Source: Carpediemonas membranifera BICM | Taxonomy: Eukaryota > Protista > Fornicata | Length of the DNA: 64,000 nucleotides | Direction of reading: 5' to 3' | Assembly (NCBI GenBank): GCA_019828565.1 | Contig: JAHDYR010000034.1 | Span: forward strand, 88,209 to 152,208 | In this document: positions 1-64,000 of the stretch, piece by piece | Layout: each line of letters opens with the position of its first letter | How positions within the stretch are numbered: position 1 is the stretch's first letter | Notes under the pieces: model-generated | What the model saw: only the letters and a program-made list of their open reading frames with translations | What the model was told of the DNA's origin: nothing | Database searches by the model: none | Made by a program: the position numbers and the translations under genes

Positions 1-268
1 CGGGTTGAACTGGGACAGCCTGACGAGCGACGTGCTGACCGTCCGGCCCCGCGGCGACATCGTGTCCGCCATCGACAAGCAGGGCGGCAACGTGCAGTTT
101 GTGCGGTGCTCGAAATACGACTCTGTTCTCAGCCCGCTCAAGTGCCACAGCGTTGCCCGCACGGCGTGCACCCTCGCGATGGACTGCGAGTTCCCCGCAG
201 AGGGATACAAGGCCTTCTGTGTCGACAACGGCTTCTGGACCGAGGATGGCAAGGAGACCAACAAGTGA
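1..268 (+). CDS. 3' end of a host protein-coding gene (5'-partial, function not recognised)
   Basis: Frame is open from the window edge to TGA at 266-268, third positions are strongly G/C, and an AT-rich 3'UTR-like stretch follows (AGTGAAC overlaps the stop). Confidence 0.6.
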   Translation, partial: GLNWDSLTSDVLTVRPRGDIVSAIDKQGGNVQFVRCSKYDSVLSPLKCHSVARTACTLAMDCEFPAEGYKAFCVDNGFWTEDGKETNK

Positions 269-903
269 ACATATACATTAATCATTCAGTGTTTTATAAA
301 GCCTGTTCCCAGAAGTAGCCATGCATCACTGTAACAACAGGCAGCCTCGCGCCTAAGATGAGGAAATCGGTCGACCACTCATAAAGCATTCGAGACACCG
401 GTAACACTGCCATGCCGAGACTATGTTCGGTGGCTCAATGAGTACTCTGCGAGTGCGCGTAAATGCGCCGACAAGACTCCGGCGCGGGGAGCGCGGACGC
501 GTTATTCGGTCGCTCGACTTTGGCGCGGATTTCGCCAAGTCGGAACAGAAGCTTGAAACCGCGAGTTTTCTTCGTGCGACCGCGCCAGCACGGCCCGGAC
601 TCGAGCCGGGCGATCATTTGGCGCACGTTCGAGAGCAAGCCACCAATAAACGTTGAGAGGTACCGAATTCTGGAAATGCCAGTCAAGCAGGGGACCACAT
701 TGGTCTTCCAGTGCCACCTAGGCGTGGCGAGTTGATTGGATTTGATATGGTCAGGGTGATTCGGAATTTAGATCTCAGACAAATCAGGACTATTGCAGAG
801 TAGAGAGAATGAGTGATCCGCAGGCAGATGCAGCCATTACCTTACATGGAACCGAAGTTGAAAGCGCCGGAAGAACCCGGTTCAGCCCCTCAGGCTGTTA
901 AGA

Positions 904-1590
904 AGAAAGAAAGAAAGAAATTTATGGTGCTTGGATTCTGACCCCGGACTGAGCTTGTTTCCCGTTGTCTTGGAGCTGAGTGCCCCGGGGTACTGCCTAT
1001 TTCCCGTGGCAAACTGGTCAGCAGCGTTTGCCTTGGGCTTTCGGTGCTACTGTCTCCGCGGAAAGCCGATTCCAATCGCCCCAGAGGCCCTGCGGCCATC
1101 TCCGTGCAAATATGCTTTCCTGTCTCCCTGAAAGTCCGGCAACTATCCGGGGAGCCTGGGGGTCTGTCCTCGGGGCATTGACAGGCAGGATCGTCCTGCA
1201 GAACCTTGACTATGACACTCCTTGCTTCCCTGCAGTCCTTGTAGAGCCGTTCAGCCACGGCACCCTCTCGTCTGTCCGGTTCCCCAATTCCATGCCCCCT
1301 CGACTCTGTTAAGAAGCCTACCCGAAGGCGGGGAAAGTGACTAAGTCCATGCTGTCTACCCCGGTTAGGTGGCGTGGGTCAGGGCATGGGTGGTGTACCC
1401 CCAGGCACTGGTGACCCAGTTAAGGGCAAAACGATTGACGAGTGTATGATTTACAATGAATGGTACGTAGACCATAAATATATGAGTAGCCCCGTGACAC
1501 TGGGCTTGGTTGTCCTGTTACCCCTTACAACATTTCGCTTGCACTACATGTCCTTGGTTTCCCATGTCGTTAACAAGGGCGGCAGGGGCA
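904..1590 (-). mobile_element. SINE-like / non-autonomous target-primed retroposon insertion (~687 bp)
   Basis: Flanked by a 17-bp direct repeat CCCTCAGGCTGTTAAGA (887-903, 1591-1607). The minus strand ends ATAAAT followed by a (TTTC)4 tail (905-920). No convincing ORF. Confidence 0.6.
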
Positions 1591-1615
1591 CCCTCAGGCT
1601 GTTAAGATGAACCGA

Positions 1616-1678
1616 AATAAACATCTTACCCCCCCTTTGGATTAAGAACACATGTTAGTTGGCCAAGAAATATGGCTA
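1616..1678 (+). repeat. Orphan B-type terminal repeat of a YR retrotransposon (solo A-B remnant)
   Basis: AATAAA, C-run, TTTGG ... ATGTTAGTTGGCCA-N7-TGGC. Same layout as the B2 ends elsewhere; ATGTTAGTTGGCCA is shared with 37871-37884. Confidence 0.6.
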
Positions 1679-1685
1679 GATGGAT

Positions 1686-2100
1686 TCCTGTCACAGGACC
1701 ATCACTGGCACCTGCGCGCGCCGATCAATGTGCACTTTATGTCACACTTCGAAACGCATCGGCAGGTGTCTGCTTCGTGCTCGAAGTTAAGTGGCGCTAG
1801 GGAGCGCAGCTGGCAGGTTCCGGCGTGGGTCGGAAGCAACCGACCAGATTTTATTTAGGCTATGTATCCGTCCAAATTCGACACAATGATGTCGAGACGT
1901 CAGTGCTCATGAACGAGGCCGTGGCCGCGCGAGTCTACCACGCTCGGCGGACAACAACTCAGGCGGCGCAAGCCGTCGATATTTGCGGACGTGAGAATTT
2001 CACGGACAGTAAATATCCTTCCCCCATTGGTTTACACAGCGATGAGCTAGTGCGGATGTGTCAGACATCCGGGGTAGCCACCCGAGGTAAATACTCGCCC
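1686..2100 (+). repeat. Solo A-spacer remnant of the Y5 family, with a second A-B remnant nested inside and cut by G1
   Basis: 1686-1770 matches Y5 A2 (48877-48961) with one mismatch. 2069-2100 resembles the Y5 spacer (49024-49055). Internal GTAAAT..CCCCCATTGG B-like motif at ~2009-2050. Confidence 0.7.
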
Positions 2101-2660
2101 TGTGGTCTGAGCTCAAAGTCAAGTGCAGTTTATGTAAACGTTCATTGCCAACAGTAATTACTGAAGCTTAGAGCAATATGGGACGAAACGAGAACTCAGA
2201 AAAGAAGCCGATTCTTACGGAGTTTAGCTTTGAGGCTTTACAATCATGGATAAGAGATTTGGAGGCTTACAAGTTGGGAGGCGGAAGCGGATGGGCATTC
2301 AAGCTGGTTACGCAGGACATTCGCATGCAACTTAGATTGATCTCCACTACTTACACGCCTGAGGACTTCGCAATTCCGCGAGAAGACGCCGACGGCGTTG
2401 AACTCACGAAGCGCCAGCGTCGAAAACTGAAGAAGGCGCGGGACAAGAAGTGGGTCGATGCCTTGCTGGGAGCACTTCGCCCTACAGATGAGACTACCGT
2501 TCGCGCAGCTTTTAAGTCCCTGAAGGCAACTAGCGTTCAACCCCGGGACATCGCCGCGTACATCACCGAGTTTCAGCGTGTGCACGCCATCATGGGCGAC
2601 GCAACCACTAAGACTCTGAACCTTCGAGAGCTCTTCATCCAAGGCATCCCGGCCCCCAGC

Positions 2661-2787
2661 TGTCGTGGATCTTTAGATCCATGCATATATTTATTCCTGA
2701 TCTGATTACGATCTGGTCTTGATTTGTCTTTTATTTTTAAACACTTCGCATTGTTCGTTGTTGTTCTACCCCCGCGCGCCTACAACA
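2661..2787 (+). repeat. G2 5' LTR
   Basis: Identical to 7113-7239; TG...CA termini. Confidence 0.95.
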
Positions 2788-2799
2788 GTAATATTACTG

Positions 2800-5700
2800 A
2801 TGAACATTGAGCAACTAACGAATTATTTCGCCCCATACCTGTCGTCCACTAAGGCAAAGGGCTGGTACTCCTTCAGAGAAAGCTACTACCTTTACGCCGT
2901 TCGAGCACGCGATCCTGCGCCGATATACGAGTGCGTTGCACGCACTGTGCTTGAGACTTTCGCCCTTGAAAGTGAAGACGTTCGACGCTTGATGCGTTAC
3001 GTAGCCCTCCGACGCCAACGCCCTCAGGCCCAGCCTCGAGATCCACTTCTCTTTCTTCCGCCTCCGGCAGAAGAACAAGCTCTCGACGACGACAGCTCCA
3101 GTGATTCTTCATCCTCCGCCTCTTCCTCTTCCTCCTCCGAAGCTCCTGACCACGTCTCCATCGACTCTATCTTCTCCCACGAGTCCGACATGAACGATCC
3201 GACGATGCTTTACGCTTCAGCCCAGCATCTCAACAAGTTCTTTATTGACGCCGTCAACCGTATCTTCAAGCCCCGTGACAAGCAGAGTGCCCTCGATCGC
3301 TTCAACGATATAAGCTTTTCGAAGGGCCGCGAGCTATACGAGAACATGATGCACTACTGTCTGCTGTACCGCCGTACCCTGCAAAACTGCTGTGACGTTC
3401 GCCCCAAGGAGTCTCATCTGGTAACCAAATTCCTATCGAACATCAGCGACGCCCGTCTGCGCCAAAGGTGCAAGACCGAGGCCGACAAGCGCAGTCTGCG
3501 CAAGACGATGCAGCTCTCCCTCACACAGGCCAAGGGGCAGGAACGCGTTCGGTACGAGACCAAGGCAGAAGCTGAATTAAAAGATCAGCCCTGCCTTGAG
3601 TTGACTGAAGATTACCTGGACGCTATTGATGAAGCCCATTCGTGCACCGATGTGCGTGATCGACCAATCTACCCAATTCACCTTGGGGACCACAAGGTCA
3701 TGGCACTATACGACACTGGAGCCACCGCGAATTTCCTCAGCCTAGCCCTCGCGAAGTCAATCGGTGTCACGCTCAATCCAGAGCGCCATCGTATCAGGCT
3801 AGCCACCGGACAGATTGTTGTGTGCACCCATATCGCGCAACTCTCAGTCCACTTTCCCTCCGTGACAGGCCACGACCTGACAGCCGATATCAAGTTTATC
3901 ATCCTCCCAAACCTTGATTTCGACGCCGTCATTGGCTTCCCCACGTTACGGAACACAGGCCTTTTCGAGATCCCAGAGGTCTCCGACATCTCCATCCTGG
4001 ATGACGAGGAGGACATGGAACTGGACGCCATGGCGGAAGAACCCGATGAGCCGCGGATCGAACTATTTAGAGAAGAGATCCAAAGGCTACTGAAGAAGTA
4101 CGACGTCACCGGCGACATTTCGTCCCCATCTCTCCTAGATCCCTTCACCATACGCACCAAGGATGCCCAAGTCATCAACCGTTATCCATACAGATACTCC
4201 GACTCCGTGATGAAAGAGATTCATCGTCAAACAGACACCCTAGAGTCTCTACGAGTCCTGGAGCCGTCTGACTCCCCATACAACAACCCTATTGTCATGG
4301 CTGGCAAACGCAACGGTGAAGCCAGGATGTGTCTGGACTTTCGGGAGCTCAACAAGGTCACCCTGGACCTTATACATCCCCTACCATTGATCGATGACCT
4401 CGTGTCTCATCTCGAGGGCATGCAGTTTTTCGCTGCCTTGGACCTCACAAAAGCATTTCACCAGGTTGAGATTGACCCCCATTCTAGGCCTCTCACAGCT
4501 TTTACAGCTGGAAAGAAAAAGCTGCAATACTGCAGTATGCCCTTTGGGCTGAAAAACGCGCCTATTCACATGCAGCGGGCTCTTGAGAAGGCTATGGGCG
4601 GTGCACTCTACACTAAGTGCTTGGTCTACATCGATGATATAGTAGTTTTCGGCCGATCCAAAGAGGAATACCTCGCAAACCTTCAAGATGTGCTGTCTCG
4701 CCTTTCCAGGCATGGCCTGAAGCTCAATCTAGCGAAGTCTGTGTTCTCCGCCACGGAGATAGACTATCTGGGCTGGCGCATTGACGCACACGGTAAGCGG
4801 GTCTCCTCTGATCGCCTCGACGCCATTAAGGCCCTACGCCCCGCGACATCTCTCACTGGTCTCCGCGCCCTCATTGGTCTAGCTAACTACTTCCGCGCTC
4901 TCCTACCCGACTACGCAACGAGGATGGAACCCCTTATCTCACTCACGAGGGCATCCAAGTTTGACTGGGGACAGGAGCAGGACGCTGCCTTAACCTGGAT
5001 CAAGGACCGCCTCTTGAACGAGGAAGTCCTAGTCCACCCACGTCCCGGAGAGGCACTGCATTTATTTACAGACGCTTCTGACGTCGGGATAGGCGGTGTG
5101 CTGACCAACTCCGAGGGAAAACCCGTCGCATATTTTGCCAAGACTCTCTCGTCGACACAAAGACGATGGAGCACTATCGAGAAAGAGTGCTTCGCAATAT
5201 TCCACGGCATTACGAAGCTTAGGCGCTACCTAGCCGGCAGAGTGTTTGAAATCCACACGGACCACCGCAATTTGACTTACATGCACCACAGTATCAACGC
5301 GAAGGTCATGCGCTGGGCCATGGCACTCTCCGAGTACGACTACAGCATCAGCCACGTCGCTGGGGTCGATAACGGCGCTGCCGACGCTCTCTCTCGACTA
5401 TTCACTTTGGACGACGTCCCTGACGAACGTTTCACCACCTTCCAAGCTCACCACAATGGCTCAGTAGGCCATCTTGGCCGTGACGCCACCTGCCGGAAAA
5501 TCGCTCAAGCCGGTCTCTCATGGCCCGGCATGAAGTCCGACGTCCGTCGGTTCATTGGCGAATGCCCGGTTTGCCAGCTGGTGCGCTCTAAGCGATCCAC
5601 TATCCCGTCGGAACGCCACTCTCTCATGGGGAGCTATCCCTTTGAAGTGGTCCAGGCTGACTCGATCGGCCCCATGGACGTCCCCGGGTGCCACTCTTAC

Positions 5701-6657
5701 GGCCTTGTCGTGGTGGACACCTTCTCCCGTTTGACACAGGCTTATCCCACCACCGATACAACCTCATCCGAGGCTATCCGCGTCCTGTCGTCTTGGAGAC
5801 AACACTACGGCACCCCTGCCACTCTGATCACTGATGGAGCCTCGCAGTTCTGTTCTGAGGAGTTCAAGTCCTTCTGCAACCAGTCTAGCATTATTCACAA
5901 GGTCGGGACACCCTACCACCCAGCTGGGCAAGGATCCGTAGAAAGGCAGAATGAGGAGGTTAAGCGCCACCTGCGCGCATATCTCTTGGAGAATGATGGT
6001 ACGTGGGAGGAGGGTGTGAACCAAATCACATCAATTATCAACAACGCCCCTCTCAGCACGTCTCAGCTATCGCCGAACCAGGTTTTATTCGGGAAGGAAG
6101 TACCGATACCTGCAGGCTCTCTCTCCATGGAGCTCTTCTACTCCACACTCCAGGCTTTGAGGTCCGAACAGCTCAAAATGACCTCCCGGCAATCCCCCAC
6201 AGCAACGCACGCAGCGGAGCACCTCGTGGGTCAGGGCGTGATAGTTCGCAGGAACACTACCGGCCACGTGATCACACGCGGTCCTTGTCGGATCATCCGC
6301 AAGGCCGAGCGGCCGAATGTGTACATTGTTCGTGACTTCACGCTCAACAAGGACTTCGAAGCTCATGCTGACTCGCTAACTCACTTCAGGGGCACCTACA
6401 CCGACAAGGAGCTTGCCGACTGGGCCGCCCGTCACCAAGGTGAGTACCTAGTCCGGTCCATCCTTGCTCACCGGGTCCGAGCTGGACGGCTGCAACTGTC
6501 CGTCGCGTATGAGGGGTACGATGACGCCGACTCCACATGGAACGAGTTCGATAAGTCTATGGATCAGCTCGAGGCGTTCGAAGCGTACCTTGCCGCTCAC
6601 CCCAGGCTCAAGAAGAACTTAAGACGGTACAAGTGGTGGCTTAAGCCATCATCATAG
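2800..6657 (+). CDS. gag-pol: G2 Gag-Pol polyprotein (PR, RT, RNase H, integrase, chromodomain), intact, 1285 aa from ATG 2800
   Basis: YDTGA protease; MPFGL and YIDD RT; FTDASD..TDH..AADALS RNase H; HHCC and D,D(35)E integrase; C-terminal EYLVRSILAHR..YEGYDDADSTW chromodomain. Confidence 0.95.
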   Translation: MNIEQLTNYFAPYLSSTKAKGWYSFRESYYLYAVRARDPAPIYECVARTVLETFALESEDVRRLMRYVALRRQRPQAQPRDPLLFLPPPAEEQALDDDSSSDSSSSASSSSSSEAPDHVSIDSIFSHESDMNDPTMLYASAQHLNKFFIDAVNRIFKPRDKQSALDRFNDISFSKGRELYENMMHYCLLYRRTLQNCCDVRPKESHLVTKFLSNISDARLRQRCKTEADKRSLRKTMQLSLTQAKGQERVRYETKAEAELKDQPCLELTEDYLDAIDEAHSCTDVRDRPIYPIHLGDHKVMALYDTGATANFLSLALAKSIGVTLNPERHRIRLATGQIVVCTHIAQLSVHFPSVTGHDLTADIKFIILPNLDFDAVIGFPTLRNTGLFEIPEVSDISILDDEEDMELDAMAEEPDEPRIELFREEIQRLLKKYDVTGDISSPSLLDPFTIRTKDAQVINRYPYRYSDSVMKEIHRQTDTLESLRVLEPSDSPYNNPIVMAGKRNGEARMCLDFRELNKVTLDLIHPLPLIDDLVSHLEGMQFFAALDLTKAFHQVEIDPHSRPLTAFTAGKKKLQYCSMPFGLKNAPIHMQRALEKAMGGALYTKCLVYIDDIVVFGRSKEEYLANLQDVLSRLSRHGLKLNLAKSVFSATEIDYLGWRIDAHGKRVSSDRLDAIKALRPATSLTGLRALIGLANYFRALLPDYATRMEPLISLTRASKFDWGQEQDAALTWIKDRLLNEEVLVHPRPGEALHLFTDASDVGIGGVLTNSEGKPVAYFAKTLSSTQRRWSTIEKECFAIFHGITKLRRYLAGRVFEIHTDHRNLTYMHHSINAKVMRWAMALSEYDYSISHVAGVDNGAADALSRLFTLDDVPDERFTTFQAHHNGSVGHLGRDATCRKIAQAGLSWPGMKSDVRRFIGECPVCQLVRSKRSTIPSERHSLMGSYPFEVVQADSIGPMDVPGCHSYGLVVVDTFSRLTQAYPTTDTTSSEAIRVLSSWRQHYGTPATLITDGASQFCSEEFKSFCNQSSIIHKVGTPYHPAGQGSVERQNEEVKRHLRAYLLENDGTWEEGVNQITSIINNAPLSTSQLSPNQVLFGKEVPIPAGSLSMELFYSTLQALRSEQLKMTSRQSPTATHAAEHLVGQGVIVRRNTTGHVITRGPCRIIRKAERPNVYIVRDFTLNKDFEAHADSLTHFRGTYTDKELADWAARHQGEYLVRSILAHRVRAGRLQLSVAYEGYDDADSTWNEFDKSMDQLEAFEAYLAAHPRLKKNLRRYKWWLKPSS

Positions 6658-7112
6658 CCGCAACATGTCCATACTGCACGTAAATGGACCTCTGTTTCTT
6701 CGTTCTCTACCGCTTTCACCGCCACCATCCGAAAACTAACTAATTTGAACATAACTAAGTAACTGGTGGTGGATACCGCTTCTATACGGCTAACTACTTG
6801 ATATTGATTACTTATATGGCTCGTCGTTGAGATCTTAGGCGGCTACGAGCTCGAACGGAGGGAAGAAAGCGAAAATAGCGAGAACTCGCCATTGAGGCCT
6901 CGTTGGGCCTTCTAAGGGCCATTTTCTCGCTCTTGTTGGGATCGTGCTCATTCAACTGGCATTACTTCCAGCAATAGGAAAACTCGTTGGATGTCGTCAT
7001 CAATTGATTGCTGACGAGATTTTGATCCTGATTTCCCCTTTAGAGCATCCCGAGGGAGCAACTGGGCTCACCATAGCTCAGTGGCGCCCAATTACTGACC
7101 ATGGGAGGGAAG

Positions 7113-7239
7113 TGTCGTGGATCTTTAGATCCATGCATATATTTATTCCTGATCTGATTACGATCTGGTCTTGATTTGTCTTTTATTTTTAAACACTTCG
7201 CATTGTTCGTTGTTGTTCTACCCCCGCGCGCCTACAACA
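7113..7239 (+). repeat. G2 3' LTR
   Basis: Identical to 2661-2787; preceded by the PPT. Confidence 0.95.
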
Positions 7240-7820
7240 CCAGTCTCCGCTTCGAGGTCAAGGACAGGACCAAGGAGGACACCCCTCTGGCCGAGGTTCT
7301 CTCACTGGCGAACAAGGTCAGCAGGGATATGGTGCAAGACCTAGAGCGAGTTAAGACTTTCTTGCCCGACATAGGGTACAAGCTGGTCAAGACGACGGAC
7401 GAAGCCAGGACTCGCAAGGCCCCGCCGGTGGACCGCGCGGCCAAGCGTGACAACAGGACACATGAGCACGCGCCCAAGGACATCAAGTGCTTTAACTGTG
7501 GCGGCGGGCACCGGATGAGCGAGTGCCCTAAGCCCATTAGGCATTGCAAGAACTGTGGCATGTTCGGTCACACCGCAACCGAGTGCAGGAAGCCGAGTAA
7601 ATCGGCCACGTACATGTCACTGATTACGGATGGCGCCCACGGGCGACCTGAGGTGACGGCCCAGGTCGATAGCTACAGTCTGACTGCGCTGCTCGATTCT
7701 GGAGTAACCGTCAATTTCATCGATGAAGCGAAGACCTCACGACTGGGGGCGACGGTCGACCCGTCGGTACGCTTGAACGTTCGTCTGGGCGACGATAGGA
7801 TTGTCCAAACTCTCGGCTGA

Positions 7821-10320
7821 GTGCAGCTGACTGTCACGGTTCCCGGAGTCTTGAGCAAGGTCCAGGCCTCGCTCGAGTTCCACGTGCTGCCACATTTGCC
7901 TCGACCGTTGGTCATCGGTTTCCCGACCATGGCTGAGCTTGGATACCTGCGCCTCCCGACCGTGGACGCTGACGATACCGACGCGGTCGTCATGGTGGAC
8001 GACGATGAGGAGTGGGAATGGCTCACTCATATGGGGATCGTCGACGCTGACATAGGGACTATAGAGATTGAGCTGAAAGATCGCGATTGGATCAACAATC
8101 AGCAGCCAAGGCGGAGGTCTGCAGCGGCAGAGGACGGCCTGCGAGAAGAGGTCAGGCGACTACTAGAAGAAGGAGTCATCGAAGAGAGCGACTCACCCCA
8201 CAACAACCCAGTGGTGATGGCACACAAGCGGGGTGGAGAGTGGAGGCTGTGCATAGACTTCCGCAAATTGAATAAGAATACGGTGCCGATCAAGCACACA
8301 ATGCCTAGAATTAGTGACCTGATCGGCAGCCTCGAGGGCTGCTCGTGGTTCGCGACTCTCGACATGAGGTGGGCCTTCCATCAGGTGGACCTGGACCCGG
8401 CAGCACGCGAGCTGACTGCATTTACGGCAGGAGGCAAGCGCTACCAGTACGCGAGAATGCCGTTCGGGTTAACGAACGCGGCTGCGGTGATGCAGCGCAA
8501 CCTTGAGCGACTGCTGGGCGGCCTGGTTAACACGGCATGCCTGGTATATATAGACGACGTGGTCGTCTTCGGCAAAACCGAACAGCAGTACCGTGAGAAC
8601 CTTAGACTGGTGCGCGAGAAGCTCGACAGCGCTCGCGTAGTACTCAACGAGAAGAAGTGCGCGTACGACTTACACGAGATTGATTACCTGGGCTGGCTAG
8701 TCTCCGGAGAAGGAAAGCGCATCAGCCCAGACCGCCTAGCGCCCGTCCGGAACCTTCGTGCCCCACGGGGGAAGGAGGACATCCCGACCCTGACCGGGTT
8801 GACGAACTACTTCCGTGACATGATCCCGCGCTACGCGGAGATGATGGAGCCTATACTTGTCCTCACACGGAAAGACGTTGAGTTTAACTGGACACGCGAG
8901 TGCGACGAGGCTCTGACGCAGGTGAAGCAGCGACTCACCAGCGACGAGTGCTACTTGGCACACCTTGATCCCGACAAGACGATTCATCTCTTCACCGACG
9001 CATCCAACGTCGGAGTAGGAGGTGTCATGGGCCAGTACGACCAGCAAGGCCGTTTCAGACCCGCTTATTTCTTCAGCAAGACGCTGACCGCGGTAGAGAG
9101 ACGTTGGTCGACATATGAACAAGAGGCCTACGGCATCATATACTGCGTGAAGAAGGCTGGAGGACTGTTAGCCGGCGAGCATTTTATCATACATACAGAT
9201 CACAGGAACCTGTGCTACATCGCTGATGCGGTGAACCCCAAGGTGCTCAGGTGGCGACTCATGCTCAAAGAACACCGCTTCACAGTGGTCCACGTTCCTG
9301 GAGCAAGCAACGGAGTCGCCGACGCCCTGTCCAGGCTGGTCCCCACCGAGAGCCTGACCGTCCTCGACCATTCAGTGGATGAGTTCGGTCGCCAGTTCAA
9401 CATGGTCCACGGCGGGACCAACGGCCACCGGGGAATATATGAGACGACAAAGGCCCTCAGAGAACTGGAGTTTGACACTCACCGGACAGTGGGTCACACC
9501 CCGTTCGAAGTGGTACAGTTGGACACGATCGGACCACTGCCGTTGGTGGATGGGATGCGTCATATAATTGTCGTAGTTGAAACGTTTAGCAAACTGGTCA
9601 ACTTGTTTCCCTCACCGTCCACTGACGCTGCGAGCGCAGCTAGCGCGATACTGGACTGGGCCAGCAGATACGGTCGCCCAAGAATGATTCAGACCGACAA
9701 CGCGACACAGTTCAGAAACGCAGTCATCGCAGAACTGACGAGTCAGCTGAGCATTGGCCAGAGGTTCTCGACACCATATCATCCTGCTGGAAACGGAATA
9801 GTCGAGAGAGTTAACGGTGAGATTATGAGGCACATCCGAGCGCTGATGGCCGACTGCGGACCGAACACGACATGGCTGAGTACCGTGCGGGACGTACAGT
9901 ACATCGTCAATTCAGCGGCGTTTTCGCGGTCAGGACTAACCCCGTTCGACGTTCTATTCCCACGGAGCGACAGGGCGGATGAACCTACCCCTGGCGGCCT
10001 CATCTCGTTCAGGAGAGCCGTGGAGGTGAGCAGAGCAATACAAGAAGAGGCGCTCGCCCGCACGGAGGGGAAGGGAGACATCGAGGACGACCTCGAGCCG
10101 GGTAGCTACGTGCTCCTGGAACGGGTGGAGCGGGTCGCTAAGCTTCAGGACAAGCTTCGCGGGCCCATGCTGCTTGTAGAGCGCGCCGAGCACCCCAACA
10201 CGTACGTGGTACGAGATGTGAACACCCAGAAGGAAATGGTCGTGCACGCAGAACGCCTCAGAAAGTTCGTGACGACTGCCCCTCTGGCCGAGATCGAGGC
10301 CATGGCCGGCGATGAGAGGG
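7821..10320 (+). pseudogene. pol: G1 pol (RT, RNase H, integrase), damaged
   Basis: YIDD RT, FTDASN RNase H, QLDTIG..TDN..VER integrase. The CxxC half of the integrase zinc finger is deleted in frame, and beyond ~10320 the ORF reads into antisense G3. Confidence 0.9.
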
Positions 10321-11724
10321 TGAGCTCCGCGGCCTCAATTGGGCGGCCGGGGACGGTCTTCTGGCAGACTGGGCAGGACTTGATCAGGTCGGCGACATGC
10401 TGGCGCTGGTTGGCCCACGAATGGCCGTGGTCGCGAAGGGACTTGACTGTGCGGTTCGTAGAGAGGTGACAGCCCGCGGCCTTGTGGTGTCGGAGGATGA
10501 GTGTTGTCCGATCGTCACCGTCAATGGTGAAGAGGCGCGAGAGACCATCAGCGGCCCCATTGTCAACACCAGCGACGTGCTTGATACTATAGGCGAACTG
10601 CTCCATGAGCAGTCTCCACCTGCCGACCTTGGCGTTGGTGGAACGATGGAGATGAACCAGGTTGTTGTGATCAGTGAGGATTTCAAATGGGCTCCACCGG
10701 AGGTAGCGCTCGGCCTTCTTGAGGCAGTGGATTATACCGAAGCACTCCTTCTCAATTGTGGGCCACCTCTGTTTCACTCTGTCAAGGGCCTTAGACATGT
10801 AAAGAAGAGGTTGTCCGTCTTGTAGGAGCACGCCCCCGACTCCGACATCTGATGCATCTGTGATTAAGGTCAGCTTCTTACGTGGGTCGAAGTGTACTAG
10901 GGTAGGGGCTGACGTCATCCTAGATTGTATGGTCTTGAAGGCTACGTCGCACTCATCGGTCCAAATGAAGGGACGACTGTTCATGGCGTCGTACAGAGGC
11001 TTTGACACGTCGGCGAAGTCAGCGCCAAGGTAATCGTGGAAGAAGTTAACGAGTCCTAGGAACTGTCTTGTACTTGACGTTGTCTGGGGTCTCGTCATGC
11101 GCGTAATAGCCGAGACTCTGTCTGGGTCGATCTGCTTGCCGTCTTTCGTGATTAGCCAACCGAGGTACTCAAACTGCTCGAGAACAAACTGGGATTTGTC
11201 GAGATTGAGGCGGATGCCCTTTTCCTCACATCTGGTAAGGACCAAGTCAAGATTTTGAGCTAACTGGTCCGGGGTACTGCCGAAGATGACGACATCATCC
11301 TGGTATATGAGGCACTTCTCGTACAGGAGGTCTCCAAACGCGACTTCCATAGCGTACTGGAAGTGAGCACCAGCTTGCTTAAGGCCAAATGGCATCCGTC
11401 TATATCTGTAACGGCCCACGTGCGTGACAAACGTCGTAAGGTCCATCGAAGTTTCATCAGCGAGTGGTATTTGGTGGTAGCCACTGGCCATGTCGATTGT
11501 CGCGAAATATCTCCCCTTCGCGAGGAAGTCGATCGTTTCATCGATCCTAGGTAGGGGGTAGTCAAATTCTTCCGTGACGGTGTTAATCTTCTGATAGTTC
11601 ACGCACATTCTGGTCTTCTGCGTGTTCTTTTTGGCGGTGAGCACCACGGGTGACCCCCATGGGCTCTGTGACGGTTCGATAACCCCTAGGCCTTTCAGCT
11701 TTTCGACGTGGGACTTGATCTCCT
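10321..11724 (-). pseudogene. pol: G3 RT-RNase H-integrase zinc finger (truncated)
   Basis: MPFGL, YQDD, ITDASD, HH..H..CPVCQ, then a break. Out of frame with gag-PR at ~11730. Confidence 0.9.
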
Positions 11725-13161
11725 CTAGCTTCCATTGACCGGGTAGGGGCGTTGTGATGTGGAGTGAACCCCTTGTTTCAGTTTGAGGGAGAAAGGAGAG
11801 AGAGTGGATGGTTCTTGGGTGAGGTCTCCGAAGGCAGCGGCGTGTTTGTCGATAACTTCCTTGTACGGAGCCTCAATCTGAGTGTTGACCGAGCTGCAGG
11901 CGTAGCTCCTGTCTAACTGCTGTTCTTCGTCAGTGAGTTCGTTGCTGGGCTCATCCGAGGCCATCAGTCTCAGGAGACCAAGGCTCTTCATGGTGGGGAA
12001 CCCGATAATGATGTCAAAGGGCATGTCTGGGAGGACATGAGCCTCTATAGTAGTGGAGAGATCGTACCTGTTGAGCTCGTTGGCCTTGATCGTCAGTGGA
12101 ACTGTTGTAAACCCCTTGGATATCGTTTCTTTGCCATTAGCGAAACTAACAATGAGGGGATCGATCTGTATATTGGTAGCAAGCTCCTCTTTGATGTAGT
12201 TTGTGGAGGCACCTGTATCGAGTAGAATTCTGACAATAGCATGTTCAAGGAGACCGTCGCATCCAAGAACTTCGCCTGGGGAGGACTCTCTGATCACGTT
12301 AAGGAAAGCATACTTGAGGGGATTTACAGGCCCCTGGTTCAGCTTCTTGCGGCAATCAACTTCGAGGTGTCCAAGGCGTGAGCAGTAGTTACACTTGGGG
12401 ATGCCCTTTTTCTTGGCGAAGCATATGTCCTCGGAGTGACCATGCTTGCCGCAGTATGAGCAGTTGAGGTTAGATGGTTTCGGGGGTTCTCGGCGGCCTT
12501 CCTTCGTCGTTCTCTTGTCATCGGGTTTGAGTGGAGGTCGCTTTGTTTCGTGGAGAGCTGATGGGGGAGCTGGGCGGAAGAATGGAGTAGCGATCTTAAG
12601 GGCTTCTTCGACGTTCCGAGCGTGGTCCAATGTGACCTTGTAGAGGTCGTCGATAGTGAGGTTGTGAGTCATTGAGGTTAGCTGTTGCTTGAAGATCTTG
12701 TCTTCAAAGCCGTTGATGAAGGACTCACGCACGTAGTCAATACCGACGGAGGATGGGAGAACGATTGTCGAGATGAGCTTGTGTTGATTGATGTACTGAG
12801 CGACCTGGCCGGGCTTTCGGCCAGGAGCCTTACGAATGAACACTTGGGACATGGTGAACGGGTCAGTGGGGCGGACGAACTTCGTCAAGGCATCTCGGAC
12901 ATGCTTGTCGATGTGATCATTCTCCTTTCTCGTCTTGTCTTTCCTTGACAGCGTCTCGTCGTTGATGACAAGCTCGGTGACGTCAGAGAGTCTGAATGGC
13001 GTCTCTTGTGCCTCGAGCTCGAGGTAAACCGGAGAGGATATGAGTTCGTGCAGCGGGGAACGCTTCTTGCCAGTTCTCAAGCTGTAATCGTCATACGACG
13101 ATAGGAATTTGAGCAGAGACTGGAATGTCAGGATTTTCAGGAGAGGCGTATTCTCGTTCAT
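11725..13161 (-). CDS. gag: G3 Gag-protease
   Basis: Two CCHC knuckles (CSYCGKHGHSEDIC, CNYCSRLGHLEVDC) and LLDTGA protease. Confidence 0.9.
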   Translation of the reverse strand: MNENTPLLKILTFQSLLKFLSSYDDYSLRTGKKRSPLHELISSPVYLELEAQETPFRLSDVTELVINDETLSRKDKTRKENDHIDKHVRDALTKFVRPTDPFTMSQVFIRKAPGRKPGQVAQYINQHKLISTIVLPSSVGIDYVRESFINGFEDKIFKQQLTSMTHNLTIDDLYKVTLDHARNVEEALKIATPFFRPAPPSALHETKRPPLKPDDKRTTKEGRREPPKPSNLNCSYCGKHGHSEDICFAKKKGIPKCNYCSRLGHLEVDCRKKLNQGPVNPLKYAFLNVIRESSPGEVLGCDGLLEHAIVRILLDTGASTNYIKEELATNIQIDPLIVSFANGKETISKGFTTVPLTIKANELNRYDLSTTIEAHVLPDMPFDIIIGFPTMKSLGLLRLMASDEPSNELTDEEQQLDRSYACSSVNTQIEAPYKEVIDKHAAAFGDLTQEPSTLSPFSLKLKQGVHSTSQRPYPVNGS

Positions 13162-13468
13162 TAAGGGCCAGTAATTACTGATGCCTAAGCCGGGCTAAGC
13201 GAGAATGAATTTATGAGTAAACCTTCTGTGGTGAATATGGTCAGTATTATATCTATACTGATAGCTATAAGCTACACTGGTCGGACGCAACCTGCGAACT
13301 GTTTCTCGACTTGTTCAACACGTCCCAGACCAAACCCCCCCGTGCCATCTCCTACTGCGCAGCCAAAGCCAGAGCCAAGGGTAAGAGAAAGGACCAGCCC
13401 CAGAACAAAGGGGGGTTTCACAAGAAGCACAAGAAGTAGCCCTTGCCACAGATGTTCAGTTCCCGTCA

Positions 13469-15562
13469 ATGAACAAAAAGTGGCCGGTGTGGGCAAGACT
13501 CGGTGCCTCCCCCGAGGTAGTAAGCTGGCTGCGGGATGGCGTCCCTATCCACCTCACCTCTGCGCCCCCTCCACCAGAACCGCAAAGGCGAGTGGACCCC
13601 CGCCTACTCCCGAAGATCGAAGAGCTAGTCGCCAAGGGCGTCCTCTCCCCGTGCCCGATAGACGAACTGCGTCACAGCGCACCCCTGTTCGCGGTGTCGA
13701 AGGGCAAAGACGATGTCCGCCCCGTGCACGACCTCCGAGCCCTGAACGAGGTGACAGCAGAGCTGAGGGTGTTTCGTCTGTTCGGCATCAGACGGGCGGT
13801 CCGCAATCTGCACAAGAACGACTATATGATCAAGATAGACCTGGCATCGGGATACCACCAACTTGGCGTCGCCTCGCGGGACTCCCCCCTCCTAGGCGTG
13901 GTCCTACCGGACGGCCGTGCATTCAGGTACAACACACTCGGCTTCGGATGGACAGCGGCGCCGTACGTGTTCCAGAGCACGACCATACAGCTTGCAAAGA
14001 TCATCGCACACAGGTTCGGAGTGACCATCGCGGTCTATCTCGACGACTTCTTAGTGTCCCATGCCTCCCCATCGTACCTAGCTTCGGTCACCCCGCAGAT
14101 CATCGACCTCATGCTATCGCTGGGGGCGATACCGGGCCTCAACAAGTGCGTCCTCACGCCGACCCAGCAGGTAGACTACCTAGGTGTCCACATAGACACC
14201 GCAAGCGAGTCCCTAAGAATCTCAAAAGACAAGGCCGAGTCCTACACGGCCACGATCGCCGAGGCCCTCCGGGTCGGGTCCATCACAGCCTCAGACTGGC
14301 AGAAGCTCCTAGGCCGTCTGTCATTCTTCGCAGGGACCACACAGTTCGCCCGCCTCGCACTCAGACCACTGCAGGCCACCCCTACAACGGAGACCGTCCA
14401 CCTCTCCAGCCAGATCCGCAGGCAGCTGGCGGCGTGGCAAGTCCTCCTCCGCGATCGCCCACCCAAGAGGTTCGCCGAAGCAAGAGCTGACTGGGAAATA
14501 CGCGATACGCTCCAGATTTCTGTCACCTCAGACGCATCAACGTCCGGCTGGGGAGCATGCCTGTTCAACGGAGAGAAGGGAGCGGCATCACAGGGTGCCT
14601 TCCCCCCTCATCTCAAGGGGGAACACATTGGTGTCAAGGAGCTCTTCGCGATCGCTCAGGCGATCAAGCTCGTGCCCCAGCAGGAGACACGCTCCTCTCT
14701 CACAGTCTTTGCCGACAACTCAGCTGCCATCAGCTGGGTAAACAGACGGGGATCGCCGAACCTCCCCCCAGCCGCACACCAAATCCTACAGGACATCTAC
14801 AACACGGCAGAAACCAAGCGCCTCGACGTCCACTGCTTCCATATTGCCGGACACCTGAACGTCCAGGCGGACAGGCTCTCCAGGTTCGCCAAGCTCGACT
14901 GGTCGTCACCCCGAGAAGTCTTGGAAACCATCATGCGCAAGTGGGGGCCGGTCGAGATCGACGTCACAGCACGCCCCGACAAGGTTCTGGCCTTACCAGG
15001 CTTTGCAGAAATAGCCTGGTCAATCCACGACAACGGCTTCCAGAGGTACTGGAGGGGAGTCAGGATATATCTAGCTCCTCCTATAGCCCTTTTTGGAGTA
15101 ACGTGTCGTCGCCTCCAGACAATACGCGCCTCTACCCAGACTGGGAACCCTCGACACTGGAGATCAGCGGCGATAGTCCTGTGCCCGGACCTCAACTCGC
15201 CCGAGGTTCGAGCCATCAAACGTTTGACACCCCTCAAGATGTACCTCAGAGTCCAGGCGAAACACCTCCTGCAGTCCGAGCTAGCCTGGACAGCGACAGA
15301 CAAGGGCAAGATCCGCTTCGTGGAGCTTATCCTGAGGACCCGTTCCAAGCCCTCCTCGCTGACGACCGACTATCACATTTCAGAAACGAATCGTCGCGCC
15401 GCACAGCAGCGGGGTCGCCAAATTCCTCCAATCCCGCAACGCGAGCCACTCACACGCGCAACAGCTCAAAGAGTTCCTTCTGACCGAGGGTACCACGTCG
15501 GGCCCACAGTCGATACACAGGAAAGGCTACTGGATTTGCGAGGCCGCCCCACTCGTGTCTGA
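13469..15562 (+). CDS. Y1 RT-RNase H-degenerate methyltransferase
   Basis: IDLASGYHQ, LGFGW, YLDD; TSDAS..KEL..ADN..ADRLSR; WGPVEIDV..W..YLAPP. Confidence 0.9.
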   Translation: MNKKWPVWARLGASPEVVSWLRDGVPIHLTSAPPPPEPQRRVDPRLLPKIEELVAKGVLSPCPIDELRHSAPLFAVSKGKDDVRPVHDLRALNEVTAELRVFRLFGIRRAVRNLHKNDYMIKIDLASGYHQLGVASRDSPLLGVVLPDGRAFRYNTLGFGWTAAPYVFQSTTIQLAKIIAHRFGVTIAVYLDDFLVSHASPSYLASVTPQIIDLMLSLGAIPGLNKCVLTPTQQVDYLGVHIDTASESLRISKDKAESYTATIAEALRVGSITASDWQKLLGRLSFFAGTTQFARLALRPLQATPTTETVHLSSQIRRQLAAWQVLLRDRPPKRFAEARADWEIRDTLQISVTSDASTSGWGACLFNGEKGAASQGAFPPHLKGEHIGVKELFAIAQAIKLVPQQETRSSLTVFADNSAAISWVNRRGSPNLPPAAHQILQDIYNTAETKRLDVHCFHIAGHLNVQADRLSRFAKLDWSSPREVLETIMRKWGPVEIDVTARPDKVLALPGFAEIAWSIHDNGFQRYWRGVRIYLAPPIALFGVTCRRLQTIRASTQTGNPRHWRSAAIVLCPDLNSPEVRAIKRLTPLKMYLRVQAKHLLQSELAWTATDKGKIRFVELILRTRSKPSSLTTDYHISETNRRAAQQRGRQIPPIPQREPLTRATAQRVPSDRGYHVGPTVDTQERLLDLRGRPTRV

Positions 15563-16241
15563 CTGACGCCTCCCGACCGCTGCCAAGCAGATAATCGCCG
15601 CCGCCCGGAACGTCGCCTCTGTAGAAGGCCTGACCGGGGGCGCGAAGCCTGTCACGTCCGCGAGAGTCCGCAGGGTCATATACAGACGTCGGAAGTCACC
15701 CCAAGCCTTCCAAGCCGCCCTCTTTTCTGCTCTCTGCTTTATCACCGTGAGTAGAGGCGCAGAGATCTTTGGGCTCAGACGAAGAGACGTCGAGTTCGAC
15801 GCTGACGGCAATGCCCTCCTTTGGTTCGTGAGAACTAAGACTGCCACAGGCGTCCGCAAGCTGGTACCAAACCAATCGTGGGCCAGCTTTAACCCAGCAA
15901 GGGCCCTGAAGGCATGGGTCCCCACGGCAACGCGCCGCGACGACGACGTCATCTGGCGGGCGATCACCTCAACCGGGGGTATTTCACTATCGAAGCCGCT
16001 ACCGGCGTCAACCCTCCGCCACTGGATCCACCAGGCGTACGGCACCGACTTTTCGTGGCACTCATTCCGCAAGGGCGCCACCACGGAGTTGGCGGTAGCC
16101 CACACGAGTACCGAAGTCCTCCTGTCCATGGGGACGTGGGCCTCCACGAAAAGCATGCTGAGATATATGGGCAACGGGGTCCGCACACACCCGGGGGTCC
16201 AGGGACACCTGGCCTCCATCCTTCTCCAACCACCACTTTAA
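15330..16241 (+). pseudogene. Y1 tyrosine recombinase (frameshift near 15410, TGA near 15564)
   Basis: SRGAE, RTKT, HSFRKG, GTW and LRY catalytic motifs; C-terminus nearly identical in protein sequence to the Y3 YR. Confidence 0.85.
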
Positions 16242-16563
16242 ATCTCTGACGGGAGCTAGTGGCTGGGAGAGTTAGGTAGGGTGGGGCTGACACGCGTTAC
16301 AACGGCAGATGTAAGCCACAACAGACATTCTTTGACGCGGTCTCTCGAGGAGACGGTCGGTTTGGGCCCGCAAGCGTGCCTGCAAGCCATTCCACTATGC
16401 TCGTTGCCGATGGGATATCCCCGTTGGGTAGAGCAAGTATGTCTAGAGGCTAGGACAGCTAGCCGGCTGGGTACCACTCGAGCCCATTGGCACCCGGGGT
16501 GCTGAGACGCCCGAGAGGGCGCACGGAAACGCGCAGTTTATGGCATCAGAATTTCGAATGCCC

Positions 16564-19500
16564 TGAAGTCTGGAAACAAGTGTGAAGTGTTTAAGGGGTA
16601 TACCTCCTACGCGGTGATAATGGCTCTAACTGCGTCTACATAGTCATGTAAATACCACACTACCCCTCCTCCATCAGAGCCATGCTTCTATTTCCGACTC
16701 TGACCGACTTTGCGCAAATGCTCGTCAACGCACTTTGCAAGTTGGCTATGGTCCTCCATGTACTTCAATAACACGATGTTGGACCGCATGTCTTCGTCTG
16801 TTGCCACTCTCCAGGTGTCTTCGCTGGCTTCGAATCCCAGCCACCTGCACCTCACTTCCGGTGTCCTGTTGGCGTCTCTTCTAATCCTCCAGTCCACTAT
16901 CTTCTTGATATACGCCTGGCTTCTATCTAAGGCGCATGCTACTTTGGCCTTCTCTTCGCTCCACTCTCCCTCGGCGACTTTCAGGTGAGAAACGTGCTTC
17001 TGATACGTCTTCTTCGTCTCTGGGTCTCGCACAACGTACGAGTTCGCCTTCCCGGGGACCTTCCTGACCACCATCAACGGTCCGCGCCACTTGAGGTCGT
17101 ACTTCTTGCGAATCTCCGCGTCGCGATCCACGAAGACCCAGTAACCCGCTGCCACGCGCGACTCAGGGTGCTGCCGCTGAATGTCAGCCGCTCGCTTCTG
17201 GCTGTCCTGCTTCTTCTTCGCCGCTGTCTGCTCCATATTCCTTCTTCTATTTTCTTCGTTCTGGATCATCCTGCGCGCAGCCTCCACCTCCTCCATCCTC
17301 TGTTCCTTGAGCTTGTCCACGGTCGCTCTGGTTCCATCCGCCACTACCAGTCTCCACGCCGACGACCCGGTCGCCCTCGAACGCGCCGAGTTGATGATGT
17401 TCTGGATCGACGGGAGCAGACCCTTCCATCTCCTGGTCTGCCGTTCATACATCTCGCACCGCAGGTGGCGGTTGACCTCTTTGTTCCACCGCTCGACCAC
17501 GCCGTTCTCCTCGTGGTAGTACGGCGTCGTGTGGTTGACCCGCGCCCCGGTCTCCCTGGCCCACGCGTGAAACTCGGTCGATGCGAACTGCGACCCGTTA
17601 TCTGCTACCCACTCGACCGGCATCGGGAAGTGGGTGAGGTAGAACCTCTGCAATGCCTCGATGGTTTCTCGTGACGACACTGTCTTCAGCGGGACCAGGG
17701 TGACCCATCGCGACGTTTCTTCCACAACTGTCAGGATGTTCCGGTACTCGCCGTCGGCCTCTTTCATGACGATAGTGTCCACGAACACTCGACCATACGG
17801 TCCCAGCGGCTCGCGCGGCGCTCGACTGGTACGGGTCGCCCCCCATACCCGACTTCTGGCACACGGGGCATCGTTTGACCATCGTTGACACGTCAGCTTC
17901 GGCTCCGTCCCAAGACAGTCCGATGTCCTCAAGCTTCCACAGGGTCTGTTGCACCCCATGGTGGCCCTTCCCAGCGCCGTGTACCTCCTTGAACCTCGCT
18001 TCCTTCTGACTCTCCGGCAGTGTCGGGCTCGCCTCCTGTGTCGTCCTGAACTCGTCTACTCTGAACAGCAGTTGCCCCTGCGGTCTGGGCTTGCTCTCTT
18101 CTGTCTCAGCGCCGGCTGCCGCTGGGCCATCCTCGTCTGACTCCGTCCGACTCTGGTCCGGAATGTCCTCCTGCTCCTGCTTCGCCTGCTCCTCTGCGAG
18201 CGCCGCCCTCGATAGCCCGTCGGCGATCTCGTTAAGGCTGCCCGGCACGTGCCCCACGTCGAATTTGTAGTTGGCGAGCTCGAGTGCCCACCGCTGCACC
18301 ATGTCGTCATTGGCGCCCCACACGTACGCGAGGTTCCTGTGGTCACACCACACCTTGAACTCCTGCGTTGCCAGCAGACGCCGAGCCTTGCGGATCGCGT
18401 GGACAATGGCGAATGCCTCCTTCCTATACGTGCTCCACCTGCGCTGCGAGCCGGACAGTGCCTTCGACAAGAACATAATCGGCCGCTTGCCGCCCTCGTC
18501 CTCCTGCATCAGCACCGCGCCGACCCCCTTGTCCGACGCGTCCGTGTACAGCGCGAGTCTCTTCGCCGGGTCCGGGTGTGTCAGCACCGGCGCGCTCGTG
18601 ACCGCCTTCTTCAATGCCTCGAGCCGCCCTGTCCTGGTCCGGCCCCCACGGCGGCGCGTCCTTGAGCTCCATCCTCCTGATCGGCTCGGCCAGGTCCGCG
18701 TACCCCGGGATGAACTTCGCGAAGAAGTTGAAGATACCCAGGAGGGCCCTGACATCGCTGACGTTGTGCGCCGGGGCGAGCTTCTGTACACCCTCCACCC
18801 TCCACTCAGGCACGGACCGTCCCTCCTTCGACACAGTCCAGCCCAAGTACTCTACCTCGTCAAGGTTGAAAGCGCACTTCTTCTCGTTAAGCTTGATCTT
18901 CCGCTCCCTCACCCGGTCCATGACATGCCGGAGGTTGGCCTCGTACTCCTCCACCGTCTCCCCGAACACCAGGATGTCGTCAACGTAGATGAGGCAGGCC
19001 GTCCCCAACATGTCCGCGAACGCCTCCTCCAGCGCTGCCTGCATATGGCCCGCCGCCGTCGACAACCCGAACGGCATCGTGTTATAGGTGAAGTGGCCGT
19101 CGGGTGTGGTGAACGCCAACAGCTCCTGCGTCCCCTCCTCGACCGGCACCTGGTGGAACGCGCTGCTCGCGTCCAGGGCTGCGAACTTGACCTTGCCCTC
19201 CAGCATCGTCATGATGTCGTCGATGGCCGGGAGGTCGTGCTGGGGATCCTCGATGAACTTGTTCAAGCGGATATAGTTGATGCACGGGCGCCACTCCCCA
19301 CCCTTCTTCTTCGCCATGACCACGCGCGACGACCAGGGCGACTTCGACCTACGGATGATCTTCGCCTCTTCCAGTTTCTTGAGGTGCTCCGACAGTGCCT
19401 GCTCAATCTCCGGCTGCCGCCTCCTCGGCAATTCGAAGTAGGGCACCGCATCATCACTCAGACTGATCTTGTACGGCTTCAGGTCTGCCGCGCCGTCGGC

Positions 19501-20886
19501 CGGGCCGAAGCAATCGGCATACTCCTCGCGGATCTGCTCGTCCATCGTGGCCAGCAACTCCTCATCGCCGTCGACGTCGGTCGTGGTGGCCTCCACGTTG
19601 ATCAGGCCCAGCTCGGCAAGGGTCCTGAAGCAGATTGTGGGTTTGCAGCCAGCGATCACGTCCCAGTGGAGCGTGACGTCGACGTCTTTCTTCAATGCGA
19701 GTCTGACCTTCTTCGATCCTCCCGTCAGCACTCTCGCCGTCGAGTTGTCGCCCAGCTTGACCCACCGGTCGGCCCACTTCGTCCGGATGCCCCACTCTCT
19801 GGCCAACTCCGGCGGGATGAAATTGCTGCTAGCACAAGTATCGAGCCGCACCACATGCTCCTTCAGCCCGACACTCATGCTGCACTCCCAAACCTTGCTT
19901 TCCACCCCCGAGGCAAAGACTAAACACTGATCGGGTTTACTGGCGTCCGGACAGTCCTTCGCGACGTGCCCCACCTTACCACACCGATAACAGCGACGGG
20001 TGCCTCCGGCTATCGTCGGCTCTGGGCAGTCCTTGGCCATGTGGCCCCCACCCCCGCAGTTATAGCAGTGCAACTTCTTCTGCCCCTGCTCTTGCTTCTG
20101 CACGTCTTTCTTCGATGTAGACGATGTGGGGGCTCCAACAGCCCAAACTGCTTCATTGCCTCGCGCTTCTTCCTCTCCCACAGCATTACTGATTGCATGA
20201 CTCCGGCTGAGTCAGTGCATGCGTCAACGACGCCCTGGAGTATTGCGTGTTGTCCTTCGTGCTTGCACGCCTCCAAGATCAGCCTCTTCGTTGCATCTAT
20301 CGGGATGTCCTCTATCTTCTGGAACAACACCGCCGCTCTCGCTGAAATCCTGTTGAGCACTTCGCTTACGCTCTTCTCAGGTCCATTCGTCAAAAGCTGC
20401 GTCCGTGCGAACACTTCAGTGGGTAGGACGAGCTCTTCTATGCTCTTCTTCCAAAATGCGTCCTCCTTCTTCTGGTGTGCGCGTCGTGCCTTCTTGACGT
20501 CGTCTTGATGCTTCATGTACTGCTGAGTCGACACCGATCCGTTACCGTTCGTCGCACATGTCGGCTCCACGAACTCGTCGATCCTGGACTTCCCTGTCTC
20601 GCGTAAAACCTGTCTCTTCAACGCAGGCTTGACCAGGGAGTGAAAAGGCTTACGGTGCTTGCCGTCGTCTGCCTCCAGGCTGTACTCGTCGTAGATGTCT
20701 CGTACTCGCATATACTCTTCGATCGTGAGGTCCTTCATCGGTGGACCTATCGTTACGTCTTCTCCCATTGCGTCAAACCGTAGTAATTACTGAAGTCTGG
20801 AAACAAGTGTGAAGTGTTTAAGGGGTATACCTCCTACGCGGTGATAATGGCTCTAACTGCGTCTACATAGTCATGTAAATACCACA
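16564..20886 (-). mobile_element. Full-length chromovirus-like Ty3/Gypsy element G4
   Basis: Identical 96-bp LTRs (16564-16659, 20791-20886), 5-bp TSD TGCCC (16559-16563, 20887-20891), PPT at 16660-16672 on the minus strand. Confidence 0.95.
16688..20768 (-). CDS. gag-pol: G4 Gag-Pol read in four frame-shifted pieces (20010-20768, 18424-20181, 17598-18791, 16688-17959)
   Basis: CCHC knuckles, RLDTCA protease, YVDD RT, YTDASD RNase H, HHCC plus DTI..ADN..VER integrase, RWLGFEASEDTW chromodomain. Frame breaks lie near G/C runs. Confidence 0.85.
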
Positions 20887-21610
20887 TGCCCGAAGGAGCC
20901 CGAGAAGAATAAATCCTTTACCCCCCCCTTTGGGAGTATGAGTTAGGTGGCTAGCCGTGGACCACATGGGTCACAGTTGACACCCGGGAGTGTCGGGTCG
21001 TGCTGCCTGATCCGATTCGATCGGATTCGATGGGCGCGCAAATTTCAAGGATCGTCTCGATCCTCTTCAGAAGAACGAGAATGGCTGATCCGGCCGAAGA
21101 AAACGAGCCGGTCACCCAGAAGGACCTCCAAGAACTGAGAGAAGTTGTAGAACGCGCCCTTCAGGCCAGAAGTGCTGAAGAACAGCAGATAACCCCGATG
21201 ATATCGCCCTCAACGTAGAGGATAACGATGATCAGCAGCTTCAGGACCAAGAAAGCATCGAAGACGAACAGCAGGACGCTGTCGACGACATCTTTGATCC
21301 CTTTGAGGCTCTTGTGAACCTTCCTAACCGGTTCGGCCTTCGAGATGAGGCTAAGTGGCTTTACGCCATGGAACGTGATCTCATCGCTGGCCGCCTTGCA
21401 ACCATTCCTGCTCTGAGGGTCAAGATCTACGGACGCCAGCAACTCCTCCTCCTCAAGGACAGTTGGGACGACGCAACCTCCGAGCGCTGCTCCAACCTCT
21501 TCAAGTCCGCTCCTCCCCGCACTCGGGCCGCCGTCGACATCTTGGTGGCTAAGGCTAAGATCAAGGGCATCAAGAAGCGTGACAATTTTCGCGAAAGGGG
21601 GGGCAGAAGG

Positions 21611-21794
21611 CATACTGTAAGAATGGCTAGAGTCTCCCGGGAGATACTCTGGAGATACTCATGTGTCAACGCTGGTCAAACCTCGCGATCCAGGCGATCT
21701 CAGGCACCTCCAGAACATCTAGAAGGTAGTTATAGAAGCATAAAAGACATGTCTGGCGTCTTGAAGTATCACATGGTGTCAGTGTTGATAAAAG
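21611..21794 (+). repeat. Outer left inverted repeat (inverted copy of the transposon right end)
   Basis: Reverse complement of 34819-35002. Confidence 0.95.
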
Positions 21795-22010
21795 CTTTCC
21801 TCTGGATACCATGGCCGAATTTACTTTCCCAGGTTGTCCGAACGACACGCGACTCCGCGGAATTTCGAGCAACTACTCTCGCGCAGGGGCAGGGGATGCG
21901 TTATGCGATGCGGCGATGGGGCGGGAGGCGCAGGGGGGCTCGGGGACGACGCAGCCTAGAGTGGCCAAGTCAGCCGAGTCGCGACTCCAGATTTCTGTGC
22001 AGGGACCTGG

Positions 22011-23666
22011 TTATAGGTTGAGCTCGGCCCAGCGGGCCTTGCACTGGCTGACATAGTCACTCCAGATGCTGAGGTTGCCCTCCCAGGCCTTCAGGAAGGC
22101 CGTGTCGCGCATGGTTCCCGCCAGGTGCGGCCGTGCAATGGCGTCGCAAAACTGCACCGCCCAGTCCGCGGTCAGGCGGGACTCCGTGGCGCCGCCGACG
22201 GTGGTGGCGGCGACCAGGAAGGTGACGTCCCAGTTGGCGTACTCCCGGGTCTTCTCGGTCTCGGCGTCGCGGGGGTGAAGACCGCAGTAGAAGTCGACGT
22301 AGACGTCGTCGTGGACGACGTTTCCGACCACGTCGCGCTCGCCCCAGACCTTGAGGTCAGCCCGCTTGTGTGTGGGGGCGTCGGCGCTCGTGACGCGGAA
22401 CCTAGGGTGGGTGTCGAGCAGATCGAACTCGGGCTTGCAGTGGGGGATGGGGCGCCCGCGGAGGTCGTCCTGGGTCACGAGATCGTGCACAGCCATCTTG
22501 ATGCTGTCGTGGCGTGCGTTGGTCGCGCCATCCTTCAGGTAGGAGCAGCCGAGGGCGTGGCGCCACGTGATGTCCTGCTGGCCACAGAGGGGGCAGGTGA
22601 CCGGCATCTCGCGGAATGGGGCGATGTTGAGGTGCGCCCGGGTGACGGGGACGAACACGCTGTCGCAGGAGGTCTGCTCGAGGTCGAGGGGGCTCAGCGC
22701 GGCTTCTTTGCGGAGGAGTCTGGCGGCGGGGGCCTCGAGGGAGCTGCAGTCAGAGAGGCCCTGGGAGACCTCCTCGGGGTCTAGGCCGAAGTCGGCGGGT
22801 GTCTTGGGGCGGTACTTGGCCGTCCAGGCTTTTGCAAGCATCGTAGTGAGTGTCTTCTGCGGCTTTTCAGCCTCGATGCTAAACAGTTCCTGGATGGTTT
22901 TGGGCCACTCCTGGCACTCTTCTGGAGAGAACAGCGCCGCCTCCATGTCCCGGGTGATGCCTAGGGCGTGCAGCTGGTGGGCTGCGCCCAAAAATGCACA
23001 CTTCCAGATGAGCGACGGAAGAGGGATACGGAGCCCGTAGTCGGCGAAATCGAGCGCTAGACGCTCTTCGGGTATCTTTGTGACGTCGGATACCTGAAGG
23101 ATGCGTGCGATGGCAGCTCTCAGCTTCCGCTCCAGGCTTTTTGTGCGGCATTCGTGGCCAATCGGGCTCACGTTGCGAAAGATTGCCGAAGGCATCGGAA
23201 GAACGCAAGACCTGATCAGATTGACCGCCACCGAGGCCGCTTTCGGCCCCACTGCCTCGGTCATCTCGGCCACCCGCACGAGCGCGTCCTCCATGCGCGA
23301 GAAGGCCGCGTCCACAGCGTTGGCAACGCCCGCGTCGTCGCCTACGGGGATACCGAGCACCCGTCCGCTTTTTTGGCCCAGTGTCCCCGTCTTCGCCAGG
23401 ACGAGGCACTTCAGTCGGTTCACCCGCATACCGACGGCTCCACACGCCGCCTCCACACGCGCGTAGAATGTATCGATCGTCCGCTGGTCTGCCTGCCGGG
23501 GCAGCAGCCCGTACACGTCGTCCTGGTAGCCGAGGATGGTCGTACTGGGAAGTTGCGACCGGAGGCTGCCGAGGAGGGGCGTCATAGCCAGCGTGAAGAG
23601 GGCTGGGGACAGGGGGTCCCCCTGGTGGATGCCCTCTCGGCTGGCTATGACGTGCCCGGTCGGGGT
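22011..23666 (-). pseudogene. 5'-truncated RLE-type non-LTR retrotransposon ORF (CRE/SLACS-like): RT C-half, CCHC, restriction-like endonuclease
   Basis: GIHQGDPLSP, YQDD, CPLC..HALGC, ARHD, RADL..VYVDF..EK. Cut exactly at the internal TIR at 23667. Confidence 0.9.
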
Positions 23667-23716
23667 CATACTGTAAGAATGGCTAGAGTCTCCCGGGAGA
23701 TACCCTGGAGATACTC
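23667..23716 (+). repeat. Internal 50-bp left TIR (probable true left end of an 11.3-kb unit, 23667-35002)
   Basis: 49/50 match to the terminal 50 bp of the right end; followed by TTTCACA subterminal repeats (23755-23790). Confidence 0.9.
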
Positions 23717-24129
23717 CAAAAAGTGCAAGAAAAAATGAGATTCACTAGAATCTGTTTCACATTTCACATATTTCACAAGAATATGTGAAATGAGAAGCAA
23801 AGCTAGTGAATGTCATTTTTACTTGTCCCTCATCGTCTGTATGGCATCTATAAACAAATCGCGTATCTCTTGCAGCAGAAACTCTGTGTCATTCACCCTT
23901 TTGTTGATTTCTTCTTCCTTTCGCAAGCCCTGAGCAGTTTTTCGGATTATTTTGTAAGAATCTTGTACTTTGGCAACTTCCACGAGCCCTGACGTTACCG
24001 TTTCTACCTTTTGGTGGCTAGTTGCTCGAATCATGATCGACAAATGTCGCAGTTTTAGGTATTGTCAATGCCAGGAGTCTACGTAAATAGACAAATGTAA
24101 CAACGTAAACAGCTTGGATAGAAATTCTC

Positions 24130-25353
24130 ATGAATTCAGAAGTGTCTGTACCAGAACCTATTGCTGCTACGCCCCCCATCAGACAGTATGGCAACAGTAA
24201 GCTCGCAAATCTCCGTCGTTCATTTGTTACAGCCGTTGTTTCTTCAGTATTTGAGGACGACGAGGCAACTGACCTCGGCTTGAGTGCACGCGACATCCAT
24301 AAGGTACTTCTGGAGGTCCAGCGCAGGGTCGCCGCCGAATGCCCTGGGTTCAAGTCAATTGAACTCCGGGAACAGGTCAGGCGGACGACTGTTGTCGGCG
24401 TTACTACGTTTATAACAGCAGTTAGACCCTCTGCGGAGTACAATGGCTCTGTCATGCAGCACATTGCTGTCCGTAGTCAGCCCTGCCATGCCGAGTTCCG
24501 CCAGATGCTCTCAGAAGTTCTCTCAGATGCTGGACTGAACGATGTTTCCGACTCAATCAGCCTTGAGAACTTGCCTGTGATCAACCGGGTGAGATATAAG
24601 CCTGTCAAGCAAAAGGCAACGGTCAAATCGACCCCGACTACGATGATCAAGGCAGAGATCCCACCGATACGGTCGACTACGCAACTGTCTTCACTTGGTG
24701 TTGGTGATGAAGCAGACACACCTCAGTCAACGACAGATCGATCGGTGCCGGTTCGGAAGAAGATCGTCTTTGACGACGAGGAAGCCAAGCGACCCAGGCT
24801 TGGTGACGACGATCTGCAGCAGGTGTCTAACAACGTGTCCGATGCTGTTGTTGACCGTATTAAGGTCCTGATCAACGACGTTGTCTCAGAGACCCGTGTG
24901 AGAGACCCGCCTACCGAACCCGAGACATGTAAGACGACTTTCCTTAGCCTTCATCAGCGCAAAATGCTATTTGGATGTCTTGTGTGTGGTACCCCCGAGT
25001 GGTTCTTCAATCCAGACGGCACTACGTTCAGGAGATGCTGTGCTTGCAAAGGTTTCCTGCACGAGCAATGTGTCAGGACGAAGGGCAAGAAGGACTACTG
25101 TCCCGCGTGCTATATTACCGGCTCTAGCAACAAGTGCCAGGCGTGCAAAAAGGGCCTAAGATCCAAGAACACGAAGAAAGCAGAAGAACAGGCTTCTACT
25201 CTTCTTTGCTGCCGAGGCTGTCACTGGTGGTACTGTGAGCATTGCTCTGAGGAAGTGCAGTACACCATTGATGGCAAGTTGTACATCGTTCCCCTCTGCA
25301 GCAAATGTAAGGTTGTCTATAAGCGAGTAGAGGGCATGAGACCGATTGTTTAG
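24130..25353 (+). CDS. Transposon cargo: protein with C-terminal tandem PHD-like zinc fingers
   Basis: CLVC..CCAC..HEQC..CPAC (C4HC3), followed by CQAC..CRGC..CEHC..CSKC. Confidence 0.75.
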   Translation: MNSEVSVPEPIAATPPIRQYGNSKLANLRRSFVTAVVSSVFEDDEATDLGLSARDIHKVLLEVQRRVAAECPGFKSIELREQVRRTTVVGVTTFITAVRPSAEYNGSVMQHIAVRSQPCHAEFRQMLSEVLSDAGLNDVSDSISLENLPVINRVRYKPVKQKATVKSTPTTMIKAEIPPIRSTTQLSSLGVGDEADTPQSTTDRSVPVRKKIVFDDEEAKRPRLGDDDLQQVSNNVSDAVVDRIKVLINDVVSETRVRDPPTEPETCKTTFLSLHQRKMLFGCLVCGTPEWFFNPDGTTFRRCCACKGFLHEQCVRTKGKKDYCPACYITGSSNKCQACKKGLRSKNTKKAEEQASTLLCCRGCHWWYCEHCSEEVQYTIDGKLYIVPLCSKCKVVYKRVEGMRPIV

Positions 25354-25396
25354 TGTTTAGTGAGAGATGATCATAAATTGTATATATATCTGTTTA

Positions 25397-26407
25397 CTAC
25401 ACGTCTCTCTCAAGCGCACGGGTCATCATGCTTATGTATCGATCATTCATAAGTCTTCTCTGGTCGGTTCTTAACGGGTCATACTCGTTGACATCAGAAA
25501 CGATGTCTTGCATTTCAGGAAGAGGAATGGGCCGGGCATAGCTAGTCTCAGACATGATGACCCTGGCCTCGTTGGGAAATGACAAGGAACCATTGGCTAT
25601 AATCCGTCTTCCTGCTGAGCCAGGCGCGAAACGATAGCCAGAGAAGTACTTCGTCAGAAAGAAAAGAGGATTGTCGAGGCATGTCACGCGGTAGAGCCAA
25701 TAGGCGTCCTGGAGAACAAGCTCATGCGCCAGAACCTTCTCAGGAGTGAGGATAATGCATGTGTTCTTGTACTTGGCTGTCGAAATAGCACTGCACAGCT
25801 GAGACTCCTCAGATCTGTCGAGTCCGGAGCAGGTGGCAAAGTAAATCAGACGCACACGCGTCGATCTCACCAAGGAAGGGCTCTCGAATGACCTGAGGAT
25901 GAGCTGGACCAGATCATGGTGATACAGAAACTCGTTCGTAGACGTATCAATGATCATACGCGACGTTTCTGTATCAGAATGACCCGATATCACCCAGTAA
26001 GTGTCGAAGTTAGAGTACTGCGACGCCAACTCCTCAAGTACCTCGGCCAGATGGGACGTAGACTTAAAGGTGCGGGCAACGGCAGTCAGCCACTCATCAT
26101 CAACGAGCTCTAGAGCCGTCTTGAGCTTGAAATGATAGCCAGATGAGTTGGCAAGACTTTCCACGCGGAAGACGGGGTAGGGCTGAGTCGGGGTCTCGAA
26201 ACCATGCAGCGGCTCGATGGTGATTAGCACCCGTCGGTTAATCAACTTCTCTGTTGTAAAAGGACACTCGTGAGAGGAAGAAGACTTGAAACCGATCCCG
26301 CGATGTCCACGCCTGAGCTGAACCTTACCACAGACACATTCAAAGACTTCTTGGTCCTTACTGATGCGTCGCGTGCCGAATTCTCCGTATTTCTCGTCCA
26401 TTTGCAA
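25397..26407 (-). CDS. Transposon cargo: putative clan-CD (CHAT/caspase-fold) cysteine peptidase
   Basis: Beta-strand plus His motif WVISGHS and beta-strand plus Cys motif LIYFATCS about 45 aa later; N-terminal CxC..H..C cluster. Confidence 0.5.
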   Translation of the reverse strand: MQMDEKYGEFGTRRISKDQEVFECVCGKVQLRRGHRGIGFKSSSSHECPFTTEKLINRRVLITIEPLHGFETPTQPYPVFRVESLANSSGYHFKLKTALELVDDEWLTAVARTFKSTSHLAEVLEELASQYSNFDTYWVISGHSDTETSRMIIDTSTNEFLYHHDLVQLILRSFESPSLVRSTRVRLIYFATCSGLDRSEESQLCSAISTAKYKNTCIILTPEKVLAHELVLQDAYWLYRVTCLDNPLFFLTKYFSGYRFAPGSAGRRIIANGSLSFPNEARVIMSETSYARPIPLPEMQDIVSDVNEYDPLRTDQRRLMNDRYISMMTRALERDV

Positions 26408-26595
26408 TGTGCCATTTTTTTTTCATGAATGGCACATTTTGATTTGAAGCAAAGGACAAGCTTTTGATCCAAGTAAAGAGGTATACCTTCATTGCTACAC
26501 TATTTATGCATGCTACTGCAGTATTGTTCGGATCTGATCAGCGATGCGCCTGTTCTTCGGATCGGGAGTTGCGAGAAAAAAAAGAGAACGAAGAT

Positions 26596-27597
26596 ATGGC
26601 GAGAAGAAAGATGCCCGCAAGGAAGCAGCAACCGGTAGGTAAGAGAAGGACTCAAAATCCACCCAACAAGACTTTTGAGTCATCTGCTTCTCCGCAGGAT
26701 CAACGTCCTGCGGAAACGACTGTAACGGCAGCATCACCTCCTCCTCCGCCTCCCGAGTCGCCCGAGGATGGTAAGGAGCAAGATTCTCCTCCTCCTCCGC
26801 CTCCCGAGTCGCCTTCCCATTCATCCAGCTCGTCTGAAGCCGAGGAGGACTCCGTCGAGGGGTCCGTCATGCACGTCCACCCTAGGTGGACGCATGTTTA
26901 CCCGGGTTCAGACCTGCAGGACGTCAAGCGGCTGATTTCGGATGAGATAAGCCTTCAGGCCATTCCTGCTCCGGCCTGGATCTCATCCGAGACCCGTTGC
27001 GACCCCCGTCTGACCCAGGAGCCCGACCATCCGGCCCTCAATCGGACGCAGAGCGTCGGCCGAGGCATGATTGCCACTGAGGATATCTCAGCTGGCACAT
27101 GTCTCGGCATATACTTCGGGAAGCTGATTCCCGATGCTGAGACGGCCAGCAACAACGGCCAGATGGTGTTTGTTTCGCATATTCCATTACCATTACACAG
27201 CATGTCATTCGCTGACAGTCAGGTCGCCGTCGATGCCATGTCGGCCGCAGCGGGTGTCCACCTGATTAACCACAGCCCTGACGATGTCAACTGTGAGTTC
27301 GTGGACGTCTTGGTGGATGGCCTGCCAGTGATATCGGTCAGGGCCACTGCCAACATCGTTCGCGGCGAGTTCTTGCGCATCGATTATGGCGAGACCTACT
27401 TTGAGGCCGATGAAGAGGAGCACCCGGTTGCTCGCTTCAAGAGTCTCGCCATAGATGACCCTCACTACCTCGCTCGAAAGGTGGAGCAGTTCAAAATACT
27501 GCAGGTCAAGCCGCAGCCCCGCAAGCGGAAGACCAAGTCCAACCCCGCCCGTAAGCGCTTCCACACTGCGCGCATGACTCAAGGCAAGAGTGAATAA
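26596..27597 (+). CDS. Transposon cargo: SET-domain lysine methyltransferase with histone-H3-like tails
   Basis: GRGMIATEDI, YFG, LINHS..NC, GEFLRIDYG..YF. Starts MARRKMPARK and ends HTARMTQGKSE. Duplicated SPPPPPPESP linker. Confidence 0.9.
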   Translation: MARRKMPARKQQPVGKRRTQNPPNKTFESSASPQDQRPAETTVTAASPPPPPPESPEDGKEQDSPPPPPPESPSHSSSSSEAEEDSVEGSVMHVHPRWTHVYPGSDLQDVKRLISDEISLQAIPAPAWISSETRCDPRLTQEPDHPALNRTQSVGRGMIATEDISAGTCLGIYFGKLIPDAETASNNGQMVFVSHIPLPLHSMSFADSQVAVDAMSAAAGVHLINHSPDDVNCEFVDVLVDGLPVISVRATANIVRGEFLRIDYGETYFEADEEEHPVARFKSLAIDDPHYLARKVEQFKILQVKPQPRKRKTKSNPARKRFHTARMTQGKSE

Positions 27598-27627
27598 ACT
27601 TGAAGAGATATCAATTCAATCAATCAT

Positions 27628-28525
27628 TTATGAGCGGGTGACATCCTCCGGACGAGTAGCACGCTTCTCGGGCTCTGCGGCAGCTGCCTTGCGCTTGCGG
27701 TCCGGAAGACTGTAGACACAGGCATGACGATTCTCGATGACGATGAACTGAGTGAGTTTCATGCTCTCACAAAGACCTAAGATCTTGTCCAGCGTCGCAT
27801 CCTGGATGGGCAAGAACTCTGAATCTTCCCAACCTTTGTGGACCCAGAGGCAGGTAAGGTCCTCGTCGATCTGGGTGATGATTACCGGAGTGTGACTCAG
27901 CTCTACACTGGCCTGGATGGCCTCATGGTCTGCCCAGGGGAAAGGGGAGCCAGGCATCTCAGAGAACGGGTCGCCCTCGAACCCCTTGCCCTCACAGAAG
28001 GATCGGATGTCCTCGTACAGCTGAAGCTTCTCACCAACAGTAGGCTGGGACCCAGTCCTGATGAGATGCATGGCGCTGAGAATGCATGAGCCATCCCCAG
28101 GCACCTCAGACCGCTTCAGAGAGCTTGTATCGTTCTTAAACTTCTTAGCGGTCTTCTCCATGATGGTCTGGACGTCATCTTTGGGGTCTGCGGCCACCAA
28201 AGCCTCCCCGATCCAGGTCTATGACCTCAGCCTCCTTCTTCAAGGGCACAAGCTTCTCCGTCTCGAGCTTTTCAATCTTGGCCCGGGCTCGCCAAAGCTC
28301 CCTCTTCAAATCACGGATCGCACCGTTGTGTTCCACGGCAAGATGGCGGCGCAGGAGGCGCGATGTGCCACTCAGGGTACTTCTGTGGACGGGAGAGTCC
28401 ATCAGAAGCGCGTCCAGGTGCCTTATCCGGTCGAACTGCACGTCGACCGGGTCCGACAGCTCAGGCTCGGCGTTGTTCTTGAACGAACGGACGACCCCCG
28501 ACCTTCCTGGCTTCACCTTGCGCAT
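27628..28525 (-). CDS. Transposon cargo: OTU-like cysteine protease (27628-28200), probably continuous with the coiled-coil ORF 28175-28525
   Basis: VPGDGSCILSA Cys box, W-ADHEAI motif and NRHA His box. The upstream ORF overlaps in another frame. Confidence 0.75.
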
Positions 28526-28566
28526 TATGCGCTCACGGAGCAGCGAAAGGACTGAATAAGCAGGAG

Positions 28567-29065
28567 TTATTTGGAGTACTTACCTCCAACGTCGTGCTCG
28601 TGATCCGAAGACACTTCTCGGCGGACCTTCTGGACAAGGCTGTCGTAGGCATGATCTCCCATGACCTTCTTCAGCTCAGCCGATGTCGTGATCAGCTCAA
28701 GCTGAGCCTCGGCAGTTTCTCTTAGGTGCAGGATAAGGTGAGGCGACCTGAAGAGCTTGCGAAGCGTTTTCCAGCCAATATCTGTGTAAAAAGGTATGGG
28801 GAAAGTACTTACGATCACGAAGAAGGGCGGTGAGGATCTTGTCATCGGGCAGAAGGAACTTACGAAGAAGTGAGCACTTGATCATCTCCTGCGCGTTTGA
28901 TGAGGCCTGACTGATCTCAGCGCTGTCATAGAAGATAAAGAACTGCTTACCAAACGTTTTCGAACGCTTCAAGAGCATGTAGAAGTCGAAAACCGATTGC
29001 ATGATTATAAGGCTCTCAGGACCTAATGAAAAATTCATAAGGCTCTGAGAGCCTAATAAACTCAT
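28567..29065 (-). CDS. Transposon cargo: hypothetical protein (two overlapping frames, possibly frameshifted)
   Basis: ORFs 28697-29065 and 28567-28845 overlap with coding-like composition; no motif recognised. Confidence 0.35.
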
Positions 29066-29174
29066 GCGGAAAAATGACCAGTATCGGTAGGCAACGGCGC
29101 GGGAGATTCATTAGGCTCTGAGAGCCTTATACACGATTTCGAATTGGTGTATAAGGCTCTGAGAGCCTTATGAA
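29007..29174. repeat. Four copies of quasi-palindrome AGGCTCT(G/C)AGAGCCT (first copy degenerate), two forming a larger inverted repeat
   Basis: Copies at ~29010, 29040, 29113 and 29154; 28-bp arms in 29107-29174 with 2 mismatches. Confidence 0.8.
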
Positions 29175-29701
29175 CTCAGAGGAGGTCCTCGGGGCACTTC
29201 GGTGCAGAATTTTGATTGGGCATCTGATTGGACCATGGGGCGGATGCTCAGAGGGATGAATGCGAGCTCAATGGAGACCATTGGACATGTCAGAGATGGC
29301 ATGTCCAGGTGAAGGTCCATCATGGAAGGAGCCATTCACGATAAGTCTTCTAAATGTTGTGTTGCGAGCGTCTGAAGGGCTTTCTCTGGATACCGACCAA
29401 GATGGAGGTCACGTGGATCAACGGACGATAATTGCGGTATTCTGGCCTTGTATGCCACTCTTAAATCCATTGTTTGATCCATTCCCGCGTTTATAGTTCA
29501 TCTCAACGCTTCCTCGACGAGTTACAATTGTTGATGTTGTTTAGGTTCTATTACAGGCCATTCGAGGCCACAGAGCTCTCATGATGTTGTTTTTAGTGAT
29601 ATACACATGCTTGCCAGCGTTTGAGGATCGATACTCTTCTCCTTTCTTCGTTTGGTTTTCTAATTTCGTTGCGAGCATAAAGTGCACCTTGAAGAAACGT
29701 T

Positions 29702-30388
29702 ATGCCTCCGAAACGGAGTAATACTGCTAAGAGCAAGGGCAGAAAGCGTCTAAACGCTGTGGAAATGATTTCTACTTACTTAGAGAAGGAGCACGCTGCT
29801 GGAAGCATCTCCGCTGCCGATGTCGCCACCGGAAACCGCATTTGCAATGAGGTGGTTGACAGACGCCCCAATGACCTCCCCACATTCGTTCCGGAGGATC
29901 TTAGGGATGAAGCGGAGTTCCGTTCTCTCGATAGCATTGAGCAGATCATGGCGCAGTACAAGGGCGAGTCTTCTGAGGCCAAGGAGAAGCGCTTCAGGGC
30001 CCTCATCAGCCTGGACGCCGAAGGAGATGAGGTCGACCATGGCAGCCCTCTCTTGGCAACTGTCCGTGAGTACCGCGAGCTGTTCCACGGCATCCCTCAG
30101 TCGGTCCGCCCCCGCGCTTACGCCTTCGTCGCCCAGAGGCTTGGTATCTCTGTCGACAAGGTCAGAGAGGTCCTTCTGGAGAGTGTGTGCCGCAAGGACT
30201 CTAAGCTCATCTTCGAGCGTCCGCAGCTTGTCCTCAAGAAGCACTCGAAGACCTTCAAGGACCTCGCCGCTGTGATTGAGAAGAGGAACGCTGCCCGTGC
30301 CGCTGCAGAGGCTCGTGATGTTCTGCGTATACCCGTTTACGCGAGCCTCCTGCTCTTCCACGCAGCTAACGTCAACTCAAATGAGTAA
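29702..30388 (+). CDS. Transposon cargo: hypothetical nuclear protein
   Basis: 228-aa ORF, NLS-like start MPPKRSNTAKSKGRKR, possible HTH-like VAQRLGISVDKVREVL, AATAAA at the stop. Confidence 0.65.
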   Translation: MPPKRSNTAKSKGRKRLNAVEMISTYLEKEHAAGSISAADVATGNRICNEVVDRRPNDLPTFVPEDLRDEAEFRSLDSIEQIMAQYKGESSEAKEKRFRALISLDAEGDEVDHGSPLLATVREYRELFHGIPQSVRPRAYAFVAQRLGISVDKVREVLLESVCRKDSKLIFERPQLVLKKHSKTFKDLAAVIEKRNAARAAAEARDVLRIPVYASLLLFHAANVNSNE

Positions 30389-30408
30389 TAAATCGACTGC
30401 TTCTTCAT

Positions 30409-31414
30409 TTAATCTTCATTCTCTTCCTCATCTTCCTTCTCAGACAGCAGATGGTACCACTCTTCCTCGAAATAGTTCTCTTTCTGGTAATCCTTACGCA
30501 TCTTTGATCTCTTATCCACGATCTTTTGGACCAAATCCCTTCGGTTGCTGTCGTAAAGGGCGATGATTATCTCACGTTGCTTCTTGCGCGTCGGGTGCGG
30601 GGTAACACTCTTCCTCAGACGCTTAATGTAGCGGTTGAGCTTGTCCGAGGGCTTGGTGGGCAGGGTGGGTTGGGTGGCTTGGGTTCTCTTTGGGGGAGGC
30701 TGGACCTGGTCCACAGAAGTGAAAGCCGTACCGTAGTCGACGGACGGGGGAGCCCTCCAGGACTTCATGGCATATCCATGGCAAGCAACGAGACTCTCAC
30801 CGAGCTTCGTCCACTTGTTCGGGCCGTATGTTGCCTCCATGGTCACCAGTTTCGCATCATCCAGGTACTCCATCGTGGACTTTTTGCTTGGAGATGGACA
30901 TCCCCATACGCTGGTAGGCTGGCACAAGAGAACTTACACACTGCAGGCGGATCCTCTGTCCGGCAGAGGCAACCGAAAGAAGAATCGTGGCGAGACCATT
31001 GCCCCTGGCATAGAATGCCGTGCGAATAACCACAACATATAAGTCCTGGCGCAGCTCGGAAGGGGTTTCATCAGTAGCTTCGGTGTTGTATGACTCCTTC
31101 GTGAGCAACAAGGCCGAAATGATGGAATCAGTCTTGCAGTCACGAATCGCAACCAATCTGGGTAAATACCTGGGCAACACTGGGTGAACAAACATGAAGA
31201 AGCGATGATCGATGTCATCAACTCCTCTCGTGGCAACGTCCTGCTTAAAAAACGTACGGACACTGGGGATGATGTCTGACTTATCAGAAAGTCTTACGTA
31301 CTGTATATAAGCCTTATGGGCTGCAAGAGTATCCTCTGTCCAAGATTCTTTCCCCGTTTGGTTCATTTTCACAAACTTTTGTGAAACCTGCGAAATGTGA
31401 AATGTGCCATTCAT
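30409..31414 (-). CDS. Transposon cargo: hypothetical protein(s) (ORFs 30857-31414 and 30409-30927)
   Basis: Two overlapping minus-strand ORFs, possibly one frameshifted gene; acidic C-terminus. Confidence 0.45.
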
Positions 31415-31494
31415 GAAAAAAAAAGTGGCACATATGAAAAATGAATGAATTTATCACGGAACCATCTTACATCACTTTATATCACGCGGATGCC

Positions 31495-34045
31495 TCAATT
31501 CTGTCTGCTACACTCTCCACACAGGCAGCAAACTAACTCTATGCCATGGTCCGCCAGACTGCATGACATCGTGCCCTCCTCACCCCACGTCAGCGTCGTA
31601 TGCTCTTCTACAAACTCCCACACTTCATCAACAGTCTCCTGAAAGGTCTGGATCATCTCACGAGTTGGCTCGAAGGTCACGGTGGTCAGTGTGCGGACAC
31701 CAAACCAATGCTTCGCATCCTTACAGCAGTCGTGAACTCGCACACACTTGAGTCGCTGGAGCTGGGGGACAGAGTAGTCCTGCCGACCAAAAGAACGCAT
31801 GCCCGTCAGGAAGGAACACGCGAGAGTTGTCTGCTCGATCAAGCAAATGCCCTCAAGGACTGCCTTCCTGTGCAACTTGGCTGCTACCTCCTGGTTCTTG
31901 ATGAACTCTCGCTCAAAGTACTCCTCTAGGATATAGAACAGCGGCACCTTGAGATGCTTGTGGCACAGGGGCTGCGTCGTGAGTCTGCTGATGCTGTAGA
32001 GGTTCTCAGCGCACGGTTTCTCCTTCGTCTTCGCTTCGCTGCTTGATAGCAGGGATATGGAAGTCTTATCCTTGTTAGGAATGAACGCAATCGTGACGTG
32101 AATGAGGTGGGCCACTGCGGCAGCCATGAAGTGAAACGCGACAGCCGCGTCAGTCACAGGTTCGGACGAGTAGTACATGGCCTGGAGGTAGCCAATGAGC
32201 CGAATGATATCTTGAATGCACTCAGGGAGAGCAACGTAGTCCTCTTGGGTCGTGGCAGCCATCCTTACACGTGCGGACGACTGCTCGTTACAACCTACGG
32301 TCCTATCGATGCTTCGCATGGACGACATACGGCCAAGCTTGAGGTTGAGGAGCTTATTCTGGATGATCTCCTCGCGGGACCCGCGGGTGGTGGGATGCTT
32401 CTTGAAAGAACCACAGATATGGGCAACCTGCTCGAGTAAACGGTGCGAGTCGTGCATGAATGGAGGGCATATGACGATCTTCTCAAGAGGGATGACACTA
32501 CAATTCTCGAACACCATGCGTTCATTGGTGAAATCGCCATAGATTGCAAGTACATCTTGAACTCGGTTCGGGTCGTCGACTTCAGCCTGGTATGCTGTCT
32601 TATCGTCCAGGTTGTCCTTGATGGTGAGACGATGGCGGCCTGCTATCGGGTGGAGCGCCTTACTTTTGTGGTAAATCGTGTTGCAAGGGTGTGGATAGTT
32701 GGGCCGGCCCGACTTTCTGGACAGCATGTGGCGGAGGGCGGCATGATCGCCCATGACGATGACATGGTCGAAGATTGTGACCTCACCAGTGTCTCTGATG
32801 GGTATCTGACTCGTGTATAGGCGCTCAATCTCCTTCTCGACGCGAGAAAGAGACTCTTCCATCAACAAATCACCCTCGCTACCCATATACTCGACTATAC
32901 GGAAAGGTGGAGTAATCTTGTTGGGGAATGTGAAGCCTGTGGGGTCGTAGATGCGGAGCTTGAAGGCAGCAGAACCCCCTTTCCACCCGTCAAGCCATAG
33001 TAGGATCTTCATGGGGCTAAACGTGACTCCAACCCTGTTGCCAAGGGCGTTCTTGCATCGAACGTAGTTGGGCTGGTCCGACTCGAGCCATTCCGGGTGG
33101 CGAACAGCTTGCTTGAGGTAACGAACGGCATCAAACCAGACTCGATCAACCTTGTCCCATGTGGAGCTGTTGAGCCGCTTGCCGAGGGTGACTCCCTGGG
33201 TCTGCTTGAGCTCAGGGCGATGACTTGTGGCCTCATCGCTCGTCTCGTAGTGAAGATCAAGCATTGGCTTCTCCCACTTGAAGTCAATGACGTTCTCCGC
33301 GTCCGTCAGGGGCTGGATATCGACACCCTCGTCCACCGTTAGGCGATTGGTGCACTCGAGTCTCGACTTTGTGCCATTTCTGCCCCACCGCCAGGTCGTG
33401 TTGACTGTGACAGACTCCACAGGGACGAGATGACCCAAGAAAGCAACCTCTGGTCTAGTCAGCGCTGCAACCAGGCCGTTGATCTTGGTGATATTGACCT
33501 GCAACTGCTTCACGAAGATATCAGCAGCCTTGCTGGAGATGATTGGCATATGAAGTCGCGCAGAAAGACTACGGATGAGCTTAAAGAGCTCATGGGTTGC
33601 GTTACAACCCGACTTGATGTACATCAGGATAGAAACAAGCTCCAAAAATCTGCTTGTAGTTGTCAGTTTCCTCAGTTGAGACCTCGTGCTGTCTCCGCAA
33701 GCGTTCGTGGGTGACAGCAATACGCGCGTGGTCACGTACGAAGACATCGAAGGTCGGGGCGACTCCTCTATGGGAACGTACTGCACGCAAGAAGGGTCGA
33801 GAGTCGTGCGGGTCGGCGAAAAATCTCGGATCGACCTCCATGTCCGCAAATAGGCCCTGGTTAGCCATTTCCAAGATGAGTTCACGGAATTCTCGGCGCT
33901 GGCGGCCTCGATCCTGTGTATTTCCGCCAATACCAACAAGGGAGAGGTATGTATGAGCGAGAATGTAGTTCATACGCTCTGCAGTCCTTGGAGGGCCAGT
34001 ATTGTCGTAGACAGTGCCAATGAAGGTCTGTATGACAATGTGCAT
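31495..34045 (-). CDS. Putative DDE transposase of the CMC (CACTA/Mirage/Chapaev)-like group; N-terminus probably in the overlapping ORF 33602-34045
   Basis: Largest ORF between the TIRs. Candidate catalytic motifs LLWLDG, VMGDHAA..YPHPC, PPFMH, EEYFERE; C-terminal Cys cluster. Confidence 0.7.
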
Positions 34046-34560
34046 GCTCAGGAATTTTTGCTGAAGTCACTTTCACATTTCACAAGTTTCACAAGAGTTT
34101 GTGAAAGATTTTTGGTTTGGGGCTTCCGCTGCTCTGTTTCCTCCAAAAAGTTGTGAGCAGCAACTACACTGAGTTTTATACGTATTCTATGCTTCTCATA
34201 CCCATTGATGCGTTATTGCGCAATTCTGCTTTGCCCTCAAAGGAAAAGTGAATTTGAATTTCCCCCTGAATCTTGCAAGATACTGCGGAAGTAACGGTAA
34301 GAAAAAATGAAACTCGCCAACGAAAGCAGCTGGAAGAAAATGGTAAAAAGTATTGGAACTAGGACAATATGGTGTACACTCTGAGCAACTTCATTTCTTT
34401 CTGGCGTTCACCTGTGTCACGAGCTCTTTGGGCACTGTTTCGGGCGTTAGGACAAACCAAGGGTTCCATGATCCTTTGTTGATCTAGTTACACCTCTGTT
34501 GTTAGCACAATCTTCCAAGACCATCTCATCGTTGATAAAATTTGGCAGATTTTCGAATGC

Positions 34561-34667
34561 GAGAAAATGAAGACTTCCCCACAGAACCTGAGTATGTACG
34601 GATAGTACTTGACCCCCATGGATTATCCCCCCATGTTTGGTTTTTGTGGGGAAGTCTTCATTTTCTC
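34561..34667. repeat. 23-bp perfect inverted repeat around a ~60-bp spacer
   Basis: GAGAAAATGAAGACTTCCCCACA at 34561 and its reverse complement ending at 34667. Confidence 0.8.
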
Positions 34668-34818
34668 AATCTCTGATTCAATCATTAATTCATACGGAAG
34701 TAGAAGATACTGGAGGCTGAAAACTTCAGAGGGCATTGCTATTAGCTATAAAACACCGCTGTTAAGATCCCATGTTCGAACGAGCACTTCACATTTACAA
34801 CATAAAATGCGTTATCCT

Positions 34819-35002
34819 CTTTTATCAACACTGACACCATGTGATACTTCAAGACGCCAGACATGTCTTTTATGCTTCTATAACTACCTTCTAGATGTTC
34901 TGGAGGTGCCTGAGATCGCCTGGATCGCGAGGTTTGACCAGCGTTGACACATGAGTATCTCCAGAGTATCTCCCGGGAGACTCTAGCCATTCTTACAGTA
35001 TG
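34819..35002 (-). repeat. Right end / TIR of the DNA transposon
   Basis: Ends ACAGTATG, followed by the TSD GG. Confidence 0.95.
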
Positions 35003-37699
35003 GGACTCACCGCAATTAGCTACCAAGCTCCCATCGATGAACGCGCGATGGTTCGTTTGGAAAAGGTTCGGTGCGTCCCTAGAAGTCTGCAATCTCTTAC
35101 GCGAGGGCGTTCCCATACAGCTCAACCGGCTGCACTCACCCCCATCACCTCAGGCCAGCATCGACCGCAGGATCCTGGACAAGCTCAAGGACCAGCTCGC
35201 CTCGGGGGCTCTCATCAAGTCATCCATGCGCAAGCTCCGTCACAGCGCCCCCCTCTTCTCTGTAGCCAAGGGCGAGACCGATATCCGTGTCATCCACGAC
35301 TTGCGGCACCTCAACGCCATCACCAAGGAGCGTCGGGTCTTTCGCTTATTCGGCGTACGACGAGCGGTGGGCCTTCTCGCTCAGGGCGACTATATGGCAA
35401 AGATAGACCTCTCGGACGGCTATCATCAGCTAGGCGTGAAGCCCCAAGACGCTCCGCTCTTGGGAGTGGTTCTTCCCAACGGCCAGGCTTATCACTATAC
35501 AGGCCTGTCGTTCGGGTGGACAGCGGCTCCATATTTCTTCCAGCTGGTGATGGTACAAGCCGCGAGGATCCTAGCGTTGCGCTTCAAGGTCAAGGTGAGT
35601 GTGTATCTAGACGACTTCCTGCTGGCCCATGCAGATCAAGCCTACCTCCGATCGATAGGGCCAGAGGTGCTCAGGACCCTTCAGCTTCTCGGCATCATCG
35701 TGAACGTCCGAAAGAGCGAGCTCGAGCCCGTCCAGCTCATCCAGTACCTGGGAGTTCTGCTCGACACACGCTCCATGACCATCAGCCTTCCCAAGGACAA
35801 AGCAGAGAAGTACCGCAACACCATCAGGGCCGCTTTATCCTCCAACAAGATCACGGCACAGGACTGGGCGTCAGTGATAGGCCGCCTGGGCTTCTTCGCC
35901 TACACGTCGAGGCTCGTCCACAAGCTGCGTCGGCTACAAGCACTCCGTCCATCATCCGAGCTAGTCCTTCAACCGGCAGACAGAGCCGAGCTCGAACAGT
36001 GGGAAGCCCTCTTACTCTCATGCCCAACAAGACCGTTCGCAGATCTCTTTCCCTCGTGGGATCTCGACCTGTGCGTGACCTCGGATGCCTCGGACGAGGG
36101 CTGGGGAGCAGTCATCTTCAACCCCGGCACAAGCGACTCTTCCATTCAGGGCACATTCCCAGCCAACATTGCGACGGAGTCCATCAACGTTCGAGAGCTG
36201 TATGCCGTGGTCCGTGCCGTCGAATCCCTTCCAAGCTTCAAGGAGCGCAGGGTGCTCACCGTCTTCACGGACAACTCCACAGCCCAGGCTTGGGTCAACC
36301 ATCAGGGCTCTACGCACGCGCCCCAAGCTGCGATGGATCTTGTGCAGGAGCTTCACACTCTGCTCGCAAGCCGCAACCTTATCATCAAGGCCGAGTTCAC
36401 GCCGGGTCGAGCCAACATCCACGCAGACCGGCTGTCTCGCAACATAGAGGTGCCTCCGACACTGACAGAGCAGCTCCTAGCTCTGTGGGGGCCGGCCAAC
36501 ACCATCTGGGAGGGCGACGGCCCGAAGGTCTGGCGCGGTCGTCGAGTTCTGGTGGTGAATACAGCAGTGACGAGAGCAGTGACGAGTCTATGTCTCAAGG
36601 CTACAGCTCCGACAGCACCTACGTCCCATCCGAGGACCTGGACCTCGTCGATATTCCTCCTCGTGAAAGACACTATGTCGCCAGAGTTGCGCCTCCTCAA
36701 GCAGGCAGCTCGCCTGAAGCGCTACTTCTCGATCACCGAGCCCCAGAGCGGCATGAAGTCGAGGTACATCGGTCTGGCCCTTCCAACCTGTTCGAAGGAA
36801 TCAGACTATCTGATCAGCTCTCGCACCTCGAGGAGCAAGGAAGGCGAGCGGTCGCCGGCTGGGTTACCAAGTTCATCGAGAGTAGAGATCCGAAGCTGTC
36901 CCACGCAGCCCAGTTCAGGGCATTCCTGCTCAAAGAGGGAAGGAACTCAGGGCCGGACTCGGTCGGCCGCAAGGCTTACTGGGTCATCCAAGCAGCCCCG
37001 CGATGGTCTAGCTGGAGAGTTCCTCTTGACGCGCAGGCGATCCAGAAAGAAGCCCGCAAGAGAGCTACCCTGAAGGGTCTCACCGGAGGGTCACGCCCAG
37101 TCTACAGGATCGAGATGAGCGACGCCATCGCGAACCGCAACAGTTCTATCAGGGCATACCAGGCAACCCTGTTTGCGTCCATGTGCTACTTGACGGTCAG
37201 TCGAGGAAGGGAGATCTTCACGCTAACGCCCGGGCGCATCACCTTCGAGCCTAACGGTGACGCCACGCTCGGCATCCCTCGTACCAAGACCATGATAGGG
37301 GTGGCTAAGAGACTCCCTAACGTCTGGATCCAGGGTTTTAACCCAGCTAAGGCTTTACAGCGCTGGCTGACTGGCCTATCTCTTCCGGACGATGCCTGCA
37401 TGTGGCGGGAGGTGACTCCCCGCAATACGCTCAGTCGTCGCAACCCACGGTCAGCTAGGGGTTTGCTGCAGGACGTGAAGCGCTTATTCGGCCCAAGGTC
37501 GGGCTGGCATTCGTTCCGCAAGGGTGCCGCCTCGGAGCTTGCCCTATGTGGCACGCCTCTGGAGGCCCTGCTCGCCATGGGTACCTGGCGGGAGGTTCGT
37601 AGTTTGCGCTCTTACATCGGACAGGCTATGCGCAACGAGCCTCTCTTCGTCCGCGAAGCGACAAGGAGTCTGCTGCGGCCTAGCGCGAAGCGTCTTTAA
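35003..37699 (+). CDS. Y2 tyrosine recombinase (core from ~36780), frame open across the whole RT ORF
   Basis: SRGRE, RTKT, HSFRKG, GTW, RSY. Confidence 0.85.
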   Translation, partial: GLTAISYQAPIDERAMVRLEKVRCVPRSLQSLTRGRSHTAQPAALTPITSGQHRPQDPGQAQGPARLGGSHQVIHAQAPSQRPPLLCSQGRDRYPCHPRLAAPQRHHQGASGLSLIRRTTSGGPSRSGRLYGKDRPLGRLSSARREAPRRSALGSGSSQRPGLSLYRPVVRVDSGSIFLPAGDGTSREDPSVALQGQGECVSRRLPAGPCRSSLPPIDRARGAQDPSASRHHRERPKERARARPAHPVPGSSARHTLHDHQPSQGQSREVPQHHQGRFILQQDHGTGLGVSDRPPGLLRLHVEARPQAASATSTPSIIRASPSTGRQSRARTVGSPLTLMPNKTVRRSLSLVGSRPVRDLGCLGRGLGSSHLQPRHKRLFHSGHIPSQHCDGVHQRSRAVCRGPCRRIPSKLQGAQGAHRLHGQLHSPGLGQPSGLYARAPSCDGSCAGASHSARKPQPYHQGRVHAGSSQHPRRPAVSQHRGASDTDRAAPSSVGAGQHHLGGRRPEGLARSSSSGGEYSSDESSDESMSQGYSSDSTYVPSEDLDLVDIPPRERHYVARVAPPQAGSSPEALLLDHRAPERHEVEVHRSGPSNLFEGIRLSDQLSHLEEQGRRAVAGWVTKFIESRDPKLSHAAQFRAFLLKEGRNSGPDSVGRKAYWVIQAAPRWSSWRVPLDAQAIQKEARKRATLKGLTGGSRPVYRIEMSDAIANRNSSIRAYQATLFASMCYLTVSRGREIFTLTPGRITFEPNGDATLGIPRTKTMIGVAKRLPNVWIQGFNPAKALQRWLTGLSLPDDACMWREVTPRNTLSRRNPRSARGLLQDVKRLFGPRSGWHSFRKGAASELALCGTPLEALLAMGTWREVRSLRSYIGQAMRNEPLFVREATRSLLRPSAKRL
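35037..37073 (+). CDS. Y2 RT-RNase H with a reduced MT-like tail
   Basis: IDLSDGYHQ, LSFGW, YLDD; TSDASD..REL..TDN..ADRLSR. Confidence 0.9.
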   Translation: MNARWFVWKRFGASLEVCNLLREGVPIQLNRLHSPPSPQASIDRRILDKLKDQLASGALIKSSMRKLRHSAPLFSVAKGETDIRVIHDLRHLNAITKERRVFRLFGVRRAVGLLAQGDYMAKIDLSDGYHQLGVKPQDAPLLGVVLPNGQAYHYTGLSFGWTAAPYFFQLVMVQAARILALRFKVKVSVYLDDFLLAHADQAYLRSIGPEVLRTLQLLGIIVNVRKSELEPVQLIQYLGVLLDTRSMTISLPKDKAEKYRNTIRAALSSNKITAQDWASVIGRLGFFAYTSRLVHKLRRLQALRPSSELVLQPADRAELEQWEALLLSCPTRPFADLFPSWDLDLCVTSDASDEGWGAVIFNPGTSDSSIQGTFPANIATESINVRELYAVVRAVESLPSFKERRVLTVFTDNSTAQAWVNHQGSTHAPQAAMDLVQELHTLLASRNLIIKAEFTPGRANIHADRLSRNIEVPPTLTEQLLALWGPANTIWEGDGPKVWRGRRVLVVNTAVTRAVTSLCLKATAPTAPTSHPRTWTSSIFLLVKDTMSPELRLLKQAARLKRYFSITEPQSGMKSRYIGLALPTCSKESDYLISSRTSRSKEGERSPAGLPSSSRVEIRSCPTQPSSGHSCSKREGTQGRTRSAARLTGSSKQPRDGLAGEFLLTRRRSRKKPARELP

Positions 37700-38015
37700 C
37701 GCTGCGCTCCTAATCATTCCAAACAATCTTTAAACGCGTTCGTCGAAGCGAAATGGTTTCGCTGGCGCCTTGATCCGCTCCCGCTATAACAATGCGAGGT
37801 TATTGTAGTGTGAGAGTAGCGGTAGTAGTGTGTCCTCTGGGTGAGTGGTTCCCTCTGGGTTGGTGATTATATGTTAGTTGGCCATGTTATTGGCGCTACA
37901 TCGTCAGTAAGGTTACCTCGGGTAACGGGCCCGGAGCGGAGGGCGATGTGATAGCCTCACTCCGGGCAAAAGGTGTTTCGCCGGTCAGGCGAGTCACGCA
38001 GTTTATGCGGACAGA

Positions 38016-38569
38016 ATGGCGCAAGGTTCGGATCCGCCGGATCCGACGGCAACACGCTTAGATAAGCTAGAAGCTTCAATCAATTCCATGTCCGAAGCCC
38101 TGAACAGGCTTGCTCCTCCGCCTCCGCCAGAGAAAGAACCTGACGACGAAATGCTCGAAAGTTCCACCGTTGCTAGGTTCAATACCTCCGAATCGTTGGA
38201 GGAGGACACGATGGAGGACATAGATGCAACTCTGGCAGAGATGGACACCTTCTCGGAGTTACCAAGCAAGAGACCTCTCAAGGCAGAAGCGAAGTGGCTT
38301 CAACGCGTTGTCGTGATCACTAGTGCTCTCCCAGATTCCGCGACGAAACAACGTCTTCTTCTCGAACTACAGGCTCGTAGAATGGTCCTAGACCTCAAAG
38401 ATGATAACTGGTCCGATGCCACGACCGAGCTGTTTCAGGACCTCTTCAACAGCACAGAAAGCAAGAGCAGCCGCACCATCGCTTACTGCGCAGCGAAGGC
38501 CCGCTCTAAGGGCAGGCGTAAGGACACCAACGGTAACATGGGGGGTTTCACAAGAAGAAGAGAACATAA
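38016..38569 (+). CDS. Y3 gag-like ORF1 (end inferred by restoring one G in the run at ~38540)
   Basis: LP..R.L..EA.W..L.LKD.W.D...AKA..KG pattern shared by the ORF1s; the Y1 homolog ends GGFHKKHKK*. Confidence 0.75.
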
Positions 38570-41372
38570 CAACCTCTGTTCATCAATTCCCGTCGATGAA
38601 CGCGAGGTGGTGGTTATGGGAAAGGCTCGGCGCCTCGGACGAGGTGGTCGGCTGGCTCCGTCACGGCGTACCTATCAAGCTAACAGGCACTCCCCCGCCA
38701 CCCACGCCACAACGGCGCCTGGACCCACGGCTCACCCCAAAGCTCGACGAGATGGTCCGACTTGGCGTGATCTCACCCTGTACCAGCGGGCAACTCCGGC
38801 ACAGTGCCCCGCTCTTCGCGGTTGCAAAGGGCGAGCACGATGTACGCCCGGTACACGACCTACGCGACCTCAACGCAATCACTGCGGAGACGCGGGTCTT
38901 CCGGCTCTTCGGCCTAAAACGAGCAGTGCGCAACCTCAAGCGCAACGACTTCATGCTCAAGATCGACTTAGCCTCCGGCTACCACCAGATGGGTGTGGCT
39001 CCGACCGACTCCACGCTACTGGGGATCGTCCTCCCGAACGGGCAGGCGTACAGATACAACACACTAGGGTTCGGCTGGACCGCTGCCCCGTTCGTGTTCA
39101 AGTCTACGTCCATCCAGCTAGCAAAGATACTCGCGAACCGCTTCAACGTGACAATAGCGGTGTACCTCGACGACTTTCTCATCTCACATCGGTCACGTCG
39201 CCACCTAGCAGACGCCGCTCCCCAAATAGTCGCGCTCATGAGGTCGCTGGGAGCTATCCCAGGGCTCAACAAGTGCATCCTAACTCCCACACAACGCCTG
39301 GAGTACCTAGGAGTCACCATCAACACAGCCGCCGAGACACTGCAGATTTCCAAGGACAGAGCCGATCGCTATGCAACATCAATCGAGCAGGCCCTCAGGG
39401 CCGGCAGGATCGATGCAACCGAGTGGCAACGCCTACTAGGCCGCCTCTCGTTCTTCGCAAGTACGACACAGTTCGCCAGGCTCCAGCTCAGATCACTCCA
39501 GGCCCTACATCCCGCCTCGACGCTTCACATCTCGCAGCAGATGCGTCGCCAGCTCAACAGCTGGCTAGCGCTGCTCAGAGATCGTCCATCCAGACCCTTC
39601 GCTCAGGCCAGGGCAGACTGGGAGATCAAGGACGAACTCCAGCTCTCGGTCGCATCCGACGCGTCCTCCTTCGCGTGGGGCGCCTGCCTATTCAACGGCG
39701 ACCAGGGCCGCTCGGCTCAAGGCCGCTTTCCTCCCGAGTTCCGAGACTCTCATATCGGAGTCAAGGAGCTCTACGCGATTGGCCAGGCTATCAAGCTCAC
39801 CCCAACCCAGCGCACCAGGACCCAACTAGCTATCTTTTCGGACAACACCGCGGCCATCGCATGGGTCAACCGCCAGGGCTCCCCATGTCTCGCCGACACG
39901 GCCATTCGACTCCTGCAGGATATCTTCACCACGGCGAACACGAAGAATGTCGATATTCACTGCTTCCATATCGCAGGGCACCTCAATGTCCAGGCGGACC
40001 GGCTGTCGAGATTCGCAAAGCTCGATTGGCACTCACCCCGCGAGGTACTCGAGACGATAATGGCCAAGTGGGGTCCGGCGGAGATAGACGTCACTGCATC
40101 TCCGGACAAGAAGCTCGCACTGCCAGGATTCGTCAGGAAAGCTTGGTCCCTCGACGATCACGGCTTCCAGCGCTCCTGGACCGGCGCCAGGATCTATCTG
40201 GCTCCGCCGACAGCGCTTTTGGGAGCGGCACATCGTCGTCTGGAGAAGATTCGGACGCCTCAGACCCCGACTACGTCCCCTCGGACGTGGAGGTCAGCGG
40301 CAATACTCCTCTTCCCCGATCTCAACTCACCCGAAGTCAGAGCGCTGAAACGGCTGTCCCAACACAAGATGTATCTCAGAGTCCACTCCTCGCACATGCT
40401 CAACACGGAGCTATCCTGGACCGAGAGGCAAGGAAAGATCAGAATGATTGCGATGATCGTCAAGACCCGTTCGACGAACTCCTCCGCCACGACAGGCTAT
40501 CTCACTTCCGAAACGAGTCATCGCGCCGCTCAGCGGCTGGCTGGGTCTCTAAGTTCGTCCTATCGCGACAGGCAGCCCTCTCCGACGCCGAACAACTCAG
40601 AGCATTCCTCCTCGCTGAGGGCGAGACCACTGGCCCGCAGAGTATCCACAGAAAGGGCTACTGGATCTGTCAAGCGGCTCCACTCGTCTCCAACTGGCGA
40701 CCTCCGCCAGAAGCCAGGCAGATCATCAAGAGTGCGGAGAACGTAGCATCTCTCGACGGCCTAACAGGAGGCGCACTACCGGTGACCAGAGCCCAGGTCC
40801 GCAAGGTCGTCGACAGGCGACGCTCCTCACCGAAAGCGTTCCAGGTAGCGCTGTTCGCTGCACTTACATTCATCTCAGTCAGCCGGGGAGGCGAGATCTT
40901 CGGCCTGACGAGAGGCGACATCTCTTTCGATGAACAGGGCAACGCTATGCTCTGGTTCCCCCGCACCAAGACGGCCACGGGCATCCATAAGCTTATTCCT
41001 AACAGGTCATGGGACCGCTTCAACCCGGCAAGAGCCCTCAAGGCCTGGGTCCCAACTGCGACGCGACACAATTCCGACTCGATCTGGCGCATGATCGGTC
41101 CATCGGGAGGTATATCACTCACGTGTCCACTTGCAGCGTCCACCCTCCGCACATGGATCCACAGCGCCTTCGGCCCGAGCGTTTCATGGCACTCCTTCCG
41201 CAAGGGGGCAGCTACTGAGCTGGCAGTGGCCAACACAAACACGGAGGTCCTCCTTTCAATGGGCACGTGGTCATCTACGAAGAGCATGCTGAGGTACATG
41301 GGTAACGGGGTACGCACCCATCCAGGGGTCCAGGGTCACCTGGCCTCAATTCTACTACAACCACCACTCTAA
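38547..41372 (+). CDS. Y3 tyrosine recombinase (core from ~40470), frame open across RT
   Basis: SRGGE, RTKT, HSFRKG, GTW, LRY. Confidence 0.88.
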   Translation, partial: FTRRREHNNLCSSIPVDEREVVVMGKARRLGRGGRLAPSRRTYQANRHSPATHATTAPGPTAHPKARRDGPTWRDLTLYQRATPAQCPALRGCKGRARCTPGTRPTRPQRNHCGDAGLPALRPKTSSAQPQAQRLHAQDRLSLRLPPDGCGSDRLHATGDRPPERAGVQIQHTRVRLDRCPVRVQVYVHPASKDTREPLQRDNSGVPRRLSHLTSVTSPPSRRRSPNSRAHEVAGSYPRAQQVHPNSHTTPGVPRSHHQHSRRDTADFQGQSRSLCNINRAGPQGRQDRCNRVATPTRPPLVLRKYDTVRQAPAQITPGPTSRLDASHLAADASPAQQLASAAQRSSIQTLRSGQGRLGDQGRTPALGRIRRVLLRVGRLPIQRRPGPLGSRPLSSRVPRLSYRSQGALRDWPGYQAHPNPAHQDPTSYLFGQHRGHRMGQPPGLPMSRRHGHSTPAGYLHHGEHEECRYSLLPYRRAPQCPGGPAVEIRKARLALTPRGTRDDNGQVGSGGDRRHCISGQEARTARIRQESLVPRRSRLPALLDRRQDLSGSADSAFGSGTSSSGEDSDASDPDYVPSDVEVSGNTPLPRSQLTRSQSAETAVPTQDVSQSPLLAHAQHGAILDREARKDQNDCDDRQDPFDELLRHDRLSHFRNESSRRSAAGWVSKFVLSRQAALSDAEQLRAFLLAEGETTGPQSIHRKGYWICQAAPLVSNWRPPPEARQIIKSAENVASLDGLTGGALPVTRAQVRKVVDRRRSSPKAFQVALFAALTFISVSRGGEIFGLTRGDISFDEQGNAMLWFPRTKTATGIHKLIPNRSWDRFNPARALKAWVPTATRHNSDSIWRMIGPSGGISLTCPLAASTLRTWIHSAFGPSVSWHSFRKGAATELAVANTNTEVLLSMGTWSSTKSMLRYMGNGVRTHPGVQGHLASILLQPPL
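38596..40746 (+). CDS. Y3 RT-RNase H-degenerate methyltransferase
   Basis: IDLASGYHQ, YLDD, ASDAS..KEL..SDN..ADRLSR, WGPAEIDV..YLAPP. Confidence 0.92.
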   Translation: MNARWWLWERLGASDEVVGWLRHGVPIKLTGTPPPPTPQRRLDPRLTPKLDEMVRLGVISPCTSGQLRHSAPLFAVAKGEHDVRPVHDLRDLNAITAETRVFRLFGLKRAVRNLKRNDFMLKIDLASGYHQMGVAPTDSTLLGIVLPNGQAYRYNTLGFGWTAAPFVFKSTSIQLAKILANRFNVTIAVYLDDFLISHRSRRHLADAAPQIVALMRSLGAIPGLNKCILTPTQRLEYLGVTINTAAETLQISKDRADRYATSIEQALRAGRIDATEWQRLLGRLSFFASTTQFARLQLRSLQALHPASTLHISQQMRRQLNSWLALLRDRPSRPFAQARADWEIKDELQLSVASDASSFAWGACLFNGDQGRSAQGRFPPEFRDSHIGVKELYAIGQAIKLTPTQRTRTQLAIFSDNTAAIAWVNRQGSPCLADTAIRLLQDIFTTANTKNVDIHCFHIAGHLNVQADRLSRFAKLDWHSPREVLETIMAKWGPAEIDVTASPDKKLALPGFVRKAWSLDDHGFQRSWTGARIYLAPPTALLGAAHRRLEKIRTPQTPTTSPRTWRSAAILLFPDLNSPEVRALKRLSQHKMYLRVHSSHMLNTELSWTERQGKIRMIAMIVKTRSTNSSATTGYLTSETSHRAAQRLAGSLSSSYRDRQPSPTPNNSEHSSSLRARPLARRVSTERATGSVKRLHSSPTGDLRQKPGRSSRVRRT

Positions 41373-41944
41373 ATCACGACGGGAGTCGTGGGGCAGTGAC
41401 GATTAGCACGGTACCGACATTCTTGGACGCGAACCCACGAGGGGTTGGTCGGGGGGCCCACTTGCGTGCCTGTGGGCCAACCATTGTTAGCACGTTGCCG
41501 GCGGGATATCCCCGTTGGTTAATGAAAAGAATGTCATGAGGCTAGGATAGCTAGCTGGCGCTACATCGTCAGTAAGGTTACCTCGGGTAACGGGCCCGGA
41601 GCGGAGGGCGATGTGATAGCCTCACTCCGGGCAAAAGGTGTTTCGCCGGTCAGGCGAGTCACGCAGTTTATGCGGACAGAATGGCGCAAGGTTCGGATCC
41701 GCCGGATCCGACGGCACGGTACCAGTTACGACTGGTATACTCCTTCTCCCTCGGTAAGCGGAGAGGACTTCACGTTTAACTTACACTAGCTTCCTCGTTA
41801 ACATTGTGTAAATTAAGCGCCCCCCCGTTGGTTAATGAAAAGAATGTCATGAGGCTAGGATAGCTAGCATGGCGAGTACCACTCGAGCCCATTGGCACCC
41901 GGGGTGCTGAGACGCCCGAGAGGGCGCACGGAAACGTGCAGTTT

Positions 41945-42517
41945 ATGGCATCAGAATTTCGAATGCCCGAAGGCACATCGGGCACGTCCGCAGAACCTCC
42001 TGTATCCCAGGAAGAGTTCCGAAAGTTTACCAACAACGTAACTGCCACATTGGAGTTCATGAAAACGAAGATGGAGAACATCGAGGAAAGATCCATCCAG
42101 AGGGAGGTAGAACAAGAAGAGTACGAGCTAGAAACCGATGAGCAAGCAACCCAGGGAACCTTCCAAGGCTTTCCGTCCTTCTTGTTCGATTTGGAGCTCC
42201 CCAAGAGGTACGAGCCCCGCGACGAAGCCAAGTTCCTACGCGAGATCATGCGTCTCCTGACGACCGCGGACCCGCACTCACTCGACGTGAACGATCTACT
42301 GCTCCGTCTCCTGAGCCGGTTCAAGGTCCTTCTCCTCAAGGACGACTACGACGACAACGTCTGTGACTACGCCACTGCAGCCCTGCGAGCCACGCCCCCG
42401 AAGTCTGAGATGGAGATCGAGACAATCCTCGCTAAGGCCAAGACTAAGGGCAAGCGTAAGCGTCGGAATTTTCAGGAGCAGGGCTCCAGCAGCGTCGGCC
42501 GCCGGGCCCGCTCCTAA
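41945..42517 (+). CDS. Y4 gag-like ORF1
   Basis: LELPKRYEPRDEAKFL..LLKDDYDD..AKAKTKG. Confidence 0.8.
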   Translation: MASEFRMPEGTSGTSAEPPVSQEEFRKFTNNVTATLEFMKTKMENIEERSIQREVEQEEYELETDEQATQGTFQGFPSFLFDLELPKRYEPRDEAKFLREIMRLLTTADPHSLDVNDLLLRLLSRFKVLLLKDDYDDNVCDYATAALRATPPKSEMEIETILAKAKTKGKRKRRNFQEQGSSSVGRRARS

Positions 42518-42546
42518 TATTCCCATCAACCCGTTCGCGATGGCGG

Positions 42547-44449
42547 GTGTGGGAACAATTCAGGGTAGCTCCAGCAGTAGTAGCGCGGGTACGAGACGGA
42601 ATCCCCGTCGAGATCACAGCGCCTCCACCACCGGCAGCCCCACAGAGGACCATCGACCCGAGGATACTTCCGAAGCTCGAATCAATGACACAACAAGGAA
42701 TCATCGAGCCGACGCTCCTCAGTCAGCTCAAGCACAGCGCCCCGCTGTTTGCTGTCCCCAAGGGGGAAGACATAAGAGTGATCCACGACCTGAGGCGGCT
42801 GAACACGGTCACACGCGAACGCCGCTCCTTCCGTCTGTTCGGCATACGTCGTGCCATCAACACACTCTCCAGCCAGGCCTGGATGGCCAAGATAGACCTA
42901 AGATCCGGCTACTCACAGCTGGCCATCAGAGACTCGGACAAACCGCTCCTGGGCATCGCGCTGCCCGACGGTCGGGCGTTCCAATACCGCACGCTAGGCT
43001 TCGGTTGGACCGCCGCGCCTTATTTCTTCCAGTCCGCTATGGTCCAGGTAGCAAAGGTCATCGCCCTCCGCCACAAGGTAATCGTCAACGTCTACCTCGA
43101 CGACTTCTTACTGTCAGCCGACAGCAGAGACCACCTCAGCAAGGAAATACCCAAGATCATCAAGACGATGGAGGCACTGGGCCTCATCCCGTCGCTGGAG
43201 AAGTGCATCTTAACACCGTGCCAGTGCATAGAATTCCTTGGCCTGCTCCTGAACACCACGTCCAACACCATCCGTCTCCCCGCCGACAAGGCCAAGAGGT
43301 ACGCAGAGGCCCTATCAGAAGCACTCGTCAAGAAGCGCATCCGCGCGAAAGACTGGGCGAAGATCGTAGGCAAGCTCTCCTTCTTCGCCACCTCTGCAAG
43401 ACGGGCTACCCTGAAGCTCCGCACGCTCCCCTCTGCCACGGAGAACTGGGTCGACATCCACCCCTACACAGCAGACCTCAAGGAGTGGCTGCAGCTCCTG
43501 GCCGTCCGACCAACCCGCTCCTTCGCCGAGTTGAAGAACCTATGGTCTCAGGACCAGCAAGTAGAGCTGATTATTTCCACAGATGCGTCGGGCACAGGCT
43601 GGGGAGCCCAGTGGACCAACACGTCCGCGAACTCCCACGGTTCTTTCAAGGGCGCACTGGCGGAACAATCTATCAACGTGAAGGAGCTCGCCGCAGTCCT
43701 CTTTGGCTCACGCATCATACCAGCACAGGACTCAGAGCGCAATCTCACGGTCTTCTCAGACAACAGCTCGGGCGTCGCCTGGATCAACAAGGAGGGCAGC
43801 TCAAAGGCCCCCCCGATGGCGCTACAGACACTCAGGATACTCTACAAGGAGATGGAACGCAAGAAGCTCCTCATACACGCTCGACACACCCGAGGCCACC
43901 TCAATCTCGCCGCAGACCGACTGTCACGCGGGTTGTCCACCCCACCCCACGTGCTGGAGACAATTCTCGAGACTTGGGGGCCCCGTCGACGTGGACGCTA
44001 CAGCACACCCAGACCGCACTCTACGCCTCCCAGGGTTTACCATCGAACACTGGCCGGACGGCCTGTTCAGGGACTGGCGCGGACACCGCGTTTATGCCGC
44101 GCCACACCCGTCCCCGATGACCTTGGGACGGACATGGCAGACCCTCCTACCGATCTTAACGACCCCGACTACATCCCCTCCGAACTCGTGGACCTCAGCA
44201 TGCTTCCTCGTCGTGCCAGACATTACGAGCCCCGAACTCCAACAACTCAAGGCGCACGCGACATGCAAGATTCCCTTCTCAGTACCGAAAGACGACTTCG
44301 CATCAGAGGACCAACAACTCCTAGACCGTCTCTCCAGGCCAAACGGGACCATCCGCTTCATAGCTCTCGCCTTCAGGACACGTTCTCCAGAATCCTGCAG
44401 CACCCAATACTGTCTCACATGCGCCGAGACGAGTCCAAGCGCTCAGTAG
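42547..44449 (+). CDS. Y4 RT-RNase H-MT remnant (frameshift at ~43980)
   Basis: IDLRSGYSQ, YLDD, STDAS..KEL..SDN..ADRLSR; the tail continues in the 43703-44449 frame. Confidence 0.88.
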
Positions 44450-45281
44450 CCGGATGGATTACAGCATTCTTGAGTACCGCGACCCACACGAGGACGACAC
44501 CGATGAGTACCGAGCCTTCCTGGAGGACGAGGCCGAGTATAATGCACCAGCCACGGTCGATCGAAAGGGATACTGGATCGAGAAGGCCGCCCCACTCTTT
44601 TCCGACTGGACCCCCAGCACCTACTGTCCACAAATCAGAAGAGGCATAGCAGACAACGCCAACACCACCGGCATGACAGGCGGGTCAGCCCCAGTCACAA
44701 GGGAGGACATGATCAGGGCCATCAAGTCCAGGAACAGCGACATCGCGACGTACCAAGCGACACTATTCGCCGCGATTGCTTACCTGACCGTGAGCCGCGG
44801 AGCTGAAATCTTCAACCTGACGAGCGCTGACATCGTGTTCAAGGCAAACGGGGACGCCCAGCTGCTCCTTGGTCGCACAAAGACGCTTGCAAAGGTCACT
44901 AAGTCACTACCCAACACCCTACTAGGCCCATTCAACCCAGCGCTGGCCCTGAAGAGATGGGTACGAGGCTTGAACCTTCCACCGGACGCCTGCATCTGGC
45001 GCGCGATCACATCCTCATCGAAGGTCAGCCGTAAGACCCCGTGCACAATGCGACGTATGCGAGAGGAGCTACGCACAGTCTTCCACGACAACAGGATTGG
45101 CCTACACAGCTTCCGCAAGGGAGCGGCTTCCGAACTGGCACTAGCAGGCACACCGATAGAGACCTTACTCCAACTCGGAACCTGGGCTAACGGCAACTCT
45201 CTCCGGCCTTACATCGGGGAGGCTATCCGCAACCACCCTCGTCAAACCCGACAAACTGCAAACACCCTGTTCCCATTCTAA
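44370..45281 (+). CDS. Y4 tyrosine recombinase (frameshift at ~44470)
   Basis: SRGAE, RTKT, HSFRKG, GTW, RPY. Confidence 0.88.
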   Translation, partial: PSGHVLQNPAAPNTVSHAPRRVQALSSRMDYSILEYRDPHEDDTDEYRAFLEDEAEYNAPATVDRKGYWIEKAAPLFSDWTPSTYCPQIRRGIADNANTTGMTGGSAPVTREDMIRAIKSRNSDIATYQATLFAAIAYLTVSRGAEIFNLTSADIVFKANGDAQLLLGRTKTLAKVTKSLPNTLLGPFNPALALKRWVRGLNLPPDACIWRAITSSSKVSRKTPCTMRRMREELRTVFHDNRIGLHSFRKGAASELALAGTPIETLLQLGTWANGNSLRPYIGEAIRNHPRQTRQTANTLFPF

Positions 45282-45567
45282 CACCATAAACCATCGCACC
45301 GGAGGCCGTCAAGGAGACGCCCGGTCCAGCCGAAAGCAGCAAGGAGCTGCTGGCACTTGAGGCAGGCATGGAGCCGCCATACTCCACTGTAATTACTCTA
45401 CTTACCTCAGATCTGCGGACGGTGTTCCCCTTTGGGAGTATGAGTTAGGTGGCTAGCCTAGTCTAGCTAGTCTAGCGCGGGATACCTCCTGTCACAGGAC
45501 CATCACTGGCACCTGCGCGCGCCGATCAATGTGCACTTTAGGTCACACTTCGAAACGCATCGGCAGG

Positions 45568-47789
45568 ATGTCTGATAACGAAGACCTGCCGCCGCAAGAC
45601 AGTCCCGATGAGCTTAACAAGCGTATCGAGAAGCTGGAGCGCTTGGTTAAGATACAATCGGAAGCAATTTTGGAGCAGCAAGCAGAAGCAGCTCGCCGTC
45701 CACTGTTCCTGGAGATGCCAAAGAGGTTCGGCCTCGAAGATGAGGCCAGATTCGTATACAAGACCATGAATAGGATCGAGAACGGCGCAAAGATGAAGGA
45801 GATCGGGAACATTCTCTTTGCAAGAATCCAGTACCTTCTAATCAAGGACGTGTACACTGACGCTACTGCAGAGCGGTTCGAGAACTATTGCAAGGCGAAG
45901 GGCGTGCCTGATCGCGACGAGGTCCTGGAACTGGCGGCCCGCGCCAAGTCTAAGGGCGATAAGCGCGACGCTAATTTTTCGCCGCGGTGGCCGCGCTCAG
46001 GACCGAGGTCGCACTCAGGCAGGATCCTCCGGCAAGAGAGCCCACACCTAACCCTCTTTCCATGCATGAACGCGGCGTGGAGGGAGTGGCAGAGGTTGGG
46101 AGCATCACAACGGGTGATCAACTGGTTACGATACGGGGTCGAGATCCGTCTGAGAAGTCAACCACCAGCACCAAGGCAACAGCCGACAGTCGACCCATTC
46201 ATTGTCCAGCAGATTCCTTCCTTGATAGAGACAGGCGTCATAGAGCAAGTGAATCCCTCTTCCCTGCGACACACCGCCTCGCTGTTTACTGTGCCGAAGG
46301 GCGAGTCGAAGAGGATCATTCACAACCTCACGATACTGAACGACTGCTCGGCAGAGCGCTCATCCTTCCGGCTCTACGGTCTGCGCAGAGCTCTCTCCCT
46401 TCTCCAGAGGGGCGACTGGATGGTCAAGTTCGACCTCAAGTCCGGGTACCATCAAGTACCAGTACGGAAGGAGGACCGCAAGCTGCTAGGAGTCTATCTT
46501 CCAGACGGACGAGCGTTTCAGTACAGAGTGCTAGGCTTCGGCTGGCGCGCATCGCCGTTCGTGTTTCAGACGATCACCAACCAACTCGCCAAGATACTAG
46601 CCCTTCGGACGGGTCTTACCATCGTTGTCTACCTCGACGACTTCCTCTTATTTCACCGCGACCGAGAAATCCTGAGGAGGGCGGTGCCGCGCATCAGGCG
46701 GACTCTAGCCGACCTCTGTGTCCTCACCTCAGAGGAGAAGTCAGAATGGGCACCGACTCAGTCATTGGTCTATCTGGGGCTCGTGATAGACTCCGCGAGT
46801 TTTACAATAATGAGACTTGGGCCAAGATCCTCGGGAGACTGACTTACTTCGCTACAACCGCCCACGGGGCTTTCCTCCGGCTGAGACACCTTCAACAGGA
46901 CCCACTCTCCAAGGAGCTACTGCAAGAGTGGCTGCTACTGCTAAGAGAGCGCCCAGTCCGAGACATCAGAGAACTTCAGTCGCTTTGGGGCGCTCACCCC
47001 TCCCTAGACCTCGTCGTATCGACAGACGCATCTGGAGTCAAGTGGGGAGCAGCCGTGCACGGCGAGTATGGGACCTCAGCCTCGGGCACGTTCACTCCAG
47101 AACTAAGAGCAGAATCTATCAACGTGAAGGAGCTCGCGGGAATCCTACAGGGCATCCGTCTGATCGGCAGACAGAGTTCCCAACGCGAGCTATCGATCTT
47201 CTCAGACAACACATCAGCTCTGGCCTGGCTCAACAAGGCGGGGTCTACGAAGGCTCCACCTCAGGCCCTGCACATTCTAGCCCAGATCCAGAAGGAGGCG
47301 GAGGACCGGAACCTGACACTCCGTGGACTACACACTCCGGGCATCATCAACCTGGCAGCAGATCGGCTGTCCAGAGGCTTCTCACGACTCCCTTCCTCTC
47401 TGGAGTCCAGCATGGAATCTGTCCTCGCGGAGTGGGGTCCAGTCCAGACAGTCTCAACGGACGTAGACGTAAGGCTTGGATGTCGCGTCCTCTGGGCCCC
47501 CAATTCGTCTATGGCAGCCATAGTCCAGAAGATAGCGACAGCGAGAGTTCAGACTCAGACTGGACACCCGAGGTCCTGGACCTCAGCAGTCTTTCTCCTC
47601 TACCCAGAGGTTCAAGCGCCGGAGATGAGACTCCTCAAGAGTTGGACGTCCTGGAAACTCCATCTCTCCGTCCCGGCTTCGAGCTCAGATCTGGCCCACC
47701 TACTTCACCTACAGGACAGAGGACGCCTACGGTTCAATGTGATGGCGTTCAGGACGTTTTCCACAGAGTCCTCAGGTCGGACAGAGTGA
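45568..47789 (+). pseudogene. Y5 gag + RT (in frame to ~46810) + RNase H (next frame); internal deletion in the RT thumb
   Basis: FDLKSGYHQ, YLDD, STDAS..KEL..SDN..ADRLSR. About 20 codons are missing after ASFTI relative to sister elements. Confidence 0.85.
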
Positions 47790-48664
47790 TTCACCTTAAT
47801 CACGCGTCTGCTCGGACGGTGGCCGGCTGGGTGGCCAGGTTTGAAGGCTCTCGCGATCGCAGCCTGTCGGATCGAGACCAGCTTGTAGCCTTCCTCAAGG
47901 ACGAAGGCTCCTTCTGCGGGCCATCGAACGTGGCGAGGAAGGGCTACTGGATTGTTCAGCTACAGGAGTTCCTCAAAGACTGGCATCCGCCCGCCAACTC
48001 CAAGTACATCGTTAAGCAGGCGGCTAAGGGCGCCAGCACGGCGGGAACTACCGGCGGCTCGCGCGCCATCACCAAGGCTGAGATGATCGAGGCACTGGGG
48101 CGCCGGAGTGACGACTTTGAGTCATATCAGGCATGTCTCTTTGGGGCAGTCGCCTATCTGACGGTGTCCAGAGGCATCGAGATACTCTCCCTATGCCCGG
48201 CCGACCTGGAGCTACTCAAGAACGGCGACATTCTCCTACACATTCAGCGGACCAAGACCATCCTAACGGGAGTTAAGAAGCGCGTACCATACGTATGGCT
48301 ATCAGCCGCCTTCAACCCGGCCTTGGCACTTAGACGCTGGGTCGAGGGCACACACTACCTGGCTGATGACACCCCCATCTGGCGAGTCATAGTCAACGGG
48401 CGCCTGAGCAGAGACAAACCGCTCACAGCCGCACACCTCCGACGAGTCGTGAAGGCGTTGTTCGGTCCACGGACGGGTCTCCACAGCTTCCGTAAGGGGG
48501 CAGCGTCGGAGATGGCTCTATCAGGAGTCCCGCTGGAGGTGATCCTCTCAATGGGCACATGGAAGGACGTCACCTCCCTCCGCAGCTATGTCGCTGACGC
48601 CATCAGAACAAACGAGGACCTCACCAGGAGGATGAACCTCAGCCTTCTCGGGCCCCACTTTTAA
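46817..48664 (+). CDS. Y5 tyrosine recombinase (core from ~47750)
   Basis: SRGIE, RTKT, HSFRKG, GTW, RSY. Confidence 0.88.
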   Translation: MGQDPRETDLLRYNRPRGFPPAETPSTGPTLQGATARVAATAKRAPSPRHQRTSVALGRSPLPRPRRIDRRIWSQVGSSRARRVWDLSLGHVHSRTKSRIYQREGARGNPTGHPSDRQTEFPTRAIDLLRQHISSGLAQQGGVYEGSTSGPAHSSPDPEGGGGPEPDTPWTTHSGHHQPGSRSAVQRLLTTPFLSGVQHGICPRGVGSSPDSLNGRRRKAWMSRPLGPQFVYGSHSPEDSDSESSDSDWTPEVLDLSSLSPLPRGSSAGDETPQELDVLETPSLRPGFELRSGPPTSPTGQRTPTVQCDGVQDVFHRVLRSDRVIHLNHASARTVAGWVARFEGSRDRSLSDRDQLVAFLKDEGSFCGPSNVARKGYWIVQLQEFLKDWHPPANSKYIVKQAAKGASTAGTTGGSRAITKAEMIEALGRRSDDFESYQACLFGAVAYLTVSRGIEILSLCPADLELLKNGDILLHIQRTKTILTGVKKRVPYVWLSAAFNPALALRRWVEGTHYLADDTPIWRVIVNGRLSRDKPLTAAHLRRVVKALFGPRTGLHSFRKGAASEMALSGVPLEVILSMGTWKDVTSLRSYVADAIRTNEDLTRRMNLSLLGPHF

Positions 48665-49137
48665 CCACCCCCTCCATTAAACATCCGCGTTCGAGGGGAA
48701 CGGCCGAGGCGAGACGGACTCGCCGGCCTGGATTCATCATTAATTCTTAACTCTGGTCGAGGCGAGATAGACTCGCCGGCCCAAAGCTTTAGTCCCACAG
48801 GGACGTCTTGCGGGATTGTCCCATTTTGGTTGGATTTAAGAGGAGGGCTCTCTGTTATAGAGCCACACTTTGTGGATCCTGTCACAGGACCATCACTGGC
48901 ACCTGCGCGCGCCGATCAATGTGCACTTTAGGTCACACTTCGAAACGCATCGGCAGGTGTCGGAGCCGTTTCGGACCTGACCGGATCGCGAGACGAGGAT
49001 TTACCCGGGTCTGTCATAAGAGCTCGGGGAAGCCACCCGAAGTAAATACTCGCCCCCCCCATTTTGGTTGGATTTAAGAGGAGGGCTCTCTGTTATAGAG
49101 CCACACTTTGTGGAGTTGGTATCGGAGGCAATAAAAC

Positions 49138-49210
49138 TCCGATCAGCCGGATTTGAACCAGCGACCCCAGGATCTACAGTCCCATGCTCTGCCAACTGAG
49201 CTATGATCGG
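49138..49210 (-). tRNA. tRNA-Tyr(GTA), intronless, no encoded CCA
   Basis: CCGATCA/TGATCGG acceptor stem, TAGCTCAGTTGG A-box, anticodon loop CTGTAGA, GGTTCAAATCC B-box, TTTT terminator at 49133-49136. Confidence 0.97.
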
Positions 49211-49483
49211 ATGCATACCGTCGTAGACGCGATGCGTAAGTACGCCTCGGGGCGTGGTACAGGCCCAGATGGACTACCGGCCATCTGGTACAAATATTCG
49301 AGAGAGATCGAATATTGACCAAATATTCGAATCAAATCTACGGTCCAGTTCAGACCAATTTTACCAAGGGGTTAAAACCCCATTCCCCGGTAGTTCCGAG
49401 AAGATGGGCGACGCACAGCCCCCCGTGACACTGGAGAGCCTGGAGGTCAGAGCATGTTTCCCATCAATCTCGGGTATAAATAA

Positions 49484-51076
49484 ATGGGATTGACCGAGAT
49501 AGCGAATGCACTGACCAAGGGGGCGTGGCTCGCCAGCGTGGACCTGAAGAGCGGATATTACCAAGTCCTGGTCGAACAGACGGGTCGGAAATGGCTAGGC
49601 TTCCAGCACGAAGGGAACACGTACCGCTGGAACGCGCTTCCTTTCGGCCTCAACACGGCCCCGGAAGCATTTCAATCGATCACGGCGCAGGCGGCGAAGA
49701 TCATCCGCCGAGAGCTCTCTCTCACAGTGTTCGTCTACCTAGACGACCTGTTGTTCGCCGACCCATCACAGCAAGAGCTAGCACGAAAGATGCCCGAAGT
49801 CCTGAAGATAATGGAGCGGCTAGGAATGATAATCTCGAGAAACAAGTGCGTTCTTACACCGACACGACGAATCGAGTACCTGGGAATAGTTATCGATACG
49901 CGCAAGAACACAATGTCTCTTCCGAACGACAAGCGCGTGGAGCTGAGAAGAATGATCGATCAGGTGCTCAAAGAACGAAGAACAACGAAGATAGAACTCC
50001 AGCGACTCATTGGCAAACTCCTTTTCGCCAGATTCGCAGTAGGAGCAAGAACGCTTCCTCGACTGAGAGAACTCCAGTTAATGGTGACTGCGCCGAGTCA
50101 GCGATTTACGAGAGCCTCCATGCCCCGAGACGCCCGCACAGACCTCAGATGGTGGGCGCGTGTGATCGCGACAGACCCGCAGTACGCAATGCAGGGGTCA
50201 CCGCGACCGGAGATCAGGGTCGAGACAGACGCCTCGGACGTAGCCTACGGCGCGACAATATGGACAGACAGCGAGAGGATGGAGATCCAGGGCCGGTTCA
50301 AGCAGTCATGCATACACAAGTCGATCAACTGCAAAGAGACGAGGGCCATAACCACGGCGCTGCGACACTGGGCACATGTGATCCGAGACAGAGATGTCCT
50401 GATCGCGGGAGACAACACCTCGTCACTCGCGTGGGTTGCGAAGAGTTCGACGAAGGCCCCAGCCCACATTCGCCGGGAGATCGCCGACCTACACGACTTC
50501 CTGCATGCCAACGGTTGCCGCTTGAGAGTCAAACATATCGCAGGTGTATTCAACACAACGGCCGATGCTCTGTCGAGGTACAAGAAGCTCGATTGGGCCA
50601 TGCCAGCGGCCCTGCTGGCAGCTGCGATAGAGAGGTGGGGAGCAGTGGACCGAGCGCTGTTCGCGGCCGAAAGGTTCTTACCCCAGGACTACGACTACTG
50701 CAGAGACGCGTTCACAGCGAACTGGACAGAGTGCCGGTCAGTGGCGGTCCCCCCGGTGGCCATGCTCGACCGAGTGGCCGAACGACTGGAGGCAATCGTA
50801 GACCAACGAGAAGAGAGACATCCCAGTCAACAACAGTCAGGAATCCTAGTTATCGCCCCAGTCAGGCAGACGAACATCGACTTGCGCCTTATCCGAGTCG
50901 CACAGGAGACAGTCAACGCATCGCTACCAGCCCACTGGTGGGCAGACACGGAGTTGGCGGTACTGTTCGAGGGCAAGACACACATTCCCTTCAGGGCGTA
51001 CTGGGTCCCGGTGATGACGTCAGCCTCGGAATCTTCCTATCAGCATCAGCAGTGCAAGCGCGACACCGAGCACTAA
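49484..51076 (+). CDS. Y6a N-truncated RT-RNase H-DNA adenine methyltransferase-like domain
   Basis: VDLKSGYYQ, LPFGL, YLDD, ETDASD..KE..GDN..ADALSR, WGAVDRALFA..DAF..W..VPP. Confidence 0.9.
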   Translation: MGLTEIANALTKGAWLASVDLKSGYYQVLVEQTGRKWLGFQHEGNTYRWNALPFGLNTAPEAFQSITAQAAKIIRRELSLTVFVYLDDLLFADPSQQELARKMPEVLKIMERLGMIISRNKCVLTPTRRIEYLGIVIDTRKNTMSLPNDKRVELRRMIDQVLKERRTTKIELQRLIGKLLFARFAVGARTLPRLRELQLMVTAPSQRFTRASMPRDARTDLRWWARVIATDPQYAMQGSPRPEIRVETDASDVAYGATIWTDSERMEIQGRFKQSCIHKSINCKETRAITTALRHWAHVIRDRDVLIAGDNTSSLAWVAKSSTKAPAHIRREIADLHDFLHANGCRLRVKHIAGVFNTTADALSRYKKLDWAMPAALLAAAIERWGAVDRALFAAERFLPQDYDYCRDAFTANWTECRSVAVPPVAMLDRVAERLEAIVDQREERHPSQQQSGILVIAPVRQTNIDLRLIRVAQETVNASLPAHWWADTELAVLFEGKTHIPFRAYWVPVMTSASESSYQHQQCKRDTEH

Positions 51077-52216
51077 GAGCCGCAGGCGTGACACCCGACA
51101 GAACCAGAACGCAGATAATATGGTCCCGGGCTAGCCGTCCTAAGAACGAGGACGTCGAGAGAAAGGTCGCGTCCAGCCCGCTCCTGCTCCGCCTCGAGAA
51201 GGTGACGCGTGATCGAATTGCAACAGAGACCGCAAAGTTCACATTCTTCCGCAACATGACCAGAGAACCAGATGACTCGGACTTCGAGGCCTACCTCGGA
51301 CAAAATGACGACCCGGCACCAACCCCACGGGAAGCTGCATGGGAGATCGTACGACAAGCCCACGAGAAAATCCATGACCAGAAGTGGGTGCAAGAGTTCG
51401 AGGAGGTGGCAATCGCGGGGGATGATGACGACACACTGCTATGGTTCATTATAGGGGAGGTGCCCTTCCTCGCCAAAGACTCACTGCTAACGAAGGAGGC
51501 AAACATCAGAGATGGAATGACCGCATTGGGCGAACCCATAGAATGCCCACCACTCCACCGGGCCCTGATCAAGGCTTGTGGCAGATTGGCTGGAAGGTGC
51601 CCAACGTCAAGCCAGCGTCGAACAGGGAAAGCATGGCCAATAGCCAGGGAGACCCTGTCACAGGCTGCGGTGCAAGCAGGCAAGAGCGTCACACCAGCAT
51701 TGACTCAAGCAATAGCTTTCGGGCTGGTCGGGTTCGCGACAATATCTCGGTCGGGGGGAGATACGGGGGCTCTCAACATCAGACGTCGAACGACACGGCA
51801 GGGACATCACCATCACCATACGACGCTCCAAGACATCGGATGAACCCATGCTAAAGCTGGTCCCTAACGTCCCCGGAGACGACAACCCGGCAGACTGGCT
51901 TGCGAGACATATGGAAAACCTCCCAGATGAAGGACCCCTGTGGCGCTCATTCGAGGCCAGGGACGCGCTGATCAAGGACAACAGGTCCTCCCTGATGAAC
52001 AGAGACCACCCTTGGAGAAGATGGGAGATGTCCATGGACCTAGAGGAGGTGCTGCGCGCGTCGGGCCACTCATTCCGGAGAGGAGGCGCAGTCCACATGA
52101 TGAAGCTAGGTGTAGCCCCAGCAGTGATCCAAGCAATCGGGGGCTGGAAACAGCTCGACTCGATGCAGACCTACGTCAGTGAAGCCGTGCGCCTCTCCAC
52201 GAGCGCTTGGGTGTAG
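51000..52216 (+). CDS. Y6a tyrosine recombinase (1-bp frameshift in the G run at ~51755)
   Basis: SRSG, RSKT, HSFRRG, GGW, QTY; the homologous region is intact in copy b. Confidence 0.85.
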
Positions 52217-52890
52217 AAGGACGAGAAAGACGGATAATACATAGAATATGATTGCATAAGGCCCCATTAGACTGTACAATAGGCCATGTAAGAGTTAAAG
52301 ATATGATAGAGAGCAGAAGAGAAGGCGGGAGAAAGGAGAAACCGCAGCAGATTGTCACTAATGGTTAATAAGATCGATATATCGAAGACTATCGAAGAAT
52401 TGGCCGGAGAGAGTGAGAAAATGCCGGCGAATGGAAATGGCCAAAACCGCGCACAAAGAATGACTATCAGGCTGTGAAAATATGTGCCTGAGAGATGGGC
52501 ATCAATGGCATGCTTGGAGGCACAGGAGACCAGAGAAATAATTTCTGAAGAGAAAATTTTTATTATATGATGGCGGGATACATCAATTGGAGACTTCGAC
52601 CGTAGTCGACTGCAAGTCGGCATACCGTCGTAGACGCGATGCGTAAGTACGCCTCGGGGCGTGGTACAGGCCCAGATGGACTACCGGCCATCTGGTACAA
52701 ATATTCGAGAGAGATCGAATATTGACCAAATATTCGAATCAAATCTACGGTCCAGTTCAGACCAATTTTACCAAGGGGTTAAAACCCCATTCCCCGGTAG
52801 TTCCGAGAAGATGGGCGACGCACAGCCCCCCGTGACACTGGAGAGCCTGGAGGTCAGAGCATGTTTCCCATCAATCTCGGGTATAAATAA

Positions 52891-54481
52891 ATGGGATTGA
52901 CCGAGATAGCGAATGCACTGACCAAGGGGGCGTGGCTCGCCAGCGTGGACCTGAAGAGCGGATATTACCAAGTCCTGGTCGAACAGACGGGTCGGAAATG
53001 GCTAGGCTTCCAGCACGAAGGGAACACGTACCGCTGGAACGCGCTTCCTTTCGGCCTCAACACGGCCCCGGAAGCATTTCAATCGATCACGGCGCAGGCG
53101 GCGAAGATCATCCGCCGAGAGCTCTCTCACAGTGTTCGTCTACCTAGACGACCTGTTGTTCGCCGACCCATCACAGCAAGAGCTAGCACGAAAGATGCCC
53201 GAAGTCCTGAAGATAATGGAGCGGCTAGGAATGATAATCTCGAGAAACAAGTGCGTTCTTACACCGACACGACGAATCGAGTACCTGGGAATAGTTATCG
53301 ATACGCGCAAGAACACAATGTCTCTTCCGAACGACAAGCGCGTGGAGCTGAGAAGAATGATCGATCAGGTGCTCAAAGAACGAAGAACAACGAAGATAGA
53401 ACTCCAGCGACTCATTGGCAAACTCCTTTTCGCCAGATTCGCAGTAGGAGCAAGAACGCTTCCTCGACTGAGAGAACTCCAGTTAATGGTGACTGCGCCG
53501 AGTCAGCGATTTACGAGAGCCTCCATGCCCCGAGACGCCCGCACAGACCTCAGATGGTGGGCGCGTGTGATCGCGACAGACCCGCAGTACGCAATGCAGG
53601 GGTCACCGCGACCGGAGATCAGGGTCGAGACAGACGCCTCGGACGTAGCCTACGGCGCGACAATATGGACAGACAGCGAGAGGATGGAGATCCAGGGCCG
53701 GTTCAAGCAGTCATGCATACACAAGTCGATCAACTGCAAAGAGACGAGGGCCATAACCACGGCGCTGCGACACTGGGCACATGTGATCCGAGACAGAGAT
53801 GTCCTGATCGCGGGAGACAACACCTCGTCACTCGCGTGGGTTGCGAAGAGTTCGACGAAGGCCCCAGCCCACATTCGCCGGGGAGATCGCCGACCTACAC
53901 GACTTCCTGCATGCCAACGGTTGCCGCTTGAGAGTCAAACATATCGCAGGTGTATTCAACACAACGGCCGATGCTCTGTCGAGGTACAAGAAGCTCGATT
54001 GGGCCATGCCAGCAGCCCTGCTGGCAGCTGCGATAGAGAGGTGGGGAGCAGTGGACCGAGCGCTGTTCGCGGCCGAAAGGTTCTTACCCCAGGACTACGA
54101 CTACTGCAGAGACGCGTTCACAGCGAACTGGACAGAGTGCCGGTCAGTGGCGGTCCCCCGGTGGCCATGCTCGACCGAGTGGCCGAACGACTGGAGGCAA
54201 TCGTAGACCAACGAGAAGAGAGACATCCCAGTCAACAACAGTCAGGAATCCTAGTTATCGCCCCAGTCAGGCAGACGAACATCGACTTGCGCCTTATCCG
54301 AGTCGCACAGGAGACAGTCAACGCATCGCTACCAGCCCACTGGTGGGCAGACACGGAGTTGGCGGTACTGTTCGAGGGCAAGACACACATTCCCTTCAGG
54401 GCGTACTGGGTCCCGGTGATGACGTCAGCCTCGGAATCTTCCTATCAGCATCAGCAGTGCAAGCGCGACACCGAGCACTAA
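52891..54481 (+). pseudogene. Y6b RT-RNase H-MT (three small indels)
   Basis: Same sequence as Y6a apart from indels at ~53125, ~53881 and ~54155 and one substitution. Confidence 0.85.
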
Positions 54482-55620
54482 GAGCCGCAGGCGTGACACC
54501 CGACAGAACCAGAACGCAGATAATATGGTCCCGGGCTAGCCGTCCTAAGAACGAGGACGTCGAGAGAAAGGTCGCGTCCAGCCCGCTCCTGCTCCGCCTC
54601 GAGAAGGTGACGCGTGATCGAATTGCAACAGAGACCGCAAAGTTCACATTCTTCCGCAACATGACCAGAGAACCAGATGACTCGGACTTCGAGGCCTACC
54701 TCGGACAAAATGACGACCCGGCACCAACCCCACGGGAAGCTGCATGGGAGATCGTACGACAAGCCCACGAGAAAATCCATGACCAGAAGTGGGTGCAAGA
54801 GTTCGAGGAGGTGGCAATCGCGGGGGATGATGACGACACACTGCTATGGTTCATTATAGGGGAGGTGCCCTTCCTCGCCAAAGACTCACTGCTAACGAAG
54901 GAGGCAAACATCAGAGATGGAATGACCGCATTGGGCGAACCCATAGAATGCCCACCACTCCACCGGGCCCTGATCAAGGCTTGTGGCAGATTGGCTGGAA
55001 GGTGCCCAACGTCAAGCCAGCGTCGAACAGGGAAAGCATGGCCAATAGCCAGGGAGACCCTGTCACAGGCTGCGGTGCAAGCAGGCAAGAGCGTCACACC
55101 AGCATTGACTCAAGCAATAGCTTTCGGGCTGGTCGGGTTCGCGACAATATCTCGGTCGGGGGAGATACGGGGGCTCTCAACATCAGACGTCGAACGACAC
55201 GGCAGGGACATCACCATCACCATACGACGCTCCAAGACATCGGATGAACCCATGCTAAAGCTGGTCCCTAACGTCCCCGGAGACGACAACCCGGCAGACT
55301 GGCTTGCGAGACATATGGAAAACCTCCCAGATGAAGGACCCCTGTGGCGCTCATTCGAGGCCAGGGACGCGCTGATCAAGGACAACAGGTCCTCCCTGAT
55401 GAACAGAGACCACCCTTGGAGAAGATGGGAGATGTCCATGGACCTAGAGGAGGTGCTGCGCGCGTCGGGCCACTCATTCCGGAGAGGAGGCGCAGTCCAC
55501 ATGATGAAGCTAGGTGTAGCCCCAGCAGTGATCCAAGCAATCGGGGGCTGGAAACAGCTCGACTCGATGCAGACCTACGTCAGTGAAGCCGTGCGCCTCT
55601 CCACGAGCGCTTGGGTGTAG
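54343..55620 (+). CDS. Y6b tyrosine recombinase
   Basis: SRSGE, RSKT, HSFRRG, GGW, QTY. Confidence 0.9.
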   Translation: MGRHGVGGTVRGQDTHSLQGVLGPGDDVSLGIFLSASAVQARHRALRAAGVTPDRTRTQIIWSRASRPKNEDVERKVASSPLLLRLEKVTRDRIATETAKFTFFRNMTREPDDSDFEAYLGQNDDPAPTPREAAWEIVRQAHEKIHDQKWVQEFEEVAIAGDDDDTLLWFIIGEVPFLAKDSLLTKEANIRDGMTALGEPIECPPLHRALIKACGRLAGRCPTSSQRRTGKAWPIARETLSQAAVQAGKSVTPALTQAIAFGLVGFATISRSGEIRGLSTSDVERHGRDITITIRRSKTSDEPMLKLVPNVPGDDNPADWLARHMENLPDEGPLWRSFEARDALIKDNRSSLMNRDHPWRRWEMSMDLEEVLRASGHSFRRGGAVHMMKLGVAPAVIQAIGGWKQLDSMQTYVSEAVRLSTSAWV

Positions 55621-56462
55621 AAGGACGAGAAAGACGGATAATACATAGAATATGATTGCATAAGGCCCCATTAGACTGTACAATAGGCCATGTAAGAGTT
55701 AAAGATATGATAGAGAGCAGAAGAGAAGGCGGGAGAAAGGAGAAACCGCAGCAGATTGTCACTAATGGTTAATAAGATCGATATATCGAAGACTATCGAA
55801 GAATTGGCCGGAGAGAGTGAGAAAAATGCCGGCGAATGGAAATGGCCAAAACCGCGCACAAAGAATGACTATCAGGCTGTGAAAATATGTGCCTGAGAGA
55901 TGGGCATCAATGGCATGCTTGGAGGCACAGGAGACCAGAGAAATAATTTCTGAAGAGAAAATTTTTATTATATGATGGCGGGATACATCAATTGGAGACT
56001 TCGACCGTAGTCGACTGCAAGTCGGCATACCGTCGTAGACGCGATGCGTAAGTACGCCTCGGGGCGTGGTACAGGCCCAGATGGACTACCGGCCATCTGG
56101 TACAAATATTCGAGAGAGATCGAATATTGACCAAATATTCGAATCAAATCTACGGTCCAGTTCAGACCAATTTTACCAAGGGGTTAAAACCCCATTCCCC
56201 GGTAGTTCCGAGAAGATGGGCGACGCACAGCCCCCCGTGACACTGGAGAGCCTGGAGGTCAGAGCATGTTTCCCATCAATCTCGGGTATAAATTTGATCT
56301 AATCAATTGGAGACTTCGACCGTAGTCGACTGCAAGTCGGTGGCAAGGCCAGCGGAGCCAAAACTTCGGCGCGAGAGGTCGAGGATGATTCGATACGATC
56401 TCAAAGACGGGATCGTGCGTCTCATAAGGGCGGTTCAGTTGTTCAAGAGCGAACTGAAACAG

Positions 56463-56960
56463 ATGGGAGACGCCGCCCAAGAGATCGCAGAGCTCAAAGC
56501 CACCGTTCAACAGCTTCAAGACGCATTTACTGCCGGCGGCAACGTCCGAGAGACAGTAGATCTGCTTCGGCAAGAGACCACCATGACTTGGAAGCGTCCT
56601 GCTTCATCCACTATGCGCGAAGAGGCGGAGTTTCTCGAGGAGATCTACCGCAGCTTCAAGTTCAATCGAATCAGTGGCTTCGCCGTACTCGCTCGCATCT
56701 TCCTCCGTCACCGAGTCCTATGGGTGAAGGACCGCTACGGCTACCTAGCCGCCTCTGCTGTCTCCACCGCGGGCATGGCCGCCCTTGCCGAGCGCCACGA
56801 GATGAACGAGACGGAGATCGAGACTCTCGTCCTCCGCACCCTGTCCAAGATCCCCCGCCTGACCGAGAAGAACACCAAGCCCGGCACCGGACATGACGGC
56901 GGCAACCGGGGTTTTCACGGGAAGAAGCCGAAGCGCGCCGGCACGAAGAACTCAAACTAA
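56463..56960 (+). CDS. Y7 gag-like ORF1
   Basis: W.RP.SS.MREEA..RH..L..KDRYGY pattern shared with the Y8 ORF1. Confidence 0.8.
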   Translation: MGDAAQEIAELKATVQQLQDAFTAGGNVRETVDLLRQETTMTWKRPASSTMREEAEFLEEIYRSFKFNRISGFAVLARIFLRHRVLWVKDRYGYLAASAVSTAGMAALAERHEMNETEIETLVLRTLSKIPRLTEKNTKPGTGHDGGNRGFHGKKPKRAGTKNSN

Positions 56961-57116
56961 GCCAAAAGAAACCACCCATCAAGGATCCTCGCCCCGGTCC
57001 ACAGGTCCTAACTCCTCATCCAACCACAAATCCCACTACTCCTCAATCTCCTCCCCTGTCACCGACGCCTCCTCCTCCCCCGTCCACAGCACCTCCTCCC
57101 CCGTCAGTTCCACCAT

Positions 57117-58980
57117 TTCCCTGCATCAACAGGCAGTGGCGCCTATGGAGGCACTTGGGCGCGCCATCAGAGGTGGTTACGTGGCTACGAGAGGGCGTCC
57201 CGATATCCCTAAGAGCGCACCCTCGTCATCCGCGCCTACCACCAACTCGCGCCAAGGACCGCAAGGCATTCCGCGACCACCTGAAAACCCTCCTGAGCCT
57301 GGGCGCGGCAAGCCCATGCCGGTCTCCCAGCTTGATCTCACCTATCTTCACTGTGCCGAAGACGCCACCAGAGACGCGTCTGATCCACGACCTAAGGGCA
57401 TTGAACGCAGTGTCAACGGAACATCGAACCTTTCGGCTGAAGGGAGTCAAGCAAGCGATGGCCCAGCTTCGCGAAGGAGACTACATGGCACGCTTGGACC
57501 TAGTCAAGGGCTACTACCAGTTAGGGGTCAGGGCCTCGGACAGCCCGCTGCTGGGTTTCGTGGTCGACGGGAGACCCTATGCCTTCAACGTCCTACCCTT
57601 CGGCTGGGGCCCAGCGCCATTCTTCTTCCAAAGGGTGATGCTGACAGCAGCGCAGATCGTAGCACGGATGTTCCCAGGCATCAACTTGACCATCTATCTC
57701 GACGACTGGCTCCTGTCCGGGGACAAGAAGACACTGACCGCTGCGATGCCCAGCATACTACAGCTCCTAGAGAACCTCGGCCTGGTCATCAACAGGAAGA
57801 AATCGCAGCTCTCACCCACGCAGCAGACCGACTTCCTTGGCTTCGTTATGGACTCTGGCCGGCGGGGGATCGCTCTGCAGGACAGCAAGCGGCAGAAGTA
57901 CCTCTCACGAGTCAGGGAGGCCTTGGCATCGGGGGCCACGACACACAGCATGCAGCGGTTGTTGGGCAATCTCGGCTTTGCAGCCATCATTTGGCCGGAG
58001 GGCCGAGCCGCTATCAGACCCCTCCAGAGAGCCCAACTGAAGGACCGCTACCGCACACTCATATCCGGCGAAGCGAGAGAAGCACTGATCCAATGGGAGC
58101 GCCGCTTATCACGGCATCTCCGATAAGGTCCTTCCAAGAGCTGCTTCACCTGTGGGGTCTGTCTCCGACGCTCCACATCACAGCGATGACAGACGCCTCT
58201 CACTCAGGACTCGGCGGAGTGATCACAATCCCGGGCCGTCAACCCTTCACCTTCACCAGGCCGGCCCCGGTGGACGAGCACATCACATTGCTCGAGTTCC
58301 GAGCAGTGGAACAAGCAGTGAGACTGATCCTAGCAGAGCCGTTGACAGACGCGGAGGTCACCATCTACTCCGACTCGGTGGCAGCAGTCAGCTGGTGGAA
58401 CAAGCAAGGCTCAACCAAGGCTCCGCAGTTTGTAGACTCAGTCATACGGGACCTGCTACCCACACTGAGCGAAAGGGCCATCAGGATAAGGCTCCTTCAC
58501 GTCTCTGGTCACTTGAACGTCCAAGCCGACGCATTGTCGAGGTCCGAAACGCTCTCAGCGCCTCGTCGGATCATCGACAGGATCACAGCCGAGTGGGGTC
58601 CCATGCAGAAAGAGATCTGGCCCTCCGAGTGGCTTGGAGCTCGAGTAGAACACAGCCCGTCGACGGTCGACGACAGCAGGTTCATAGACATGGACTGGTC
58701 GACAGGAAGGTGGCTAGCAGTGACACCCTTCGCGCTCCTATCAGCAGTATATGCAAAGCTGTGCCACCTCCACATTGCAAGGACCACACAGCCGAGATCC
58801 CTACCAAGTGCCCTCGTCCTGCTAGTGTCCGACTGCAGATCGCCGACGGCAGTTGCGCTGAGAGAGCTGACTCCGCACCGCATGTTCTTCAGAGTCAAAG
58901 CGGAGGACGCGGACCTATCAGCGATCACCCCCTGCAGGCGGACGGCACATACCGATTGGCGGCCCTGTTTGTGGGAGTGA
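57117..58980 (+). CDS. Y7 RT-RNase H-MT remnant (frameshift at ~58120; no ATG at the RT start)
   Basis: LDLVKGYYQ, LPFGW, YLDD; MTDAS..LE..SDS..ADALSR in the next frame. Confidence 0.88.
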
Positions 58981-59008
58981 CATCTTCACCATCTCCCTCG
59001 AGGGTGAC

Positions 59009-59875
59009 ATGTTAAGTGGATTCGTAGACAAGCGCCACGTCGCGGGTGTGCTCCAACAGTTCTCGGGTTTCTGGGGTGCCCTTCCACCTGACACTAGCAG
59101 CATCGAAGTCATAAGAGCATGGGCCAAGGACCAAGCCTCGAGGGTCACCAAGGATACAATCACCTCGAAGTGGAGCCTAATCCGTCGCTTCTTCGGCCGG
59201 GTGTCATCATGGGAACCACCGCTGGACGCCGACGCAGTCATCAAAGAGCAGGCAAGGAACGCTCTTGGGAAGCTTAGAGGGCCTGCTCTCCCGATTCGCG
59301 CGCACACTCTGGTTGACAGGCTTCGGGCTGCCCACCCTCAGTCTCGAGACGACGACCTTTGGAAGGAGGCTTTCGCCTTTGCACTGACCACCTACGCCAC
59401 GACCTCCAGGCCAGGAGAGATCTATGCCCTGCATGTTGGTGACGTTAGAGCGGAGAGCGCGCGCCGCGGGCTACGAATCTCCATCCACGGCACTAAGACC
59501 CGGCGAGTGGTCGTTGAGAAGCTCGTCCCGAGAGTCGACGGGGAGCTAGACCCGGCTCACTGGCTATCTGAGGTCCTAGTCAATAGGATAGATGCAGGCG
59601 CGGTGGCCGAAGACCCTCTCTGGTCGCACCCCTACTCAGTCATTGAGGACCAGGTGAAGGGCATCATCTCCACGCAGGCTCGGCTGCACGGTCTGCGCCG
59701 CGGGAGCGCGGCTGACCTGGTTCTGATGGGTATCCCTATCCCGGTTGTTGCGGCGAAGGGCACATGGGCTGACCAGAACTCATTGATCCGTTATGTGGAA
59801 GACGTGCTTCGCCTGGACTACAGCACGTCCGTAGCCCCGTTCAGAGCCTTATTAGAGAAGGATAAGAAGAGATAA
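59009..59875 (+). CDS. Y7 tyrosine recombinase
   Basis: SRPGE, GTKT, HGLRRG, GTW, IRY. Confidence 0.9.
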   Translation: MLSGFVDKRHVAGVLQQFSGFWGALPPDTSSIEVIRAWAKDQASRVTKDTITSKWSLIRRFFGRVSSWEPPLDADAVIKEQARNALGKLRGPALPIRAHTLVDRLRAAHPQSRDDDLWKEAFAFALTTYATTSRPGEIYALHVGDVRAESARRGLRISIHGTKTRRVVVEKLVPRVDGELDPAHWLSEVLVNRIDAGAVAEDPLWSHPYSVIEDQVKGIISTQARLHGLRRGSAADLVLMGIPIPVVAAKGTWADQNSLIRYVEDVLRLDYSTSVAPFRALLEKDKKR

Positions 59876-60763
59876 GCCCCTCAAAGCCATTGAGGAGTGG
59901 CTGCGAGGGGTATGATTGTGGGCCTTAGTGAGGCTAATCATAAACCTTGATGGACAAGGTGATATTGGCTATTTGGAAGCCGTTAAGGCTTTAGAGTCTC
60001 TTTTAGGCTCGATGGTTCAATAATTGCGCATCAGATGAAGAAATTGCGCAACAAAAGTGAAAAATCGCTAGAACTCCTCAACGAAGCGCCGTTGAGGGCT
60101 ATAGACCTCGTTTTGAGCTCTTTGTGTTGGCAGATGCAATGAATTGCAGCCGGGGCACAACTTGCATGAAAGACATCGAGAGTGTCTTAAAGTGCACCGA
60201 TCGGCTGCAATCGCTTGGGCGGCGACTGGTTCCCTGTGGGAATGGACGGAGTCTACCGGATCGTCAGCCTGTCTGACTGGCAAGGCCAGCGGAGCCAAAA
60301 CTTCGGCGCGAGAGGTCGAGGATGATTCGATACGATCTCAAAGACGGGATCGTGCGTCTCATAAGGGCGGTTCAGTTGTTCAAGAGCGAACTGAAACCGC
60401 GGGGCAGCCTTGCTCCCGATCCCCTCCTTCGGAGGGTGACGCTCGGCATTACGTAAGGTCGAGCGAGGTAATTTACTCCGGCTTACACAGAGATAGACCC
60501 GGGACGATGCGAGAACGCGACACAATAAATTACCTACCCCCCCCTGTGGGAATGGACGGAGTCTACCGGATCGTCAGCCTGTCTGACTGCCGAGACCAAC
60601 GGCGACGTGACAATTCCGCGACGGGGCGGAGACACGCCAAGTGCGGCGTCCTGGGCAAGCCTCCGAGATCCGGGAGATCCGAGGTGAATCTTTATGAGAT
60701 TTGATAGGCGATTTGATTGACGATTCGTTTGGCGGGAGGAGATCGAATCAGGCAGAAGGAGAG

Positions 60764-61282
60764 ATGGAAGGAGAAGCAGAAGAAGTCAGAGCCCCTGACG
60801 AGCAGGGGAACGTCCAACCAGTCGAAGAAGATGAACTTAAGGTCCTACGCAAGGAACTACTCCTCATGAACGCTCGTGTGCAGGAGCTGCAGAGGAACGC
60901 CCGCAACGAGGGCTGGTCCAAGCCTCAGTCCTCCTCAATGCGCGAGGAAGCTGATTGGATCGAGCGCATATACCGTATGATGCGCTACGAGGAGCCGATC
61001 GACATCGACGTCATCTTGCTCGAGCTCTACGCACGCCACCGATCTCTCGACATCAAGGACCGTTACGGCTACCAGGCAGCCGCAGCTGTGAGCATCGCTT
61101 CAAAGGCTTTCATCGCCACCCCGCCGAGAGACGCCCAACACGCCGATGTTGCCACGCGCCAACTGGAGCTCGAGCAGCGCATTCTTCACACGCTGGCAAA
61201 ATTTCCCCGTCTGGCCCAGGCTCAGCAAGAGCGCTCCGCCTTCAAGGCGGGCAAGCCCGGACCGAAAAGAAGCCGCCAGTAA
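60764..61282 (+). CDS. Y8 gag-like ORF1
   Basis: WSKPQSSSMREEA..RHRSLDIKDRYGY. Confidence 0.8.
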   Translation: MEGEAEEVRAPDEQGNVQPVEEDELKVLRKELLLMNARVQELQRNARNEGWSKPQSSSMREEADWIERIYRMMRYEEPIDIDVILLELYARHRSLDIKDRYGYQAAAAVSIASKAFIATPPRDAQHADVATRQLELEQRILHTLAKFPRLAQAQQERSAFKAGKPGPKRSRQ

Positions 61283-61369
61283 CAAGCCATCTTCAAGATC
61301 TCTCTCACCACCTCTCACACTCGCACATCCCTCCTCAACGTCTCTCTCCTCCTCCGAGACTCCTCACAT

Positions 61370-63238
61370 TTCCCACGATAGCCCGTCATCAGCTCTGGTC
61401 CGCCTCGGGAGCGCCCTCAGACGTGGTCTCGTGGATCGAGGCAGGCGTCCCGATCGAGATCACCGGGTCGCCACGTCAGCCCAAGCCCCGACCCCTATCG
61501 CCCGCGGCCTCCGAGTGCCTCCGACCACTCATGCAGGAGCTCGTCAAGTCCCAAGTCGTGCGCATCTGCAGTCGCAGGCCTCGTCTAGTCTCCCCATATT
61601 CACTACTCCAAAGTCCGACGGCTCCCCGCGACTGATACACGATCTCAGAACGTTGAACGACGTCACGAAGGAACGGCGGGTGTTCCGCCTTTTCGGCCTC
61701 AAGCGCCTCTTGGAGATCGCAGCCCCGGACGACAGCGCAGTGAAGCTAGACCTACGCTCAGGCTACTACCAACTCGGCGTGAAGCCATCGGACAGAACGC
61801 TTCTCGGCTTTGCCTACGCCGGCCAGTTCTACCAGTTCCAGGTGCTTCCCTTCGGCTGGACAGCAGCGCCTTATGTGTTTCAGCGCGTCATGATATCCGC
61901 CGCGTCCATCATATCCCACCGCTTCGGGGTGAAGGTAGCTGTATATCTGGACGACTGGGCCGTCCTAGCACCGCAGAGCCACCTCAAGCGTGTAGTCCCC
62001 GGTATCGTCAAGTGCATGCAGCAGCTAGGCCTCATCCTCAACCTGGCCAAGTCAATGCTGACTCCTGGCAGGGTGATAGAGTACCTAGGCTTCAGGGTCG
62101 ACCTGGCCGCGAGACGCATCACTATCACGCAGGCGAAAGCCACCAAGTACGCGGCGAAACTGGACGAAGCTCTACTCGTGCCACCATCAGGGCGGGAGTG
62201 GCAGTCCCTCCTAGGCAAGCTCTCGTTCGCGTCTATCGCATGGCAGGACGGCAGGGCATGGCTTCGACCCCTTCAGGTCTCCGCAGCCCCCAACACTCCC
62301 CAAGCAGAACGAGCTCTGCAAGAGTGGGCCAGACGAATGAGGAACGTGCCTCATCGGTCGTTCGACAGCCTTATGACCCTGTGGGGCATGCATCCGGCGA
62401 TAGATGTCACCGTTATATCAGACGCGTCGGACGAGGGGATGGGAGCTGTCATCCGGCAGCCGGGTGCCCCCGATATACAGCTTTCCCTTCCCGTGCCACC
62501 CTCACTAGCACACTTGCATATCACCGCCAAGGAGTTCCTGGCCTCGGTGACCGCTGTGCGCCGTCTGCTCGAGTCCTCGGGCTTAGACCTGCAGGGCAGG
62601 GAGATAACGGTGTTCTCCGACTCGACGGCGGCAGTTGGTTGGCTCAACAAGCAGGCCTCCACTCGCGCGCCACCAGAGGTGGTCTCCGAGTCGCTGTCCT
62701 TCTTCACGCTCCTATCGGAGAGAGGCGTCAGCTTGAGGGCTCGACACACCGCAGGCCACCTGAATATAGCCGCCGACTCGCTGTCAAGGTTCACCAAGAC
62801 GGACTGGCAAACCCCGGCGGGCGTGCTCCGCCGCATGTTAGACTCGTGGGGGCCGGCCGAGGTCGACTTGACTGGTCACCCCACGAAGGAGCTGCTCCTC
62901 CCGTCGTACACCAGCCGCTCCGTGCCGTTCTCCGGAGACGGTCTGAACCAGAACTGGTGCGGTCGGAGAGTCTTCCTTGCGCCCCCTGGGCCATGGTCCC
63001 AAAGGTGCTAGCCAAGCTCTACCGTATCATAGAGCCTCTAGGAGACCGAGACCCTCGACAACTACGCTCCGTAACGTTTCTGGTCTTGCCGGACATCAGG
63101 TCCGCTCCTATAAAAAGGCTGGCGCCCGAGAAGATGTACTTCTCAATCCCAGCACAGCCAGGGTCAGAGCTGCCAGGCGCCAATGGAAAGCACAGACTAG
63201 TCGCCCTGTGCCTTCCGACGCGTTTGTCACAGGCCTAA
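61370..63238 (+). CDS. Y8 RT-RNase H-MT remnant (frameshifts at ~61595 and ~62985)
   Basis: LDLRSGYYQ, LPFGW, YLDD, ISDASD..KE..SDS..ADSLSR, WGPAEVDL. Confidence 0.88.
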
Positions 63239-63956
63239 GCGAGCATGCGATGTTCGGTGGCCCTCGCTCGGGCCACACGGCAAGACTACGCGAGGACCCT
63301 TGCGGGCTTCCTGGCCTACGCGTCCACACTCCCCCCGGTCGAGGCAGCCAAGCGCTGGGCTGACGAACAGGCCCACACCGCTGGAAAGGACCGCATCATG
63401 GCCAAGGCCGGGGTGATAGTCAGGTTCGCCCACCGCGTGCTTCCAGACACCTACGCCCTCGCCGAGGACTTCTGGCCAATCGTAGCAGAAGCAGCTACGG
63501 CCTCGACGACAGCAGCACACGGCCCCGCGGCACCTGTCAGGCTCAAGTGGATCAATGCAGTCCTCACCCGGACACCCGAGGACCTCATGTGCCACCAGTG
63601 GCGGCAGATAATGACATTCGCGCTGACGTGTTATGCCTCCGTGTCGCGCCCTGGTGAGGTCCTGGCCCTATCACGCAGGGACATCATCGAGACCCCCGAC
63701 GGCATCGTCATCACCATCCGGCGGACTAAGACCGGCATGACCAACGTCCGAAAGATGATTCCTCTCGCGCAGGGCGACCCCCTGTCGCCAGCGACCTGGC
63801 TACATGACCACCTGGCCGCCATAGGGGACGTTGATGTACTTGAGCCTATCTGGCGGACGACGGACCAGTACGGCAACCTCGCTCCCGGTCACCGCCCGGT
63901 GGCATTCTCCGAGCTGGCGGACAGCTTCAAAAGCCAGTTCGGACATGGCGCAAGGC

Positions 63957-64000
63957 TGTCGTGGGTCTTACCCAATATTTACATAGTTGTATTATTTACA
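63957..64000 (+). mobile_element. Start of a probable LTR (G5) inserted in the Y8 recombinase
   Basis: Abrupt switch to AT-rich DNA starting TGTCGTGGGTCTT, similar to the G2 LTR start TGTCGTGGATCTT. Confidence 0.65.

Follow-up and report, generated by a model that had tools for sequence, protein, structure and literature searches.

A palindrome in the primer-binding position of a Ty3/Gypsy clade, and a possible role in priming by paired genomic RNAs

How does an LTR retrotransposon begin reverse transcription when the position of its primer-binding site (PBS) is taken by a palindrome? LTR elements depend on host tRNA at the priming step, and tRNA fragments can block it. Three priming routes are distinguished in the available text of Neumann 2019, using a mature tRNA, a half tRNA or a self-primer from the 5′ LTR, with 10 nt of LTR complementarity as the criterion for self-priming (PMC6317226). 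The 64-kb stretch of Carpediemonas membranifera DNA analyzed here (the window) contains four Gypsy elements, G1 to G4, in each of which a perfect palindrome begins at the last A of the LTR and TGG is absent. An earlier note on this DNA had reported these four motifs in the PBS position, and all four are there. The features, in window coordinates, are:

2057..2153 (start 2057 or 2059), + strand: G1 5′ LTR, TG...CA; the partner LTR is lost, and the end is placed from the CA and position only
2152..2163, + strand: G1 palindrome CA-GTAATTAC-TG, 12 bp, 8-nt core at 2154-2161
2178..2660, + strand: 5′ part of G1 gag, interrupted by G2; the frame resumes at 7240
2661..2787, + strand: G2 5′ LTR, 127 nt, same as the 3′ LTR
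2786..2799, + strand: G2 palindrome CA-GTAATATTAC-TG, 14 bp, 10-nt core at 2788-2797; ATG at 2800
2800..6657, + strand: G2 gag-pol as a single open frame; Pfam places protease, RT, RNase H, integrase and, weakly, a chromodomain in it
7113..7239, + strand: G2 3′ LTR, polypurine tract ahead
7240..10320, + strand: remaining G1 gag, with zinc knuckles, followed by pol; the protease is interrupted by a stop codon at 7818-7820; 3′ truncated at G3
10320..13161, - strand: G3 gag-protease (13161-11725) and pol, truncated past the integrase zinc finger
13169..13180, - strand: G3 palindrome CA-GTAATTAC-TG, 12 bp
13179..13276, - strand: G3 5′ LTR, 98 nt; end set at 13179, where contigs diverge
16564..16659, - strand: G4 3′ LTR, polypurine tract ahead
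16688..20768, - strand: G4 gag-pol, split over four overlapping frames, with a weak chromodomain match at its end
20782..20791, - strand: G4 palindrome A-GTAATTAC-T, 10 bp
20791..20886, - strand: G4 5′ LTR, 96 nt, same as the 3′ LTR; target duplication GGGCA

G2 is a full-length, 4.6-kb Ty3/Gypsy element nested in the gag of G1, with identical LTRs, a polypurine tract 5′ of the 3′ LTR, and a 5-bp target duplication, CCAGC/CCAGT, that carries one mismatch. The protein closest to that of G2 is 99% identical and annotated as Carpediemonas membranifera. The two G4 LTRs (20886-20791 and 16659-16564) are likewise identical, and the coding region between them is broken. Both elements thus show the Ty3/Gypsy features of paired LTRs, polypurine tract and 5-bp duplication, and the Pfam domain order of protease, RT, RNase H and integrase is the Ty3/Gypsy arrangement. 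Pfam Chromo matches G2 (E 5e-5) and G4 (E 2.3e-4) under its curated cut-off, and precomputed PF00385 matches are present on several proteins of the same clade. RNase H acidic motifs, read by eye, are found in all four elements. G1 and G3 both lack their 3′ ends and are joined tail to tail at about 10310-10330; with the 3′ parts gone, each long frame continues into the antisense strand of the other. From the LTR end to the first ATG, the leaders measure 24, 12, 17 and 22 nt in G1 to G4, matching the range of 12-24 nt given previously.

The position of the LTR end matters for what follows. For G3, whose 3′ LTR is gone, two public runs of a single sample contain contigs that depart from the reference exactly at 13179, which sets the LTR end independently. 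Contigs from another G3 copy carry 11 differences, none of them listed within the motif, and no differences are listed for contigs aligned to G4. A G3-family contig runs from the LTR interior (13206) through the motif into gag; such contigs cannot give a transcription start site. The public runs, four sets with small shares, consist of contigs only and stop short of the G1 and G2 junctions. One contig of run X2 (13179-13235) crosses from unique flanking sequence into the G3 LTR on the antisense strand and ends in poly(A) at 13235, which suggests a host transcript ending inside a G3 LTR elsewhere.

Chance accounts poorly for the palindromes. The pattern GTAAN{0,4}TTAC is found 9 times in the window, where 0.80 would be expected, perfect palindromes of at least 10 bp occur at 0.0011 per position, and a palindrome of equal length anchored at CA or TA, anywhere in the LTR plus leader, arises in 0.3-3.3% of 300 shuffles for G1-G4. 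The palindrome of G4 is the shortest case, at only 10 bp, with TA rather than TG after the core. All four elements share the half-sites GTAAT/ATTAC, spaced in G2 unlike in the other three. The cores of G1, G3 and G4 are identical, though none of these elements is another's nearest relative, and their sites could form duplexes across the three elements in addition to self-pairing.

The RT domains of G1-G4 are 37-49% identical. This agrees with the earlier description of four different Gypsy families, and not with treating them as independent cases, because RT and RT-RNase H trees cluster all four with unnamed environmental elements. They are four families of one RT clade, so that their palindromes are not independent and probably represent one inherited trait rather than four origins. 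Clade support varies with the outgroups chosen: FastTree gives 0.95 (49 rows, RT), 0.46-0.83 with added rows and 0.91-0.97 with RNase H; IQ-TREE gives 57.5/87 without the relative L007 and 53.4/78 with it; and SH-aLRT is 99 for 21 clade rows including L007 with broader outgroups. The clade is distinct from elements of Lolium, Haematococcus, Dendrobium and Dorcoceras, which we take to be plant and algal chromoviruses, in a tree built without a named Tf1/sushi reference.

Relatives were drawn from 245 loci, the metagenome scan among them covering 21 of 64 parts with the best 80 of 556 kept. Seventeen loci fall inside the clade, and 15 of these have a 5′ junction (L035 and L089 lack the 5′ end). 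Among these relatives the observation of the earlier note is borne out: a palindrome of the form A-core-T stands at the LTR end in 14 of the 15, or in 18 of 19 elements when G1-G4 are included. In the exception, L007, TA is followed by a palindromic core of 10 nt that lacks the outer A..T pair, and the LTR end is provisional. Most relatives' LTR ends were placed by eye with the palindrome already known; those of L088 and L091 (LTR pairs) and of L090, L086 and L146 (7-bp terminal inverted repeats) are independent of it. When a palindrome was allowed anywhere in the LTR plus leader, shuffling matched the observed one in 0-4% of cases for ten relatives and in 8-24% for four AT-rich ones, which are weak if taken singly (shuffle fraction 0.08-0.24). 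In L116, the frame downstream of the site is without a match to the clade gag. Outside the clade, none of 44 LTR pairs (24 distinct site sequences) has a palindrome of at least 10 bp at this position, and 38 of the 44 have TGG; kept out of this control were L092, for which the automated LTR caller chose a non-LTR repeat, and L024, L119 and L158, for which no end was found. Scans of viral contigs returned mostly caulimovirus-like or unrelated elements, with L001, L007 and L229 the only clade members. Sixty-one Gypsy loci of eukaryotic type (L023-L083) come from assemblies labelled bacterial or archaeal and probably represent host contamination; they contain no in-clade junction, L035 belonging to the clade but lacking its 5′ end. 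The hosts named for the clade are Carpediemonas and Aduncisulcus (P0021), and a homologue search among proteins longer than 2486 aa gave no host-named members.

What is conserved across these elements is symmetry rather than sequence. The 18 palindromes span 10-18 bp, with the centre 4, 5 or, once, 8 nt past the LTR end, and cores of 8, 10 or 16 nt, 10 nt being the length in 13 of 18. Twelve distinct cores occur, including GTAATATTAC, shared by G2 and L084, and also GTATTAATAC, GTGTATACAC, GAATCGATTC, AAGAATTCTT, GTTATATAAC, ATAAATTTAT and ATAATTAT. Nine of the distinct cores are 10 nt long, and at every one of their five pair positions two or three Watson-Crick combinations occur, without a single mismatch. 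In all 18 elements the middle four bases, too, form a palindrome (AATT, ATAT, TTAA, TCGA or TATA), something a hairpin loop would have no use for, and only the outer A..T pair is constant throughout. We conclude that the palindrome is real and under selection in a Gypsy clade that apparently has no name yet. Two details read earlier as significant lose that standing against this background. The 2-nt insertion in G2, cited for keeping the symmetry, amounts to one AT duplication, which preserves symmetry in a single step and is thus not special; since L084 and L087, the closest relatives of G1 and G3 respectively, also have 10-nt cores, a loss in G1, G3 and G4 is at least as likely, and on this comparison of cores G2 probably contains no insertion. 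The supposed mimicry of an LTR-LTR circle junction fares no better, as the palindrome extends to CA..TG in 5 of 18 elements, about the level of chance.

The site can be compared with the known routes one by one. TGG, the mark of a 3′-tRNA site, is found near the LTR end in none of the 18 clade elements. The thought that the element's own 5′ end might be complementary to the site was not borne out, the longest complement in the LTR measuring 4-5 nt in G1-G4 and no more than 7 nt in the 14 relatives, against the 10 nt or more used for Tf1/sushi elements (PMC6317226, available text). Ordinary Tf1-type self-priming by the transcript 5′ end therefore has next to no chance of being the answer, unless transcripts acquire a non-templated 5′ end, even with the putative chromodomains of G2 and G4 recalling Tf1/sushi elements. 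Priming by a host RNA, whether a tRNA fragment or another small RNA, with the palindrome incidental, would have a precedent in the anticodon-arm (half-tRNA) primers described for Copia elements such as copia, Ty5 and Bianca and for fungal Helenus elements (PMC6317226, PMC10886601, as far as their available texts go), and a loose tRNA-Ile(AAT) loop pattern fits 3 of the 14 relatives. The anticodon-arm pattern fits none of G1-G4, however, and the one host tRNA compared, the tRNA-Tyr that is the only Rfam match in the window, pairs with the sites over at most 3 nt. Such a primer would also have to serve G2 and the G1, G3 and G4 sites, which have just 5 nt in common in register from the LTR end, and it gives no reason for the two arms to change in concert; we judge it very improbable. 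Pairing of the site elsewhere in the element was considered and set aside: 7 nt near the G2 polypurine tract and 8 nt in the 3′ region of L084 are possible, at positions that are not conserved across nine elements, and no pairing of at least 7 nt between site and other element parts exists in G1, G3 or G4. The G2 stretch in question is AATTACTG at 7091-7098, directly 5′ of the polypurine tract, where a 7-nt pairing with the primer site is possible; it is not conserved in G4. Priming in this clade is likely to be independent of tRNA.

The end of a primer has to fall at the LTR boundary, and the one constant partner of the site is the site itself, which would make it a self-pairing one. The best single model, in our view, is that the palindrome is primer site and primer at once: two genomic RNAs packaged together would pair there, and one would be cut to prime the other. 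Reading from sequence comparison, we hold the chances of this to be evenly balanced. Here, two genomic RNAs in the particle would form an antiparallel, head-to-head duplex over A-core-T. One strand would then be cleaved 3′ of the core, before the T, probably by the element's RNase H, or else a short transcript ending there would take its place. The 5′ fragment (R-U5-CA-core-OH) would remain paired over 9-12 bp with its 3′ end facing the CA of its partner, so that RT could extend it over the partner's CA, U5 and R into minus-strand DNA. Plus-strand DNA would then copy the core from the primer, and at second-strand transfer the DNA ends would anneal only if the core is self-complementary, its centre included. 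In the DNA of the site, one strand would derive from the primer and its complement from the template, and any single change would therefore produce two mismatches; repaired separately, these could give a symmetric double change within one cycle, which would account for fast covariation of the arms.

Several observations are consistent with this dimer model. The predicted self-duplex of the 18 elements has a free energy of -7.8 to -18.8 kcal/mol, versus 0 to -3.7 for the hairpin, and marginal hairpins together with a centre that is palindromic in every element make pairing between two RNAs the more likely form. A cut after the core would leave 10 bp in G1, 12 in G2, 11 in G3 and 9 in G4, near the 11-nt length of the Tf1 primer. 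The RNase H of Tf1 reportedly cuts an RNA duplex, according to the title of Levin 1996 as cited in PMC4600332 and bioRxiv 2022.12.06.519325, which makes that of the element the likely cutter. The short leaders of G1-G4 offer scant room for another site. Other observations count against the model. The duplex is short and AU-rich, with the primer-template at -8.2 kcal/mol in G4 and the self-duplex at -7.8 in three relatives; over-copying of the primer might have extended the palindrome into U5, and there is no such excess; the core shared by G1, G3 and G4, which are not nearest kin, could also be explained by a host factor; and L007 goes without the outer pair. The earlier suggestion of a tRNA-independent, two-RNA route thus stands as far as the missing TGG, the missing Tf1-type complement and the self-complementarity kept while letters change, and its cleavage and priming steps keep the conditional form given above.

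How well do other functions of a palindrome explain the same data? If it were a dimerization or packaging signal alone, like the retroviral dimerization initiation site (DIS), with priming by another route, all signs of two-RNA pairing would fit equally; the DIS comparison is made for GalEa by Donnart 2017 (PMC5445492), and Ty3 is described as dimerizing through a palindrome via its tRNA (PMC5371799). In the available text of the former, however, a DIS sits in a loop and is additional to the PBS, while the site here is fixed to the last base of the LTR in 18 of 18 elements, where the 3′ end of a primer must sit, and no other primer site is present. We regard a pure dimerization role as unlikely. 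In a different reading, the 5′ fragment of the cut RNA folds back as a small hairpin and primes its own U5-R, which requires the same position and a self-complementary core; a 5-bp stem is possible in G2 (-3.7 kcal/mol) and L084 (-3.3 kcal/mol). After the cut, though, 10-nt cores would keep a stem of about 3 bp and 8-nt cores one of 2 bp, hairpin prediction gives energies weaker than -1 kcal/mol for 11 of 18 elements, and the would-be loop is palindromic in all 18, although second-strand transfer alone could enforce this last property. Fold-back priming seems to us quite improbable. We doubt to a similar degree that the palindrome works at the DNA level by binding a dimeric protein of the host or the element, in a promoter near the short leader or in end processing. 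Palindromes are typical sites of dimeric DNA-binding proteins, and such a site would suit three families in one host with one core and half-sites common to all four; the different half-site spacing of G2 and the 12 cores within the clade speak against it, and it would still leave the primer site missing.

The closest parallel to the palindromic site is a published one that the earlier reading missed. The fungal Ty1/Copia element GalEa has a Conserved Hairpin Site made up of CHSeq1, a 9-mer that is palindromic with the final A of the LTR, and CHSeq2, a complementary 9-mer; the site was proposed as a stand-in for the PBS, with no model fitted and the mechanism left open in the available text (Donnart 2017, PMC5445492). 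Like G1, G3 and G4, GalEa is described without a tRNA PBS and with a palindrome that includes the final A of the LTR in A-N8-T geometry, and its A-CTAATTAG-T or A-CTGATCAG-T differs from the A-GTAATTAC-T of these elements in only the two outer core bases. A palindrome of the CHSeq1 type is found in all 18 clade elements. In contrast, CHSeq2, which in the GalEa account lies 12-41 bp downstream, has no counterpart in the Gypsy clade: a second 9-mer of this kind shows 3-4 mismatches in G1-G4, and one mismatch in 1 of 18 elements, in AT-rich DNA. The clade cores are also mostly 10 nt and more variable than those given for GalEa. Because GalEa is a Copia element and G1-G4, with integrase after RNase H, are Gypsy, the likeness is most likely convergent.

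Other systems share parts of this arrangement. Tf1, Tf2 and Tj1 and the Tf1/sushi (Tcn1) chromoviruses are, like the clade, Gypsy elements with a site abutting the CA of the LTR, and they have a chromodomain and no tRNA primer, as is likely for the clade too (PMC4600332, bioRxiv 2022.12.06.519325, PMC6317226; available texts). The Tf1 primer duplex of about 11 bp, formed by the element's own RNA, resembles that of our model; in Tf1, however, the transcript 5′ end is described as pairing in cis with a non-palindromic PBS (PMC4600332), while in the clade the LTR lacks a complement and the site could pair only with itself. Skipper of dictyostelids resembles G1-G4 as a protist Gypsy element that has neither TGG nor an LTR complement, its chromodomain has a putative counterpart in G2 and G4, and novel priming was suggested for it; it differs in having a polypyrimidine stretch, and the available part of the paper mentions no palindrome (Spaller 2016, PMC5006619). 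The retroviral DIS and the tRNA-mediated dimerization of Ty3 illustrate that a short palindrome can join two genomic RNAs, but there it is extra to the tRNA PBS, in a loop or on the tRNA (PMC5371799, as available), whereas in the clade it takes the PBS position. Bivalve TRIMs lack a clear PBS and contain inverted repeats or palindromes in their inner domain, which were likened to GalEa; unlike the clade, they are non-autonomous and of variable structure, and are not described in the available text as tied to the last base of the LTR (PMC6934838). In the open-access literature searched, we found no report of a palindromic primer site in a Gypsy element.

The broader reading, in which a widespread Gypsy clade uses a fourth priming route by sacrificing one genomic RNA as primer for its twin and GalEa has converged on the same solution, is tentative, and we place it just short of an even chance. 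Such a route would add to the mature tRNA, half tRNA and 5′ self-primer of Neumann 2019 (PMC6317226). If it exists, the clade would be free of dependence on host tRNA, and the packaging of two genomes would be tied directly to the start of reverse transcription. Given the possible cross-pairing of the G1, G3 and G4 sites, families packaged together could act as primers for one another and hand the site on, and this would be how distant families of one host come to share a core. The unexplained GalEa site would become testable, as G2 combines identical LTRs with a single open frame, and symmetric variants of the site occur naturally. PBS finders that seek tRNA or Tf1-type matches would class such elements as PBS-less.

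The surroundings of G1-G4 are themselves rich in retroelements. The window (1-64000) is a dense nest with at least seven RT frames beyond the four Gypsy elements, several accompanied by tyrosine-recombinase frames of DIRS/Ngaro-like type (for example 13385-16241, 42460-45281, 45457-48664 and 56897-59875). The RT frame at 38392-40746 has a faint Dam adenine-methyltransferase match (E 0.045), and Carpediemonas DAM proteins are mentioned in the available text of work on DAM-bearing retrotransposons (bioRxiv 2026.05.21.726589). A DIRS-like direct repeat of 161 nt contains CAGTAAGGTTAC (37905-37916 and 41570-41581), which has the Gypsy arms around a non-palindromic centre, probably by chance, and a single GTAATTAC lies at 45389, close to the end of another DIRS-like element. 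Ends of different DIRS-like units have in common 85-nt repeats (1686-1770, 45487-45571 and 48877-48961) and a 32-nt repeat (20925-20956 and 45427-45458). At 49213-56293, a 3.4-kb RT/recombinase unit stands in tandem at 99.8% identity and adjoins the tRNA-Tyr gene (49137-49211). Near this tRNA gene, 31 nt of the G1 LTR (2070-2100) recur at 49025-49055 with 94% identity, adjoined by a 57-nt duplication (48820-48876 and 49058-49114).

Follow-up and report, generated by a model that had tools for sequence, protein, structure and literature searches.

Organization of the array

The window, i.e., the whole 64,000-nt stretch of DNA that was analyzed, forms the end of contig C35 (C35 nt 152208 corresponds to window position 64000) in the Carpediemonas membranifera assembly of 69 contigs. 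This genome is compact (24.2 Mb, 8300 genes), and the main text of the genome paper is silent on transposable elements and tRNA genes (PMC8516963). Searches with tblastn and Pfam identified nine elements in the window with RT and tyrosine recombinase (YR), all of which lie head-to-tail on the + strand (Table 1), as a first-pass annotation of the sequence had described; the Gypsy elements, two on each strand, had also been correctly placed in both orientations. The YR identities divided the nine elements into about 8 families, and the earlier estimate of about 7 holds when E1 and E4 (70% nucleotide identity) are merged. E1, E3, E4, E5, E6, and their relatives constitute clade I, and E7, E8, E9, and their relatives constitute clade II. 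The interval that begins at 16471, previously taken for a further YR copy, turned out to be a solo E5-family tail with a Gypsy element inside it.

Table 1. Features of the window, with positions in nt.
Feature	Position	Strand	Basis
E3-like B end, then solo E6-family A (1686-1772); outermost remnant of the clade I half-array	1626-1772	+	
Gypsy chromovirus, 127-nt LTRs	2661-7239	+	Pfam RVT_1, RNase H, rve, Chromo; LTRs
Gypsy chromovirus fragment	7821-10469	+	Pfam RVT_1, RNase H, rve, Chromo
Gypsy chromovirus	10145-13161	-	Pfam RVT_1, RNase H, rve, Chromo
E1, clade I, 5'-truncated, terminates at B1	13277-16464	+	
Solo A-x-B tail of E5 family, 162 nt (16471-16562 and 20887-20956)	16471-20956	+	
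Gypsy inside the solo tail, 4.3 kb, 97-nt LTRs, TGCC duplication	16563-20886	-	
E3, clade I, split in two	20957-21610 and 35003-37890	+	
DNA-transposon-related insertions interrupting E3	21611-35002		
E4, clade I, complete: A1 37891-38051, B1 41510-41555, A2 41556-41716, spacer x, B2 41823-41869, and 5 nt of its own A	37891-41874	+	
E5, clade I, unit alone (A-int-B), without tail	41875-45468	+	
Filler, 18 nt	45469-45486		
E6, clade I, complete, innermost: A1 45487-45572, B1 48820-48876, A2 48877-48961, B2 49058-49114	45487-49114	+	
tRNA-Tyr(GTA) gene	49138-49210	-	ARAGORN; Rfam RF00005, 63.7 bits
E7a and E7b, clade II, two units in tandem and one A-x-B tail	49213-56340	+	
E8, clade II, complete: A1 56341-56460, B1 60232-60277, A2 60278-60397, B2 60542-60589	56341-60589	+	
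E9, clade II, runs off the contig end	60590-64000	+	

Pfam matches to RVT_1, RT_RNaseH/RNase_H, and Phage_integrase were obtained in E3-E8, and R..K..HxxR motifs were visible in the YR alignment. Split direct repeats in the order A1-[ORFs]-B1-A2-B2 were found in E4, E6, and E8, as well as in E1-family and E5-family copies at other sites of the genome. The A2-B2 spacer (x) measured 33-144 nt and bore an (A/G)TAAAT motif. Judged by domain content and repeat layout, the array elements are Ngaro-like YR retrotransposons with the structure A1-int-B1-A2-x-B2. The DIRS1-like layout, in which inverted terminal repeats are combined with an internal complementary region, was not found, as the repeats within the elements were direct alone, and the sole inverted repeat pair in the window belonged to a nested DNA transposon. 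DIRS1-like and PAT-like elements also contain an adenine methyltransferase domain. The long ORFs of the window gave no Pfam match to a Dam/MT domain at E ≤ 0.01, which is weak as evidence of absence. A minus-strand ORF with a partial RVT_1 match (22014-23669) was considered as an inverted YR element and rejected, as it lies inside the block that interrupts E3 and is unlike the RTs of the YR elements.

E4 carried an ORF of 1118 aa. E7a and E7b were 99.8% identical, and both lacked approximately 0.9 kb of ORF1. E1 lacked a 488-nt 5' part that is present in its relatives on contigs C16 and C6, and, at 14 private changes per kb, had diverged further than any other copy. The trio of Gypsy elements upstream of E1 is nested in, or adjoins, the outer array. 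Neighboring YR elements abutted with 0-18 nt between them, and a B end stood against an A start at each of the seven junctions listed previously. One boundary was moved: by comparison with the B1-A2 junction of the E5 family itself, the B end of E5 lies at 45468 and not at the position given before (45458). The one interval absent from that list is the one in which the tRNA-Tyr gene sits.

tRNA genes at the clade boundaries

The E6-to-E7 interval (49115-49212) houses the tRNA-Tyr gene, which was called by ARAGORN and was also scored against Rfam. The clade I elements of the window (E1 and E3-E6) are located on the 3' side of this gene, and the clade II elements (E7-E9) on its 5' side. The end of E6 is 23 nt from the 3' end of the tRNA, with a T-run terminator between them, and the A start of E7 is 2 nt from the 5' end.

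Sequence-level comparison covered 18 fetched stretches. In all eight arrays that had the boundary between clade I and clade II in sequence, an antiparallel tRNA gene was located exactly there; a partial stretch of contig C68 contained clade II elements alone. Among the fetched arrays, six additional tRNA genes (Asn, Lys, Ser, Arg, Leu, and Met) occupied the boundary between the clades. One family adjoins different tRNA species with unrelated flanks, which indicates that the tRNA gene is a target and not cargo; a role as a primer site was ruled out on the same grounds. No significant likeness was detected between the B|A junctions and tRNA sequences, and the matches that might have represented an attP-like tRNA copy in the element junction were chance 7-9-mers. 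Virgin flanks did not resemble the element junction either. The tRNA genes at the clade boundaries, the direct docking of elements at constant distances, the variable insertion points in B ends, and the dissimilar virgin flanks together show that the anchor of an array is a tRNA gene and not the end of a resident element. Arrays were present at dozens of dispersed tRNA loci, which speaks against a single centromeric cluster.

An integron comprises one resident integrase, an attI site, and promoterless cassettes, each with an attC. The arrays depart from this definition in that RT and YR are encoded in every unit, a tRNA gene serves as the anchor, and the insertion points in resident ends vary.

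Genome-wide association with tRNA genes

Genome-wide tests were based on match coordinates, and both sets used are lower bounds: the tRNA set consisted of the best 63 of approximately 497 candidates, and the YR set of the best 98 of 234 and the best 150 of 341 matches, merged into 206 sites. A YR domain was present within 6 kb of 43 of the 63 scored tRNA genes, compared with an expectation of 7.7% (p = 4e-33). The common orientation of the window also extended to the genome as a whole, where YR domain pairs were co-oriented in a ratio of 63:1 within 5 kb (p = 7e-18) and 95:8 within 15 kb. YR domains near tRNA genes were antiparallel rather than parallel to them (63:6). Of 69 clade I cases, 67 were located on the 3' side of the tRNA, and all 14 clade II cases were located on its 5' side (Fisher p = 5e-14).

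The distances were equally stereotyped. The A start was 1-3 nt from the tRNA gene at eight loci for the E7 family and at six for the E8 family, i.e., at 14 different tRNA genes for these two clade II families together. In clade I, the B2 end of E6 was 11-75 nt from eight tRNA genes, the B end of E5 was 18-42 nt from five, and the B1 end of the E1 family was found at the tail length plus approximately 30-50 nt from six; at least 13 tRNA genes were followed, after 11-75 nt, by an F6, F5, or F4 end. Against this, no listed tRNA gene occurred within 20 kb of 67 of the 150 clade-assigned YR matches. The merged list contained no YR domain near the 5S genes (five copies, in rDNA units) or near one weak, sub-threshold U6 match, which are few loci. 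Pol III gene targeting is recognized by insertions that are concentrated at a constant, short spacing from tRNA genes, both throughout the genome and next to different tRNA species, and this is the pattern observed here.

Random or regionally biased insertion, followed by selection that retained tRNA-flanking copies of one orientation in a gene-dense genome, would suit the compactness of this genome and the standing of tRNA flanks as classic safe havens (PMC5006619). However, selection cannot yield a precision of 1-3 nt at 14 tRNA genes, a split of the clades by side, or a fixed orientation, and copies that are 99.2-99.8% identical are too young for much purging; this explanation is very improbable. 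The same high identity (>99%), the extension of the array to a contig end, and recurrent composite junctions (a truncated E6-family B against the E1 family on both C16 and C13, as well as a block that is duplicated on C5) might instead point to chimaeric repeat joins in the assembly, or to arrays that grew mainly by segmental duplication of blocks. On the other hand, the heterologous B|A junctions offer an assembler no common sequence through which to join them wrongly, arrays on many contigs follow one grammar with different tRNA species and different fillers, and the published assembly was built with >52x long reads (PMC8516963). An artefact or block duplication is thus the least probable of the explanations considered.

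Junctions and order of arrival

The elements begin at an A start and end at a B end, and these boundaries are consistent with a joined B|A junction that is opened with no duplication of the target. The first-pass annotation had explained the arrays by polar accretion at att-like resident ends. The arrays are indeed polar and composed of unrelated families, and some newcomers are located inside a resident B, within its last 10-28 nt; the anchor, however, is the tRNA gene, and the insertion points in resident B ends vary (-28, -20, -10, 0, +3, and +9).

If resident ends (B|A or B|flank) served as att-like sites for the recombinases of unrelated families, the arrays would have grown as accreted cassettes, and the tRNA gene would merely mark the chance site of the founder. 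The cleanest case in favor is found on contig C6 (458018-461687), where an E4-family unit splits an E5-family B2, both halves of B2 are retained, and the target resembles the E4 junction (TAG-N-TGGC). A TGAG..TAGG..GCTAGC-like motif is common to the B ends of clade I, junctions in same-family tandems are exact, and DIRS-1 has been reported to favor pre-existing DIRS-1 copies (PMC7192593, PMC5006619). The three E4 copies on C18 provide an example of such tandems, as their repeated junctions are exact to the nucleotide, which a 60-nt landing window alone does not predict. The heterologous B|A junctions of clade II are also exact to 0-1 nt in every pair, but insertions that recur at -1 to -3 relative to the tRNA would produce this exactness equally well. 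Points that range from -28 to +9 within one resident B are unlike a fixed crossover site. Furthermore, a chance founder site does not agree with a tRNA gene at the clade boundary of every array with that boundary in sequence, the many tRNA genes at which an element is docked directly at a stereotyped distance, or the adherence of the clades to opposite tRNA sides. Accretion at resident ends is therefore an unlikely primary explanation, and these ends represent a secondary route at most.

The E6-family B that is truncated by 16 nt on C16 and C13 lacks its remainder on the tRNA side, and some events thus appear to be non-conservative. Rank from the tRNA showed no significant correlation with the number of private mutations (rho = 0.28, p = 0.18), and an E6-family copy at rank 4 had zero private changes, which counts against a simple order of arrival. 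In the E1 and E5 families, however, the copies farthest from their tRNA had the most private changes of their family. The disrupted clade I elements of the window are likewise the outer ones, as nested transposable elements interrupt E3 and the solo tail, and E1 is truncated.

A model for integration beside Pol III genes

The YR retrotransposons probably integrate repeatedly and in a fixed orientation beside Pol III genes, comparable to Ty3 and TRE elements, and older copies are displaced outward. A joined, presumably circular cDNA would be opened by the YR at the B|A junction, and the target position is dictated by the tRNA gene rather than by sequence, likely through tethering to the Pol III transcription complex. 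In clade II families the A start is found 1-3 nt upstream of the mature tRNA 5' end, which places it at the Pol III start site or close to it; in clade I families the B end is found immediately downstream of the T-run terminator, 11-75 nt from the tRNA 3' end. Both clades lie antiparallel to the tRNA. A newcomer would separate the tRNA from the element that arrived before it, or enter the last few nucleotides of the B of that element, and older copies would shift outward to form two co-oriented, abutting half-arrays with a single intact tRNA gene between them. Tandems of one family (E7a/E7b, and runs of E4 and E6 elsewhere) probably result from recombination between a circle and a resident copy.

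The balance of evidence tilts slightly toward a more specific reading, in which a normally sequence-specific YR has been re-aimed by Pol III tethering in a deep-branching protist, and sister clades share one tRNA gene, one at the start site and the other past the terminator. Resident B ends may then act as secondary landing sites across families, which would lead to strictly polar growing arrays, and Pol III read-through may run antisense into the clade I half.

Comparison with known systems

Convergent "safe-haven" integration has a textbook example in the targeting of tRNA genes, which has been described for LTR elements with an integrase and for non-LTR elements with an endonuclease. Ty3 has a DDE integrase that is tethered to TFIIIB, and it inserts in either orientation with target duplication. 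In contrast, the elements described here have a tyrosine recombinase, no evident duplication, and a fixed antiparallel orientation, and tethering is a likely part of the model. Ty3 of Saccharomyces cerevisiae (Metaviridae) integrates a few nucleotides from the Pol III start of tRNA genes (PMC5911963; bioRxiv 10.1101/2021.07.27.453949), which resembles the clade II A starts at 1-3 nt from the mature tRNA 5' end. In Dictyostelium, the lineages TRE5-A, TRE3-A, DGLT-A, and Skipper-2 split the upstream and downstream tRNA flanks within one compact genome (PMC5006619, PMC6101501), and TRE5-A lands approximately 50 bp upstream of the tRNA (PMC3159450). The tRNA flanks are likewise divided between clade II and clade I, although the Dictyostelium targeters are non-LTR and Gypsy-type elements.

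The YR element of Dictyostelium discoideum, DIRS-1, has been described as non-targeting for tRNA genes (PMC5006619, PMC6101501). Its integration is presumed to proceed from circular cDNA, and its clusters arise by insertion into pre-existing copies (PMC7192593, PMC5006619); the same-family tandems observed here may arise likewise. In DIRS-1, however, the terminal repeats are inverted, an internal complementary region is present, and the clusters are centromeric, whereas the present elements have split direct repeats and form polar arrays on dispersed tRNA genes. The Ngaro elements of Cafeteria burkhardae are closer in structure, with the order A1-[ORFs]-B1A2B2, a gag-like ORF1, RT/RH, and YR, and they also have family-specific integration preferences, possibly via ORF1 (PMC8547959). 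Their target is the DNA of endogenous virophages (EMALEs), neither tRNA association nor polar arrays have been reported for them, and the elements described here have an extra spacer x between A2 and B2.

Bacterial and archaeal integrative elements, the YR integrases of which employ tRNA genes as attB, and integrons share with these arrays a tyrosine recombinase, tRNA landmarks, and ordered co-oriented units. In the prokaryotic elements, attP and attB share sequence with the 3' part of the tRNA. The arrays differ in the lack of likeness between junction and tRNA, in insertion outside the gene on both sides, and in the possession of a recombinase by each unit. A full-text literature search returned no report of tRNA targeting by tyrosine recombinase retrotransposons. 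If confirmed, another enzyme class would join the safe-haven convergence, and a YR enzyme would be capable of near-nucleotide, orientation-fixed, and sequence-independent targeting. The opposite side preferences of the sister clades would make the targeting determinant (ORF1 or a YR extension) mappable, and the same process would account for the principal repeat architecture seen in Carpediemonas membranifera.

YR retroelements in the window

Nine retroelements encoding RT, RNase H and a tyrosine recombinase (YR) were identified in the window by Pfam on long ORFs and by tblastn, for which RT and YR segments taken from the window itself served as queries. As the first-pass annotation had read them, all nine were + strand elements, located from 13277 to the window end, and the four Gypsy chromoviruses (Pfam) were likewise distributed over both strands. 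On the other hand, one stretch that had been taken for a YR copy proved to be a solo tail of the E5 family carrying a Gypsy insert (Table). YR identities divided the window elements into clade I (E1, E3, E4, E5, and E6; 38-54% among members, with 75% between E1 and E4) and clade II (E7a, E7b, E8, and E9), which shared 25-35% with clade I. Self-alignment revealed a split-direct-repeat layout, A1-int-B1-A2-x-B2, in E4, E6, and E8, whereas E7 was a tandem of two A-int-B units followed by a single A-x-B tail, and E5 and E1 were units without a tail. E6 lacked 75 nt at 46809-46812, where its RT ORF was broken; these nucleotides were kept in every other examined E6-family copy (on contigs C5, C6, and C16). 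E3 was interrupted by a DNA transposon and by a 2-kb insertion, the latter encoding a 552-aa minus-strand ORF with a partial RVT_1 domain. Relatives of this ORF (28% identity) occurred in + orientation within the C5 array (about C5:350838-352319 and C5:358143-359624, in retrieved stretches L010/L011). The contig ends together with the window (window 64000, C35:152208), inside E9, so that the assembly truncates the clade II half-array.

Each family had a second open reading frame, 1.7-2.3 kb in length, that overlapped the RT/RH ORF; in E3 and E4 it extended into the YR domain. Open frames of this length are unlikely by chance, and they recall the overlapping ORF2/ORF3 of DIRS-1. A homologue search with the 1118-aa E4 ORF returned no protein. 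The spacer x of every tail contained an (A/G)TAAAT motif 5-12 nt ahead of the C-run that opens B2. This motif is a putative polyadenylation signal and resembles the Giardia-type signal, AGTRAAY.

Features of the window and position of element ends relative to tRNA genes
Feature	Position	Strand	Remarks
Solo tail, E5 family, 162 nt	16471-20956		carries Gypsy insert
2-kb insertion	21611-23666		terminal repeats common to 11.3-kb DNA transposon; interrupts E3
DNA transposon, 11.3 kb	23667-35002		terminal inverted repeats of 50 nt; ORF with SET domain; interrupts E3
Paired open frames	38016-41372 vs 38401-40746; 35000-37699 vs 34944-37073
Further long second open frames	45987-47789; 49525-51843; 42363-44120
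Spacer x copies	41717-41822; 48962-49057; 60398-60541; L013 (retrieved stretch) 4112-4144
tRNA-Tyr(GTA) gene	49138-49210	minus	ARAGORN; Rfam 63.7 bits
E7 family, A start	1-3 nt off tRNA 5' end		at least 8 tRNA genes
E8 family, A start	1-3 nt off tRNA 5' end		at least 6 tRNA genes
E6 family, B2 end	11, 11, 23, 34, 38, 41, 48, 75 nt downstream of tRNA 3' end		at least 8 tRNA genes
E5 family, B end	18-42 nt downstream of tRNA 3' end		at least 5 tRNA genes
E4 family, B1 end	38 nt downstream of tRNA 3' end		at least 1 tRNA gene
E1 family, B1 end	length of one tail + about 30-50 nt		at least 6 tRNA genes
E1 family, B1 end of tailless unit	17 nt downstream of tRNA 3' end		at least 1 tRNA gene

tRNA genes at the clade boundary

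The window shows a two-sided, polar array anchored by a tRNA gene and made by two YR retrotransposon clades. Between E6 and E7 (49115-49212) lies a tRNA-Tyr gene rather than an element-element junction: E6 ends 23 nt past the 3' end of the gene, beyond a T-run, and E7 starts 2 nt off its 5' end. All clade I elements of the window were on the 3' side of this gene and all clade II elements on the 5' side, and every one was antiparallel to it. Eighteen stretches around other YR clusters were also retrieved, their selection having preceded the discovery of the tRNA link. The clade boundary could be inspected in eight arrays, including that of the window, and in all eight one antiparallel tRNA gene was located exactly there (Asn, Lys, Ser, Arg, Leu, and Met species in the retrieved arrays); a partial stretch on C68 contained only clade II elements and no boundary. 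Since one element family occurred beside different tRNA species with unrelated flanks, the tRNA gene is the target and not a part of the element. At about C6:452634-454783 (stretch L004), two arrays of opposing polarity met head to head; the innermost element of each was truncated at its 5' end (at position 1325 in the E4-family element and 527 in the E5-family one), and 2.1 kb of unannotated DNA separated the two, a layout due to an inversion or, alternatively, to an insertion at a later time.

The published C. membranifera assembly comprises 24.2 Mb in 69 contigs with 57% GC (PMC8516963); a host xanthine dehydrogenase encoded directly upstream of the window shares 99% identity with the NCBI protein of this species. 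Genome-wide tests rested mostly on coordinates rather than on retrieved sequence, and the lists of YR domains, tRNA genes and element ends contain the best-scoring candidates only, so that counts are lower bounds. Two merged genome searches gave at least 206 distinct YR-domain sites, among which domains within 5 kb of each other were co-oriented 63:1 and those within 15 kb 95:8 (p<1e-17). A YR domain was found within 6 kb of 43 of the 63 tRNA genes scored (7.7% expected; p=4e-33), and YR domains near these genes were antiparallel rather than parallel by 63:6. Among YR matches with a listed tRNA gene within 20 kb, 67 of 69 clade I matches were 3' of that gene and 14 of 14 clade II matches were 5' of it (Fisher p=5e-14). 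Arrays at dozens of dispersed tRNA loci argue against a single centromeric cluster. For other Pol III genes the loci were few: five 5S rRNA genes (C23:8851-47168, spaced at 9.5 kb as rDNA units) and one sub-threshold U6 match (C39:312760), with no YR domain of the merged list near any of them.

Junctions and array growth

The explanation with the best support is integration next to tRNA genes transcribed by Pol III, at a specific position and in a fixed orientation. Clade II would insert at about the transcription start and clade I directly past the terminator, probably through tethering to Pol III factors. Repeated insertion at one tRNA gene would displace earlier arrivals outward and would thus produce co-oriented, abutting arrays of unrelated families with no need for resident att ends. 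Older copies would then lie outermost. The disrupted clade I elements of the window are the outer ones, and within the E1 and E5 families private changes are most numerous in the copies furthest from the tRNA gene; however, overall, rank from the tRNA gene correlated weakly with private changes (rho 0.28, p 0.18), and an E6-family copy ranked fourth had none. On the element side, every copy begins at A and ends at B, and insertions occur as units, tails and unit-plus-tail forms, as joined molecules opened at the B-A junction would give; the intermediate would be circular.

Junctions were read as they stand in the assembled contigs. The seven reported earlier do place a B end beside an A start (gap of 0-18 nt), with slightly corrected coordinates. 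Clade II junctions were exact: in all heterologous pairs observed, a B end and the A start that followed it were 0-1 nt apart. Those of clade I were looser: some carried fillers of 5-18 nt, and in others the newcomer lay within the terminal 10-28 nt of the resident B, the remainder of which was on the tRNA side. The cleanest split was that of an E5-family B2 by an E4-family unit (C6:458018-461687), with the final 15-20 nt of this B2 located between the unit and a tRNA-Lys gene.

The integron-like reading of the first-pass annotation holds in part: the polar array is real and far from chance, but its anchor is the tRNA gene, and resident ends as att sites are not supported as what organises it. 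Recognition of resident ends by recombinases, or homologous recombination, is possible as a secondary route. Such events have been reported for DIRS-1 (PMC7192593, PMC5006619), and exact same-family tandems (E7a/E7b; three E4-family copies on C18), a motif in common among clade I B ends and a TAG-N-TGGC likeness at one split site are compatible with them. Insertion points in the E5-family B nevertheless varied (-28, -20, -10, 0, +3, and +9), which is not the pattern of a single fixed crossover site. Virgin flanks and tRNA sequences had no significant likeness to the element B-A junctions. Within the opening 20 nt of A in the E5 family (window 41875-41895), TCGAGCCC gives a 9-mer match (E=0.16) to the B-box region in several tRNA genes, which is probably due to chance.

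Part of the array growth occurred by block duplication, as indicated by a composite junction (E6-family B2 minus its last 16 nt, joined to E1-family A) that recurs at C16:60307 and C13:887909, and by a duplicated block on C5 with its junction at C5:345768 and C5:353073. That the arrays are assembly artefacts is argued against by heterologous junctions without common sequence for a mis-join, by the same array grammar on many contigs, and by the use of >52x long reads in the assembly (PMC8516963).

Comparison with known systems

In the features tested, the Carpediemonas elements agree with Ngaro elements (RT/RH/YR, split direct repeats, no methyltransferase match) and lack the inverted repeats of DIRS1-like elements. 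The main text of the C. membranifera genome paper mentions neither TEs nor tRNA genes (PMC8516963), and the searched literature on this species and retrotransposons gave nothing on tRNA targeting by YR elements. A full-text literature search likewise returned no report of a YR retrotransposon targeting tRNA genes, although such a blank does not prove novelty. Reviews of Pol III targeting name only LTR and non-LTR elements, and describe DIRS-1 as targeting its own copies. The start-site precision of the Carpediemonas elements is like that of Ty3 (PMC5911963), and the upstream and downstream flanks of tRNA genes are divided among lineages as in Dictyostelium TRE5/TRE3, DGLT-A, and Skipper-2 (PMC5006619, PMC6101501). 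Two-sided, tRNA-anchored YR arrays would represent a new form of Pol III-gene targeting.
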